From: Halanaerobiales bacterium
GTDB taxonomy: Bacteria > Bacillota > Halanaerobiia > Halanaerobiales > Halanaerobiaceae
NCBI GenBank assembly: GCA_016278485.1
Contig: JADQBT010000002.1
Location: forward strand, 386,570-418,569
Direction: 5' to 3'
DNA length: 32,000 nt
Shown here: one piece after another, positions 1 to 32,000 of the stretch
How the letters are laid out: each line of letters opens with the position of its first letter
How positions within the stretch are numbered: position 1 is the first letter of the stretch
The notes under the pieces: model-generated
Databases searched by the model: none
Seen by the model: only the letters and a program-made list of their open reading frames with translations
What the model was told of the DNA's origin: nothing
Translations under genes and position numbers: made by a program

Positions 1-1053
1 TAGCTGATCAGTTACAAAAGGTTCACCAATATCTTTTAATAAGATAAAGTTTATTTTTCCTGACCGCACTTTTTTATCACTTTTCATTAATTCTATAATT
101 TTACTTACATCCAACTTTTTTGGTAAATTAAAATCAAAGTTAAATTTTTTAATTAAACTAAGAATCTCATCAAACTTTGTTGAACTAAGCCGGTTTTCCT
201 TTAAAGATATATATGCAGCAAAAACTATGCCAATTATCACACCTTCACCATGCCTATAATCTTTGAAATCTGTATAAGATTCCAGCGCATGGCCCAAAGT
301 ATGACCTAAGTTGAGCATCCTTCTTTTGCCAAAATCATCCTGATCAAATCTTACGTAATTATTTTTAATTCGTAAAGCCTGATAAATCACTTCAGATAGC
401 AATTGCTGATTAAAATCATTTCGTTTAATTATCTCAGCACAACTTTTATTAAGCAAATGATAAAAGTTATTATCAAGCAAGGCATATTTTATCAACTCAC
501 CTAGTCCAGAATTAAAATCTCTATTTGTAAGAGTTTCTAGAAATTTTAAATCAATTAACACTTGGTCTGGATGATAGATAGAACCTATCACATTTTTTTT
601 GTTCTGATAATTGATAGCTGTTTTCCCACCAACACTACTATCGATCTGGGCCAAAAGGGTAGTCGGAACCTGTATATAGCTTATTCCTCGCTGATAAGTA
701 GAAGCTAAATACCCTGCTAGATCTCCAACAGTCCCACCTCCAATTGCAATGATAAGATCATCACGGGAAAAATTATTTTCAATTAACTTTTTATATCCTT
801 TTAGTAAGTAATCAACTGATTTAGTAGCTTCTCCCCCCGGTATTTTAAAAAAAGTTTGTTGCAAAGATGATTCAGCAAATGGCTGAGAAATTTCCTTATC
901 ATATATCGCAAATACTGTTTGGTCTATAATTAATAATACTTTTCTAGAATGATAATTATCCTCTAATATTTGCGCTAATTTAGGATATATATCACTGGTT
1001 ATCTCAATCACAGATCTTCGCTTGCTTCTAACAGGTTCAATCACTAATTTCAT
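1..1053 (-). CDS. aroB: 3-dehydroquinate synthase (C-terminal end runs off the window start)
   Basis: It is absent from the ORF track because it is open at the window edge. My minus-strand translation from the ATG at 1053 reads MKLVIEPVRSKRRSVIEITSDIYPKLAQILEDNYHSRKVLLIIDQTVFAIYDKE... It contains IAIGGGTVGDLAGYLAS (GGGxxGD loop) and MLNLGHTLGHALE (metal-binding motif), both typical of AroB. The start overlaps the aroK stop by 17 nt. Confidence 0.85.
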   Translation of the reverse strand, partial: MKLVIEPVRSKRRSVIEITSDIYPKLAQILEDNYHSRKVLLIIDQTVFAIYDKEISQPFAESSLQQTFFKIPGGEATKSVDYLLKGYKKLIENNFSRDDLIIAIGGGTVGDLAGYLASTYQRGISYIQVPTTLLAQIDSSVGGKTAINYQNKKNVIGSIYHPDQVLIDLKFLETLTNRDFNSGLGELIKYALLDNNFYHLLNKSCAEIIKRNDFNQQLLSEVIYQALRIKNNYVRFDQDDFGKRRMLNLGHTLGHALESYTDFKDYRHGEGVIIGIVFAAYISLKENRLSSTKFDEILSLIKKFNFDFNLPKKLDVSKIIELMKSDKKVRSGKINFILLKDIGEPFVTDQL

Positions 1054-1570
1054 AGTTTAAACCATCCTTTTTAACCAATCTATTATATATCTTGTCAACT
1101 ATATCTTCTGGCTTTTGATCTGTCGTATCAATTTGATGCGGAAAGATTTGATAATATTTTTGACGCTCTTTCATTAATTGTTTAATTTCTTTTAATGGGT
1201 TTTCAGTATTAAGTAAAGGCCGATCATTAGAGTTTTTTAATCTCTCATAAATTTCAGTTGCTTCTGCTGTCAAACAAATAACTGTTGCATATTTTTTCAT
1301 TAACGTTCGATTATCTGGACTTAAAACAGCCCCACCACCAATAGCAAAGACAATATTTTTTTGATTTAATAATACTCTTTTCAAGACTATCTTTTCCTGA
1401 TGGCGAAAGAATTTTTCACCACATTCATTAAAAATTTGTGGAATTGATTTTCCAGTAGCCAGTTCAATTAATGCATCACTATCCAGAAAAAGAAATTCAA
1501 ATCTTTCTGCTAGCAGTCTTCCAATAGTAGTCTTACCTGTACCCATAAAACCAGTTAATGTTATAATCAT
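1037..1570 (-). CDS. aroK: shikimate kinase
   Basis: MIITLTGFMGTGKTTIGRLLA carries a Walker A motif, and the size is about 177 aa. The first 20 aa of the ORF-track entry look like upstream over-extension. The ATG at 1570 forms an ATGA overlap with the stop of the upstream gene. Confidence 0.9.
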   Translation of the reverse strand: MIITLTGFMGTGKTTIGRLLAERFEFLFLDSDALIELATGKSIPQIFNECGEKFFRHQEKIVLKRVLLNQKNIVFAIGGGAVLSPDNRTLMKKYATVICLTAEATEIYERLKNSNDRPLLNTENPLKEIKQLMKERQKYYQIFPHQIDTTDQKPEDIVDKIYNRLVKKDGLNYEISD

Positions 1571-2928
1571 CAGCCTCGTTCCTCTCTTATCGAAATCAAC
1601 ATAGCAGCCCCTGTTCCAAGGATAATCCAAAAAAGAGGTGCAACAGACACGACACTAATATTAAATACCGCCTGGCTTAGATAACCAGTTAAAGAAAATA
1701 AGATTGCTACCTGATAGCACTCTGTTTTACTAAACTTAATTAGCGGGAAAATTATTACTCCAATTAATAACAGATATAATACTAAGCCCGGAAGACCAGC
1801 TGTAATTCCTAACTGAAGGTATTCTGAATGAACTTTATCTAAAATTGTGTTTTTATTACCAGTAAAGTTCTGGTAAATTTCTTGAGGATAAACTTCTGCA
1901 AATGTATCAAGCCCTGTCCCAGTTAGGGGTTTTTTGAAAAGCAAGGGAAGACTAGTCTGATAAATAAAGATGCGATAACTACCAACCTTAGCTACTTCCC
2001 CACTTCTTTGCTGACTTAGCTTCTGGAAATCATGCAAGATACTAAAAAATCTATTTCCCGTATAACCTGAATTATAAAAATTCATTCCCAGAGTGATAAT
2101 AATAAAAATTAGGATCATTAAAAATATTTTTTTGTAATCCAATTTATTTTTTATTTTTAAATAAATTAAAGCCAAAAAAGCAGTTAATATTAAACCTAGC
2201 CAGACTCCTCTGGTTGAAGTAGCCAACGTAAAGGCGAAAAAAATAGCAGATAAGCAATATAAAATGATTGTGTTTTTCTTTTCTTTGCTCAAAAGGTAGA
2301 AAACAACTGCAGGTGGTAATATCAGTGCTGTAAAACTACCTGCAAAATTTGGGTTACCAAAAGTTGCAAAACTTCTTCTGACCCAATTTACTCTTACTGG
2401 GTCCCTTGCAATAAAATCAATTCCAAAAAACTGTAACAAACCATAAATTGAAACTAAACTACCAGTTAGAAAGAAGACCTTAAATATTAGCTTTATCTCT
2501 GCTTTATTTCTAATTAAATTAGCTGTTATAAAAAATAAAAGCAGATAGATTGAAAATGTTATAAATCCTTCCCACCGAAAAGGCCGGCCATATAAAGCTA
2601 TAAATTTATATTCAGAAAAAAGAGTAGAAATAATTAACTGAAAAAATAAAAATAAAGCAATTATATTAATTTTATTTTTTTTGAATAATTGTCCATTCTT
2701 TTTAACTAAAAAATATGTAACTATTAAAATACTAACTGCAATAAGATAAAGAAATCTTACTCTAGGCAAATAAATATTATCATTTCTCAGTAGTTTATAT
2801 TCCGAAAAATCAGTCTGTACCAACTCCATGCTCCCCGGGTATGGGAGATATAATAATGGAATAACAAAAATAGTAACTAAGATTAGAATAAAAATTAATT
2901 TATGTAATTTGTTTTCCGTTATTAACAT
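1570..2928 (-). CDS. polytopic membrane protein of the O-antigen ligase / Wzy_C family (WaaL or pilin O-oligosaccharyltransferase TfpO/PglL-like)
   Basis: The protein has about 10-12 hydrophobic segments. Wzy_C-like motifs include TSTRGVWLGL, NPNFAGSF and VHSEYLQLGITAGLPGL. The preferred start is the ATG at 2928 (MLITENK...), preceded by GAGGG plus 7 nt. The ORF-track start at 2952 would overlap aroC. Confidence 0.7.
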   Translation of the reverse strand: MLITENKLHKLIFILILVTIFVIPLLYLPYPGSMELVQTDFSEYKLLRNDNIYLPRVRFLYLIAVSILIVTYFLVKKNGQLFKKNKINIIALFLFFQLIISTLFSEYKFIALYGRPFRWEGFITFSIYLLLFFITANLIRNKAEIKLIFKVFFLTGSLVSIYGLLQFFGIDFIARDPVRVNWVRRSFATFGNPNFAGSFTALILPPAVVFYLLSKEKKNTIILYCLSAIFFAFTLATSTRGVWLGLILTAFLALIYLKIKNKLDYKKIFLMILIFIIITLGMNFYNSGYTGNRFFSILHDFQKLSQQRSGEVAKVGSYRIFIYQTSLPLLFKKPLTGTGLDTFAEVYPQEIYQNFTGNKNTILDKVHSEYLQLGITAGLPGLVLYLLLIGVIIFPLIKFSKTECYQVAILFSLTGYLSQAVFNISVVSVAPLFWIILGTGAAMLISIREERG

Positions 2929-2938
2929 TAGAAAACCC

Positions 2939-4117
2939 TCATTTAAGGCCACGACTTATTTTGTAAGAGTTAAAGGAATTTAAAATATCCTCTAAATTAT
3001 CCCCACCAAATTTTTCAATAATAGCATCTGCCAAAATATAAGCAACTAATGCTTCAGCTACAACACCTGCTGCAGGTAAAGCGGTTACATCTGATCTCTC
3101 TATTTGAGCAGTAACTTTCTTTTTGGTTTTCATATCCACCGTCTCTAATGGTTGATAAAGTGTAGGAATTGGCTTCATTGCAATTTTTATGACTAGCGCA
3201 GAACCATTTGTTATTCCTCCCTCTAGACCACCAGCTCGATTCGTATTGCGATAATAGCCTTTCTTTTTATTATAATATAATTCATCGTGAAATTCACTAC
3301 CAGAAAACTCGATATCAGCAAAGGTATTAGCAAATTCAACACCTTTTACAGCGGGAATACTCATTAAAGCACTTGTCAATCTACTATCAAGTCGCTTATC
3401 CCAACTAGTATAACTACCGAGTCCTGGTGGTAACGGGGTTGTCCTTATTTCACAGATACCTCCTAGTGTATCATGACTTTCTCTTGTTTGATCTATGTAG
3501 TTGATCATTTTTTCTTCTTTTTCTTTATCAAAACAATGAAATGGTGATTCAGCAACCTCTGCTTTAAATTTTTGCCAATTTTCTATTGCAATATCTTTAC
3601 TATCAAAATTAACTTTCATCTCTCCAAGCTGAATAACATGACTAATAATATCGATCTTCAAATTACGCAAAAAAGACATTATTATTGCTCCAGCTGCTGT
3701 TCTAATGGCGGTTTCTCTGGCACTAGCCCTTTCCAGAACATTTCTAATATCAGAAAAATTATATTTTATACTTCCAGCAAAATCCGCATGACCAGGCCGA
3801 GGTTGACTTATCTTATTATCCACTTTTATATCCCAGACCGACATAATCTCCTGCCAGTTAGCCCAATCTTTATTTTTAATTAAGAGTCCAATTGGTGAAC
3901 CAATAGTTAGGCCATTTCTAATTCCAGAAATTATTTTCAAGTCATCTGATTCTATCTGCATCCGACCGCCTCTACCATATGCGTTTTTTCTACGCCTTAG
4001 CATATAATTAATAATATTTTTATCTATTTTAATTCCTGCAGGTAAACCTTCCAAAATTGCCATAATTGAATGACCATGTGATTCACCAGCAGTTCTTAAA
4101 CTAAGCAAAATTATCAC
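2939..4117 (-). CDS. aroC: chorismate synthase
   Basis: LRTAGESHG at the N-terminus, RPGHADF, SARETA and GGISNG-like GGITNG are all chorismate synthase hallmarks. The start codon is GTG at 4117, or more likely TTG at 4108 (MLSLRTAGESHG), which lies 10 nt after GGAG. Confidence 0.95.
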   Translation of the reverse strand: MIILLSLRTAGESHGHSIMAILEGLPAGIKIDKNIINYMLRRRKNAYGRGGRMQIESDDLKIISGIRNGLTIGSPIGLLIKNKDWANWQEIMSVWDIKVDNKISQPRPGHADFAGSIKYNFSDIRNVLERASARETAIRTAAGAIIMSFLRNLKIDIISHVIQLGEMKVNFDSKDIAIENWQKFKAEVAESPFHCFDKEKEEKMINYIDQTRESHDTLGGICEIRTTPLPPGLGSYTSWDKRLDSRLTSALMSIPAVKGVEFANTFADIEFSGSEFHDELYYNKKKGYYRNTNRAGGLEGGITNGSALVIKIAMKPIPTLYQPLETVDMKTKKKVTAQIERSDVTALPAAGVVAEALVAYILADAIIEKFGGDNLEDILNSFNSYKISRGLK

Positions 4118-4122
4118 ACTCC

Positions 4123-4154
4123 AAAAAAAATCTAGAGAATTCTATCTCTAGATT
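4123..4154 (-). terminator. intrinsic-terminator-like hairpin after the cluster B secretin, abutting the aroC RBS
   Basis: The minus strand reads AATCTAGAG-ATAGAATT-CTCTAGATT followed by TTTTTT, then GGAG. The stem is a perfect 9 bp (4129-4137 pairing with 4146-4154), is AT-rich, and is followed by a T-run. Confidence 0.5.
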
Positions 4155-4191
4155 AAAATTCAATATATATTCTTTAAATCCTCTAATTATT

Positions 4192-5511
4192 TTAATGCTT
4201 CAGTATTTTTAATAATTCTTCTTCTGTAAGACTAATAAAGTCAACTCTCTTATTATTCTTGATTATTTCTGCATCTTTTACTCTTTTTGATGGTTTTATA
4301 ACTTGTTTTTCTCTTTTTTCATAATCATTATTATCATTATGGTTATTATCGTTTTCAATTATATGGGGTGTTAAAAATATAATTATTTCACTTGTTATTT
4401 CACTTACTTCTTCACTTGAAAATAGTCTTCCCAAGAGGGGGATTTGACTCAAAATTGGTACATTTGCATAACTTTTTAATATATCTTTTTTTATTAACCC
4501 ACCAATAGCAAGCGTTTCTCCATTTTTTAACCTGACTGTAGTTTCAATATTTCTTGAATTAATAGCAGGTAACCCATCACTAAACTTTTGACCAAGACTA
4601 CTTACAGAGGGTTTTACTTCTAAAATTATTTGATCATTTGCAACAATATTGGGTAAAAACTCTAATACAATGCCTGCATCTATATATTTTATTGTCGAAA
4701 CTGTTTTTCCATCTTCAATTGTCTCTAATTTAACAGGTACTTGATCACCAATTAGCAATTTTGCTTTTTTACCATCAAGGGTCATAAGACTAGGGTTTGC
4801 CAATAATTCCGCTGCCCCTTGTTCTTCTAAAGATCGTAAAAGATCTGGCCAGGTAAGTTGAATTTTGTCTAATTGACCTGAATCATTTTTAATAAAATTC
4901 AAGGTTGAAAGTTGCTCAGTATGGATACCTAATTTTTTTAATTCTGTCCTGGATACTTCCTCAACACGTGCCTCTACCATTACCTGTTTTCTTGGTAAAT
5001 CTAATTTTTTAACGGTCTTTTTAAGACTATTTATTAAATTATTATCACCAGAGACTATTAAATTTTGTTGGTCGAAAGATATTTTTAAGTCTGGATAGAA
5101 TTCTTTTAATTGATTTAATATTTCCTCTGGTTTGCGATAAGCTAATTGAATAATTCTTTGCGAGTTATTTTGAAAGAGACTCTTCATTCTTTCTTCCGTT
5201 GCTACAAAAATTGTATTCTTTTCCAGTCGATACTGTAAATGATAACCGGTAGTTATTAATTTCAGTGCTTCTTCAAATGTTAAATCCTTTAAAAAAAGTG
5301 TTACCACACCCGTCACAGACTTATCAATAACAATATTATATTCTGCTAACTGAGCTAGCATCAATAATGAATCTTGCAAATCTGCTTGGTCTAAATTAAT
5401 GCTAATTGTTTTTTCTAAACTCCCACCAGCAAAAATATTACTTTCTCCCATAAGTATTAACAAAAACAACAAAATTACTACTATTATTTTACTATTTATT
5501 TTGTTTTTCAT
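4192..5511 (-). CDS. outer-membrane secretin (PilQ/GspD family), cluster B
   Basis: There is a Sec signal peptide (...ESNIFA/GGS). An N0/STN-like domain follows (ISINLDQADLQDSLLMLAQLAEYNIVID...). The C-terminal secretin domain includes ANPSLMTLDGKKAKLLIGDQVPV, TTVRLKNGETLAIGGL, VPILSQIPLLGRLF and IIIFLTPHII. Confidence 0.85.
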   Translation of the reverse strand: MKNKINSKIIVVILLFLLILMGESNIFAGGSLEKTISINLDQADLQDSLLMLAQLAEYNIVIDKSVTGVVTLFLKDLTFEEALKLITTGYHLQYRLEKNTIFVATEERMKSLFQNNSQRIIQLAYRKPEEILNQLKEFYPDLKISFDQQNLIVSGDNNLINSLKKTVKKLDLPRKQVMVEARVEEVSRTELKKLGIHTEQLSTLNFIKNDSGQLDKIQLTWPDLLRSLEEQGAAELLANPSLMTLDGKKAKLLIGDQVPVKLETIEDGKTVSTIKYIDAGIVLEFLPNIVANDQIILEVKPSVSSLGQKFSDGLPAINSRNIETTVRLKNGETLAIGGLIKKDILKSYANVPILSQIPLLGRLFSSEEVSEITSEIIIFLTPHIIENDNNHNDNNDYEKREKQVIKPSKRVKDAEIIKNNKRVDFISLTEEELLKILKH

Positions 5512-6118
5512 ACCATTTCTCCTTAATATTTAAGTGGCCTTCAATCTCCTTATATTTAAATTTTATATAATTTTTATCTATCTCTATTAACTTATATTCT
5601 GCTATTTCATCGCCAACTTTTAAATAATAATCCTTACTTTGATAAGATAATAAAACAAGAAAATTATTATCTGATCCAATAATACCTTTTAAGATAAATG
5701 GAATTTTTATCTTTAATTGCTTATTTTTTATAACTTTTTCAACTGCTAATATTTCAACTTTTTCTATTGGTTCTTTTTCTTTAATTTCTCTTGAGCTTGT
5801 CTCTTTTTTTTGACTACTAATAGCAAACTTTTCACTAACTTCTTCTTTTTGAGTAAAAAAAGGATCTTGTAAGTCTTGATAACTATAAAGCAATCTACCA
5901 CTCGCAAAGTTATTAATATCTTTAATTTCCTTTTCTGTACTTTCCTTTTCTCTATTTTCTATTATTATATTTTGTTTATTAGGCTTAGATTTAAGGACGC
6001 TTTGCTGACTAAGCTCATTTGCTTTACTAACTTGTTGTTTTTGGTCATTTAGATAGTAAATTATCAACATTAAAATAATAAGACAAATTAAAATTAGAAT
6101 AATATATTGTCTTTTCAT
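5492..6118 (-). CDS. PilP-like pilus assembly protein (membrane-anchored), cluster B
   Basis: It has an N-terminal TM segment, a K/E-rich linker and a C-terminal beta-domain (ILKGIIGSDNNFLVLLSYQSKDYYLKVGDEIAEYKLIEIDKNYIKF) resembling PilP. The gene sits directly upstream of the secretin, and its start overlaps the upstream stop as TAATG. Confidence 0.45.
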   Translation of the reverse strand: MKRQYIILILICLIILMLIIYYLNDQKQQVSKANELSQQSVLKSKPNKQNIIIENREKESTEKEIKDINNFASGRLLYSYQDLQDPFFTQKEEVSEKFAISSQKKETSSREIKEKEPIEKVEILAVEKVIKNKQLKIKIPFILKGIIGSDNNFLVLLSYQSKDYYLKVGDEIAEYKLIEIDKNYIKFKYKEIEGHLNIKEKWYEKQNK

Positions 6119-6585
6119 TAATAATCTCTCCAGATTATATTTATTAAAGTTATATTTGCTCTCAAATTATGACTGAGCTTAGTAATCTTTAAACGCTCAA
6201 TCTTATAGGTTAATTTACTTTGTTGTAATAGGGCAAAAAACTTAATTAAAGAAAAATAATTTCCTTCCAATAAAATATTTACTTTATTGTCAATTAAATT
6301 TGGATAATAACCTGACATTATTAATGTTGTATTTTCTAAACAACTCTTTATCTCTTTTAAAAGTTCATGATCATTATAATTTTTTTTTATTATTGGAGAA
6401 GGAACAGTTGCTTTATTATTTTTAACTAAATTTTTAATTTTATTTTGGATTTGTTGATTCTCTATTTTAATCGATTCTAAATGGTGATAATCTCTAATCC
6501 AATAACGGATATTGATTAAAATCACAAATAGCAAAAAAATAATTAACGTTATTTTAATTCGCTTATTCAGCATGATAATCACCAA
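6118..6585 (-). CDS. PilO-like pilus assembly protein, cluster B
   Basis: It has a single N-terminal TM segment followed by a coiled-coil (QQIQNKIKNLVKNNK) and then an alpha/beta region. It lies between the PilN-like and PilP-like genes. The real start may be the ATG at 6573 (MLNKRIK). Confidence 0.5.
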   Translation of the reverse strand: MVIIMLNKRIKITLIIFLLFVILINIRYWIRDYHHLESIKIENQQIQNKIKNLVKNNKATVPSPIIKKNYNDHELLKEIKSCLENTTLIMSGYYPNLIDNKVNILLEGNYFSLIKFFALLQQSKLTYKIERLKITKLSHNLRANITLINIIWRDY

Positions 6586-7063
6586 TTTTTAGAGGAATAA
6601 CTAATATTACGAATTGTAATTTATCTTGTCCCTTCATTTCCAATAATTGAACATCTTCTAAATAAGGCGATAGGCCCAGTTTTTCTAAATATTTAATAAC
6701 TTCGTCTGACTGTTTTGCTCTCCCCGAAATTTGGATAGTTCCTTTAGTTAGTAGAATAGAATTTAATTCTATTCGATTAGTGATAGCAAGTGCCAATTCT
6801 TCCAAAATTAAATCCAATGAATAGTTCTTATTATCAACAGTTTTTTTATCAGGTCCATTTTGCTTTAATTTTATGTTTTCTAAACTTAATAATTTATTAT
6901 CTAGATTACTTTTTAAATTTAGTTCTGTTTTAACTCTTTTTTGATATATTTGTGACAGAGCAAAAATCAATAAAAAAATTAGCAAGAGTATGATTAAAAT
7001 TAGCGTTAAATTTAACTTATTTTTCTTCAACTCGTCTTTTTTATAATTTAGATTAATTAACAT
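6563..7063 (-). CDS. PilN-like pilus assembly protein, cluster B
   Basis: The N-terminal MLINLN resembles the conserved PilN INLLP PilM-binding motif. A single TM segment and a coiled-coil follow. The gene lies immediately after PilM and overlaps it. Confidence 0.55.
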   Translation of the reverse strand: MLINLNYKKDELKKNKLNLTLILIILLLIFLLIFALSQIYQKRVKTELNLKSNLDNKLLSLENIKLKQNGPDKKTVDNKNYSLDLILEELALAITNRIELNSILLTKGTIQISGRAKQSDEVIKYLEKLGLSPYLEDVQLLEMKGQDKLQFVILVIPLKIGDYHAE

Positions 7064-8010
7064 GCTCTAACTCCACCCAATGCTCCACCTAAAGCCGTTG
7101 CAAAGCAGGATGGTATTTTATAATCTTCAGCAAATAATTTTACATTCATTGCTAAATTTCCTATTAATAACTGACGAAAACTTTTTAAATCTACTCCTCC
7201 TCCGGTAATTAAAACTGTTTCAGTTCTAAAATCACAATATCTTTTTAAATAAATATTTGTTTCATCTATTTCTCTAATTAAATTATTTACTGCAAATTGC
7301 AGATACTTGCTTGCATTGTTTTTTTGATAATAATTATCTTTTTCTTTTAATTTTTTTGCATCTTGATAGAGTAACTGCAATTCATGCATAATTATCTCTG
7401 TAAAATAGTAGCTATTAAAATCAACTTCTCTAACTAAATTGATACAGTCATTATTAAGATGGATAATTTTAGTTCCCTGGCATCCTAAATCAACTATCAT
7501 TAGCTCGTCCAATTTGGGATAATAATATCTTGCTAAATTGAATAATGCCAGTGGTTCTGCTGTGATAATAATATTTTTTTGTTCTCTTGTACTAAATAAG
7601 CCAATCAATTGGTCGATAGTATTTTTGGGAGATGCAAAAAGATAGCTAATGCCGGTTTTATTATGCTTAGGTTCCCAGAGATCATAAATATATTTAATAG
7701 GATTACCTAAATTAGCAAGAACATTTTCTATCTCTTGCTCAGATTTAACTTCCGTACTTGGTAAAACCTTGAAAATTACATCATTTACAGGTAAGGAGAT
7801 TATAATATTATATTTTAATAATTTTTCTTTCCGTAAAATATTGATTATATCTTGTAATTCATGATATGCAATCTTTTTTGAATAAACTTTATTATATTCA
7901 TAAACTTTAGTCTGTTTGATATTTATCTGGTCTAATTTCTTTATATATTTTAAGTTAATTACTTTAACCGCAGAACTTCCAAAATCTAGTGATGTTAACT
8001 TTTTAACCAC
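7057..8010 (-). CDS. pilM: PilM-like actin-fold pilus assembly ATPase, cluster B
   Basis: Actin-like phosphate and adenosine motifs are present: LTSLDFGSSAVKVINL, VDLGCQGTKIIHL and LITGGGVDLKSF. The start is GTG at 8010, preceded by AAGGAG plus 8 nt. Confidence 0.75.
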   Translation of the reverse strand: MVKKLTSLDFGSSAVKVINLKYIKKLDQINIKQTKVYEYNKVYSKKIAYHELQDIINILRKEKLLKYNIIISLPVNDVIFKVLPSTEVKSEQEIENVLANLGNPIKYIYDLWEPKHNKTGISYLFASPKNTIDQLIGLFSTREQKNIIITAEPLALFNLARYYYPKLDELMIVDLGCQGTKIIHLNNDCINLVREVDFNSYYFTEIIMHELQLLYQDAKKLKEKDNYYQKNNASKYLQFAVNNLIREIDETNIYLKRYCDFRTETVLITGGGVDLKSFRQLLIGNLAMNVKLFAEDYKIPSCFATALGGALGGVRAC

Positions 8011-8015
8011 TATTT

Positions 8016-8402
8016 TTACTCCTTTCGTACAATTTCAACCTCTTGCATGACAAAATCATTCTTAGTTAGTTTTGCTCTGATTTCTACAATCGTATCATCT
8101 GCTTTTCCAGAAACTTCAAGATAATAAAAAAATAATTCTTCAGTAATGACAAGTTCAGCTGATTGTTGATTATTTAATGTTATAGTTTTTTCATTACTAA
8201 TATTCTCTTCGGAATTTACTAATAGATATTTAGCAACAATTATACCTGATCTTGCCGCCATTTTTGCCAGCTTATAATTTCTTGTTTTATTGCTTAATTG
8301 TAAATTTATATAAGATCCATGTACCAATAATGAACTAATCAAGCCTAAGGTTACAATTAGTAGCAAAATTGAAATTAATATATAACCATGATTGTTTAAT
8401 AT
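8016..8402 (-). CDS. PilX/ComGG/GspK-like minor pilin-associated protein, cluster B (start codon uncertain)
   Basis: The ORF-track start (TTG at 8366) leaves only about 14 hydrophobic residues. In frame upstream the sequence reads N-I-L-N-N-H-G-Y-I-L-I-S-I, giving NNHGYILISILLLIVTLGLISSLLV, which parallels the cluster A PilX_N protein (NENGSALLLIMVIIVVLTVIG). AKMAARSGI resembles the PilX_N AEAG motif. AAGGAG lies 8 nt before ATA at 8402, and no ATG, GTG or TTG is available upstream. Confidence 0.5.
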   Translation of the reverse strand: MLNNHGYILISILLLIVTLGLISSLLVHGSYINLQLSNKTRNYKLAKMAARSGIIVAKYLLVNSEENISNEKTITLNNQQSAELVITEELFFYYLEVSGKADDTIVEIRAKLTKNDFVMQEVEIVRKE

Positions 8403-8405
8403 GTT

Positions 8406-8942
8406 TTATTCTCCTTTCCCTAATGGATTTGCAGAAATTATTAGCTGATTATTCAACAAATCGTCCGTTATTTTAATTCGCAAGTAGATTAATTCTTCAT
8501 TCGTTGATAGCCAACCAAATTCTAGTTTATTAATCTTTTCTATTAAAGCAGTTGGTCTTTTATAAATGATTAAACCATTTTCTTCATGACCAATAGATCT
8601 TCCTAATTTTCTTAAACCACCTGAATAATATTCTTCAAAAGATATCCACTGCCATTCATCTTTATAGATAGTATAAAGATTAATCCTACTTTCACTTAAA
8701 AGTTCAATCTCTTTTGCCATTTCAATTTTTTCTACTATATAATCAGCGACCAATTGGCTATCTTGCATCACACCTACCCGATAATCTACCTTTTCTAAAC
8801 TGTCATTAAATAGTAAAATTGTTTTTAAAATTAGCATGCTTACTACTGCAAGCAATAAAATAGCTATTAAATTTTCTAATAAGGTAAAACCCTGACAGTT
8901 TTTGAAATATATTTTACATGGCTTCTGCTTCATTAATTTCAT
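8406..8942 (-). CDS. minor (pseudo)pilin with prepilin-type N-terminus (PilW/GspJ position), cluster B
   Basis: It has a class III signal peptide, ...NCQG/FTLLENLIAILLLAVV, with G at -1 and E at +5. Confidence 0.8.
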   Translation of the reverse strand: MKLMKQKPCKIYFKNCQGFTLLENLIAILLLAVVSMLILKTILLFNDSLEKVDYRVGVMQDSQLVADYIVEKIEMAKEIELLSESRINLYTIYKDEWQWISFEEYYSGGLRKLGRSIGHEENGLIIYKRPTALIEKINKLEFGWLSTNEELIYLRIKITDDLLNNQLIISANPLGKGE

Positions 8943-9366
8943 TCCACTCAGCTAAAATTGTAGATATTACAAAATCATTACTAATGTTTTTACTACTATA
9001 ATTCACATTGATATTGACCTGATATAATCCGGGATAAATAGTCTCATTCTCTGCATAAGGTTTAACTTCTACTACAGTTGCCTCAATCTGCTTATTTAAA
9101 AATATTTCTTCTAATTCTGCCAATAAAATAATTATTTCAGACTGGCTTTTACCCACAAGTTTAGCTAATTCAACCTGTTCAGTATTCAAATAATTGACTA
9201 CTGACTCTCCCCAATTTGCTGCTTGATTACTATCTTCAATAAATGCTCTTACATCAAGAGCTGTGCTAATTGTTCTACTAAAACTAACCAGTACTACACC
9301 AGCCAGGGATATAGAAATTACTATCTCAAGTAATGTAAAACCACTTTTATTATTTAGATTTTTCAA
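8914..9366 (-). CDS. minor (pseudo)pilin with prepilin-type N-terminus (PilV/GspI position), cluster B
   Basis: The N-terminus MKNLNNKSG/FTLLEIVISISLAGVVLV is a class III signal peptide. Confidence 0.8.
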   Translation of the reverse strand: MKNLNNKSGFTLLEIVISISLAGVVLVSFSRTISTALDVRAFIEDSNQAANWGESVVNYLNTEQVELAKLVGKSQSEIIILLAELEEIFLNKQIEATVVEVKPYAENETIYPGLYQVNINVNYSSKNISNDFVISTILAEWNEINEAEAM

Positions 9367-9859
9367 TATTAATCCTCCCCATCTGATTAATTGTCACCTG
9401 AAAAATTCTTTCACCATCTCCCAAGCCAATCGTACCACTTAAGGCTGTGCCATAACCTGTAAAGCGAATTCTATCATAATAAGGATCAGCAACTAACACC
9501 GGACTAGAGTTTTTGTATAAAAGCAAGCTATCAGGATAACTTCCTTCTCTAATAACTTGCATTAGATTATCCTGGTCAAGATAATAAATTATATAGTCTG
9601 CTTTATAATCTTCATCTGTTTTATAAATATCATCTACTGAATAAACCCTTAGCCGATAAGTTTTATTATCAGCAATGGCTTTTGCTCTGGTCCAACGTAA
9701 ATCATTGCTAAGTATACCTATTGCTTCATTTAGTTCTGCTCTTGCTAGTTGCGACTGGCTAAAAATTATGGGAGCAGAGACAACTGAAAAAAGGACTAAA
9801 ACCATTAATAGTTCTATCAGTGTCAAACCTTTCTGATTGCTTAGATAGCTAATTATCAA
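9350..9859 (-). CDS. minor (pseudo)pilin, FimT/GspH-like, cluster B
   Basis: The N-terminus is ...SNQKG/LTLIELLMVLVLFSVV. LSNDLRWTRAKAIADNKTYRLRV resembles the GspH/FimT domain core. Confidence 0.75.
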   Translation of the reverse strand: MIISYLSNQKGLTLIELLMVLVLFSVVSAPIIFSQSQLARAELNEAIGILSNDLRWTRAKAIADNKTYRLRVYSVDDIYKTDEDYKADYIIYYLDQDNLMQVIREGSYPDSLLLYKNSSPVLVADPYYDRIRFTGYGTALSGTIGLGDGERIFQVTINQMGRINIEKSK

Positions 9860-10257
9860 GGTGTTGGAGTTGTAGTACTAGGACCAGCTACCATCCCATC
9901 TGAACTATTAACATAATAGTATTCATTGTCTGATGTTAAATAATAAGCTAAATATGATTTTTCATTATTACCAGATTGATAATTATAATCAGAACTTGGA
10001 TTTGACAAAGATAGGTCTAGATCAGTTAAAGTACCAATCTCAACTGCAGTAGTAGCTGTTGGGTAAGATTTTTGATCCATATAGTACATTTCTAAACCAT
10101 ACATAATATTATGCAGATCACTTTTTACTACAGTCAGGTCAGCTTTCTTTTTTACACCACTAAAACCAGGGACAGCAATACCGATTAATATCCCCAAAAT
10201 TACAATTACAATCATCAATTCAATTAATGTAAAGCCTTTTTCATTAATATTTTTCAT
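9856..10257 (-). CDS. major type IV pilin / pseudopilin, cluster B
   Basis: The N-terminus is MKNINEKG/FTLIELMIVIVILGILIGIAVP. It is the first pilin gene after the platform gene and has a strong RBS (AAAGGAGAG). It contains no cysteine and ends with the S/T/P tail GPSTTTPTP. Confidence 0.85.
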   Translation of the reverse strand: MKNINEKGFTLIELMIVIVILGILIGIAVPGFSGVKKKADLTVVKSDLHNIMYGLEMYYMDQKSYPTATTAVEIGTLTDLDLSLSNPSSDYNYQSGNNEKSYLAYYLTSDNEYYYVNSSDGMVAGPSTTTPTP

Positions 10258-10271
10258 TTTTTCTCTCCTTT

Positions 10272-11312
10272 TTAGCCAATTACAGTATATAACTGAAAAA
10301 TAGGCAATACCACAGTAACTGCAAGTAAACCAACTATAGCAGCCATAAAAACTATTAAAGCTGGCTCTAATAATGTCAACAATTTTTTAGTACCCTTTTC
10401 TAGTTTCTGTTGATAAAGTAGTGCTGCTTTATTCAGCATTAATGATAAACGACCTGTCTCCTCTCCCGTAATTATTAACTGATAGTAGATTTTAGGAATT
10501 AATTTATTTCCATTTAAGCTACTACTGAGACGACCTCCTTTCCTAATTATTAATTCAGTTTCTTCCATTATTTTCTGATATGAATTGTTATTAATAACTC
10601 CATTTGATATTTTAAGAGTAGTGATTAAATCCAAACCACTTTCCAGTAACATACTCATTGTTCCAGCAAGATTACTCAATATCGAATACTGATATAACTT
10701 ACCAATGATAGGAAAATATAATAAATAATTTTTTATAAATTTGACAGCTTTTTCTGTACTAAGTAAATAAAATATAGCCAAGATAAAGAGAAATAAAAAC
10801 ATAAGTAAATAAAATATATTTTCCTTAATAAATTCTCCAGAATTCAAAAGAATCATTGTAAGTAATGGTAAATCTTTTGAAAAATCTGAAAATATGCGTG
10901 AAAATGTAGGTAAAACTTGCCAGATGAAAAATATACCTGCTAAAAAGGTTACTATTAAGACAATTACTGGATAGTATAATAATTGTTTTATTTCAGCTTT
11001 TAGTTTATTTTCTCTTAAATAATGTTGATTAATTTCAGAAAAAGCTTCTGCTAATTTACCAGTTTGTTCTCCAACCTTTACCATAGCAATAAATAAATCT
11101 GGAAAGTGTTGATTATGTTTTTTTAATGCTTCTGTCAAAGAAAATCCTGCTTCAATATCATTACTAACTTCATTAATGATATTGCTAATTAACTGATCAT
11201 CACTCTGAGATATTAATAAAGTAAGAGCAAGTTGTATCGGTAAGTCTGCATCTATTAATAAATATAATTGTTCTGCTATATAAAGCTTGTCCACTTTTTT
11301 CAATATCAACAC
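10272..11312 (-). CDS. GspF/PilC-family platform protein, short ComGB-sized form (346 aa), cluster B
   Basis: Two T2SSF-type repeats are present (LIDADLPIQLALTLL... and LLESGLDLITTLKIS...), along with 3 TM segments. The GTG start at 11312 directly follows the ATPase TAG stop, so the frame cannot be extended upstream. It lacks the roughly 60-aa N-terminal segment seen in the cluster A PilC. Confidence 0.85.
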   Translation of the reverse strand: MLILKKVDKLYIAEQLYLLIDADLPIQLALTLLISQSDDQLISNIINEVSNDIEAGFSLTEALKKHNQHFPDLFIAMVKVGEQTGKLAEAFSEINQHYLRENKLKAEIKQLLYYPVIVLIVTFLAGIFFIWQVLPTFSRIFSDFSKDLPLLTMILLNSGEFIKENIFYLLMFLFLFILAIFYLLSTEKAVKFIKNYLLYFPIIGKLYQYSILSNLAGTMSMLLESGLDLITTLKISNGVINNNSYQKIMEETELIIRKGGRLSSSLNGNKLIPKIYYQLIITGEETGRLSLMLNKAALLYQQKLEKGTKKLLTLLEPALIVFMAAIVGLLAVTVVLPIFQLYTVIG

Positions 11313-12983
11313 CTATCCTGTAACTCTTAATACTTCTTCAAGAGTTGTTATTCCAGAAACAACCTTATCAAGTCCATCTTCCTTTAAAGTTATCATTCCT
11401 TTTGAAATAGCATAAGCTTCCATAGCCGCTTCACTCTGACCTTGCATAATTAATTCTCGCAAATGGTCGTCTAACATCAGTACTTCATGAATTGGTACTC
11501 TTCCTTTATAACCCTGATCAGCGCATACAGAACAGCCTCTTCCTTTTTTTAGCTCAATTCCTTCACTAATTAAATTATCCAGTTTTCTAATGCCTGTTCT
11601 GACAGGATAATATGATTTCCTACACTCAGGACAGATCTTTCTAACAAGCCGTTGAGCTACTACACCTGATAAGGATGAAGCTACTAAATAAGGCGGTATA
11701 TTCATTTCAAGCAAACGAGTAATACTACTTACCGCATTGATAGTATGTAAAGTGCTAAAGACTAAATGACCTGTAATAGCAGCCCTAATAGCTATCTTAG
11801 CCGTTTCTTCGTCCCTAATCTCTCCTAACATGATTATATCTGGATCCTGTCTTAAAATAGCTCTTAAGGAAGTTAGAAAGTTAATTCCTGTTTTTTCCTC
11901 TGTCTCAATCTGGGTAATTCCTTTAAGTTTATATTCTACTGGGTCTTCAATTGTAGTAATATTTGTAGCTGGATCGTTAAGTCTGTCCAAGGCTGAAAAT
12001 AAAGTTGTTGTTTTCCCACTACCTGTAGGACCAGTTAATAGAATTATACCGGAACTGTGATTAAGTATCTTTTTAAAATTGTTAAGATTAACTGAGGTAA
12101 AACCTATTTTTTCAAGATTTAATAATTGACCTTTTTTAGGTAAGATTCTCATCACAGCTTTTTCTCCATAGATAGTCGGAATGACAGCTACTCGCAAGTC
12201 GCATAATTGGCCATTAATATTTTTTTCTAATCTCCCATCCTGTGGTTGTCTTCTTTCAGTGATATCCATGCCAGCTATAATTTTTATTCTAGAAATAATA
12301 GCTGGAGCGATACCTTTTGGAAATGAAAGTTTTTCTATTAAGATACCATCAACCCGATATCTAACTCTAATCTTATCTGGTTGTGGTTCAATATGAACAT
12401 CACTAGCGTCTAACTCAATTGCCTGTTCTATAATTAAGTTTACTAACTTTACTACTGGTGCATCATCAACAATTGCATTTAAATTATTTTTTTTAATCTT
12501 TTCTTCTTTTAATAAATCTTCAACCTCACCAATCAATACCTTTTGATCTTTTTGATACTGATCTCCATATATTTCTTTTTTAATTTTATTATATAATTTT
12601 TCACTAATTAACTTTATTTTTAATCTATATCCTGTGCTTGATTTTATTTCTTCTCTAATAGCCAAGTTTAATGGTTCCTGCATTGCTAATGTCAATACTT
12701 TATTTTTTAATTTGACTGGAAGCAATTTATACTTGACTGCCAGATTATAGTTAACTTTTTGTCCCAAATTTTGTTCTAATTTGAAATCTTTTTCCTGACA
12801 GAGTGGAATCTTATATTGTTCACTTAAAGCAGAAAAAAGTTGTTCTTCTGTGATTATACCTTCACTAATTAATAGTTTTCCTATTCTTTCACCTGGCACT
12901 TCCCTCTGTTTTGCCAAATAATTATTTAAATTTATACTATCAATAAAACCTTTTTTTATTAAAATTTGCCCAATTTTTAACAT
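11313..12983 (-). CDS. type IV pilus / T2SS assembly ATPase (PilB/GspE family), cluster B
   Basis: The N-terminus is a T2SSE_N/MshEN domain. Walker A is GPTGSGKTTTLFSAL, the Asp box/Walker B is DPDIIMLGEIRD and the His box is STLHTIN. There is a tetracysteine motif, CPECRK...CSVCADQGYKGR. The RBS is GGAGGTGG. Confidence 0.9.
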   Translation of the reverse strand: MLKIGQILIKKGFIDSINLNNYLAKQREVPGERIGKLLISEGIITEEQLFSALSEQYKIPLCQEKDFKLEQNLGQKVNYNLAVKYKLLPVKLKNKVLTLAMQEPLNLAIREEIKSSTGYRLKIKLISEKLYNKIKKEIYGDQYQKDQKVLIGEVEDLLKEEKIKKNNLNAIVDDAPVVKLVNLIIEQAIELDASDVHIEPQPDKIRVRYRVDGILIEKLSFPKGIAPAIISRIKIIAGMDITERRQPQDGRLEKNINGQLCDLRVAVIPTIYGEKAVMRILPKKGQLLNLEKIGFTSVNLNNFKKILNHSSGIILLTGPTGSGKTTTLFSALDRLNDPATNITTIEDPVEYKLKGITQIETEEKTGINFLTSLRAILRQDPDIIMLGEIRDEETAKIAIRAAITGHLVFSTLHTINAVSSITRLLEMNIPPYLVASSLSGVVAQRLVRKICPECRKSYYPVRTGIRKLDNLISEGIELKKGRGCSVCADQGYKGRVPIHEVLMLDDHLRELIMQGQSEAAMEAYAISKGMITLKEDGLDKVVSGITTLEEVLRVTG

Positions 12984-13027
12984 ATTCCACCTCCTATAAT
13001 TTACAAATAATGGAATTTAATTTATAT

Positions 13028-13057
13028 ATTCTACACCTAATTGGAAATTCCTGCTAA
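13028..13057 (-). promoter_or_regulatory. candidate sigma-A-type promoter for cluster B
   Basis: On the minus strand, TTAGCA (13057-13052) is followed by an 18-nt spacer and TAGAAT (13033-13028). It lies in the 100-nt gap between the cluster A terminator and the cluster B ATPase start. The match is weak and the background is AT-rich. Confidence 0.25.
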
Positions 13058-13083
13058 ATATTTAAATAAATTTTATTTTTCTA

Positions 13084-13121
13084 CAAAAAAATGCTTTTAC
13101 CCCTCTCTGAGGTAAAAGCAT
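13084..13121 (-). terminator. rho-independent terminator ending cluster A
   Basis: The minus strand reads ATGCTTTTACC-TCAGAGAGG-GGTAAAAGCAT followed by TTTTTTG. The stem is a perfect 11 bp (13091-13101 pairing with 13111-13121) and is followed by a T-run. Confidence 0.75.
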
Positions 13122-13143
13122 CAAAAAATAACTTGTCATATTT

Positions 13144-13284
13144 TTATGCATTAAAATTTACGTTTATATTTACAGTCGCTTTGTTGTCAATCACAATCTT
13201 CCCCTTCTCAGTGGTGCATCCACTATTGCTTTCAGTAGAGTCATCCTTTTGGCGAAAATCTTTTTTAGTTTTTTCTTCATCCAT
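13144..13284 (-). CDS. small hypothetical protein (46 aa) at the end of cluster A
   Basis: The sequence is MDEEKTKKDFRQKDDSTESNSGCTTEKGKIVIDNKATVNINVNFNA. The ATG at 13284 is preceded by GGAGGTG plus 6 nt, and the stop is followed by the strong terminator. I recognise no family. Confidence 0.45.
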   Translation of the reverse strand: MDEEKTKKDFRQKDDSTESNSGCTTEKGKIVIDNKATVNINVNFNA

Positions 13285-13337
13285 TATTATCACCTCCTGC
13301 ATAATATATATGTCAGAAGTGGACAAAGAATGAATTA

Positions 13338-15101
13338 TTAATTACTAATAATCTTTTTTAATTCTTCTATTGTTAATTCTTGATATTCTTTTGCCTGATT
13401 TTTTTCTTTCTTTTCATTTTTAACATTAGCTTCTTCTTTAATTTTTTCCTCATCTATCTTTTCAATATTTACTTTATTTTCCCTAATATTTTTTGGTGTT
13501 TTATGTTCTATTACATCAGAGAAATCATTAACTATGTGAGGCGTTATAAAGATAATTATTTCGGTCTTACGCTCTACTTTAGAACGAGATTTAAATAATT
13601 CGCCAAGTAAAGGTATTTGAGAAAAGAATGGGATCTCTCTTAAATCTTTTGCTAGATCATCTTGAATCAGACCACCTATTGCAAAAGTTTGCCCATCTTT
13701 TAATGTAACTAATGTTTCGAGTTCTCGCGTTTTTATGCGAGGTGGTTTACCGGGTTCGTTAAAGTTTTCATCTATATTACTAACTTCTGGATTTACACTT
13801 AAAGTTATTAAATCATCACTTGATATTTTGGGATTAAACTTAAGAATAATCCCCACTTCCCGATATTCATAAGTTACTGTTGTTTCACCATCTGGACCCT
13901 GTGATTGGATTGGAATTGGTATTTCGTCACCAATTAAAATCCTGGCATCCTCTTCTTCAACAGTCATTAAACTAGGATTAGCTAATGTTTGGGCATTTCC
14001 AGAGTTTTGCAAAAGTTTCAAAGCATCTGGCCAATTAGGATTAAATAACTTACCACTTTCTAAGTTCATCGGAACTAGAGAAAAAGAAGATAGTTCATCT
14101 GGATCAATACCCACATTTCTTGTTTTATCTACTGCTATCTCTTCTATTCTTACATCGATCATAACCTGTCGTTTGGGATTATCCAAAATGCTAATCAGAC
14201 GATCAGCCTGGTCAAGTTGCGGTTCTCTCCCAGCAATAATTAGTCTTTTAAGATTAGATTCGACTTGAATGTTCAATTCAGGTAATAGGCCACTAATAAC
14301 CTTTTGGACAGATTCTAAATCCGTATAATCAATCTGCCACTGTCTAGTAGCTAGATACTGGCTTTCATCAAACTTCTCAGCCAATTTTATTGCTTGAGCA
14401 ACATCTAAACTGTCTCCCGCTATAGTCAGTAAAGAAGTTTCTTCTCCTGAAGTTTTAATTACAATCTCAGGATAAAATTGATTTAAATAATTTTTTAATT
14501 TTAAAGTATCTGCATATTTAGCTTTATAAATTTTAGTAGTTTGAGGAGCTTGAGGTGCTATTGGTTCAGGTTCAACAATTGGTTGTGGTATATCTATTTT
14601 TTCTAAAAAACTAAATGCCTTTTCTAAGGTTTCATCTGCTCCCATCAATATAAGTTGACCTGTTTCTGGCATAAGATCAATTTTTAACTCAGGAAAAAAA
14701 CTAGTTAGTTTTGATTTTGCTAATTCTGCTGCAACATGTTTTAAATTTAAAATCTTGATACTTTCTTCACTATATATCTGCTCTAATTTTTCAGGTGGTG
14801 CGATTACAATAGTATTCCCGTCCCAGCGATAATTTAAATTATTTGCTTTAGTTATTAATGAGATGGATTTTTCAAAAGATAGATTATTTAATTTTAAAGT
14901 TGTTTTTCCTTGTACAGAAGCATCCACAATTAAATTCACATCAGCTACTTCTGCAATTGCCCTTAAAACATCACTGATAGCTGTATCACTAAAAGATAAG
15001 TTTATTTTAACATCATTATTTGTAACAGCTAAAACCTGTAACTGACTACCTAAAATAATAATAACTAATATTAGTGAAATACATAAGATTTTATCTTTCA
15101 T
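13338..15101 (-). CDS. pilQ: outer-membrane secretin (PilQ family), cluster A
   Basis: There is a signal peptide (...LQVLA/VTNN). An N0/STN-like domain follows (INLSFSDTAISDVLRAIAEVADVNLIVD...), then repeated N-domains. The secretin domain includes ANPSLMTVEEEDARILIGDEIPI, TLVTLKDGQTFAIGGL, IPFFSQIPLLGELF and IIIFITPHIV. Confidence 0.9.
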   Translation of the reverse strand: MKDKILCISLILVIIILGSQLQVLAVTNNDVKINLSFSDTAISDVLRAIAEVADVNLIVDASVQGKTTLKLNNLSFEKSISLITKANNLNYRWDGNTIVIAPPEKLEQIYSEESIKILNLKHVAAELAKSKLTSFFPELKIDLMPETGQLILMGADETLEKAFSFLEKIDIPQPIVEPEPIAPQAPQTTKIYKAKYADTLKLKNYLNQFYPEIVIKTSGEETSLLTIAGDSLDVAQAIKLAEKFDESQYLATRQWQIDYTDLESVQKVISGLLPELNIQVESNLKRLIIAGREPQLDQADRLISILDNPKRQVMIDVRIEEIAVDKTRNVGIDPDELSSFSLVPMNLESGKLFNPNWPDALKLLQNSGNAQTLANPSLMTVEEEDARILIGDEIPIPIQSQGPDGETTVTYEYREVGIILKFNPKISSDDLITLSVNPEVSNIDENFNEPGKPPRIKTRELETLVTLKDGQTFAIGGLIQDDLAKDLREIPFFSQIPLLGELFKSRSKVERKTEIIIFITPHIVNDFSDVIEHKTPKNIRENKVNIEKIDEEKIKEEANVKNEKKEKNQAKEYQELTIEELKKIISN

Positions 15102-15543
15102 TATTATCTAACCCCATCTCAAAATTAACTAAATAATTATCTTTTTTCATAACAATTTGATTAGCTTTAATCTCAATCAACTGATAACCATTTAATTTTT
15201 GATTTAGCTGCAAAAACTCTAATCTACCTTCATTTTCAATAACTGCAATTTTATCCTGATCCGAAGTAACAATTCCTTTTAAGAGAAAAGATGGGTTAAA
15301 TGAATTTAAGACCAACTCTGCCTGTTCGTTATTATTTTCAGCCGTTGTTTTAGCTTCACTAATTGCTTCATCTGTCAGACTACCTTCATTTTCTTGATAA
15401 CGAAAATCTAGGAATGGATTTCGCTCTTTTTCTTCTGAAACTAACTCTGTTTCTGCCTGAACCAAACTGACCATGGCAAATATTATCAGGTTTATAAGTA
15501 AAAAATATAATACAATATTATGTTTTCTTATTAAACTAAACAT
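15091..15543 (-). CDS. PilP-like pilus assembly protein, cluster A
   Basis: It has an N-terminal signal/anchor, an acidic linker and a C-terminal LLKGIVTSDQDKIAVIENEGRLEFLQLNQKLNGYQLIEIKANQIVM, which parallels the cluster B protein and PilP. It sits directly upstream of the secretin. Confidence 0.5.
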   Translation of the reverse strand: MFSLIRKHNIVLYFLLINLIIFAMVSLVQAETELVSEEKERNPFLDFRYQENEGSLTDEAISEAKTTAENNNEQAELVLNSFNPSFLLKGIVTSDQDKIAVIENEGRLEFLQLNQKLNGYQLIEIKANQIVMKKDNYLVNFEMGLDNNER

Positions 15544-16081
15544 TTAACTCACCTGCTTTGTTTGGTTCTAGTAGACATTTTATATTTACTTCAATTAGTC
15601 CATTATTAGCGTTTATCGGAGTAAAGTTTAATTCATCTAAAACAAATAATTTATCATATCTGGTTAAACTACCTATAAAAAGTACAAGATTTTCAAAATT
15701 ACCTGCTGCTTTAAAAAATACTGCTAGCTTGGGATCACTACCTTCAGGTATATACCTTTCAATATTTATATTCGCCATTTTTGCTCGAGCTGCCAATAGT
15801 TTGAAAAAGTCTTCTTCAGATTTCCAATCAGGCGGATAAAGTGAGAATAATTCCATTTCTAGTTCTTTTATCTTTTTTTCTAATTCTGGAATTTGTCTAA
15901 CCTTTACTAAAAGCGAATTTAATTGAGTATTTTTTTGCGTTAATGAGTTATCTAAATCATCAATTATCTGTTTTTGCGGTAGGTGATAATAGAAATAATA
16001 TAAGCCAATAATTATCATAAAAAGAGCAATTAACAAAAGATACTTTTCTCTATTAGATAATCGATTTAACATATTAATCAT
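15536..16081 (-). CDS. PilO-like pilus assembly protein, cluster A
   Basis: It has a single N-terminal TM segment (YLLLIALFMIIIGLYYFYY), a coiled-coil (LEKKIKELEMELFSL) and an alpha/beta C-terminus. It lies after the PilN-like gene. Confidence 0.55.
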   Translation of the reverse strand: MINMLNRLSNREKYLLLIALFMIIIGLYYFYYHLPQKQIIDDLDNSLTQKNTQLNSLLVKVRQIPELEKKIKELEMELFSLYPPDWKSEEDFFKLLAARAKMANINIERYIPEGSDPKLAVFFKAAGNFENLVLFIGSLTRYDKLFVLDELNFTPINANNGLIEVNIKCLLEPNKAGELNV

Positions 16082-16604
16082 CCTTCTCCTTTAAACCAAC
16101 CTGAATTTGAAAGTATATCACATTTTCTCTCTCTAATTTATAAAAGACAGGATTTAAAAAAGCATCAGATTCTGTTAACTGGTCAAGCAAGGCGACTAAT
16201 TCATCATTACTGGCAGAATAGCCGTTAAATTGAACCAACCCATTATCTATATTGACACTAGTTAAAGTAAGTTCCTCTGGAATAATATAGAGTAGGTCTT
16301 CTAAACCTGCGCTTAAGAAATATCTTTTATAATCAACTCTAAGTTTTTCTTCCAAGCGGTTAATACTCTTTTCTAATTGCCGAAATTCATCCATTCTATT
16401 CTGATACAACGTAATACTATCATCAGTTCTTGCTATTTCGTTTCTTAAAAATGATTTTCTAGTATGCAAATTATAAAAGTCCAAAAACATTGAAAATATT
16501 ATTAAGCAAATAATTACTATAATAAAGATATGTTGCCAGTTAATATTAAAAAGTGTTTTTTCATTTGTCTGTAAGAGGTTAACTCTCATAAGCAATAACC
16601 TCAC
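16074..16604 (-). CDS. PilN-like pilus assembly protein, cluster A
   Basis: The N-terminal MRVNLLQ resembles the PilN INLLP motif. A single TM segment and a coiled-coil follow. The gene overlaps the PilM stop. Confidence 0.6.
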   Translation of the reverse strand: MRLLLMRVNLLQTNEKTLFNINWQHIFIIVIICLIIFSMFLDFYNLHTRKSFLRNEIARTDDSITLYQNRMDEFRQLEKSINRLEEKLRVDYKRYFLSAGLEDLLYIIPEELTLTSVNIDNGLVQFNGYSASNDELVALLDQLTESDAFLNPVFYKLERENVIYFQIQVGLKEKDD

Positions 16605-17676
16605 TTAAACATAAGCCAATTGCTAATGCTAGTTCATATTCTTTTTCACGGCAATCTTCATCATTTATTATCAATTTTGAAAATGGATCTATTTCATATA
16701 GTTCCTGACCAATTTCATTTGCAATAACATCTTTTAACCCTTCTAATCGCAGTCCGCCGCCTGAAACATATATTTTATCAATAGTTTCACCATGATTTTG
16801 ATGGCGATAATAACTTAAAGATCTGGATATCTCATCTGCTAATTCAACTGCTAAACTATACATTCTACTTTCTTCATTATATTTTGTCTCAGTCTGGGAA
16901 AGTGCCAGATCAAAATCTAACTCCTGCTCTGGTGCTTTTATCTTTCTTTTTCTTTTTTCTTTTTCAGCTTTTGTGAAATTTACTCCATTTTCTTCAAATA
17001 ACTCGGTAAAAGCGATTCCACCAATATCAATAGTTCTTGCTAAATAAACTGTTTTTTGATTACCAATCACAACTCTAGTATTTGCTGCTCCTAAATCAAC
17101 TATCGCCACAGGTTTTTCTAGTAAATTTTGATATTCTAAAATACTTAATAAAGCCATAGATGGGGCATTAACGGTTTTCACTTTTATATAATCGTCTTTA
17201 AAAGGCTTTAAAAAATTATCTATAATTTTATTTTGTACTGCTACTAATAGTAGTTCCTGTTCATTTTCATTTTCTGCTACTTTAATATGATCAAAAGCAG
17301 CCTGTTCGATGGGAAAAGGTAAAATATCATCAACTTCCCATTTGACTGCTTCTTTTAATTCATCTTTTTCTAAAATTGGCATATTTATAGTCCTGATCAC
17401 TACATTTTGAGCAGAAACAGTTGTCACAATTTCTTTTGGTTTATAACCAACTTCTTTATATAGATCATTTAAACAGCTAACGACAAGGGAATTATCAACA
17501 ATTTCACCTTTTTGAACTGCATCTAAGGGAAGATCTATCTCTCCCCAGCGATGAAGCTCCAATTTTTCACCCGTATCTTTAAGTTGAATCATCTTCGCTG
17601 AATAATGTCCAATATCAACTGCGGTTATCGTCTTTTTCTTTTTATTTAAAAAGGGAAATTTAAACACCTTTGTCAC
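16579..17676 (-). CDS. pilM: PilM, actin-fold type IV pilus assembly protein, cluster A
   Basis: Motifs present are ITAVDIGHYSAKMIQL, VDLGAANTRVVIG and YVSGGGLRLEGL. The start is GTG at 17676, or GTG at 17667, which lies 8 nt after GAGG. Confidence 0.85.
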   Translation of the reverse strand: MTKVFKFPFLNKKKKTITAVDIGHYSAKMIQLKDTGEKLELHRWGEIDLPLDAVQKGEIVDNSLVVSCLNDLYKEVGYKPKEIVTTVSAQNVVIRTINMPILEKDELKEAVKWEVDDILPFPIEQAAFDHIKVAENENEQELLLVAVQNKIIDNFLKPFKDDYIKVKTVNAPSMALLSILEYQNLLEKPVAIVDLGAANTRVVIGNQKTVYLARTIDIGGIAFTELFEENGVNFTKAEKEKRKRKIKAPEQELDFDLALSQTETKYNEESRMYSLAVELADEISRSLSYYRHQNHGETIDKIYVSGGGLRLEGLKDVIANEIGQELYEIDPFSKLIINDEDCREKEYELALAIGLCLSEVIAYES

Positions 17677-17688
17677 CTCATCATTTCT

Positions 17689-18222
17689 TCAAGGAGTAGT
17701 TTGTTTAATTTTATAATAGATTAAATGATAATTGTCTCCTGGATTATTACTAGTTTTAAAATCACTCTGCTTTTCTAAGTTCTGTAAAAAAACTTTTGAA
17801 TCAAATGTTTTGCTTTTATCCTTTAATTCTGCTGTAATATTAAAAGTTAATAAATTTTTTCCGGGGTCATTTCTTGTAAAAATTAATTCTGTAAAAATTG
17901 GTTGAAACTTATTAATTGAATTATCAAAACTCACATGTCTAAGATAACCATTATCTAAAAAAAGATAATTATCTCCTTCAACTAGGGTTTCCATGTCAGA
18001 AGGACTAGGATATAAATGTACATAATCTGCTTTTCTTACCCTAGTTGTAATATACCTTGTAGCCAATTCAAGGTTATTATTTAAATCAGCCCTTAGCTCG
18101 GTTTTATTGAATGTTCGCAAACTGAAAGAAAAAAAGTTAAAGCTAATTGTAAGCACCAGTCCTAAAATAGCTATCGCAACAATTAATTCAATTAATGTAA
18201 AGCCAGACTGGTCACTTTTCAT
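17689..18222 (-). CDS. minor pilin with prepilin-type N-terminus, cluster A
   Basis: The N-terminus MKSDQSG/FTLIELIVAIAILGLVL is a class III signal peptide. The protein ends in ...KQTTP. Confidence 0.8.
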   Translation of the reverse strand: MKSDQSGFTLIELIVAIAILGLVLTISFNFFSFSLRTFNKTELRADLNNNLELATRYITTRVRKADYVHLYPSPSDMETLVEGDNYLFLDNGYLRHVSFDNSINKFQPIFTELIFTRNDPGKNLLTFNITAELKDKSKTFDSKVFLQNLEKQSDFKTSNNPGDNYHLIYYKIKQTTP

Positions 18223-18227
18223 CTAGA

Positions 18228-18632
18228 TTAACCTCCCTCAGGAATAAATGAAGTTACTGATACAGTACGCTGCTGGCTATTCTTAACAGTATATGGTATT
18301 GATACAGTAACAGTTTTTCCAGTTACATCTATCGTATCACCATTAGCAATTGTAATTGTTTTAGTCTGTTCTTCTGAAACTGTCACATCACCCTCAGTAC
18401 TACTTATATCAGTTAATTGATTATAATTTTTAGCAAACTGTTCTTCCATTATTTCCTGAGCCTGATAGAGATGATCTACTTTACGGTTATTGATAGTTAC
18501 ATTTACATAGCCTGAACCGAAAAGTTGTGTAAAGGCTGCAACAACAAGTCCTAAAATCAAGATGGATAGAACAACTTCTATTAGAGTAAAGCCTTTTTCC
18601 TTACTGCCAATATTTTTGATAAAAACCACCAC
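18228..18632 (-). CDS. minor pilin with prepilin-type N-terminus, cluster A (start refined)
   Basis: The N-terminal region reads ...NIGSKEKG/FTLIEVVLSILILGLVV. The ORF-track ATG at 18725 would give a 45-aa leader and overlap the upstream gene by 125 nt. A GTG at 18632/18629, 5-8 nt after GGAGG, gives a normal 12-13-aa leader. Confidence 0.7.
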   Translation of the reverse strand: MVVFIKNIGSKEKGFTLIEVVLSILILGLVVAAFTQLFGSGYVNVTINNRKVDHLYQAQEIMEEQFAKNYNQLTDISSTEGDVTVSEEQTKTITIANGDTIDVTGKTVTVSIPYTVKNSQQRTVSVTSFIPEGG

Positions 18633-19893
18633 CTTCACCTCCGGTTTCAACTGGGAGCGGTTCATCCAAATCAGGTTCGACAAAAGTAAGGGAAGTATTT
18701 CCAGTTGCAGTGAAATTTTCTGCAATAATTGCCCCAGTAAAACTTACGCTACCGGTTGTTGTGATAGTTGATTGTGGAGCATATAAAAGATGTGTGTTTG
18801 AACCAAAATTACCTTTCATTTCTACAGATTTTCCATTTGAATATATATTACCATAATAGTTACTTGTTCCTGTTAAAACAAGATCTGCTGATTTAACAAA
18901 TAAATTACCGTTCATGCTACCGTTCCCACTAAAGGTTAATGTACTGTCACCAGTATAATATACACTCAAATCATTTTGGGCTCCTTCAGAATTAATAACA
19001 CCTTTATTCTCAAACGAATCAGTAAATATTTTAACTTGGCCTTTAGCTCCTGCATCTCTATTAATAACTATTTCACCCTTGTTAGTAAAGCTATCAGTAA
19101 CTATAATAATGTCTTCGTTATCAGTTATATTAAAATTTAGCGTACCATTATTTTTAATCAAAAGAGAATTATAGGTACCACTCTGATTTATTGTCTCCTC
19201 ACTATTATTAATACTTTCAGGAACAATACCTACGGGTATAGAACTTTCATCAACCTCTGGGAAGTTAATAGGTAAGTAATTTATTTCTTCCGGCATACTC
19301 AGAACCTCTACATTGATATTATCATTTAAAAACTGTAAATTCTCTGCTGAAGTTGGCCCAACATATAATGTACCAGCAAAATTTTGTGGTTTATGAAAAT
19401 ATATACTATCTGTATCTATACTATTGGTGGCAATTTCACCACTAGTATCAGCACTACCTTCAAAACTCAAACTTAGTTCTGAAAATACTACTTTATCTGG
19501 TATTTTAGTTGTCTCTTCAGCGTTATTTACCAATATTATATTAACTACTTCCTGAACATCTTCTACAATTCCTGTTGATTCAATTTCAAGTTTATCATCT
19601 AGAGAACCTGTGACTTTGACTTGAAATTCTCCCTCTCCCAGGAAAACAGACTCGGAATTACTCCAGCCTGAAATACTAGAAATATCACTATGATTTTCCA
19701 TGATATATTCTGCTACCATATCAGCACCACTTCTAGCAATATAGTAAGCTTTCGTTTTATTTACTTGCAGCTCAGTTGACCTGATCTCTGCAATTTCTCG
19801 CTGCCAGACAGCAGACCCAATCACAGTTAAGACAACTATAATTACCATGATTAATAATAATGCTGATCCATTCTCGTTTTTAAAAAATCTCAT
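18601..19893 (-). CDS. large PilX_N-anchored pilus-associated protein with beta-solenoid-like repetitive C-terminal part
   Basis: The N-terminus MRFFKNENGSALLLIMVIIVVLTVIGSAVWQ...AYYIARSGADM matches the PilX N-terminal domain pattern. The C-terminal half is rich in G/N/T/S. It has a 25-aa-spaced repeat: TDSFTNKGEI at aa 266-275 and TDSFENKGVI at aa 291-300. Confidence 0.6.
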   Translation of the reverse strand: MRFFKNENGSALLLIMVIIVVLTVIGSAVWQREIAEIRSTELQVNKTKAYYIARSGADMVAEYIMENHSDISSISGWSNSESVFLGEGEFQVKVTGSLDDKLEIESTGIVEDVQEVVNIILVNNAEETTKIPDKVVFSELSLSFEGSADTSGEIATNSIDTDSIYFHKPQNFAGTLYVGPTSAENLQFLNDNINVEVLSMPEEINYLPINFPEVDESSIPVGIVPESINNSEETINQSGTYNSLLIKNNGTLNFNITDNEDIIIVTDSFTNKGEIVINRDAGAKGQVKIFTDSFENKGVINSEGAQNDLSVYYTGDSTLTFSGNGSMNGNLFVKSADLVLTGTSNYYGNIYSNGKSVEMKGNFGSNTHLLYAPQSTITTTGSVSFTGAIIAENFTATGNTSLTFVEPDLDEPLPVETGGEGGGFYQKYWQ

Positions 19894-19921
19894 AGCAGGC
19901 CCTCCTCAAGTGGACCTAAAA

Positions 19922-20647
19922 TTAAAACAAATAATTTAAAATCTCTGGCCAGATAATAATAAGCAATGCTCCCAGAACAAGAAAAGGTCCAAAAGGAAGT
20001 TTTGATTTCATCTTTTTCTGACCAGCTATCATTAAAGCAATTCCCACAATTGATCCAAATAAGGCTGCCAGAAAAATATTAATTAAAACTGCTTTAACGC
20101 CAATAAAAGAACCAAGCAGCGCAGCTAACTTAATATCTCCTCCACCCATACCGCCTTTAGAAAGAAAGGCAATCAGAAGTAAGCTTCCCCCGCCTACTAC
20201 CAGACCAAGCAAGGCCTGAAAAATATTAATATGGGAAAAGAAAACTGCCAATATAATACCAATAACTAAACCACTTAATGATAATTTATCTGGAATAATC
20301 TGATAATGGAAATCTATCATCGCAATGACAATTAAAAATGAAGCAAACAGTATATATATACCAAAATTTATTGATAAATCATATTGCAAATATAATAATG
20401 AAAATATAATTCCTGTAAATAATTCAATCAATGGATATTCAAAACTAATTTTTGTATTACAATGACGACATTTACCACCCTGGATCATAAAACTAAGAAC
20501 AGGTATTAATTCCCACCAGTCCAGCCTGTTCTCACAGACCGGACAATGAGATGGTGGGGAAATTATTGATTTACCTTCTGGTAAGCGGTAAATACAGACA
20601 TTAAGGAAACTGCCTATGATTAACCCTGTAAAAAAAATGAATAACAT
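19922..20647 (-). CDS. pilD: prepilin peptidase / N-methyltransferase (peptidase A24)
   Basis: CPVCENRL...GKCRHC provides the cysteine pairs. The protein is polytopic and carries the GGGDIKL catalytic Asp motif. It is the only such gene in the window. Confidence 0.9.
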   Translation of the reverse strand: MLFIFFTGLIIGSFLNVCIYRLPEGKSIISPPSHCPVCENRLDWWELIPVLSFMIQGGKCRHCNTKISFEYPLIELFTGIIFSLLYLQYDLSINFGIYILFASFLIVIAMIDFHYQIIPDKLSLSGLVIGIILAVFFSHINIFQALLGLVVGGGSLLLIAFLSKGGMGGGDIKLAALLGSFIGVKAVLINIFLAALFGSIVGIALMIAGQKKMKSKLPFGPFLVLGALLIIIWPEILNYLF

Positions 20648-20650
20648 GAT

Positions 20651-21085
20651 TTATGGAGTTGTTGAAATTCCACTAGGTGTAACCGTTAAAGTAGTACCAT
20701 TTACTGTTAATGAAATTTCATAAGTATCACCAGTTGCGGAATAATAAGTGACATCATCATATTTTGATGTAAAGCTATCAACATTTTCATCACTCATATA
20801 TTCTGTATCTTCATCACCATCTTGATCATTAAGTGAATTTAAACCACTACTATTATTGGCACCTGTATCAGTAGGATATTCATTAAAATCTACATAATAC
20901 ATTTCTAAAGCAGTCTGGAAGTTTTTAACTTCACTTTTTGCAGCAGCCATATTTGCGTTTTCACGGATACCTGTCAACCTCGGGATGGCGATACCTGCCA
21001 ATATACCCAACACAGCAATAACAATTAACAACTCAATCAAGGTAAAACCTTCACGACTTTTTAACATTTTTCTCATTTTTTCCAT
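20651..21085 (-). CDS. pilA: major type IV pilin, cluster A
   Basis: The N-terminus is MEKMRKMLKSREG/FTLIELLIVIAVLGILAGIAIP. The ATG at 21085 is preceded by GAGGAGGAG plus 6 nt. The 32 upstream aa in the ORF track are over-extension. The globular part is acidic and cysteine-free, and it ends TPSGISTTP. Confidence 0.85.
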   Translation of the reverse strand: MEKMRKMLKSREGFTLIELLIVIAVLGILAGIAIPRLTGIRENANMAAAKSEVKNFQTALEMYYVDFNEYPTDTGANNSSGLNSLNDQDGDEDTEYMSDENVDSFTSKYDDVTYYSATGDTYEISLTVNGTTLTVTPSGISTTP

Positions 21086-21149
21086 ACTAAACTCCTCCTC
21101 ATTAATAATAAAAGTAATTAATAGACCTAAATCAACACCAACAGACATA

Positions 21150-21188
21150 ACCTTAAGCATATTATCGAAAAGAGTCAACAAAAGTTAA
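21150..21188 (-). promoter_or_regulatory. candidate internal promoter(s) upstream of the major pilin gene
   Basis: One candidate on the minus strand is TTGACT (21178-21173), a 17-nt spacer and TAAGGT (21155-21150). A second, overlapping candidate is TTAACT (21188-21183), an 18-nt spacer and TAATAT (21164-21159). Both lie in the 146-nt PilC-PilA gap. This rests on hexamer matching only. Confidence 0.25.
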
Positions 21189-21231
21189 CTCCTTTGACCA
21201 AAAATAATACCTTTTCCAACAAAAGAACTAT

Positions 21232-22452
21232 TTAAAACGCTGTATACATATCAAACATTGGCATCACTATTGAAATAGCTATAAATCCAACTATTACAGC
21301 CAACATGACAATCATCACTGGTTCAATTAGAGAAATCGAACCATCAATTGCTGCTTGGACTTCACTATCATAAAAATCAGCCAGCCTGTCCAACATCTCA
21401 TCAAGTTGTCCTGTTTCTTCCCCCACCGAAATCATCTGAATAACCATAGGAGGAAACTCCTCACTCTTTTTAAGTGGTTCGGAAAGGGCTATCCCTTCCC
21501 TAAGGCGCGTCCTGGCATCAATTAACACATCAGATATCACCTTATTCCCAACCACATCATCGACAATGGCCAGAGCATCTAGAAGTGTTACCCCACTAGA
21601 TAAAAGCACACCAAGTGTATGTGAAAATCTGGATATCTCAATTTTTCTCCGCATGGGACCAAAAACTGGCACCTTTAAAATAAAGCGGTCAAAATGCTCT
21701 CGTCCTGTTTTGGTTCGAACATAACTGAAAAATCCAAGAATACCGAAAACAACTACTGCAATAATTAACCACCAAAAATTCTGAAATAAATCACTAAAAA
21801 ATATTAAAATCCTGGTCGGTAAAGGTAAAGTGGAGTTTAAGTCAGCAAAAATAGATATTAAATTAGGGACAACAAAAGTCATTAGAAAAAAGATACTAAC
21901 AATAGCCACTACTAAAATCGTTAAAGGATAATACATAGCCGATCTGATCTGATTATTAATCTCACTCTGTCTTTTATAATGATCGGCCAATCTTTGTAAA
22001 ACTGTGTCTAGCACACCACCCACTTCACCAGCTTTGATCAACTGTGTAAAGAGTCGCGGAAAGACTTCTGGGAATTTTTCCATCGCACCTGATAGAGATT
22101 CACCTTTTTCAATTTCATCTATCATCTCTGTAACCACTTTTTCAATAGTTGGATGATCTGTTTGCTCTTTGATGATTACTAATGATTCAATTAAAGGAAT
22201 ACCAGCATTAACCATGACATGAAACTGTCTACTAAATATAGCCAGATCAGAAGTCGTAACTTTTTTCTTCCGTAAAGAACCAAGATCTACATTTAAGGAA
22301 AATCCCTTTTCTTTAACTTCTTTTATATTTACTACAAAATAACCCTGATCACGTAGTTGGTTAACAACCTGACTTTTATTATCAGAACTAATTGAACCAT
22401 TTACAGAGTTTCCCTGTTTGTTTTTAGCCTGATATTTGAATACAGGGCACAT
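21232..22452 (-). CDS. pilC: type IV pilus platform protein PilC (GspF family)
   Basis: The protein is 406 aa with two T2SSF repeats (FSRQFHVMVNAGIPLIESL... and FSHTLGVLLSSGVTLLDAL...) and 3 TM segments. It is full length, including the N-terminal cytoplasmic segment. Confidence 0.9.
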   Translation of the reverse strand: MCPVFKYQAKNKQGNSVNGSISSDNKSQVVNQLRDQGYFVVNIKEVKEKGFSLNVDLGSLRKKKVTTSDLAIFSRQFHVMVNAGIPLIESLVIIKEQTDHPTIEKVVTEMIDEIEKGESLSGAMEKFPEVFPRLFTQLIKAGEVGGVLDTVLQRLADHYKRQSEINNQIRSAMYYPLTILVVAIVSIFFLMTFVVPNLISIFADLNSTLPLPTRILIFFSDLFQNFWWLIIAVVVFGILGFFSYVRTKTGREHFDRFILKVPVFGPMRRKIEISRFSHTLGVLLSSGVTLLDALAIVDDVVGNKVISDVLIDARTRLREGIALSEPLKKSEEFPPMVIQMISVGEETGQLDEMLDRLADFYDSEVQAAIDGSISLIEPVMIVMLAVIVGFIAISIVMPMFDMYTAF

Positions 22453-22469
22453 ATTTTCTACCTCCAGTA

Positions 22470-23543
22470 TTACACATGAGCACGTTGTCTAATATAATCA
22501 GGATTTTTCGCCCGGCGTAATGCTTCATCCATTTCAATTTTTCCTGCCTGAAAAAGATCAAGCAGATAATTATCCATAACTACCATCCCATATTTGCCAC
22601 CAGTCTGCATCGCAGATTCTAACTGATTTGTTTTACCTTCTCTAATTATATTTTTAACAGCAGCAGTACCAATTAATATTTCCAGAGCAGCAATTCTACC
22701 TTTACTATCTTTTCTGGGAATAAGTTGTTGGGCAATGATACCGTTTAAAACCATCGATAACTGAATACGAATCTGTTGTTGCTGATGGGGTGGAAATACA
22801 TCAACAATCCGATCTACTGTCTGGGCAGCACTATTAGTATGTAAAGTTGCTAAAACTAAATGGCCTGTTTCCGCGGCTTCCATAGCAATAGAGATAGTTT
22901 CTAAATCTCTCATCTCTCCCACTAAAATGATATCAGGATCCTGTCTTAAAGCAGATCTTAAGCCCCGTGAGAATGAAGAAGTATCACTACCAACTTCACG
23001 TTGATGGACAAGTGCTTTATTGTGGTTATGTAAATATTCGATCGGATCTTCCAAAGTTAAAATATGAACAGCCTTATTATGATTAATCTCATTTACCATA
23101 GCAGCTAAACTTGTAGATTTACCACTGCCGGTTGGACCAGTACATAAAATAAGACCCTGACGTTGCAAAGCTAACTTCTTAATAACTTCAGGTAAATTAA
23201 GTTGATCAATTGTCGGCACCTCACTTGGAATCACCCGTAAGGCCAAACTGATTGCACCTCTTTGATGATAGGCATTTACCCGAAAACGAGAAATTCCAGG
23301 CAGACTATAGGAAAAATCAACCTCACCCGCTTGCATGAACTCTTCCCACTGATCATCACTCATCAATTCTTGCGAAATAGATTTTAATTCAGAAAAACTA
23401 AATTTTTTAGGAAATTCATTATATTCTTTTAAATCACCTGTATAACGTACCACAGGTTTCGAATTAACAGTTAAGTGCAAATCAGAAATATATTCATTTG
23501 CAATAATTTTTTCCAACAAAGCATCTATCTTCAATACTCTCAC
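22470..23543 (-). CDS. pilT: twitching-motility retraction ATPase PilT
   Basis: The protein is 357 aa and has no N-terminal GspE_N domain. Walker A is GPTGSGKSTSLAAMV, followed by DPDIILVGEMRD and ATLHTNSAAQTVDRI. AVKNIIREGKTNQL is the PilT AIRNLIRE-type motif. Confidence 0.92.
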   Translation of the reverse strand: MRVLKIDALLEKIIANEYISDLHLTVNSKPVVRYTGDLKEYNEFPKKFSFSELKSISQELMSDDQWEEFMQAGEVDFSYSLPGISRFRVNAYHQRGAISLALRVIPSEVPTIDQLNLPEVIKKLALQRQGLILCTGPTGSGKSTSLAAMVNEINHNKAVHILTLEDPIEYLHNHNKALVHQREVGSDTSSFSRGLRSALRQDPDIILVGEMRDLETISIAMEAAETGHLVLATLHTNSAAQTVDRIVDVFPPHQQQQIRIQLSMVLNGIIAQQLIPRKDSKGRIAALEILIGTAAVKNIIREGKTNQLESAMQTGGKYGMVVMDNYLLDLFQAGKIEMDEALRRAKNPDYIRQRAHV

Positions 23544-23545
23544 CT

Positions 23546-25240
23546 CTAGTAAACAATCTGACGCAGTTCTTCAAAAGTTGTCAGACCGTTAATCATCTTT
23601 TCAATACCATCTTCTTTTAATAATTTCATTCCCTGAGAGCTGGCATAATTCTCAATTTCATTCACACCTACATCTTTAATAATCATATCTTTTATAACAT
23701 TATCCATCACTAATAATTCTTGAATAGCTAGTCTCCCCCGATAACCTGTTTGGTTACAATGAGGACAACCTACTGCACTATATAGTTTATCAACCCTTGG
23801 TTCTATATTCGCTCCCCCAATGCTTTCAAGTAATAAAAGTTCATCTTCGCTCGGATGATGAGGACTTTTACACTTTGGACAAAGCTTTCTGACAAGGCGT
23901 TGGGCCATCAGACCATTTATGGAAGCTGCCACCAGATAATCAGGTATACCCATATCAATCAGTCTGGTAATTGAGCTAACCGCATCATTGGTATGAAGAG
24001 TACTTAGCACAAGATGTCCAGTTAAAGCGGCTCTAACAGCAATTGCAGACGTTTCTTCATCACGAATTTCACCAATCATAACTATATCTGGATCTTGGCG
24101 TAAAATAGAACGTAAAGTTTTTGCAAAAGTCAATCCGGACTTTGGTTTAGCCTGCACCTGGTTGATACCCTTCAATTGATATTCAACCGGGTCTTCAATT
24201 GTAACAATATTTTTACTTTCATTGTTAAGCTCATTTAATGCTGCAAATAGAGTAGTAGATTTACCACTACCAGTTGGTCCAGTTACTAAAAAAATGCCAT
24301 GTGGTCTTTTAATTATATCCTTAAATTTATCAAGGTTATAATTATTAAAACCTAAATTATTGATATCCAATAAACCATGATCCTGGTTTAAAATTCTAAT
24401 TACTACTTTCTCTCCGTGAATCACAGGAAGCGTCGAGACGCGAAAATCATAATTACTACCCTTTATCTTCATTTTTACTCTGCCATCCTGAGGAGTTCGG
24501 CTTTCTGTAATATCTAGATCAGCCATAATCTTAAAGCGAGAGGTAAGTGCAGCCCGGGTATGCCTAGGAGCCGACATTTTTTCTAATAAAACCCCATCAA
24601 TTCTATATCTAATCCTGACTCTATTCTCTTGTGGTTCAACATGAATATCACTTGCCTTAGACTGAACGGCTTGAGTAATAATAGCATTAGCGAATTGAAT
24701 AATAGGAGCTTCTTCCACCATCTGCCGCAATTCACCAATTTCAGATTCATTTTCTGGAATCATATTTTCTAGATCAGCCATAATCTCTGCTGTATCCATA
24801 TCATCTGCAACATAGATTTGATCTAATGCATGTTCAATCTCCTGCGTAGAAGCAATCAAAGGTTCTACTTTCAGCCCAGAACTTCTCTCAATGTCATCAA
24901 TTGTAACTAAATCTGAGGGATCAGCCATAGCTACCTTTAACTTATTATTATCTTTAGCAAGTGCAACAACCATATTCTTTCTGGCAAGTGATTCTGGTAT
25001 AAAACGCGCCATTAATGGTTCAAGTTTATAATTACTTAAATCAGCATGAGGAATACCCATTTGAAACTCCAATACCTGAATTAAATCATTTTCTTTAATA
25101 TAACCTAAATCGACAAGTTGTCGTCCTAATTTTTTATCAGAAATCTTTTGTTGCTTTAATGCTTCATTAAACTGTTCTTGCGAAATATAATTAAAATCAA
25201 TCAGCAACTCGCCCAACTTCTTTATAGTTCGTTTACTCAT
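23546..25240 (-). CDS. pilB: type IV pilus assembly ATPase PilB
   Basis: The N-terminus is a T2SSE_N/MshEN domain. Other motifs are GPTGSGKSTTLFAAL, DPDIVMIGEIRD and STLHTND. The tetracysteine motif is CPKCKS...CPHCNQTGYRGR. The RBS is AGGAGAG. Confidence 0.92.
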   Translation of the reverse strand: MSKRTIKKLGELLIDFNYISQEQFNEALKQQKISDKKLGRQLVDLGYIKENDLIQVLEFQMGIPHADLSNYKLEPLMARFIPESLARKNMVVALAKDNNKLKVAMADPSDLVTIDDIERSSGLKVEPLIASTQEIEHALDQIYVADDMDTAEIMADLENMIPENESEIGELRQMVEEAPIIQFANAIITQAVQSKASDIHVEPQENRVRIRYRIDGVLLEKMSAPRHTRAALTSRFKIMADLDITESRTPQDGRVKMKIKGSNYDFRVSTLPVIHGEKVVIRILNQDHGLLDINNLGFNNYNLDKFKDIIKRPHGIFLVTGPTGSGKSTTLFAALNELNNESKNIVTIEDPVEYQLKGINQVQAKPKSGLTFAKTLRSILRQDPDIVMIGEIRDEETSAIAVRAALTGHLVLSTLHTNDAVSSITRLIDMGIPDYLVAASINGLMAQRLVRKLCPKCKSPHHPSEDELLLLESIGGANIEPRVDKLYSAVGCPHCNQTGYRGRLAIQELLVMDNVIKDMIIKDVGVNEIENYASSQGMKLLKEDGIEKMINGLTTFEELRQIVY

Positions 25241-25310
25241 AAATATACTCTCCTAGAATTACAGGCTTCTTGCTAGTTTTTTCGACAGAAGAAATATTTT
25301 TCCTGCATAA

Positions 25311-26216
25311 TTACTCATTTTTTTCTTTTTCTGCTGCTTCCTTTTCTCTAGCTAACAATTCTTTTTTTGCAAGCTTAAACCAACTATTCCGCCCTGGCAT
25401 CTCTTTCGTCCAGAGTTTAAATGCCATTTCAGCCTGATAAATTAACATTGAAAGCCCATTATTAATAGTTGCTCCTCTTTTTTCAGCCTCTTTTAGAAGA
25501 ACTGTTTTAGTGGGGTTATAGACTAAGTCAATCACAAGTTGATCTGCTTTAATCAAATTAACATCAATTACTGGCTTTGCATCAATGTCTGGAAAAGTAC
25601 CTACAGGTGTTGTGTCAATAATGATCATAGCCTCGGCGAGATATTTTTGTTGCGAATCTTCATCTAGGCCTGCTGCCACAAATTTTATATCTTCATACTT
25701 AGCTTGATAAATATCTGCTAACTTTTCTGCTTTTGCAAAAGAACGATTTAAGATAAAGATAGATTCAATATTTGAATTAGCAAGTGCCACAATAACTGCC
25801 CGTGCTGCTCCACCTGCACCAATCACTGCTGCTTTGTTATCTTTTATTTTAAAACCTGATTCCTCAAGTTGCCTTTGAAAACCTGTCACATCTGTGTTGT
25901 AACCGGTCAATCTTCCATTTCTATTTAAAACAGTATTTACTGCACCTGCATCTTTAGCCAAAGAAGATAAGTGACTTAAGAGTGGCAGGATTTTTTCCTT
26001 ATATGGATTTGTAATATTCCAGCCAGAAAAACCAATACTTATCATACAATCTATCATTTTATCAAAATTTTCTGGGTCTGTTTCTACCGGTAAATATAGG
26101 GCATTAATGCCTAATTTATCATAAGATGTGTTATGTAATAAAGGTGAAATAGAATAACTTAAATTTTCACCAAGTAAAGCAAATACTTCAGTTTCAACAT
26201 TAGGTAAAATTTTCAT
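25311..26216 (-). CDS. aroE: shikimate dehydrogenase
   Basis: Motifs present are SISPLLHN, WNITNPYK, AGAVNTV, GYNTDVTGF and IGAGGAARAV. There is a roughly 25-aa K/E-rich C-terminal extension. Confidence 0.9.
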   Translation of the reverse strand: MKILPNVETEVFALLGENLSYSISPLLHNTSYDKLGINALYLPVETDPENFDKMIDCMISIGFSGWNITNPYKEKILPLLSHLSSLAKDAGAVNTVLNRNGRLTGYNTDVTGFQRQLEESGFKIKDNKAAVIGAGGAARAVIVALANSNIESIFILNRSFAKAEKLADIYQAKYEDIKFVAAGLDEDSQQKYLAEAMIIIDTTPVGTFPDIDAKPVIDVNLIKADQLVIDLVYNPTKTVLLKEAEKRGATINNGLSMLIYQAEMAFKLWTKEMPGRNSWFKLAKKELLAREKEAAEKEKNE

Positions 26217-26229
26217 TTTTCCAACTCCT

Positions 26230-26268
26230 AAAACAAAGAAACACGCCAGAGTAACTGGTCGTGTTCCC
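26230..26268 (-). terminator. intrinsic terminator after the Crp/Fnr-family gene, abutting the aroE RBS
   Basis: The minus strand reads GGAACACGACCAG-TTACT-CTGGCGTGTTTC followed by TTTGTTTT. The stem is about 12 bp with one bulged A. AGGAG and the aroE ATG follow immediately. Confidence 0.55.
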
Positions 26269-26277
26269 TCAATATTT

Positions 26278-26973
26278 TTAAATAAACGTCTGCAATAATT
26301 CTCCTAATTTAGAATTATCAACAACTACAATATGTCTTTTATGTATTTTAATTATTCCTTCATCAATAAATCTATTAATTAACTTTGTAACAGTCACCCG
26401 TGAAGAGCCAATTAAATTGGCGATTTCTTGGTGTGTTAAGACAAGGTCAATCATTTTGCCTCCATTAATATCAACACCAAAATCACTTAATAAACGGTCA
26501 AAAAGACTGGCTAATCTCCCTGCAGCATCTTGAAATACTAATTCACGGACCTGACTAGTTAACAATCTTGTTTTTTTGGATAATGCTTCAATTATTTTTA
26601 TAGCCATTTTAGGATGTTCCATAATAATATTTTCTAAATCTTCCCACGGTATTATTAATATTCTAGCATCTTCAACTACCTCAGCGGTTAGGGGATGAGG
26701 ATCTTCATCAAAAATTGATATTTCTCCAAAAATATCTCCTTGCTGTAAAATAGTTAAAACTTTTTCTTTGCCATCCGCGGAAAGCATTGATAATTTCACT
26801 TTACCAGAGACTAATAAATAAAGTTTTTTCACACTATCATTTTCAAAAAATATTACTTCTTCTGTTTGATAATATTTTGCATATGACCTTGCACAGATCA
26901 ATTGAACTTCTTCCCTGTCCAATTTAGAAAATACTGCTAGATCACTAATACATTGATTACTTCTTGGTTCCAT
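26278..26973 (-). CDS. Crp/Fnr-family transcriptional regulator
   Basis: The N-terminal cNMP-binding-type beta-barrel includes GDIFGEISIF. The C-terminal HTH is THQEIANLIGSSRVTVTKLINRF. Confidence 0.85.
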   Translation of the reverse strand: MEPRSNQCISDLAVFSKLDREEVQLICARSYAKYYQTEEVIFFENDSVKKLYLLVSGKVKLSMLSADGKEKVLTILQQGDIFGEISIFDEDPHPLTAEVVEDARILIIPWEDLENIIMEHPKMAIKIIEALSKKTRLLTSQVRELVFQDAAGRLASLFDRLLSDFGVDINGGKMIDLVLTHQEIANLIGSSRVTVTKLINRFIDEGIIKIHKRHIVVVDNSKLGELLQTFI

Positions 26974-27071
26974 ACAGTCAACCTACCTCTCCTAAGAAAG
27001 ATTTTATTGCCTAATTTATATATAATTCTCTATAAAACCACAAAAACCTTTTTTTGAAGAGCAAGAAATAA

Positions 27072-27503
27072 TTAATTCCTACATTTGTCACAAAGTCCAT
27101 AAAACCTTAATTTATGTTCATCAATCTGAAAATTATATTTAGCTGCTAATTCTTGTTCAAAAATTTCCAAATCTTTATCAGTAAATTCTACTAATTTACC
27201 ACAATTTTTACAAATAAGATGGTGATGATGTTCTTCCTCTTCACTTACTTCATACGTTTTTGATTCGCCACCTAGTTCAAGCGCGTCTATTATATTTAAC
27301 TCCTGAAAAAGTTCCAATGTTCGATAAACAGTAGCCAGTCCAATATCTGGATGATTTTTTTTAACCTCAGAAAAAAGTTCTTCAGCAGTAAAATGCCAGT
27401 TTGCCTGTTCTAGTATGGTTTCAATGATAGCTGCCCTTTGTTTAGTAATCTTATATTTTGCTGATAATAATCTACTTTTATATGATTCTATCTTTTTATG
27501 CAT
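27072..27503 (-). CDS. Fur-family metalloregulator (Fur/PerR/Zur subtype not resolved)
   Basis: IGLATVYRTLELFQELNII forms the winged helix. Metal sites are HHHHLICKNCGKLVEF and GLCDKC (two CxxC pairs). Confidence 0.85.
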   Translation of the reverse strand: MHKKIESYKSRLLSAKYKITKQRAAIIETILEQANWHFTAEELFSEVKKNHPDIGLATVYRTLELFQELNIIDALELGGESKTYEVSEEEEHHHHLICKNCGKLVEFTDKDLEIFEQELAAKYNFQIDEHKLRFYGLCDKCRN

Positions 27504-27535
27504 TATATTACCCCTTTTTACAGATCTTTAAACTA

Positions 27536-27563
27536 TTATAACATAATATCTCCCAGCATCAAA
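27536..27563 (-). promoter_or_regulatory. candidate promoter of the Fur-family gene (extended -10)
   Basis: On the minus strand, TTGATG (27563-27558) is followed by a 16-nt spacer and TGTTATAAT, that is TGn plus TATAAT (27544-27536). It lies about 33 nt upstream of the ATG. Confidence 0.4.
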
Positions 27564-27611
27564 GATTAAACAATTTATCCAAAAATTACTTAAAAAAGTT
27601 AGTTTTGTCTA

Positions 27612-27640
27612 TTGACTCTTTCTGGAATAAATAGTATAAT
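27612..27640 (+). promoter_or_regulatory. near-consensus sigma-A promoter of the abrB-like gene
   Basis: TTGACT (27612-27617) is followed by a 17-nt spacer and TATAAT (27635-27640). The RBS AAAGGAG (27677-27683) lies 7 nt before the ATG at 27691. Confidence 0.6.
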
Positions 27641-27690
27641 AAAACAAATAATCATAATTTGTCGAATTTTGTTAAGAAAGGAGCGAATTC

Positions 27691-27954
27691 ATGAAATCAA
27701 CTGGAATTGTTCGCAAAATTGATGATTTAGGAAGAATGGTTATTCCTATAGAGTTGCGAAAAACTATGAATATCAACAAAAAAGATCCAATGGAAATTTT
27801 TGTTGATGAAGAAAAAATAGTACTTAAAAAATATGAACCTGCTTGTATATTCTGTGGTAATGCTGATGAAACCATTGAATTTAAAGGTAGAACAATCTGC
27901 AATGAATGTATGGATAAAATGCAGCAAGCTCGTATTGATGACGAATCAGCTTAA
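27691..27954 (+). CDS. abrB: AbrB/SpoVT-family transition-state regulator
   Basis: MKSTGIVRKIDDLGRMVIPIELRKTMNI is the swapped-hairpin SpoVT-AbrB domain. The C-terminal part has CIFCG...CNEC cysteine pairs. It is the only plus-strand gene in the window. Confidence 0.85.
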   Translation: MKSTGIVRKIDDLGRMVIPIELRKTMNINKKDPMEIFVDEEKIVLKKYEPACIFCGNADETIEFKGRTICNECMDKMQQARIDDESA

Positions 27955-28003
27955 TTACATTAGTTAGCTATTGAAATAAAAAAATAACATTACTTAATTT
28001 ATA

Positions 28004-28042
28004 ATATCACCCTGACCAAATACGGTTAGGGTGATATTTTTG
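28004..28042. terminator. terminator between the convergent abrB-like and sleB-like genes
   Basis: The sequence reads ATATCACCCTGACC-AAATAC-GGTTAGGGTGATAT followed by TTTTTGTG on the plus strand. The stem is 14 bp with one G-U pair. On the minus strand the stem has one A-C mismatch and a weaker U-tract. Confidence 0.65.
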
Positions 28043-28044
28043 TG

Positions 28045-28737
28045 CTAGCTTAAAAATACATGTCCACCAATTTGGGTTAATACCGGTCTTCTTGAAATCC
28101 AATACTTATTGGTAGCAACCTGTGGATTATAGAAGAAAATTGCACCATAGGTTGGGTCATAGCCCAGTAAAGCTGCCCGAGCAGCCTCAATTTCTTCTGG
28201 CCCAGGATAATAATTAGCTTGTCCATCCATTAAACTACTAAATTGCCCTTTTTGTAAGACAACTTCTCTAATTGTATTAGGGAATTTTCTGCTTTTAATC
28301 CGATTTATAATTACAGCTCCAACTGCAACTTTACCGCGAAAACTTTCTCCCCTAGCCTCACCATGGATAATTCGGGCCAGCATAATTATCTCAGCACGAG
28401 ATACACTCATACCCTCATCCAAATTTCGCTTAGGAAACAATTGATAAGTTAAACCACCTACAACCCCATCAACTGTAGAAGCCTGTCTACTTTTCTGAAA
28501 ACTAATGACAGCATCTTTAGTTCCTGGTCCATATAATCCATCTATTTTACCTTCATAATAACCTAATTCCTGCAGCTTTCGCTGAAGGATAGCAACATCA
28601 GGGCCTTCAACTCCAGGTTTGAGTATTCTGCTTCCAAAATCAAAGGACCCTATAGCAGCATTTCCCTCAATTTGAAAAAAAGAAGCCATTAGCATAAATA
28701 ATAATAATAGTAATACAACCTGTTTTTTTGAGACCAT
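28045..28737 (-). CDS. cell-wall hydrolase, SleB-like spore cortex-lytic enzyme (PG_binding_1 plus Hydrolase_2)
   Basis: There is a signal peptide. The peptidoglycan-binding repeat is GPDVAILQRKLQELGYYEGKIDGLYGPGTKDAVISFQ. The SleB-type catalytic domain includes ARIIHGEARGES, AVGAVIINR and QKGQFS. Confidence 0.8.
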   Translation of the reverse strand: MVSKKQVVLLLLLFMLMASFFQIEGNAAIGSFDFGSRILKPGVEGPDVAILQRKLQELGYYEGKIDGLYGPGTKDAVISFQKSRQASTVDGVVGGLTYQLFPKRNLDEGMSVSRAEIIMLARIIHGEARGESFRGKVAVGAVIINRIKSRKFPNTIREVVLQKGQFSSLMDGQANYYPGPEEIEAARAALLGYDPTYGAIFFYNPQVATNKYWISRRPVLTQIGGHVFLS

Positions 28738-28740
28738 TTG

Positions 28741-29235
28741 TTATCCCTCCTTTAAATCTCTGACAAATACAAAGTTCTCTAATTTGCGTACAAATCTTGT
28801 AAAAACAAACTCCTTATCTGCCATTGGATCAACTAAAATTGTAAAAAATCCTGCCCGATTACCTCCTAAAACATCTGTGAAAATCTGATCACCAACAAAA
28901 ACAATCTGCTCTTTATTAAGAGAAAGTAGTTGACTGGCCTCCTTAAATGCTTTCTTCCCTGGCTTAACACCATGTTGCACAGCCGGGATTTTAAGTTTAT
29001 CACTAAAATAATTTTTTCTTTGCCGTGAAGCATTTGAAAGCAGACAAACTTGAAAACCCATTTCTTCTATAGTAGAAAGCCAGTTAACTATTTCTGCAAG
29101 CATCTCCTTTTCTGACCAGGGAACAATAGTATTATCTATATCAAATACGATTCCCTTAAAACCTGCTTCTTTCAGAGCAGCTAGATCAATATCTAATATT
29201 GTATGATAATAACGATCTGGTTTTAGACTCAACAT
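28741..29235 (-). CDS. yqeG: YqeG-family HAD-IIIA phosphatase
   Basis: HAD motif I is GIVFDIDNTIVPW. Another motif is LLSNAS. Motif IV is GDQIFTDVLGGNRAGFFTILVDP. Confidence 0.8.
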   Translation of the reverse strand: MLSLKPDRYYHTILDIDLAALKEAGFKGIVFDIDNTIVPWSEKEMLAEIVNWLSTIEEMGFQVCLLSNASRQRKNYFSDKLKIPAVQHGVKPGKKAFKEASQLLSLNKEQIVFVGDQIFTDVLGGNRAGFFTILVDPMADKEFVFTRFVRKLENFVFVRDLKEG

Positions 29236-29314
29236 ACTATAATTATCTCCAATAGATAGGTATTTTATACTATTTGTTTAGTAATTATAATGATAACCAA
29301 TACTGATAAGTTTG

Positions 29315-30010
29315 TCAAATGAATATTTTACTTAGATTACTAACCGCTTTTTTCTCGATTCTTGACACATATGAACGTGAAATTCCCAAAATATCAGCTA
29401 CTTCTCGCTGGGTTAATCTTTTACTTGCTTCTAAACCATAGCGATATTTTAAAACTTTTTGTTGTCTTGTTGGTAACTCGTTAATTTTTTTATAAAGTTT
29501 TTCTTGATTTATTTTATCAGAAACCTGTTCGAGCACTGAGTCTCCATCAACCTTTAAAATATCTATTAATGAGATTTGGTTGCCTTCTTTGTCTGATCCA
29601 ATAGTTTCCTGTAATAATACTTCTTGGTTTAGTTTCTTGCTAGCTCGTAGGTGCATTAAAATTTCATTTTCAATACAACGGGCTGCATATGTAGCTAATC
29701 TAGTCTTCTTATCCTGGTTAAATGTATTAATGCCTTTAATAAGACCAATTGTACCGATAGAAATTAGATCCTCCCGATCAGTATATTTAGAATCATATTT
29801 CTTGACAATATGTGCAACCAGACGTAAATTGTGTTCAATTAACTTATCTCTAGCTTTCTTATCTCCATCAGCCATTTTCTCTAAACACTTTTTTTCCTCT
29901 TCCTTAGAAAGAGGCTCAGGAAAAACTTTACCATTCTTGATGTATGAAACAAATAATAATAAACTACGGCAGAGTTCTTCTATTATAAATAACAAAAAGT
30001 CCACCTCCAT
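29315..30010 (-). CDS. sigK: sporulation sigma factor pro-sigma-K (uninterrupted)
   Basis: The sequence closely parallels B. subtilis SigK as I recall it. Matching stretches are VSYIKNGKVFPEPLS (the pro-sequence junction), LIEHNLRLVAHIVKKY, DLISIGTIGLIKG, LATYAARCIENEILMHLRASKK and GISRSYVSRIEKKA. The start is the ATG at 30010, or the in-frame TTG at 29995, which lies 6 nt after GGAGGTG. Confidence 0.85.
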   Translation of the reverse strand: MEVDFLLFIIEELCRSLLLFVSYIKNGKVFPEPLSKEEEKKCLEKMADGDKKARDKLIEHNLRLVAHIVKKYDSKYTDREDLISIGTIGLIKGINTFNQDKKTRLATYAARCIENEILMHLRASKKLNQEVLLQETIGSDKEGNQISLIDILKVDGDSVLEQVSDKINQEKLYKKINELPTRQQKVLKYRYGLEASKRLTQREVADILGISRSYVSRIEKKAVSNLSKIFI

Positions 30011-30047
30011 TATTACTATCTTATGAGGTGAACTTACTTTATGTGCA

Positions 30048-30269
30048 TTATTTATCTAAAAATTCCACTGGGAATTTTTCTCCTAAATCTTGCATAATAG
30101 CAATCACGTCATCACGAGTTCCTTCAGTCACATCAAGCCATATCTCATCTGGGTTATCATGGTCAACTGTTACTATAGCCAGACCTTCATATGATTTGAT
30201 CACCATATCAATAAATACAATTTCTTCCTGGGGTACTTTGACCTTCAATCTAATTGTATCAGCTCTCAT
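30048..30269 (-). CDS. small DUF4911-like protein
   Basis: The protein is 73 aa. The pattern IRLKVKVPQEEIVFIDMVIKSYEGLAIVTVD...IWLDV resembles DUF4911 proteins as I remember them. Its start forms an ATGA overlap with the U32 stop, which suggests translational coupling. Confidence 0.5.
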   Translation of the reverse strand: MRADTIRLKVKVPQEEIVFIDMVIKSYEGLAIVTVDHDNPDEIWLDVTEGTRDDVIAIMQDLGEKFPVEFLDK

Positions 30270-31498
30270 TTAACTTCCTTTTCCCTTCTTAAAATAGTTC
30301 CAGGCTTAACCTCTGTTTGGACTGGTAATTTAATTAATTGTTTAGGATGAGGAGCATTTTCAATTTTTTCACCTGTTTTTTGATCAATAATATAGTTAAT
30401 AGTAACAGAAAATGGTTTTTGGCTAGGTGGTGCAAATTCAATTAAATCATTGACAAAAAATTTATTTCTTACTTCTACTAATGCTTCCTTCTCTGCTTGA
30501 TCGTAACTTTTGACAACACCCATAAAATCATAGCTCCGCAGATAAGAAGCACTCTCATACCGCTGGCCTGCTGGTCCAGGTTTACCTGTAAAAAATCCAG
30601 TTGTATAACTACGATGACTAACTTTTTCCAACTCTTCTAACCAGGCTGGATCAAAATGATAGCTAGCTGGATCTGCCAGATAAGCATCAATTGCCTGCCG
30701 ATATACATTTATAATTGTGGCAACATAGTGAACGCTTTTCATCCTACCCTCAATCTTGAGGCTATTAACACCAGTGCCAATAACTTCCGGTAAGAATTCA
30801 ATTAGACAAAGATCTCGAGAATTCATAATAAATGTGCCCTGTTCATTCTCAGTGATTGGATAATAGTCATCAGGTCTTTTTTCTTCAACTAGATGATATT
30901 TCCAACGACAGGAATGGGCACAATCCCCCCGATTTGCATCTCTACCAATCAGATAATTACTTAATAGACATCTACCTGAATAAGAAATACACATTGCCCC
31001 ATGGACAAACATTTCCAACTCCGTATCTGTCTTAGCTTCTATGTCTTCTATTTCAGTCTGACTTAATTCTCGGGCCAGAATCACCCTTTCTGCCCCCATC
31101 TCCTGCCAAAAATTTACACTAGCCCAATTAAGATTATTAGCCTGAGTACTGATATGAATATGCATTTTTGGCAGATACTTTTTGACAAGTGTAAAAACAC
31201 CCGGATCAGCAACAATAACGGCATCCAGGGCCAGATCTTTTAGTTCCTGCAAATATTCAGGCAAATGAGCCAAATCATCATTATGGGGAATCATATTCAA
31301 TGTAAGATAAACTTTACTGCCATGCTGATGGGCATAACTAATGCCCGCCTGCAAGTCTTCTAGAGTAAAATTATCCGCTCCCGCCCTCAGGCCAAAATTA
31401 TAACCACCACAATAAACCGCATCAGCTCCATAAAGCACAGCCGTCTTTAATTTTTCTAAATTACCAGCCGGAGCCAGTAATTCAATATCACGTTTCAT
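30266..31498 (-). CDS. peptidase U32 family protein (TrhP/YrrO-like, tRNA hydroxylation-associated)
   Basis: ELLAPAGNLEKLKTAVLYGADAVYCGG is present. EMFVHGAMCISYSGRCLLS fits the U32 signature E-x-F-x2-G-[SA]-[LIVM]-C-x4-G-x-C-x-[LIVM]-S. The preferred start is the ATG at 31498 (MKRDIELL), 7 nt after GGAGG. The ORF-track start is 31516. Confidence 0.85.
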   Translation of the reverse strand: MKRDIELLAPAGNLEKLKTAVLYGADAVYCGGYNFGLRAGADNFTLEDLQAGISYAHQHGSKVYLTLNMIPHNDDLAHLPEYLQELKDLALDAVIVADPGVFTLVKKYLPKMHIHISTQANNLNWASVNFWQEMGAERVILARELSQTEIEDIEAKTDTELEMFVHGAMCISYSGRCLLSNYLIGRDANRGDCAHSCRWKYHLVEEKRPDDYYPITENEQGTFIMNSRDLCLIEFLPEVIGTGVNSLKIEGRMKSVHYVATIINVYRQAIDAYLADPASYHFDPAWLEELEKVSHRSYTTGFFTGKPGPAGQRYESASYLRSYDFMGVVKSYDQAEKEALVEVRNKFFVNDLIEFAPPSQKPFSVTINYIIDQKTGEKIENAPHPKQLIKLPVQTEVKPGTILRREKEVK

Positions 31499-32000
31499 CT
31501 TTCTTCCTCCTGACACTCAAAGCAACCCCATCATCAATCGCTAATACCACACTAATCAATTCAGGATTATTTTTCACCTTTGAGATATATTTCCTTAGAT
31601 TTTTAACAATTGTTCTAATACTATGTTTAACTTTCTGCTCAGAAAGTACTTTACCCCTAAACAAAACATTATCAGCAAAAATCACTCCACCTGGTAGTAA
31701 GAGATCAAGTACATAATCCAGATAATAAACATACTGACCTTTAGCAGCATCCATGAATACGAAATCAAAATCTCTCCTCAGATAGGAAAGAATATCAATC
31801 GCATCACCAATTTTTAAGCTGATTTTATCATCCATCCCAAAATTTGCAAAATTTTGCGCCGCCTCTTTAGCCATCTTTTCATCAATCTCAATAGTAACAA
31901 TTTCAGTAGTCTCATCAAGATTAAGAGCCATTAGCAGAGCAGAAAAACCAACTCCCGTACCTATCTCTAATATCCGCTTTGGTTGCTTTATCTGTAACTG
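31488..32000 (-). CDS. class I SAM-dependent O-methyltransferase, family 3 (TrmR/YrrM-like); N-terminus beyond the window end
   Basis: The frame is open up to position 32000. My translation of 31932-32000 gives QLQIKQPKRILEIGTGVGFSALLMA, which is SAM-binding motif I. Further motifs are FDFVFMDAAKGQY and GGVIFADNVLFRG. Confidence 0.8.
   Translation of the reverse strand, partial: QLQIKQPKRILEIGTGVGFSALLMALNLDETTEIVTIEIDEKMAKEAAQNFANFGMDDKISLKIGDAIDILSYLRRDFDFVFMDAAKGQYVYYLDYVLDLLLPGGVIFADNVLFRGKVLSEQKVKHSIRTIVKNLRKYISKVKNNPELISVVLAIDDGVALSVRRKKDET

What the first reader, a model, noticed from the sequence alone, without database searches (positions are those of the whole stretch)
1570..2928. 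Wzy_C / O-antigen-ligase-like gene in the same transcriptional string as pilins that end in Ser/Thr/Pro tails: candidate C-terminal pilin O-glycosylation
A polytopic Wzy_C-like protein is wedged between aroC and aroK, downstream of both pilus clusters, and overlaps aroK at an ATGA junction. Three pilins end with a T-T-P-type tail. Major pilin A ends ...TPSGISTTP (codons 20654-20680). Major pilin B ends ...GPSTTTPTP (9859-9885). Minor pilin 17689-18222 ends ...KQTTP. Established knowledge is that in Pseudomonas aeruginosa 1244 the O-antigen-ligase-like TfpO (PilO) glycosylates the C-terminal serine of pilin, and that Neisseria PglL is a related Wzy_C enzyme. My inference is that the shared C-terminal S/T/P tails are acceptor sites for this enzyme. 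The alternative is that it is simply the WaaL O-antigen ligase of a diderm cell.
Basis: partly seen in the sequence, partly recalled or inferred. Interest (0 to 1): 0.65.

Follow-up and report, generated by a model that had tools for sequence, protein, structure and literature searches.

The report
Pilus-linked pilin glycosylation enzyme candidate
A membrane enzyme of the O-antigen-ligase type, encoded after two type IV pilus gene clusters in a salt-loving spore-forming bacterium, belongs to a family that sits beside pilin genes in many Firmicutes with no LPS, and those pilins share a Ser/Thr-X C-terminus, so it probably attaches sugars to pilins rather than building LPS.

Summary
Window 1570-2928 (-) encodes a 452-aa, 12-helix Wzy_C protein (Pfam E 1.5e-19; AlphaFold pLDDT 93; only structural match WaaL 7TPG). 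The catalytic Arg/Arg/His equivalents are present (R240, R319, H367). It lies between aroC and aroK, downstream of two type IV pilus clusters. Three pilins end in ...TTP or ...TPTP.

Two details need correction. The aroK junction is TGATG (1-nt overlap), not ATGA. A terminator-like hairpin plus U8 lies between the last pilus gene and aroC.

Comparative genomics favours the pilin-glycosylation reading over WaaL:
- The closest homologue outside this organism (Orenia, 45%) lies pilA-[Wzy_C]-pilD. Acetohalobium has a long form in the same position.
- The family is widespread in monoderm Firmicutes. It lies within 10 kb of type IV or Tad pilus genes in 24 of 46 well-flanked loci.
- The commonest neighbours are pilins and prepilin peptidases, never LPS genes.
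- Associated major pilins (11/15) and Flp pilins (9/10) have a penultimate Ser/Thr, often ...TTP (background 10%).

No PglL_A or Wzy_C_2 domain is present, and the size matches TfpO/TfpM. The best reading is a TfpO-like pilin O-oligosaccharyltransferase, a Firmicute variant with a different tail motif. No biochemical evidence exists.

The parts
1570..2928 (-). Wzy_C-family gene (452 aa; stop codon 1572-1570): candidate pilin O-oligosaccharyltransferase
   Evidence: ORF and sequence. Pfam Wzy_C E 1.5e-19. AlphaFold pLDDT 93, 12 TM helices. The only structural match is WaaL 7TPG, TM 0.56-0.62.
1771..2250 (-). Wzy_C domain (residues 227-386), including the large outer loop with the catalytic residues
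   Evidence: Pfam envelope. Alignment to WaaL 7TPG residues 185-344.
2209..2211 (-). Codon for R240 (TSTRGVW), equivalent to E. coli WaaL R215 and PglL R224
   Evidence: At least 90% conserved in the family alignment A1. Coordinates. Residue roles from PMC3643930.
1972..1974 (-). Codon for R319 (GSYRIFI), equivalent to WaaL R288 and PglL R298
   Evidence: Invariant in A1. Aligned to VRLKIWH of 7TPG. Coordinates.
1828..1830 (-). Codon for H367 (DKVHSEY), equivalent to WaaL H338, PglL H349 and TfpM H286
   Evidence: At least 90% conserved in A1. Aligned to HAHND of 7TPG. This His is required for activity in Wzy_C enzymes (PMC9829042).
2939..4117 (-). aroC (chorismate synthase), immediately upstream. 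Its stop codon overlaps the Wzy_C Shine-Dalgarno.
   Evidence: Pfam E 1e-112. Sequence.
1037..1570 (-). aroK (shikimate kinase). Its ATG overlaps the Wzy_C stop by 1 nt (TGATG).
   Evidence: Pfam SKI E 1.5e-45. Sequence. aroB, aroQ, pepP, efp and spoIIIA follow.
4121..4154 (-). Terminator-like hairpin (10-bp stem, 6-nt loop) plus U8, between secretin 2 and aroC
20651..21085 (-). Major pilin A of cluster 1. Tail ...TVTPSGISTTP (tail codons 20654-20680). Proposed acceptor.
   Evidence: N_methyl and T2SSG hits. Tail class conserved in Halanaerobiales homologues. The Orenia orthologue ends ...LSTTTTP with the Wzy_C gene immediately downstream.
9856..10257 (-). Major pilin B of cluster 2. Tail ...GPSTTTPTP (tail codons 9859-9885). 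Proposed acceptor.
   Evidence: N_methyl hit. Halanaerobium counterparts end GP[DE][ST]TEP[ST][LF].
17689..18222 (-). Minor pilin ending ...KQTTP (tail codons 17692-17706). Possible acceptor.
   Evidence: N_methyl hit. No detectable homologues. Unrelated pilin-like ORFs in L012 and L020 also end in TTP.
19922..20647 (-). Prepilin peptidase PilD
   Evidence: ORF. Homologous genes flank the Wzy_C homologue in Orenia, Acetohalobium and the Tad loci.
13338..25240 (-). Type IV pilus cluster 1 (pilB, pilT, pilC, pilin A, pilD, minor pilins, pilMNOP, secretin)
4192..12983 (-). Type IV pilus cluster 2 (pilB2, pilC2, pilin B, minor pilins, pilMNOP-like, secretin 2)

Best explanation
The gene encodes a pilus-associated O-oligosaccharyltransferase of the Wzy_C (WaaL/PglL/TfpO) superfamily.

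Proposed mechanism (inferred). A glycan is assembled on undecaprenyl pyrophosphate by genes elsewhere in the genome and flipped to the outer face of the cytoplasmic membrane. There the 12-helix enzyme uses its outer-loop Arg/Arg/His site (R240, R319, H367) to transfer the glycan en bloc. The acceptor would be a Ser/Thr hydroxyl in the C-terminal tail of membrane-anchored prepilins or pilins, before they are polymerised. Candidate acceptors are pilin A (...GISTTP), pilin B (...GPSTTTPTP) and possibly the minor pilin (...KQTTP). The recognised feature would be a Ser/Thr next to the free C-terminus ([ST]-X-COOH, here T-P-COOH).

What is shown: fold, domain, conserved catalytic residues, gene position, family-wide linkage to pilin genes, and tail-motif enrichment.

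What is inferred: protein (not lipid A-core) as acceptor, the acceptor residue, and the donor glycan.
For: - Enzyme identity. Wzy_C domain. Confident WaaL-like model. R240/R319/H367 are conserved with spacing 79/48. That matches E. coli WaaL 73/50 and PglL 74/51 (residue roles from PMC3643930, and PMC9829042).
- Subclass. At 452 aa it falls in the TfpO (440-470) and TfpM (420-440) range, not PglL (550-600). No PglL_A or Wzy_C_2 hit occurs in any of 26 family members, even at E<=10. A 2025 review describes this as the TfpO/TfpM pattern.
- Context in the same order. Orenia has pilC-pilA-[Wzy_C, 45% identity]-pilD. Acetohalobium has pilins-[Wzy_C]-pilD. L090 has pilC-[Wzy_C]-pilin-pilD. Other Halanaerobiales have secretin-(aroC)-Wzy_C-aroK.
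- Family distribution. It occurs in monoderm Clostridia, Bacilli and Erysipelotrichia. Of 46 loci with at least 12 kb of flank, 18 carry type IV pilus genes and 6 carry Tad loci within 10 kb.
- Neighbours. The top immediate neighbours are N_methyl pilins (7/72 upstream) and prepilin peptidase (7/77 downstream). No LPS or glycosyltransferase enrichment is seen.
- Tail covariation. Penultimate S/T occurs in 11/15 linked major pilins, 4/17 other pilin-like ORFs, and 10% of all ORFs. It occurs in 9/10 linked Flp pilins, which end ...GLTTP, KMTP, KMSP and KLTTTP. It occurs in 60/100 pilin A homologues.
- No LPS genes lie within 10 kb downstream or anywhere in the window.
- Pilin adjacency and absence from LPS loci are the published criteria for calling O-OTases rather than WaaL (PMC3643930).
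Against: - There is no biochemical evidence, and no glycan-assembly genes are in the window.
- In this organism the gene is not adjacent to a pilin. It is translationally coupled to aroK, and a terminator-like hairpin separates it from the pilus genes.
- About 37% of well-flanked family loci show no pilus gene within 10 kb, for example Halanaerobacter, Neobacillus and Oxobacter.
- The tails end in Pro. For TfpO, any residue after the acceptor Ser abolishes glycosylation.
- The pilin A model places GISTT as an edge beta-strand, not a floppy tail.
- Tail statistics include related species and are not phylogenetically independent.
- The host is a diderm with a presumed LPS, so a WaaL role cannot be excluded by sequence alone. 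WaaL and O-OTases are not separable by simple sequence analyses such as BLAST.
Confidence: 0.55

Rival explanations
1. It is the WaaL O-antigen ligase of this diderm Firmicute. It would join Und-PP-linked O-antigen to lipid A-core, and its position next to the pilus genes would be incidental.
For: - The host has secretins and is a Halanaerobiales diderm.
- The only solved structure that matches is WaaL, by sequence (E 5.8e-07) and by fold.
- Many database homologues are named 'O-antigen ligase family protein'.
- The gene is in an aro operon, not strictly a pilus operon.
Against: - The curated RfaL model scores 16.9 bits against a cutoff of 277.
- Homologues at 30-38% identity are common in monoderm Clostridia and Bacilli that lack LPS.
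- The closest homologues outside this organism are embedded between pilA and pilD.
- No LPS or O-antigen genes appear among neighbours in about 75 loci or near this gene.
- WaaL is the only family member with a solved structure, so the structural hit does not discriminate between functions.
Confidence: 0.08
2. It is a general O-oligosaccharyltransferase (PglL-like or WsaB/WsfB-like in function) that glycosylates many envelope or S-layer proteins. Pilins would be only one class of substrate, or not substrates at all.
For: - Wzy_C O-OTases for S-layer proteins exist in Firmicutes (WsaB, WsfB; PMC2943079).
- About a third of family loci are not near pilus genes.
- Here the gene sits in a housekeeping aro operon.
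Against: - No PglL_A, Wzy_C_2 or TPR domains are present.
- The protein is small, as pilin-dedicated TfpO and TfpM are.
- Neighbour enrichment is specific for pilins and prepilin peptidase.
- The tail motif covaries with the gene in two unrelated pilin classes.
Confidence: 0.15
3. It is a polysaccharide polymerase or ligase (Wzy-like or IctB-like) for an exopolysaccharide or wall polymer that is functionally coupled to pili, not a protein-modifying enzyme.
For: - There are weak sub-threshold hits to O-ag_pol_Wzy (E 6e-4), to the repeat-unit polymerase TIGR04370 (23.5 bits against a cutoff of 40), and to IctB TIGR00947 (51 bits against a cutoff of 366).
Against: - All of these hits are far below the curated cutoffs.
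- No Wzx flippase, glycosyltransferase or chain-length regulator neighbours are enriched.
- This reading does not explain the conserved [ST]-X-COOH pilin and Flp tails.
Confidence: 0.12

Closest known systems
TfpO (PilO) of Pseudomonas aeruginosa 1244 and Acinetobacter spp.: pilin-specific Wzy_C O-oligosaccharyltransferase
   Same: - Wzy_C domain with the conserved catalytic His/Arg residues.
- Similar size (440-470 aa against 452 aa).
- No PglL_A or Wzy_C_2 domains.
- Genetic linkage to the major pilin gene, directly downstream of pilA in the Orenia orthologue.
- The proposed acceptor lies at the pilin C-terminus.
   Different: - In this window the gene is about 7 kb and 18 kb from the two major pilin genes, inside aroC-aroK.
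- The pilins end in Pro (or N/L/F in relatives) with Ser/Thr penultimate. TfpO needs the Ser/Thr to be the last residue.
- The host phylum is Bacillota, not Gammaproteobacteria.
- The family is also linked to Flp/Tad pilins.
- Sequence relatedness to TfpO could not be measured here.
TfpM of Moraxellaceae (PMC9829042)
   Same: - A small Wzy_C enzyme (420-440 aa) encoded next to its pilin-like substrate.
- It recognises the C-terminal tail and requires the conserved His.
   Different: - The TfpM acceptor is the terminal Thr.
- It belongs to a different phylum.
WaaL O-antigen ligase (Cupriavidus metallidurans structure 7TPG; E. coli RfaL)
   Same: - Same fold (TM 0.56-0.62).
- Same catalytic Arg/Arg/His arrangement.
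- The only solved structure in the superfamily.
   Different: - 13% identity in the structural alignment.
- Fails the curated RfaL model.
- Not in an LPS locus.
- The family is abundant in monoderms without LPS.
PglL / PglS general O-oligosaccharyltransferases (Neisseria, Acinetobacter)
   Same: - Wzy_C core.
- Frequent adjacency to pilin genes (21/31 in PMC3643930).
   Different: - They are larger (550-620 aa).
- They carry PglL_A and Wzy_C_2 domains, which are absent here.
- They glycosylate internal sequons.
WsaB / WsfB S-layer O-oligosaccharyltransferases of Geobacillus stearothermophilus and Paenibacillus alvei
   Same: - Wzy_C-domain protein O-OTases already proposed in Firmicutes.
   Different: - They are encoded in S-layer glycan (slg) clusters with glycosyltransferases.
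- They are TPR-associated.
- Their substrate is the S-layer protein, not pilins.

Membership tests
Wzy_C superfamily (PF04932; WaaL/PglL/TfpO/Wzy-like GT-C-type enzymes) | Significant match to the Wzy_C profile above the gathering threshold | tested here: met
   E 1.5e-19, 70.7 bits against a cutoff of 31.7, residues 227-386. All 26 aligned relatives also match.
Wzy_C superfamily (PF04932; WaaL/PglL/TfpO/Wzy-like GT-C-type enzymes) | Polytopic WaaL-like fold with the catalytic Arg, Arg and His on the outer loop | tested here: met
   pLDDT 93 model with 12 long helices. WaaL 7TPG is the top fold hit. R240/R319/H367 are conserved and align to the WaaL motif.
WaaL O-antigen ligase | Matches a curated WaaL/RfaL equivalog model | tested here: not met
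   NF012031 RfaL scores 16.9 bits against a cutoff of 277.
WaaL O-antigen ligase | Encoded within or beside LPS core or O-antigen biosynthesis genes | tested here: not met
   The neighbours are aroC, aroK, aroB, aroQ and pilus genes. No LPS or glycosyltransferase families are enriched among the immediate neighbours of about 75 homologues.
WaaL O-antigen ligase | Orthologues restricted to LPS-bearing (diderm) organisms | tested here: not met
   Homologues at 30-38% identity occur in Clostridium, Sedimentibacter, Neobacillus, Aquibacillus, Eubacterium and Erysipelotrichaceae.
WaaL O-antigen ligase | Ligates O-antigen to lipid A-core | not testable with these tools
   Needs an LPS profile of a mutant, or complementation of an E. 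coli waaL mutant.
TfpO/TfpM-type pilin-specific O-oligosaccharyltransferase | Wzy_C-only architecture, about 420-470 aa, lacking PglL_A and Wzy_C_2 | tested here: met
   452 aa, with only Wzy_C detected even at E<=10. The class definitions come from PMC9829042 and PMC12645811.
TfpO/TfpM-type pilin-specific O-oligosaccharyltransferase | Gene immediately adjacent to its cognate pilin gene | tested here: inconclusive
   Not met in this window: the gene is 6.9 kb from pilin B and 17.7 kb from pilin A, inside aroC-aroK. It is met in the closest homologues outside this organism, Orenia, and for long forms in Acetohalobium and L090. It is also met in several Clostridia (L025, L031, L035, L042-L044).
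TfpO/TfpM-type pilin-specific O-oligosaccharyltransferase | Cognate pilin ends in Ser or Thr as the very last residue | tested here: not met
   The window pilins end in Pro with Thr penultimate. Among 100 pilin A homologues the last residue is S/T in 8 and the penultimate residue is S/T in 60.
TfpO/TfpM-type pilin-specific O-oligosaccharyltransferase | Falls in the TfpO or TfpM clade in a phylogeny of O-OTases | not tested
The paper's supplements are not held.
TfpO/TfpM-type pilin-specific O-oligosaccharyltransferase | Transfers an Und-PP-linked glycan to pilin | not testable with these tools
   Needs mass spectrometry of pili or reconstitution in glyco-engineered E. coli.
PglL/PglS general O-oligosaccharyltransferase | PglL_A (PF15864) and Wzy_C_2 (PF11846) domains flanking Wzy_C, in a protein of about 550-620 aa | tested here: not met
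   Neither domain is found in the window protein or in 25 relatives at E<=10. The length is 452 aa.
IctB family (TIGR00947, 'putative bicarbonate transporter') | Score above the equivalog cutoff | tested here: not met
   51.4 bits against a cutoff of 366.4. The 'inorganic carbon transporter' names on homologues are carried-over annotation.

The most novel reading that the evidence does not exclude
This gene would represent a previously unrecognised class of pilin-tail O-oligosaccharyltransferases spread across Bacillota, in both monoderm and diderm members. The class would serve both type IVa pilins and Flp (Tad) pilins. It would recognise a Ser/Thr one residue from the free C-terminus ([ST]-[PNLF]-COOH, archetype ...TTP), rather than the terminal Ser/Thr used by TfpO and TfpM. 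That would make pilin O-glycosylation a common feature of Gram-positive type IV filaments, and it would be the first oligosaccharyltransferase assigned to Flp pilins.
Probability: 0.4. Interest if true: 0.75.

Novelty: new variant of a known kind. Interest (0 to 1): 0.6.

Why it matters
Pilin-specific O-oligosaccharyltransferases (TfpO, TfpM, PglS) are known only from a few Proteobacteria. They are valued as bioconjugate-vaccine tools because they recognise very short C-terminal tags.

Type IV pili of Gram-positive and diderm Firmicutes are treated in the reviews I read as unmodified. The 2019 monoderm review contains no mention of glycosylation.

If this family glycosylates pilins, several things would follow:
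- Post-translational glycosylation would be a widespread feature of Firmicute type IVa and Tad pili.
- It would explain the conserved S/T/P tails.
- It would correct the misleading 'O-antigen ligase' and 'bicarbonate transporter' annotations in LPS-less bacteria.
- It would provide new enzymes with a compact, different sequon (...TTP-COOH) for glyco-engineering.

The hypothesis is directly testable with cultured strains such as Orenia metallireducens, Acetohalobium arabaticum, Halanaerobium spp., Clostridium zeae and Aquibacillus halophilus.

Tried and rejected
- Structure-based discrimination. The model is confident, but the PDB holds only one relative, WaaL 7TPG. The fold therefore cannot separate a ligase from an O-OTase.
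- Curated NCBIfam models. Only sub-threshold hits were found, to IctB, a repeat-unit polymerase and RfaL. No model exists for TfpO, TfpM or this family.
- Homologue search with the TTP-tailed minor pilin. It returned only the window protein itself. BLASTP against TTP-tailed pilin-like ORFs in L012 and L020 showed no similarity beyond the N-terminal helix. Orthology of that pilin, and conservation of its tail, could therefore not be established.
- Reference TfpM/TfpO sequences from the supplements of PMC9829042. None are held, so no O-OTase phylogeny could be built.
- Literature searches. I looked for a Wzy_C or O-antigen-ligase gene linked to Clostridial or Gram-positive type IV pili, or to Flp/Tad pilin glycosylation. 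Nothing describing this family was found. Absence from the held library is not proof of absence.
- A floppy disordered tail. The pilin A model (mean pLDDT 75) places GISTT as the last edge beta-strand, so I dropped the claim of a long disordered extension.
- Co-transcription with the pilus genes. I could not support it. A hairpin plus U8 precedes aroC, and promoter-like matches are at the level expected by chance.
Full report
**1. What is in the sequence**

All genes of the window run on the minus strand. ORF 1570..2952 has a GTG at 2952 and an ATG at 2928. The ATG is preceded by GAGGG at 2940-2936, and public gene calls use the same 452-aa product. The protein matches Pfam Wzy_C (PF04932) at E 1.5e-19, 70.7 bits against a cutoff of 31.7, over residues 227-386.

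The upstream gene (2939-4117) is chorismate synthase and the downstream gene (1037-1570) is shikimate kinase. On longer public contigs carrying the same genes, aroB, aroQ, a Xaa-Pro peptidase, efp and the spoIIIA operon follow.

Upstream lie two complete type IV pilus clusters:
- Cluster 1: pilB, pilT, pilC, pilin A, pilD, minor pilins, pilMNOP and a secretin (25240-13338).
- Cluster 2: pilB2, pilC2, pilin B, minor pilins, pilMNOP-like genes and secretin 2 (12983-4192).

aroE precedes both clusters at 26216-25311. The pilus genes are therefore embedded in an aro operon: aroE-[pil1]-[pil2]-aroC-[Wzy_C]-aroK-aroB-aroQ.

The three pilin tails are exactly as reported: pilin A ...TPSGISTTP, pilin B ...GPSTTTPTP, and the minor pilin ...KQTTP. 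Three of nine pilin-like ORFs end in [ST]P, against 1.2% of 1241 ORFs in related loci (p about 1e-4).

Two details need correcting:
- The Wzy_C/aroK junction is ...GGC TGA TGA..., with the aroK ATG starting on the A of the first TGA. This is a TGATG 1-nt overlap rather than ATGA.
- A perfect 10-bp hairpin followed by eight U's lies at 4154-4121, between the stop of secretin 2 and the aroC ribosome-binding site. The gene is firmly coupled to aroC and aroK. Co-transcription with the pilus genes would need read-through.

**2. The protein itself**

An AlphaFold model built on 26 relatives is confident (mean pLDDT 93, pTM 0.93). It shows twelve long helices plus a small beta-hairpin in the first outer loop. 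The only significant structural match in the PDB is the WaaL O-antigen ligase of Cupriavidus metallidurans (7TPG; TM 0.56-0.62, 13% identity). It is also the only sequence match (E 5.8e-07).

The family alignment has invariant or near-invariant R240 (TRG/S), R319 (GSxRxFIW) and H367 (DKAHNEYLQ). Their spacing is 79/48 residues. That mirrors the functionally required R215/R288/H338 of E. coli WaaL and R224/R298/H349 of Neisseria PglL (PMC3643930). The equivalent His is required in TfpM (PMC9829042). The protein therefore looks like an active enzyme of this superfamily.

Curated models do not place it in a known subfamily. RfaL scores 16.9 bits (cutoff 277), IctB 51 bits (cutoff 366), and the repeat-unit polymerase model 23.5 bits (cutoff 40). 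Neither it nor any of 25 relatives has a PglL_A or Wzy_C_2 domain, even at E<=10. At 452 aa it falls in the published size range of the pilin-dedicated TfpO (440-470) and TfpM (420-440), not PglL (550-600). A 2025 review notes that PglL_A and Wzy_C_2 are absent from TfpO and TfpM.

**3. Where relatives of the gene sit**

This is the decisive evidence.

Within Halanaerobiales:
- The best-scoring homologue outside this organism (45% identity, Orenia metallireducens) lies in pilB-pilT-pilC-pilA-[Wzy_C]-pilD-minor pilins-pilMNOPQ. A second Orenia metallireducens assembly (L006, strain MSL40) shows the same arrangement.
- In Acetohalobium arabaticum the aro-embedded cluster reads aroE-pilB-pilT-pilC-pilin-pilin-[Wzy_C, 593 aa]-pilD-...-secretin-aroC.
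- Another Halanaerobiales contig has pilC-[Wzy_C, 600 aa]-pilin-pilD.
- These long forms are homologous to the window protein (26-36% identity, E 2e-27 and 1e-22). They carry an insertion of about 110 residues in the large outer loop.
- Other Halanaerobiales keep the short form at the end of the pilus cluster. The arrangement is secretin-aroC-Wzy_C-aroK in L010, L012 and L013, and secretin-Wzy_C-aroK in two Halanaerobium species. Two MAGs carry two or three tandem copies before aroK.
- Halanaerobacter is an exception, with no pilus gene within 10 kb.

Outside the order:
- A scan of one genome per species returned 80 loci. Most come from monoderm Firmicutes: Clostridium, Sedimentibacter, Anaerosolibacter, Haloimpatiens, Eubacterium, Neobacillus, Aquibacillus, Paenibacillus and Erysipelotrichaceae.
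- I called ORFs and compared them with the window's Pil proteins and with a Tad reference set. Among 46 loci with at least 12 kb of flank, 18 carry type IV pilus genes within 10 kb of the Wzy_C gene and 6 carry a Tad/Flp locus. Five are weak and 17 have none.
- In 14 of the 24 positives the pilus gene is within two genes of the Wzy_C gene.
- A Pfam census of the immediate neighbours gave N_methyl pilins as the commonest upstream family (7/72). Prepilin peptidase tied with shikimate kinase as the commonest downstream family (7/77 each). No LPS, flippase or glycosyltransferase family was enriched.
- I estimate that pilus loci occupy about 1% of a genome, so this linkage would be far above chance. 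That baseline is my own and was not computed.

Schulz et al. used the same two criteria, pilin adjacency and absence from LPS loci, to call O-OTases rather than WaaL, and they validated one case experimentally.

**4. The tails**

Pilins next to family members have a strikingly similar C-terminus.
- Major pilins directly upstream of the Wzy_C gene end ...LSTTTTP and ...GLVTTP (Orenia), and ...GILATN, ...DIASN, ...TVTTTY, ...PAPTN and ...DSLSN (Clostridia).
- Clostridium zeae and C. folliculivorans pilins, a few genes away from the Wzy_C gene, end ...TITTP and ...NTATP.
- Halanaerobium pilin B counterparts end ...GPDSTEPT[LF].

The penultimate residue is Ser/Thr in 11 of 15 such major pilins. 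The figure is 4 of 17 for other pilin-like ORFs in the same loci (Fisher p 0.006) and 10.3% for all ORFs (binomial p 1e-8).

Among 100 database homologues of pilin A, 60 have a penultimate Ser/Thr and only 8 a terminal one, against a body Ser/Thr frequency of 0.18. This set excludes a distinct ...GGP class. The alignment shows two conserved tail classes...T[PS]xGG[IV][ST] plus 1-7 S/T/P/E/D residues (the window's pilin A), and ...GPx[ST][ST]xP[ST][LF] (the window's pilin B).

Most telling are the Flp pilins. They are unrelated to type IVa pilins outside the N-terminal helix. In Tad loci adjacent to a family Wzy_C gene they end ...GLTTP...KMTP...KMSP...KLTTTP (twice)...KMTF (twice)...AVTN and ...KITG. 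Nine of ten have a penultimate Ser/Thr, and five of ten end in [ST]P.

These counts include related species and are not phylogenetically independent. Even so, recurrence of one tail in two pilin classes and across several orders argues that the tail and the enzyme belong together.

**5. Most likely mechanism**

What is shown:
- A WaaL-fold enzyme with intact catalytic residues.
- Family-wide genetic linkage to pilin and prepilin-peptidase genes, including in LPS-less bacteria.
- A covarying Ser/Thr-X-COOH tail.

What is inferred:
- The enzyme transfers a preassembled undecaprenyl-PP-linked glycan, at the outer face of the cytoplasmic membrane, to a Ser/Thr in the C-terminal tail of membrane-anchored pilins before assembly. 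This is what TfpO and TfpM do.
- The acceptor could be the penultimate Thr. It could also be the conserved Ser/Thr of the GGI[ST] motif a few residues upstream. This cannot be resolved here.
- The donor glycan genes are not in the window.

The pilin A model (mean pLDDT 75) places GISTT as the last edge beta-strand rather than a floppy tail. The site would then sit at the end of a strand on the surface of the globular domain.

I put this explanation at about 0.55.

**6. Rivals**

- WaaL (0.08). The host is a diderm, and WaaL is the only structural match. Against it: the curated RfaL model is not met, relatives abound in monoderms, and no relative sits in an LPS locus.
- A general O-OTase in the manner of PglL or the S-layer enzymes WsaB/WsfB of Firmicutes (0.15). 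This is compatible with the third of loci that lack pilus genes and with the housekeeping aro context here. It does not explain the small size or the specific neighbours.
- A Wzy/IctB-like polysaccharide polymerase or ligase (0.12). It rests only on sub-threshold hits and does not explain the tails.

**7. Comparison with what is known, and novelty**

In function the closest systems are TfpO/PilO and TfpM. Membership is not established for three reasons:
- The defining terminal Ser/Thr is not met, because Pro is terminal. For TfpO, adding residues after the Ser abolishes glycosylation.
- Adjacency to the pilin gene is met only in relatives.
- No phylogeny with reference enzymes could be built.

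The reviews and searches I could run describe O-OTases of the TfpO, TfpM, PglL and PglS classes only in Gram-negative bacteria, plus S-layer O-OTases in Firmicutes. A 2019 review of monoderm type IV pili contains no mention of glycosylation.

I therefore rate this as a new variant of a known kind: a Bacillota family of pilus-linked Wzy_C enzymes with a distinct tail motif that extends to Flp pilins.

**8. Verdict**

The interpretation passes both of its own computational refutation tests and is supported, but it remains a genomic inference. Interest is 0.6.

It is a concrete hypothesis that can be tested cheaply. It would add pilin glycosylation to Gram-positive pilus biology and could yield new short-tag glycosylation enzymes. 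The underlying principle, a Wzy_C enzyme modifying a pilin C-terminus, is already known.

Noticed in passing
window 4192-26216 (-): Two complete type IV pilus clusters lie in tandem inside a shikimate-pathway operon (aroE-[pil1]-[pil2]-aroC-Wzy_C-aroK-aroB-aroQ). Each has its own ATPase, platform protein, major pilin, PilMNOP set and secretin. The host also carries sporulation genes (spoIIIA downstream; a sigma factor, SleB and an AbrB/SpoVT-like gene upstream). The aro-embedded arrangement recurs in Acetohalobium, Halanaerobium and other Halanaerobiales.
   Followed up: partly
window 13338-13380 and 4192-4235 (-), C-termini of the two secretins: Both secretins end in a similar short motif after a Lys/Glu-rich stretch...ELTIEELKKIISN and ...SLTEEELLKILKH. 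The Orenia secretin carries a C-terminal LysM domain instead. This could be a conserved anchoring or partner-binding helix.
   Followed up: no
L014 5716-10116; L015 6238-8494: Halanaerobiales MAGs carry three (L014) or two (L015) tandem paralogues of the Wzy_C gene between the secretin and aroK. These may be one enzyme per pilin or per glycan.
   Followed up: no
L004 9645-11329; L021, L027, L037, L053, L054; protein P0065: In Tad/Flp loci of monoderm Firmicutes the Wzy_C homologue travels with a DUF192 (PF02643) gene. One database protein (P0065, 594 aa) is a DUF192-Wzy_C fusion. This suggests a functional partnership.
   Followed up: no
L088 11091-12872; L090 8130-9932: Long (about 600 aa) pilin-adjacent Wzy_C forms carry an insertion of about 110 residues in the large outer loop relative to the 452-aa window protein. 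The insertion could be an acceptor-recognition module.
   Followed up: partly
homologues P0002, P0006, P0027, P0054: Several homologues are annotated 'putative inorganic carbon (HCO3-) transporter'. This label is propagated from cyanobacterial IctB. The window protein scores only 51 bits against the IctB model cutoff of 366, so the label is probably misleading.
   Followed up: partly
window 20651-21181 (-): The pilin A ORF extends 32 codons upstream (TTG at 21181) of the likely ATG at 21085 (MEKMRKMLKSREG|FTLIEL). The public gene call is 169 aa (P0121), which would give an unusually long leader, so the start is ambiguous.
   Followed up: no
window residues 34-48 of the Wzy_C protein (about 2785-2829, -): A beta-hairpin insertion in the first outer loop (ELVQTDFSEYKLLRNDNIY) is present in Halanaerobiales members and in a few other aligned relatives (for example P0053 and P0054). 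It is absent from most Clostridial and Bacillus relatives.
   Followed up: no
L012 2-433; L020 9019-9399: Pilin-like ORFs with no detectable similarity to the window's minor pilin beyond the N-terminal helix also end in ...VTTTP and ...KYTTP. The tail therefore recurs on very divergent pilin bodies.
   Followed up: partly

Follow-up and report, generated by a model that had tools for sequence, protein, structure and literature searches.

The window, a stretch of 32,000 nucleotides from a Halanaerobiales contig (JADQBT010000002.1), carries 25 genes between positions 4192 and 25240, all on the minus strand, which form two type IV filament gene sets (Table 1). Set A (25240-13338) runs in the order PilB, PilT, PilC, pilin, PilD, PilX_N/DUF7305 protein, two minor pilins, PilMNOP and secretin, and set B (12983-4192) in the order PilB-family ATPase, platform, pilin, four minor pilins, PilMNOP and secretin. 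A preliminary description of this DNA had proposed two paralogous sets of this order and shared strand, each with its own secretin, and profile matches bore this out, the secretin being the last gene of either set. The single PilD and single PilT that it had counted in the window were also recovered, both in set A, as were exactly seven proteins with canonical G/FTLIE-type N_methyl signal peptides; two further proteins, the large PilX_N/DUF7305 protein and minor pilin 4 of set B, possess non-canonical K/PilX-type N-termini. Identity between the two sets is 43% for the ATPase, 38% for the pilin, 35% for the secretin, 29% for the platform and 22% for PilM, a range which suggests that the split between them is old.

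Table 1. Features of the two type IV filament gene sets and of their surroundings, listed from the upstream to the downstream flank.
Feature	Coordinates	Strand	Evidence
aroE, shikimate dehydrogenase	25311..26216	-	NCBIfam aroE 242 bits vs cutoff 200
PilB, extension ATPase (A)	23546..25240	-	T2SSE 1.8e-143 + MshEN; NCBIfam PilB 628 bits
PilT, retraction ATPase (A)	22470..23543	-	T2SSE 1.5e-50; 357 aa; NCBIfam pilT_fam also fits
PilC, platform, full length (A)	21232..22452	-	T2SSF x2, 1.5e-65
Major pilin (A)	20651..21085 (ORF 20651-21181)	-	N_methyl + T2SSG
PilD, prepilin peptidase (A)	19922..20647	-	A24_N_bact 5.9e-36; Peptidase_A24 5.5e-21
Large PilX_N/DUF7305 protein (A)	18601..19893	-	DUF7305 2.2e-10; weak PilX_N; weak GspK 2e-7
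Minor pilin 1 (A)	18228..18629	-	N_methyl 5.1e-07; start from gene call in L001
Minor pilin 2 (A)	17689..18222	-	N_methyl 1.3e-09
PilM (A)	16579..17676	-	PilM_2 1.3e-39; NCBIfam pilM 180 bits vs cutoff 133
PilN (A)	16074..16604	-	PilN 5.5e-10; N-terminal MRVNLLQ motif
PilO-like (A)	15536..16081	-	weak T2SSM 7.8e-05
PilP-like (A)	15091..15543	-	position; homology to set B PilP-like (hhalign 95.9%)
Secretin, 587 aa (A)	13338..15101	-	Secretin 6.9e-49; Secretin_N x2; STN
Small ORF, 46 aa	13144..13284	-	strong RBS; between secretin A and terminator
Intrinsic terminator, set A end	13090..13122	-	14-bp stem, 5 GC pairs, T-run
Promoter-like site for set B, TTAGCA-18-TAGAAT	13028..13057	-	consensus match only
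PilB-family ATPase (B)	11313..12983	-	T2SSE 5e-129 + MshEN; basic, pI 9.0
Platform (B)	10272..11312	-	T2SSF x2, 5e-44
Major pilin (B)	9856..10257	-	N_methyl 6.3e-10; leader MKNINEKG/FTLIE
GspH/FimU/ComGD-like minor pilin (B)	9350..9859	-	N_methyl; GspH PF12019 3.2e-4 (at cutoff); ComGD 3e-8
Minor pilin 2, GspI/ComGE position (B)	8914..9366	-	N_methyl 6e-06
Minor pilin 3, GspJ/ComGF position (B)	8406..8942	-	N_methyl 8.7e-07; weak ComGF 2.8e-5
Minor pilin 4, GspK/ComGG/PilX position (B)	8016..8402	-	position; orthologue comparison
PilM-like (B)	7057..8010	-	PilM_2 3.7e-11; 43 bits vs cutoff 27
PilN (B)	6563..7063	-	PilN 3.1e-09; N-terminal MLINLNY motif
PilO-like (B)	6118..6585	-	hhalign vs set A PilO family: 95.6%, E 1e-8
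PilP-like (B)	5492..6118	-	hhalign vs set A PilP family: 95.9%
Short secretin, 439 aa (B)	4192..5511	-	Secretin 3e-46; STN; Secretin_N
Intrinsic terminator, set B end, just before aroC	4129..4154	-	10-bp stem then T7
aroC, Wzy_C (O-antigen-ligase family) gene, aroK	1037..4117	-	Wzy_C 1.6e-19

Set A is a full T4aP gene set and would encode the retractile pilus usual for this lineage. Its PilB carries an N-terminal MshEN-type c-di-GMP motif (NF053729 64.9-68 bits vs cutoff 38), its PilT shares 61-66% identity with that encoded in Halanaerobium loci, and its PilC aligns to the GspF/PilC models over positions 1-400. The major pilin likely starts at the ATG at 21085, which would yield the leader MEKMRKMLKSREG ahead of FTLIE; an RBS, GAGGAGG, lies upstream of codon 33 of the longer ORF. 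The large PilX_N/DUF7305 protein is probably a GspK/PilX-like tip component. Among the alignment-complex genes, the PilP-like product had no Pfam match, and the PilO alignment included the Anoxybacter gene that follows PilM-PilN in its pil cluster and matches Pfam PilO. The secretin comprises an N0/STN domain, two Secretin_N domains and the secretin domain. For the 46-aa ORF behind it, no Pfam match was found, nor any homologue in the loci of other organisms that were compared.

The preliminary description had spoken of two complete machines, which does not hold for set B: profile searches of the window genes found neither PilD nor PilT there, and its platform lacks the first ~60 residues, aligning to GspF positions 62-400 only (orthologues are 326-352 aa). 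Given these three absences, set B would depend on set A and reads as a stripped-down variant of the machine. Its ATPase retains the tandem c-di-GMP motif (NF053729 49.8-52.6 bits vs cutoff 38), and its major pilin ends in a GPSTTTPTP tail that is kept in orthologues. The minor pilins are ordered as GspH-I-J-K/ComGD-G; the fourth has no Pfam match, lacks Glu5, and has no canonical start codon ahead of NNHG/YILISILLL in this genome, its orthologues (127-143 aa) starting with ATG. Neither the PilO-like nor the PilP-like product matched a Pfam family. The latter consists of a TM helix, a linker and a beta domain, and its predicted C-terminal domain (AF2 pLDDT 76-87) has a PilP/GspC-HR fold, with GspC-HR 3oss (TM 0.83) and PilP 2y4y/2lc4/2ivw as top Foldseek matches. 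The secretin possesses N0/STN, one Secretin_N and the secretin domain. The earlier suggestion that an acidic pilin befits a halophile is weakened by the finding that most set B proteins are basic (pI 8-10 for the ATPase, PilM, PilN, PilO and PilP).

Signals in the DNA agree with the earlier proposal of separate transcription units. The strong terminator claimed between the sets was found, with 0.0 such structures expected in shuffled sequence, and a second terminator closes set B. An RBS, AGGAGGTG, lies downstream of the promoter-like site, and most set B genes have RBSs; set B is predicted to be a discrete transcription unit.

With regard to the host, database best matches were all to Halanaerobiales, and the upstream order U32-SigK-YqeG-SleB-Fur-CRP-AroE-PilB is the same as in Halothermothrix orenii, in keeping with the diderm, Halanaerobiales-type Firmicute with sporulation genes that had been proposed. 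The sigK assignment stands above the NCBIfam equivalog cutoff (325.6 bits vs 298.65); for the SleB-like gene at 28045-28737, SleB is the top match but falls under its cutoff (196.8 vs 236.5). Set A adjoins aroE and set B adjoins aroC, and from synteny aroE appears to be the upstream, and the aroC/Wzy_C gene/aroK block the downstream, anchor of an ancestral pil cluster. The aroE-PilB junction is also present in H. orenii and Fuchsiella, and the secretin-aroK link in Halanaerobium and, as hofQ-aroK-aroB, in E. coli.

Set B probably assembles a pilus of its own, the second in this genome region, and relies for it on the PilD of set A; our guess is that its output is most likely a second surface pilus. 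Its motor would be its own PilB-type ATPase, in this genome with the MshE-type c-di-GMP-binding motif retained, acting with a platform that is missing its N-terminal segment and a major pilin of its own, while the four minor pilins, in H-I-J-K order, would prime and cap the filament. An alignment complex of its own PilM-PilN-PilO-PilP and a HofQ-type pore reduced to N0, N1 and secretin domains would complete the machine. Because set B encodes no peptidase, its five prepilins would be cleaved by the PilD of set A, and the filament, if it retracts, would use set A's PilT; we infer dependence in trans on both. Control by c-di-GMP would not be general to set B, since Halanaerobium-type B ATPases are without the motif.

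As to what such a pilus would do, Hof/Com-like DNA capture is our leading, if tentative, guess, and adhesion or biofilm formation a more doubtful second; we would rank both above type II-like protein secretion. The gene order is that of ComGA-GG/GspE-K, a lead toward DNA capture, and the set B secretin is collinear with E. coli HofQ, aligning end to end (E 2e-30). This collinearity, together with the hofQ-aroK-aroB synteny of E. coli, likewise leads in that direction. GRxR is the DNA-binding motif of FimT (PMC8897410), and orthologues of the set B GspH-like pilin end in GRVR, which fits it; the protein of this genome ends in GRIN, which does not. This ending and the acidic set B pilins are observations against DNA capture, as are the absence of com genes near the pil sets and the possibility that set A itself serves DNA uptake.

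It is unlikely that set B is instead a type II secretion-like machine, in which a short periplasmic pseudopilus of the B pilin, capped by H-I-J-K, would drive exoproteins in their folded state out via the short secretin. The order E-F-G-H-I-J-K followed by L/M/C/D equivalents and the absence of PilT would suit such a machine, as would NCBIfam GspE, GspF and GspG being top or near-top models for the ATPase, platform and pilin. However, all models fall under their curated cutoffs (GspE 576 vs 630, GspF 260 vs 424, GspD 184 vs 351). The set B secretin has one N1-type domain, whereas canonical GspD has N0-N3, and in its predicted structure the PilP-like protein is without the PDZ or coiled-coil C-terminal module of GspC. 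The best PDB match of the ATPase is Geobacter PilB (459 bits), with GspE lower (405), and PilM and PilN are separate, with no fused GspL seen, so that set B is PilB-like rather than GspE-like; trees also group it with Halanaerobiales T4aP. In diderm Firmicutes, Denise et al. (2019) counted six type IV filament systems with a secretin, one of them a T2SS, which lends the secretion reading some precedent, and Abby et al. (2016) reported only T1SS and T5bSS in Halanaerobiales, so that a route for exoenzymes would otherwise be missing there. Were set B T2SS-like, these diderm Firmicutes would gain a general secretory pathway through their outer membrane.

Returning to two T4aP-type machines, it seems reasonably likely that they stem from tandem duplication of one ancestral cluster, with set B a derivative dependent in trans on set A. 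A single Halanaerobiales pil cluster between aroE and aroC/aroK would have been duplicated in tandem, as fits set A lying by aroE and set B by aroC; set A would have retained the full repertoire (PilB, PilT, PilC, PilD, pilins, PilMNOP and long secretin), and set B would have become a separately transcribed, fast-evolving derivative. Synteny, trees and a C-terminal motif common to the secretins lead us to infer that this took place within the Halanaerobiales. A single set occupies the interval between aroE and aroC-aroK in other Halanaerobiales: Fuchsiella has one full set with both flanks, H. orenii shows the aroE-PilB side, and a Halothermotrichaceae locus the secretin-aroC-aroK side. The derived C-terminus E[FY]xxLTxEELxxIL is common to both secretin types in this genome and in Halanaerobium, occurs in the single Iocasia/Halocella SP3-1 secretin, and is absent from Halobacteroidaceae in the secretin comparison. 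In simple bootstrapped neighbour-joining trees of the ATPase and the secretin (corrected p-distances), the B clade received 100% in both; the secretin tree joined A and B at 77%, up to 93% with Halobacteroidaceae, and the ATPase tree gave (A+Anoxybacter)+B at 70%. Support for A and B as sisters is thus no higher than 70-77%, and the long branch of the B clade further limits these trees.

Acquisition of set B from another phylum, with insertion beside the native pil cluster, appears improbable. The B clade forms a long branch that midpoint rooting places outside all PilB sequences, and relative to set A the overall GC of set B is lower (0.22-0.32) and its proteome is shifted toward basic proteins, yet GC3 is equal in both sets, which disfavours a foreign origin. 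Moreover, the B ATPase and secretin find their best matches in Halanaerobiales (H. orenii PilB at 48% for the ATPase), the secretin tree nests the B clade within the order at 93%, the two secretins share the LTxEELxxIL motif, and set B sits at the ancestral secretin-aroK position. An alternative to duplication of the whole cluster comes from the Halanaerobiales MAG L018, in which a B-type GspH-like gene and one next minor-pilin gene directly follow an A-type secretin before the contig ends; on this view some of set B may have belonged to the single ancestral system from early on and not be a duplicate. That set B is a decaying duplicate which assembles nothing any more is very improbable: it evolves fast, its PilM signature is weak (43 bits), its platform is truncated, its minor pilin 4 has no canonical start codon, and the Halanaerobium copies have lost the c-di-GMP motif, all of which could be so read, but all 12 reading frames are uninterrupted and closely spaced, most with RBSs, the secretin and ATPase retain their invariant core motifs, and the twelve-gene order is identical here and in Halanaerobium at only ~45% identity, which argues for long purifying selection.

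Although the preliminary description had implied rarity, orthologous set B clusters with short secretins occur throughout Halanaerobium at 44-52% identity (45-52% for the secretin) with gene order kept; H. saccharolyticum, H. kushneri and related MAGs keep this order, lack PilT and PilD, and have Wzy_C/aroK downstream. Approximately 65 short-secretin clusters were identified, all those with a source name belonging to Halanaerobium or a Bacillota MAG, and the Halanaerobium genes are already auto-annotated as PilQ/GspD/GspE. Of the earlier reservation that the arrangement might be common and already characterised, the first part proved correct; as to the second, our literature search found no functional description of set B, in line with the preliminary description, in which a dual secretin-containing arrangement of this kind was not known to have been functionally described. 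The spread of set B throughout Halanaerobium makes it a conserved trait of the lineage rather than a peculiarity of one genome. What is special to the window is only the direct tandem juxtaposition of both sets, a tandem state that appears to have been preserved here.

Scans of the translated ORFs with Pfam and NCBIfam recovered exactly the two gene sets listed in the preliminary description, including a Secretin domain in each predicted secretin, seven proteins with a canonical prepilin (N_methyl) motif, and one PilD and one PilT in the window. All genes from 1037 to 31931 are carried on the minus strand of this AT-rich sequence (GC 0.25-0.37). Set A possesses every core part of a type IVa pilus (T4aP), as in the PilBTCD-PilMNOPQ systems of Pseudomonas, Myxococcus and Thermus, and is syntenic with the single T4P locus of H. 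orenii. Of the same machine, set B retains the motor (PilB-type), platform and pilins, along with PilM and PilN as separate proteins, PilO, PilP and a secretin, but lacks PilT, also missing from every Halanaerobium set B cluster examined, and PilD. Its platform is truncated by ~60 residues at the N-terminus (alignment to the GspF model covers positions 62-400, and T2SSF_N, present in the set A product, is absent), and secretin B is one periplasmic N-domain short of secretin A.

Features of the two pil gene sets and their surroundings
Feature	Position (strand)	Content and model matches
Set A, transcription order	25240 to 13338 (-)	PilB, PilT, PilC, major pilin, PilD, PilX_N/DUF7305 protein (430 aa), two minor pilins, PilM, PilN, PilO-like, PilP-like, secretin
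Set A ATPase		T2SSE 1.8e-143
c-di-GMP motif (NF053729), set A ATPase	24881-25240	
Set A PilT	22470-23543 (-)	
Set A PilM		PilM_2 1.3e-39
Set A PilN		PilN 5.5e-10
Set A secretin	13338-15101	587 aa; Secretin 6.9e-49, two Secretin_N, STN
46-aa ORF	13144-13284 (-)	
Terminator between sets	13122-13090	14-bp stem, T-run
Promoter-like site	13057-13028	
Set B, transcription order	12983 to 4192 (-)	ATPase, platform, pilin, GspH-family minor pilin, two N_methyl minor pilins, small protein with hydrophobic N-terminus, PilM, PilN, two ORFs without Pfam match, secretin
Set B PilB-family ATPase		T2SSE 5e-129
c-di-GMP motif (NF053729), set B ATPase	12624-12983	
Set B platform		T2SSF 5e-44
Set B major pilin	9856-10257	
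Set B minor pilin 4 (K-type)	8016-8402 (-)	
Set B PilM		PilM_2 3.7e-11
Set B PilN		PilN 3.1e-09
Set B secretin	4192-5511	439 aa; Secretin 3e-46, STN, one Secretin_N
Second terminator	4154-4129	
Wzy_C gene	1570-2952 (-)	O-antigen-ligase family

PilM, PilN, PilO and PilP are separate proteins in both sets. Aligned with their Halanaerobium orthologues, the set B ORFs lacking a Pfam match were found by profile-profile comparison to correspond to the set A PilO (95.6%) and PilP (95.9%) families. An AlphaFold model of the set B PilP-like protein (208 aa), built on a two-sequence alignment and usable for the C-terminal domain only, comprises a confident beta domain in that region (pLDDT 76-87), for which the best structural matches were the GspC HR domain (3oss_C, TM 0.83, rmsd 2.0), followed by PilP of Pseudomonas and Neisseria. 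Searching PDB sequences with profiles built from the PilP-like families returned no match, and the link to PilP is through predicted fold only. Set B PilN keeps the N-terminal INLxx, a region of PilN that constitutes the PilM-binding site.

Set B appears to have arisen through tandem duplication of a whole cluster. A single set occupies the same chromosomal slot in other Halanaerobiales, including H. orenii (U32-DUF4911-SigK-YqeG-SleB-...-Fur-...-CRP-EamA-aroE-PilB-PilT-PilC-pilin-PilD-DUF7305-...), Fuchsiella (aroE-PilB-...-secretin-...-aroC-aroK) and a Halothermotrichaceae MAG (PilP-secretin-aroC-aroK). In the window the two sets are flanked upstream by SigK, SleB, YqeG, Fur, a CRP-family regulator and aroE, and downstream by aroC, a Wzy_C gene and aroK. 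Of the genes that bordered the single ancestral cluster, set A still adjoins the upstream one (aroE) and set B those downstream (aroC and aroK), as a whole-cluster tandem duplication predicts. Among the sporulation genes previously noted in these flanks, SigK scored above its equivalog cutoff, and SleB was the top match of its ORF at a score below cutoff. The two secretins, the synteny with H. orenii and best matches that all belong to Halanaerobiales place the host as a predicted outer-membrane-bearing (diderm) Firmicute of that order.

In neighbour-joining trees, a simple method applied here with 100 bootstraps, B ATPases and B secretins were each monophyletic (100% for both). The B secretins grouped with A-type secretins of Halanaerobiaceae and Halothermotrichaceae (77%), and the same grouping with Halobacteroidaceae added was recovered at 93%; B ATPases joined the Halanaerobiales A clade, Anoxybacter included, at 70%. 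The B branch is long, and midpoint rooting sets it outside all PilB sequences. In further support of the duplication, the best database match of the B ATPase is the ordinary PilB of H. orenii (48%). A locus of Halanaerobiales MAG.272 (L018 7960-8788; L-numbers denote pil loci fetched from other organisms for comparison) carries a B-type GspH-like gene (40% identity) and one minor-pilin gene right behind an A-type secretin of 887 aa, from which no ATPase, platform or pilin gene separates them; the contig ends there. Because of this arrangement, part of the set B minor-pilin block may predate the duplication.

Judged by sequence divergence, the duplication is not recent. Identities between A and B are 43% for the ATPase, 38% for the pilin, 35% for the secretin, 33% for both PilN and PilP (local alignments), 29% for the platform and 22% for PilM. 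The cytoplasmic and inner-membrane proteins of set B are basic (pI 8-10) and their set A equivalents acidic; an earlier suggestion that the acidic pilin A fits a halophile was dropped as uninformative, most set B proteins being basic. GC3 is equal in both sets (0.16-0.29), and the lower GC of set B is therefore a matter of amino-acid composition and not of foreign codon usage. The NCBIfam model NF053729, representing an MshEN-type c-di-GMP motif (cutoff 38 bits), matches both window ATPases (49.8-52.6 bits for B) and the PilB of H. orenii and Fuchsiella, whereas none of the four Halanaerobium-type B ATPases (L024, L026, L027 and L029) has the motif. With its sets adjacent and the motif of the B ATPase retained, the window seems to preserve an early post-duplication state.

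Divergence of the secretins extends to their architecture: secretin B is collinear with E. coli HofQ from end to end, and secretin A aligns to it in two pieces around an insertion. Also observed was a C-terminal motif, E[FY]xxLTxEELxxIL, which follows a K/E-rich linker and ends both window secretins (4192-4260 and 13338-13400). The motif occurs in both secretin types of Halanaerobium and in the one Iocasia/Halocella SP3-1 secretin examined, and is missing from Halobacteroidaceae secretins and from LysM-ended secretins. Its presence in both secretins is further support for the duplication, and it may form a lineage-specific docking or pilotin-binding helix.

Four metagenome copies of the locus differ from the window at 0-1 positions. 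Scanning a one-genome-per-species collection yielded many Halanaerobiales loci, which were compared by BLASTP with the window proteins. Clusters of set B order were identified in two H. saccharolyticum strains, in H. kushneri and in several Halanaerobium and Bacillota MAGs. They comprise an ATPase, a platform of 326-352 aa, a pilin followed by a GspH-like one, two minor pilins, a K-type protein of 127-143 aa, a protein of 249 aa at the PilM position, proteins of 154, 150 and 243 aa, and a ~445-aa secretin, at 44-48% identity to set B of the window. None of these clusters contains PilT or PilD. A search with secretin B identified about 65 clusters of short secretins (45-52% identity), variously annotated as PilQ, GspD or HofQ; those with a source name all derive from Halanaerobium or a Bacillota MAG. 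Halanaerobium genomes with set B also encode an orthologue of set A that includes PilT and PilD (L005, L006, L009), and in H. saccharolyticum WC1 both sets lie on one contig with ~15 kb of other genes between them. Reading N-terminal sequences by eye, the genes that part set A from set B in Halanaerobium include ilv/leu biosynthesis genes, preceded, directly behind the A-type secretin (L009 11943-13160, L006), by a gene with an N-terminus containing QPILDKNKNVFAYELLFRG that has the look of EAL-type c-di-GMP signalling.

Downstream of the set B orthologues are a Wzy_C gene (4 of 6 loci) and an aroK-aroB fusion. Linkage of a secretin to aroK(-aroB) is seen behind secretin B (window 4192-1037), in Halanaerobium and in hofMNOPQ-aroK-aroB of E. 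coli (K-12 3518543-3522751), and so spans Proteobacteria and diderm Firmicutes. Two secretins are also found elsewhere: Natroniella sulfidigena has one pil cluster with a tandem pair of secretin genes behind it (533 and 418 aa; L036 9920-13029), another route to two secretins in Halanaerobiales, and a Desulfurobacteriaceae locus (L069) also has two.

The strong terminator said to split the two sets was confirmed as a 14-bp stem with T-run (expectation in shuffled sequence 0.0), placed after a 46-aa ORF that trails secretin A. Downstream of it are a promoter-like site and a strong RBS ahead of the B ATPase, and a second terminator lies between secretin B and aroC. Bracketed by these two terminators, set B looks like a discrete transcription unit; no terminator was found in the gap between aroE and set A PilB. 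Control by a riboswitch or other RNA was discarded, since Rfam searches identified no family in the window at gathering thresholds, c-di-GMP riboswitches included, and none at E<=1 within 12900-13400. The 46-aa ORF (MDEEKTKKDFRQKDDSTESNSGCTTEKGKIVIDNKATVNINVNFNA) has a strong RBS (GCAGGAGGTG). It has no Pfam match and no homologue in the loci fetched from other organisms, and was accordingly rejected as a conserved pilotin-like partner.

By sequence, set B is a T4aP derivative and not a member of the T2SS, MSH or ComG families. Against the PDB, the B ATPase scored higher with Geobacter PilB than with GspE (459 versus 405 bits). The NCBIfam PilB equivalog gave 628 bits for A and 562 for B, both under its cutoff of 675.65, and a PilQ subfamily model was the best NCBIfam match of both secretins (213 bits for A and 195 for B, under the cutoff of 284). 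None of the Gsp, Msh or ComG models reached its cutoff. The MSHA system of Vibrio cholerae resembles set B in being a T4aP-derived second system with an MshEN c-di-GMP ATPase (MshE) and no peptidase of its own. The V. cholerae msh locus is also not known to have a PilT of its own. Set B differs, however, in that the MshL secretin model scores 116 bits (cutoff 250), no MshK/M/N-type genes are present and no Msh-specific family was matched, the B ATPase groups with Halanaerobiales PilB and not with the proteobacterial MSH clade, and the c-di-GMP motif is lost in Halanaerobium set B copies. Lack of an own prepilin peptidase is common to all MSH loci (Denise et al. 2019).

The gene layout of set B is that of ComGA-GG or GspE-K, namely ATPase, platform, major pilin, H-like pilin, two pilins and a K-like pilin without Glu5. 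ComG of Bacillus and Streptococcus shares with set B the four minor pilins, the last without Glu5, a platform of ~330-345 aa and a peptidase encoded elsewhere, and weak ComGD and ComGF matches to set B were found. Unlike ComGA, the B ATPase keeps long N-terminal domains; the ComGA model scores B no higher than A (260 versus 267 bits, cutoff 300), the ComGB model gives 115 bits for the set B platform (cutoff 240), and ComG has neither PilMNOP nor a secretin. The Hof system of E. coli and Com system of Pasteurellaceae share with set B a minimal secretin (N0-N1-secretin, ~410-445 aa) that is aroK-linked and collinear from end to end, and HofM (259 aa) is close in length to the short PilM-like protein (249 aa) of the Halanaerobium set B copies. 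Identity to Hof is nevertheless only 24%, and in E. coli the genes are scattered among several loci.

Since set B has no PilD, its prepilins would be processed in trans by the PilD of set A, much as MSH loci rely on other systems for this step (Denise et al. 2019), and any retraction would presumably draw on the set A PilT. We consider that set B probably builds a second surface pilus, taking all possible roles of such a pilus together. DNA capture is our leading guess for its role, at somewhat less than even probability. Weak leads in this direction are the HofQ-like minimal secretin, the secretin-aroK linkage common to the E. coli hof locus, and the C-termini of the GspH-like pilin orthologues, which all end GRVR(V/I)EK and fit the GRxR of FimT (alignment A7). 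The GRxR arginines of FimT bind DNA, and the motif is also found in Gram-positive Com pilins (Braus et al., PMC8897410). Against this role, the GspH-like pilin of the window itself reads GRINIEKSK (9350-9400 end), the set B pilins are acidic, and no com genes were found near set B. A pilus serving adhesion or biofilm formation is a less favoured assignment, and one we regard as rather doubtful.

Alternatively, set B could form a T2SS-like secretion pseudopilus, which we judge unlikely. Such a role is attractive given that Halanaerobiales have been reported with only T1SS and T5bSS (Abby et al. 2016), and one "T2SS" has been counted among the secretin systems of diderm Firmicutes (Denise et al. 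2019). Set B further resembles the T2SS (GspC-M) in its E-F-G-H-I-J-K order, absence of a retraction ATPase, secretin and protein of PilP/GspC-HR fold. However, features that define the T2SS are missing: PilM_2 and PilN are separate proteins, with no fused GspL and no T2SSL match, secretin B is short, consisting of STN/N0 and one Secretin_N compared to the N0-N3 of GspD, and scores fall below the Gsp cutoffs (in bits, GspD 184/351, GspE 576/630, GspF 260/424, GspG 60/89). That set B is an inactive remnant is highly improbable; its genes mostly have a recognisable RBS or overlap the preceding stop codon.

Minor pilin 4 is unusual at its start. A conserved prepilin-like N-terminus, NILNNHG|YILISILLL, follows right behind the stop codon of the preceding gene with no ATG, GTG or TTG ahead of it, and an ATA codon stands 8 nt after an AAAGGAG RBS; in Halanaerobium the orthologues begin with ATG. 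Either the gene uses a non-canonical start codon or it has begun to decay.

The major pilins and the Wzy_C genes provide a further lead. Each window pilin has an S/T/P-rich tail at its C-terminus (PSTTTPTP and PSGISTTP), and set B pilins all end GPxxTxPT. The Wzy_C gene of the window lies between aroC and aroK, its sole PDB relative being a WaaL-type ligase; Wzy_C genes of other loci (L009 19-1755; L027-L030) include one that immediately precedes pilin A in H. saccharolyticum WC1. C-terminal O-glycosylation of the pilins by the Wzy_C product is thus a possibility, although Halanaerobium set B pilins carry the S/T/P-rich tail with or without a Wzy_C gene after the cluster, and no correlation was observed.

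It is ordinary for one diderm genome to encode several type IV filament systems (Abby et al. 2016), and six secretin-bearing systems have been counted, without detail, in diderm Firmicutes (Denise et al. 2019). Antunes et al. 2016 (PMC5007114) described "a conserved genomic locus", in the singular, encoding T4P with PilQ in Negativicutes and Halanaerobiales, whereas the window and Halanaerobium hold a second, diverged locus. The preliminary description implied that the dual-secretin arrangement is rare and stated that it was not known to have been functionally described. The order of set B recurs across Halanaerobium, and the first part no longer stands; the second does, as full-text searches on Halanaerobium and its pili, secretins, competence or type II secretion yielded neither a study nor a functional description of the second cluster. 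The new element is consequently narrower than implied at first: a reduced T4aP paralogue, monophyletic, uncharacterised and apparently confined to Halanaerobiaceae-like genomes, here in tandem and less derived.

Type IV filaments are the classic example of how a single machine can branch out into pili, secretion and DNA uptake. The window offers the before and after of such diversification side by side in one genome, a full T4aP beside a stripped paralogue in which the peptidase and retraction motor are gone, the platform and secretin are shortened and evolution is fast. More speculatively, and with the balance of probability well against it, set B might be an independently evolved PilT-less, PilD-less T4aP derivative within Firmicutes, either an outer-membrane-spanning counterpart of ComG or a secretion pseudopilus, caught in the window in a near-original post-duplication state with sets in tandem and the c-di-GMP motif present. 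If true, it would parallel the origin of T2SS and MSH from T4aP in Proteobacteria. Halanaerobiales are central to the debate on the diderm ancestry of Firmicutes, and a lineage-wide second secretin machine at the secretin-aroK position, as in E. coli, supports vertical inheritance of a secretin-bearing pilus. Set B is also a concrete candidate for taking up DNA or exporting proteins through the outer membrane of Halanaerobiales. In hydraulically fractured shale wells Halanaerobium is the dominant organism and its biofilms are of importance, and an uncharacterised, genus-wide pilus system in these organisms is therefore a practical target.

Follow-up and report, generated by a model that had tools for sequence, protein, structure and literature searches.

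The Firmicute-type T4aP loci are the closest described relatives of the operon studied here (cluster B), and as comparators we took cluster A of the same window (the window being the whole 32-kb stretch of DNA that was analysed), the L095 locus of H. congolense, the T4P locus of Acetohalobium arabaticum (Denise et al. 2019, Table S6) and the competence locus of Veillonella parvula. This last locus, the experimentally defined competence locus of a diderm Firmicute, contains PilT and is of the A type (PMC5397411). Like cluster B, the Firmicute-type loci follow the order ATPase, platform, pilin, minor pilins, PilM-N-O-P and secretin, encode a full-length PilB-type ATPase, use the same promoter type and are its sister in trees. 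They differ in that pilT and pilD are present, the platform has the ~60 N-terminal residues missing in B, the secretin is 587-631 aa long instead of 439 aa, and a 384-430-aa PilX_N/DUF7305 protein is found whereas the tip proteins of B are small and form a compact quartet; the PilM, PilN, PilO and PilP proteins of B are also highly divergent from theirs.

Other systems share part of this organization. ComG (ComM, monoderm Firmicutes) resembles B in the order and similar size of the first seven genes, the ComGB-length platform, the pilin gene within the operon and the lack of PilT, and in Listeria comG also has a sigma-H-type promoter; unlike ComG, however, B has PilMNOP and a secretin, and its ATPase keeps a long N-terminal domain. 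The T2SS, with E. coli gspC-O as reference, has in common with B the gspE-M order, a GspH-family minor pilin, the absence of PilT, and GspL, GspM and GspC, which are homologous to PilM+PilN, PilO and PilP, respectively. In contrast, the B secretin lacks N2 and N3, the GspK-position protein is small, PilM and PilN are separate, the ATPase N-terminus is of the MshEN type, and E. coli Gsp falls outside the B-containing clade in trees. The E. coli Ppd/Hof and Pasteurellaceae Pil/Com systems have the short N0-N1-secretin type and a PilMNOPQ-type row beside aroK and aroB, and the PilM-position gene of Halanaerobium is short (247 aa, versus 259 aa for HofM); yet HofQ is 24% identical to the B secretin, HofQ model scores are far below cut-offs, the Hof genes are spread over several loci and there is no phylogenetic affinity. 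Finally, the Vibrio MSHA pilus, like B, comes as a second T4a-like pilus, has its own secretin but no PilT dedicated to it, and carries the MshEN c-di-GMP-binding motif in its ATPase (MshE); its gene set and order, however, are different, B scores 116 on the MshL model (cut-off 250), and the Halanaerobium orthologues lack the c-di-GMP motif.

Organization of the cluster B operon

Cluster B is a single operon of 12 genes carried on the minus strand (window positions 12983..4192) by a halophilic diderm Firmicute. All the ORFs of the gene set proposed in the initial annotation were found (12/12), in the order ATPase, short platform, major pilin, three minor pilins, PilX/GspK-position protein, PilM, PilN, PilO-like, PilP-like and 439-aa secretin. 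Pfam family assignments were judged against the curated cut-offs, and the N_methyl prepilin motif scored above its cut-off in four of the proteins.

13090..13122, minus strand: intrinsic terminator (14-pair stem and T-run), end of cluster A and upstream limit of B
13028..13054, minus strand: sigma-H-type promoter of cluster B (GCAGGAATT, 11-nt spacer, GTAGAAT)
11313..12983, minus strand: extension ATPase of the PilB/GspE family, 556 aa (T2SSE 430 bits, and MshEN)
10272..11312, minus strand: platform protein of the PilC/GspF family, 346 aa (two T2SSF stretches, 150 bits)
9856..10257, minus strand: major pilin, 133 aa (N_methyl 38.6 bits; leader MKNINEKG/FTLIELM; tail GPSTTTPTP)
9350..9859, minus strand: minor pilin 1, GspH/FimT/ComGD position, 169 aa (N_methyl; GspH 21.6 bits, cut-off 21)
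8914..9366, minus strand: minor pilin 2, GspI/PilV/ComGE position, 150 aa (N_methyl)
8406..8942, minus strand: minor pilin 3, GspJ/PilW/ComGF position, 178 aa (N_methyl; weak ComGF and ComGE matches)
8016..8402, minus strand: fourth tip-position protein, GspK/PilX/ComGG/YgdB position (~128 aa from ATA 8402, or 116 aa from TTG 8366)
7057..8010, minus strand: PilM, 317 aa (PilM_2 43 bits, cut-off 27)
6563..7063, minus strand: PilN, 166 aa, N-terminus MLINLN (PilN 37 bits, cut-off 22.8)
6118..6585, minus strand: PilO/GspM-like protein, 155 aa (weak assignment, from position and weak similarity)
5492..6118, minus strand: PilP/GspC-HR-like protein, 208 aa, TM-anchored (from position and weak similarity)
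4192..5511, minus strand: secretin, 439 aa, with N0/STN, one Secretin_N, the secretin domain and a tail ending LTEEELLKILKH (Secretin 157 bits, STN and Secretin_N)
4129..4154, minus strand: intrinsic terminator closing cluster B (10-pair stem and T-run), between the secretin stop and the aroC start

The sequence is AT-rich and the packing is tight: neighbouring genes either overlap by 1-29 nt or are no more than 39 nt apart. As had been proposed, B has its own promoter after a terminator: the hairpin with its T-run (13122..13090) is followed by the sigma-H-type promoter (13054..13028). The motif GCAGGAWWW-N11-NNNGAA occurs twice in the 32 kb, for 0.06 occurrences expected, each time just 5' of the first gene of a cluster, so that clusters A and B are both under the same sigma-H-type motif (consensus and Listeria comGA promoter from PMC4754846). 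The same motif and spacer were found 5' of four Halanaerobium B operons and of the H. congolense cluster A. Cluster B is nevertheless distinct from A, as originally claimed, being a separate and complete transcription unit whose products share 43% (ATPase), 30% (platform) and 36% (secretin) identity with those of A; for PilM, PilN and PilP the similarity was barely detectable.

In agreement with the initial annotation, the operon itself contains neither a PilT nor a Peptidase_A24 gene, and the sole copies in the window belong to cluster A:

22470..23543, minus strand: PilT, sole retraction ATPase in the window, possibly usable in trans (64-75% identical to PilT across Halanaerobiales)
19922..20647, minus strand: prepilin peptidase PilD, sole one in the window, presumed to act in trans on the B prepilins (A24_N_bact 123 bits and Peptidase_A24 75 bits)

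It is plausible that cluster B is served in trans by this PilD; the related single cluster of L089 also has its pilD outside the operon, which agrees with the earlier proposal of a peptidase supplied from elsewhere.

The ATPase and platform are of the PilB and PilC type

The cluster B ATPase has, unlike ComGA, the architecture of a full-length PilB with an MshEN N-terminus, and its closest solved relative is full-length Geobacter PilB (459 bits; 405 bits for GspE). The catalytic motifs are intact, Walker A and the tetracysteine motif are present, and both MshEN c-di-GMP-binding motifs (residues 3-26 and 33-56) are preserved, the NF053729 model of the c-di-GMP motif giving 49.8 for a cut-off of 38. 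In Halanaerobium the orthologous ATPases have lost these motifs, so that control by c-di-GMP does not characterize the family as a whole. The platform aligns to GspF positions 62-400, about 60 N-terminal residues being missing, and its Halanaerobium orthologues are 326-346 aa long. GspE and GspF were the top NCBIfam models for the two proteins; all Gsp scores were below the cut-offs, and the cluster A PilB and PilC scored equal to or above the B proteins on the Gsp models. With the ComGA model the ATPase reached 260 bits (cut-off 300), compared with 242-279 bits for ordinary PilBs. The HMM scores of the ATPase and platform thus indicated no ComGA or ComGB affinity, as they fell short of the cut-offs and did not exceed what ordinary PilB and PilC reach.

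Pilins and tip-position proteins

The major pilin gene is 14 nt from the platform gene and its product is 48-49% identical to the pilins of the Halanaerobium operons. Minor pilin 1 (31-37% identical to its Halanaerobium orthologues) matched ComGD with E = 3e-8, below the cut-off of that model. Minor pilin 2, 43-45% identical to its Halanaerobium orthologues, belongs to a very narrow family (12 representatives at E <= 1e-3 among 1.84 billion proteins), and minor pilin 3 is 25-31% identical to its orthologues. The fourth tip-position protein had been described as a 116-aa protein devoid of a class III motif, but a degenerate class III signal, NILNNHG/YILIS, is present in frame 5' of the TTG start. 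The glycine and the hydrophobic segment of this signal are invariant in six sequences (this one and five orthologues); there is no glutamate at +5, and the start position is ATA, with the same bases in an independent assembly. Given this ATA, the protein may be poorly made or shortened. Its weak matches include GspK (E = 0.016) and, for the L089 orthologue, ComGG (7.5e-5) and PilX_N (3.6e-4).

PilM to secretin

The 247-aa gene product in the PilM position of Halanaerobium has no detectable similarity to the cluster B PilM, and the PilO-like and PilP-like proteins had no match in Pfam. For the PilO-like protein, hhalign gave a probability of 76% to the Halanaerobium position-10 proteins and 39% to the A-type PilO; its Halanaerobium orthologue matches T2SSM (E = 0.0034). 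Modelling from single sequences with AF2 was uninformative, the model of the PilO-like protein being confident for the N-terminal helix only. The C-terminal domain of the PilP-like protein matched by BLAST the PilP of cluster A (E = 6e-5) and that of L089 (1.5e-6). As for the secretin, it is 45-52% identical to its Halanaerobium orthologues (420-460 aa) and alignable end to end with E. coli HofQ. The statement that GspC/L/M-type genes are absent is a matter of naming, as PilP, PilM+PilN and PilO are their homologues; there is neither a fused GspL nor a PDZ or coiled-coil GspC.

Conservation and phylogeny

The same 12-gene operon, intact and in the same order, is present in H. congolense-like and H. 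saccharolyticum-like contigs, in a Bacillota MAG and in at least six metagenome contigs, where its neighbours are aroK-aroB, aroQ, pepP and efp; all 12 frames are uninterrupted in this sequence and in at least ten independent Halanaerobium-type contigs. With the exception of the PilM-position gene, every cluster B protein with a detectable Halanaerobium counterpart is nearer to it than to cluster A. The A type is found at another locus in H. congolense (L095), with the same upstream flank as in the window. Because both types have orthologues in Halanaerobium, the A/B duplication must be old, and it took place before the window lineage and Halanaerobium separated.

Trees were built by NJ with simple distances, without ComGA/ComGB, MshE and further T2SS references, and the A+B node received 72-87% overall. 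In the secretin tree the B clade was supported at 100% and the A+B grouping of Halanaerobiales at 87%, HofQ being far from B; the platform tree also gave 100% for the B clade. The concatenated ATPase and platform tree, rooted on E. coli Gsp, gave 100% for the B lineage and 72-79% for A+B, with Hof outside. These trees place cluster B as an old sister paralogue of cluster A within Halanaerobiales, apart from E. coli Gsp and Hof. The initial annotation had reasoned that an ATPase and platform clustering tightly with those of A would mean a recent duplication: B is indeed sister to A, yet the duplication is old and was followed by strong divergence. Its reading of the locus as a chimera, a ComG/T2SS front joined to a PilMNOPQ back, had to be abandoned: the order is that of cluster A minus pilT and pilD, the operon is kept as a whole in Halanaerobium, both the ATPase+platform and the secretin group with the Halanaerobiales A type (72-87% bootstrap) and not with E. 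coli Gsp/Hof, and the ATPase, of full-length PilB architecture, scores no higher with ComGA than ordinary PilBs do.

Function of cluster B

We consider it probable that cluster B is a lineage-specific, PilT-less type IVa-like pilus machine, an old duplicate of the cluster A type forming a 12-gene family confined to Halanaerobiales. It would have originated in an old duplication of a Firmicute-type T4aP cluster, after which pilT and pilD would have been lost, the platform and secretin shortened, and divergence fast. The operon would be transcribed as one unit from the sigma-H-like promoter to its own terminator, the motifs of that promoter suggesting dependence on the sigma factor, and the five prepilin-like products would be cleaved in trans by the PilD of cluster A. 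A hexameric PilB-type ATPase, presumably gated by c-di-GMP through its two MshEN motifs, would power the PilC-type platform; the four tip-position proteins would prime a filament whose body is the 133-aa pilin, and PilM, PilN and the PilO-like and PilP-like proteins would connect the motor to the dedicated 439-aa secretin. Retraction, if any, would rely on the cluster A PilT in trans or be motor-independent. By analogy with MSHA, we tentatively suggest that such a pilus might serve in stationary-phase attachment or biofilm formation promoted by c-di-GMP, with DNA uptake and secretion as alternatives. The proposed split of roles, in which B would take up DNA or secrete proteins and A would serve motility or adhesion, is weakened on two counts: the promoter type is common to A and B, and in Veillonella the competence locus belongs to the A type, with PilT.

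A competence pseudopilus seems rather unlikely. It would draw DNA through the outer membrane by means of a short filament without PilT, housed in a small secretin of its own, as do Haemophilus Pil/Com and E. coli Ppd/Hof. The promoter fits the sigma-H consensus, its -10 element (GTAGAAT) is letter for letter that of a Listeria comGA promoter, and comG and comE are under sigma-H in Listeria and Staphylococcus; but the cluster A promoter is of the same type, and this feature is therefore not specific to B. In architecture the secretin is like HofQ, and its linkage to aroK-aroB recalls E. coli hofMNOPQ-aroK-aroB, yet HofQ is distant in the secretin tree, and short secretins also occur in full PilT-containing Halanaerobiales loci, such as the 428-aa PilQ of Acetohalobium. 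The lack of PilT and the pilin gene embedded in the operon would suit this role; against it, no comEA or comEC gene lies near cluster B, ComGA/ComGB affinity is absent, and the V. parvula locus, alone among diderm Firmicutes in having been tied to competence by mutagenesis, is the PilT-containing A type.

The missing PilT and the pilin gene inside the operon would also fit T2SS-like exoprotein secretion, evolved separately in diderm Firmicutes from a duplicated T4aP, with a pseudopilus piston pushing folded proteins through the secretin. The gene order is that of gspE-F-G-H-I-J-K-L-M with the C and D equivalents last, one minor pilin is of the GspH family, the ATPase and platform have GspE and GspF as their top NCBIfam models, and Denise et al. 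report, for diderm Firmicutes, a single 'T2SS' that has a secretin. We nonetheless find it quite improbable, with all Gsp scores under the cut-offs and matched or exceeded by those of cluster A, a secretin with one N-domain repeat and not N1-N3, separate PilM and PilN genes in place of a fused GspL, a fourth tip protein of ~128 aa where E. coli GspK has 327 aa, no GspC with a PDZ domain or coiled coil in the cluster, an MshEN-type ATPase N-terminus, and B nested within Firmicute T4aP in trees, away from E. coli Gsp. That B might be a redundant or decaying duplicate devoid of a separate function could be argued from its fast evolution and AT-richness, its barely recognisable PilM/N/O/P, the ATA of the fourth tip gene and the c-di-GMP motif lost in Halanaerobium; this is hardly credible for 12 frames kept intact and in order in this many independent contigs, with a conserved promoter motif, intact catalytic motifs in the ATPase and a duplication older than the split from Halanaerobium.

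A further gene is linked to the 3' end of the operon, since an orthologue (44% identical) is also found 3' of the B operon in L094, L100, L102 and L103:

1570..2952, minus strand: Wzy_C (O-antigen-ligase-like) protein, 460 aa, candidate pilin O-glycosylase (Wzy_C 70.6 bits)

Gene content of cluster B

All genes of the window are encoded on the minus strand. Cluster B, the PilT-less operon, lies downstream of the PilT-containing T4aP cluster (cluster A), and between the two are found a 46-aa ORF and a strong terminator. The features are listed in the order of transcription.

5' part, minus strand: genes for a methyltransferase, U32 peptidase, DUF4911, SigK, HAD, SleB-like, Fur and Crp proteins, then aroE
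25281-25306, minus strand: cluster A promoter, GCAGGAAAA-N11-GTCGAAA, just upstream of pilB, within the 70-nt gap after aroE
25240..13338, minus strand: cluster A, with PilB, PilT, PilC, pilin, PilD, a 430-aa PilX_N/DUF7305 protein, two pilin-like proteins, PilM-N-O-P and a 587-aa secretin
13144-13284, minus strand: 46-aa ORF
13122..13090, minus strand: terminator ending cluster A, 14-pair hairpin and T-run
13054..13028, minus strand: cluster B promoter, upstream of the B ATPase, GCAGGAATT-N11-GTAGAAT
12983..4192, minus strand: cluster B, 12 genes
4154..4129, minus strand: terminator after the B secretin, 10-pair hairpin and T-run
3' of this terminator, minus strand: aroC, the gene of a Wzy_C protein, aroK

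The 12 genes of cluster B were found at the same coordinates as in the initial annotation, and their products were confirmed by curated family matches above cut-off. The ATPase matched T2SSE and MshEN, the platform protein contained two T2SSF stretches, and four prepilins carried N_methyl, one of them also reaching the GspH cut-off. PilM_2 and PilN, encoded by separate genes, were above the Pfam cut-offs, and the secretin was composed of STN/N0, one Secretin_N repeat and the Secretin domain (157 bits for the latter). The curated family search gave no match above cut-off for the PilO-like, PilP-like and 116-aa proteins, which we assigned from their position, from profile comparison and from a slight resemblance to the corresponding cluster A proteins; for PilO and PilP these are weak BLAST/hhalign scores, position and the T2SSM match of an orthologue. 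Single-sequence AF2 models of the 116-aa fourth tip protein and of the PilO-like protein (pLDDT of 52 and 56, respectively) were confident for the N-terminal helices only, and no fold search was therefore made. As had been annotated initially, neither PilT nor PilD is encoded inside the operon; both genes are present in cluster A only, 7-10 kb upstream, and cluster B must thus obtain PilD and PilT from another locus, cluster A being the simplest source. Rfam and tRNA scans of the window gave no match, and no c-di-GMP riboswitch was found.

The 46-aa hydrophilic ORF (MDEEKTKKDF...NVNFNA) is located after the cluster A secretin stop and before the terminator. It has a strong RBS (GGAGGTG), was predicted as a gene in an independent assembly (L001) as well and showed no Pfam or NCBIfam match. 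In cluster A, the gene of the 430-aa PilX_N/DUF7305 protein (18601-19893, minus strand; beta-solenoid-like) overlaps a pilin-like ORF (18228-18725, minus strand). The overlap falls in a long 5' extension of this ORF, and translation of the pilin probably begins around residue 36, immediately ahead of KEKG|FTLIE.

A sigma-H-type promoter motif precedes both clusters

The initial annotation had proposed that cluster B possesses its own promoter after a terminator, and this proved right, the 13122..13090 hairpin being followed by a sigma-H-type motif at 13054..13028. This motif matches the sigma-H consensus, (A/G)(A/C)AGG(A/G)WWW-N11-12-(A/G)(A/G)(A/C)GAA(A/T) (PMC4754846), except at position 2 of the −10 element, and its −10 element is that of the Listeria innocua comGA promoter given in the same paper. 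The pattern GCAGGAWWW-N11-NNNGAA is present in two copies in the 32 kb (0.06 expected), both on the coding strand, one directly 5' of the leading gene of each cluster. We also found the motif, with its 11-nt spacer kept, 5' of four Halanaerobium B operons and of the H. congolense cluster A (locus L095); the spacers around it in Halanaerobium are AT-rich and otherwise unalignable. Since clusters A and B carry the same sigma-H-type motif, they look co-regulated, and both appear to be driven by one alternative sigma factor. The pilin gene of cluster B starts 14 nt after the platform gene, which leaves no room for a separate pilin promoter.

Minor pilins and the fourth tip protein

The 116-aa protein had been described initially as having no class III cleavage motif. 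A degenerate signal can in fact be read upstream of the TTG start, where the in-frame codons give NILNNHG|YILIS, a stretch that aligns with the invariant Gly and hydrophobic segment of five orthologues; the fourth tip protein would therefore have a degenerate class III signal with no Glu at +5, and the ORF is probably longer than called. GspK and PilX likewise possess a class III signal without Glu at +5. At the site of the orthologues' ATG the gene has ATA, and the independent assembly is identical there (8366-8408). The fourth tip gene and that of minor pilin 3 form one reading frame split by a single TAA (8366-8408, minus strand).

Beyond N_methyl and the GspH match given above, the family matches of these proteins were below cut-off. 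The fourth tip protein reached GspK with an E value of 0.016, and its orthologues reached ComGG (7.5e-5), PilX_N (3.6e-4) and DUF2509 (0.009). Minor pilin 3 gave a weak ComGF match, its orthologues also matching GspJ, and the minor pilin 2 orthologues gave weak GspI, ComGE and PilV matches. These weak matches, none being at cut-off, are consistent with a quartet of the GspH-I-J-K / ComGD-E-F-G / FimU-PilV-W-X type. Minor pilin 2, a B-specific marker, forms a narrow family: a search of 1.84 billion proteins gave only 12 representatives at E ≤ 1e-3.

Cluster B as a likely paralogue of cluster A

We compared cluster B with the known type IV filament systems, and the profile scores are given below with the cut-off of each model.

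Scores of cluster B proteins against system-specific models
T4aP, TIGR02538 equivalog: B ATPase 562, cluster A PilB 628; cut-off 676
T4aP, TIGR02515 (PilQ): B secretin 195; cut-off 284
ComG/ComM, ComGA: B ATPase 260, cluster A PilB 267, ordinary PilBs 242-279; cut-off 300
ComG/ComM, ComGB: B platform 115; cut-off 240
T2SS, GspE: 576; cut-off 630
T2SS, GspF: 260; cut-off 424
T2SS, GspG: 60; cut-off 89
Hof/Com, HofQ models: B secretin 105-125; cut-offs 554-598
MSHA, NF053729: B ATPase 49.8; cut-off 38
MSHA, MshL: 116; cut-off 250

Like T4aP systems, cluster B has a PilB-type ATPase, with an N-terminal MshEN/GSPII domain and intact Walker A and tetracysteine motifs, and a dedicated PilQ-like secretin; unlike them, it has no PilT retraction ATPase or PilD peptidase inside the operon. 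The order of its first seven genes (ATPase, platform, major pilin, four minor pilins) matches that of comG. However, ComGA is short and without the N-terminal domain, whereas the B ATPase has 556 aa and an MshEN domain, and ComG systems are without PilMNO or secretin, whereas the B operon adds five genes, PilM-N-O-P and the secretin. As for the T2SS, the window proteins included no T2SSC, T2SSL or T2SSM match, and the B secretin, with one Secretin_N repeat where GspD has N0-N3, aligned only to GspD residues 251-598. This secretin has the minimal N0-N1-secretin build of HofQ/ComE, is within their length of about 410-445 aa and aligned end to end with HofQ (24% identity), but showed no affinity to it in the tree. 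The B ATPase carries an MshE-type MshEN motif, predicted to bind c-di-GMP, but gene content and order are unlike the msh set.

The ATPase phylogeny advocated in the initial annotation was built by NJ with bootstraps, ComM, MSH and T4bP references being absent from the ATPase and platform trees and HMM scores taking the place of a tree for ComGA, ComGB and MshE. A first ATPase tree with a PilT root was unresolved, with the Halanaerobium sequences drawn to the base; it was resolved by an E. coli GspE root and the addition of the H. congolense cluster A. In the ATPase tree and in the concatenated ATPase and platform tree (rooted on E. coli Gsp), the A type was recovered at 97-100% and the B lineage, including that of a Halanaerobiaceae MAG (L089), at 92-100%. 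B was sister to the A type at 79% and 72%, respectively, nested with Firmicute PilB/PilC, and E. coli Gsp and Hof and the proteobacterial PilBs were outside. In the platform tree, window B and Halanaerobium B grouped at 100%, then with L089 at 94%, nested among Firmicute PilC. In the secretin tree, window B and Halanaerobium B again grouped at 100%, and the Halanaerobiales A and B secretins formed a clade (87%) apart from those of Natroniella and a Negativicute and from E. coli HofQ and GspD. Over its full length, the B ATPase scored 459 bits with solved PilB and 405 bits with GspE.

From these NJ trees and the agreeing HMM scores, we infer that cluster B and the local T4aP cluster are paralogues of long standing; pilT and pilD would have been lost from B, its platform and secretin shortened, and its sequences would have diverged rapidly. 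This replaces the initial picture of a hybrid in which ComG or T2SS parts were joined to PilMNOPQ. The likeness in gene order to comGA-GG and gspE-K, on which that picture drew, is real but uninformative, since cluster A, comG and gspE-M share this order; we thus caution against calling an operon "ComG-like" or "T2SS-like" from gene order alone.

Conservation of cluster B in Halanaerobium

The window proteins are singletons at 90% identity. The window PilT is 64-75% identical to that of Halothermothrix, Halanaerobium, Natronospora and Halanaerobiales MAGs, which, together with the SigK and SleB-like genes, points to an unsampled, spore-forming member of the Halanaerobiales. A search with the B platform gave nothing above 35% identity outside its own genome, and the best matches beyond its own sequence sit in unrelated PilB-PilC(-PilSR) loci. 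In a generic-motif ATPase scan of genome contigs, all the matches listed were PilBs of various phyla, about 45% identical. The B secretin has many Halanaerobium orthologues (420-460 aa, 45-52% identity), and it was only via the secretin that the Halanaerobium platform orthologues, 34-37% identical, were reached.

In Halanaerobium, the 12 genes were found in identical order in four contigs by exact protein look-up, and six of nine metagenome contigs with flanks had the complete 12-gene operon. The order there is leuB-leuA, the 12 genes, Wzy_C in some contigs, an aroK-aroB fusion, aroQ, pepP and efp. Each alignable B protein is nearer to the Halanaerobium operon proteins than to cluster A; the 247-aa protein at position 8 of the Halanaerobium operon gave an hhalign probability of 12% against the PilM alignment. 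H. congolense has a cluster of the A type at a separate locus, with PilT, PilD and a 631-aa secretin, and its upstream flank is that of the window (U32 peptidase, DUF4911, SleB-like, Fur, Crp, aroE). The family has therefore retained both machines, which stand in tandem in the window and at separate loci in Halanaerobium. The Halanaerobiaceae MAG L089 has a single cluster without PilT and PilD, between aroE and aroC, with pilD after efp, and the Halobacteroidaceae (Acetohalobium, Natroniella) have a single PilT-containing locus whose secretins are short or duplicated. We rejected horizontal import as the origin of cluster B: the flanks and the orthologues are of Halanaerobiales type, and the GC is just slightly below that of the surroundings.

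When the B operons of five Halanaerobium-type contigs (L100, L102, L103, L105, L112) were compared with that of a sixth (L086), PilN, PilO and PilP were only 35-52% identical whereas the other proteins compared were 57-88% identical, meaning that the periplasmic alignment proteins evolve much faster than the machine's other components.

Possible roles of cluster B

The features of cluster B fit three kinds of PilT-less type IV filament, namely MSHA-like attachment pili, competence pili and T2SS pseudopili. The B ATPase has two canonical predicted MshEN c-di-GMP-binding motifs (residues 3-26 and 33-56), and its Halanaerobium orthologues are without them. By analogy, we place attachment or biofilm formation first, as a tentative role that we hold at somewhat less than an even chance. 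DNA uptake comes second and seems unlikely to us: cluster B showed no ComG affinity, and its promoter, whose −10 element is found at a comGA gene, is of a type common to clusters A and B. Secretion ranks third and is improbable, as the B secretin has a single N domain, PilM and PilN are separate, the protein at the GspK position is small, and the phylogeny of B does not place it with the T2SS. With the evidence thus weighing against DNA uptake and the T2SS, we commit to cluster B as a second type IVa-like pilus, with an ATPase predicted to respond to c-di-GMP and a predicted sigma-H transcription.

A different reading, which we consider doubtful, is that cluster B became an independent Firmicute pseudopilus-type machine from a duplicated T4aP, one without PilT, with the pilin gene inside the operon and with a small dedicated secretin, which would export exoproteins or take up DNA through the outer membrane. 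If true, this lineage would parallel the rise of the proteobacterial T2SS from T4aP, and cluster B would supply an outer-membrane route in diderm Firmicutes, in which traffic across this membrane and its routes are little known.

Diderm Firmicutes (Halanaerobiales and Negativicutes among them) are central to the debate over gain or loss of the outer membrane. According to Antunes et al. (2016), Halanaerobiales and Negativicutes have one conserved T4P locus, which includes PilQ, and in the survey of Denise et al. the type IV filament systems with a secretin number six in diderm Firmicutes (three T4aP, two Tad, one T2SS). In the literature we found no T2SS-type system in diderm Firmicutes except the one unspecified entry of Denise et al., and no description of a second conserved, PilT-less, secretin-bearing operon in these groups. 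With two paralogous secretin machines that share a sigma-H-type promoter, the Halanaerobiales offer a clean case of duplication and divergence in the type IV filament superfamily, and the candidate roles of cluster B (secretion, DNA uptake or attachment) can be tested in the cultivable Halanaerobium.

Additional observations

A Wzy_C (O-antigen-ligase-like) protein of 460 aa is encoded between aroC and aroK (1570-2952, minus strand), and a 44% identical orthologue is found 3' of the B operon in several Halanaerobium contigs (for example L094, 11441-12832). A second Wzy_C gene (608 aa, L095 12400-14226) precedes the pilin gene in the H. congolense cluster A. The pilin tails are Ser/Thr/Pro-rich in both window pilins and in Halanaerobium pilins (GPSTTTPTP, PSGISTTP, GPESTAPSL). 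Together, these genes and tails suggest O-glycosylation of the pilin C-terminus of the TfpO-like kind (for comparison see PMC9829042).

The A, B and Halanaerobium B secretins (proteins P0128, P0135, P0188, P0193) share a charged C-terminal extension of 50-60 aa (4192-4350 and 13338-13500 in the window, minus strand) that ends with a conserved helix-like LTxEELxxIL(K/N); it is absent from the Natroniella, Negativicute and E. coli secretins and could be a lineage-specific docking element resembling the S-domain. In Natroniella sp. (L090), tandem secretins at the end of the PilT-containing pilus locus (10001-11596, 531 aa with a SPOR domain; 11835-13055, 406 aa) are sister paralogues (98% bootstrap), the product of a separate secretin duplication within Halobacteroidaceae.

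L089 encodes a free-standing 83-aa MshEN fragment (16997-17248) beside pilD after efp, 49% identical to residues 31-112 of cluster A PilB, and its cluster ATPase (2428-3912, 494 aa) is without the MshEN N-terminus; the predicted c-di-GMP-binding module may have become a separate gene or may persist as a relic. Finally, several PilB matches in unrelated genomes (L007, L008, L035, L073, L076, L081; Bacillus alkalicola for example) extend over 2.2-2.5 kb, compared with about 1.67 kb, a length that suggests insertions of 200-270 aa, perhaps inteins.
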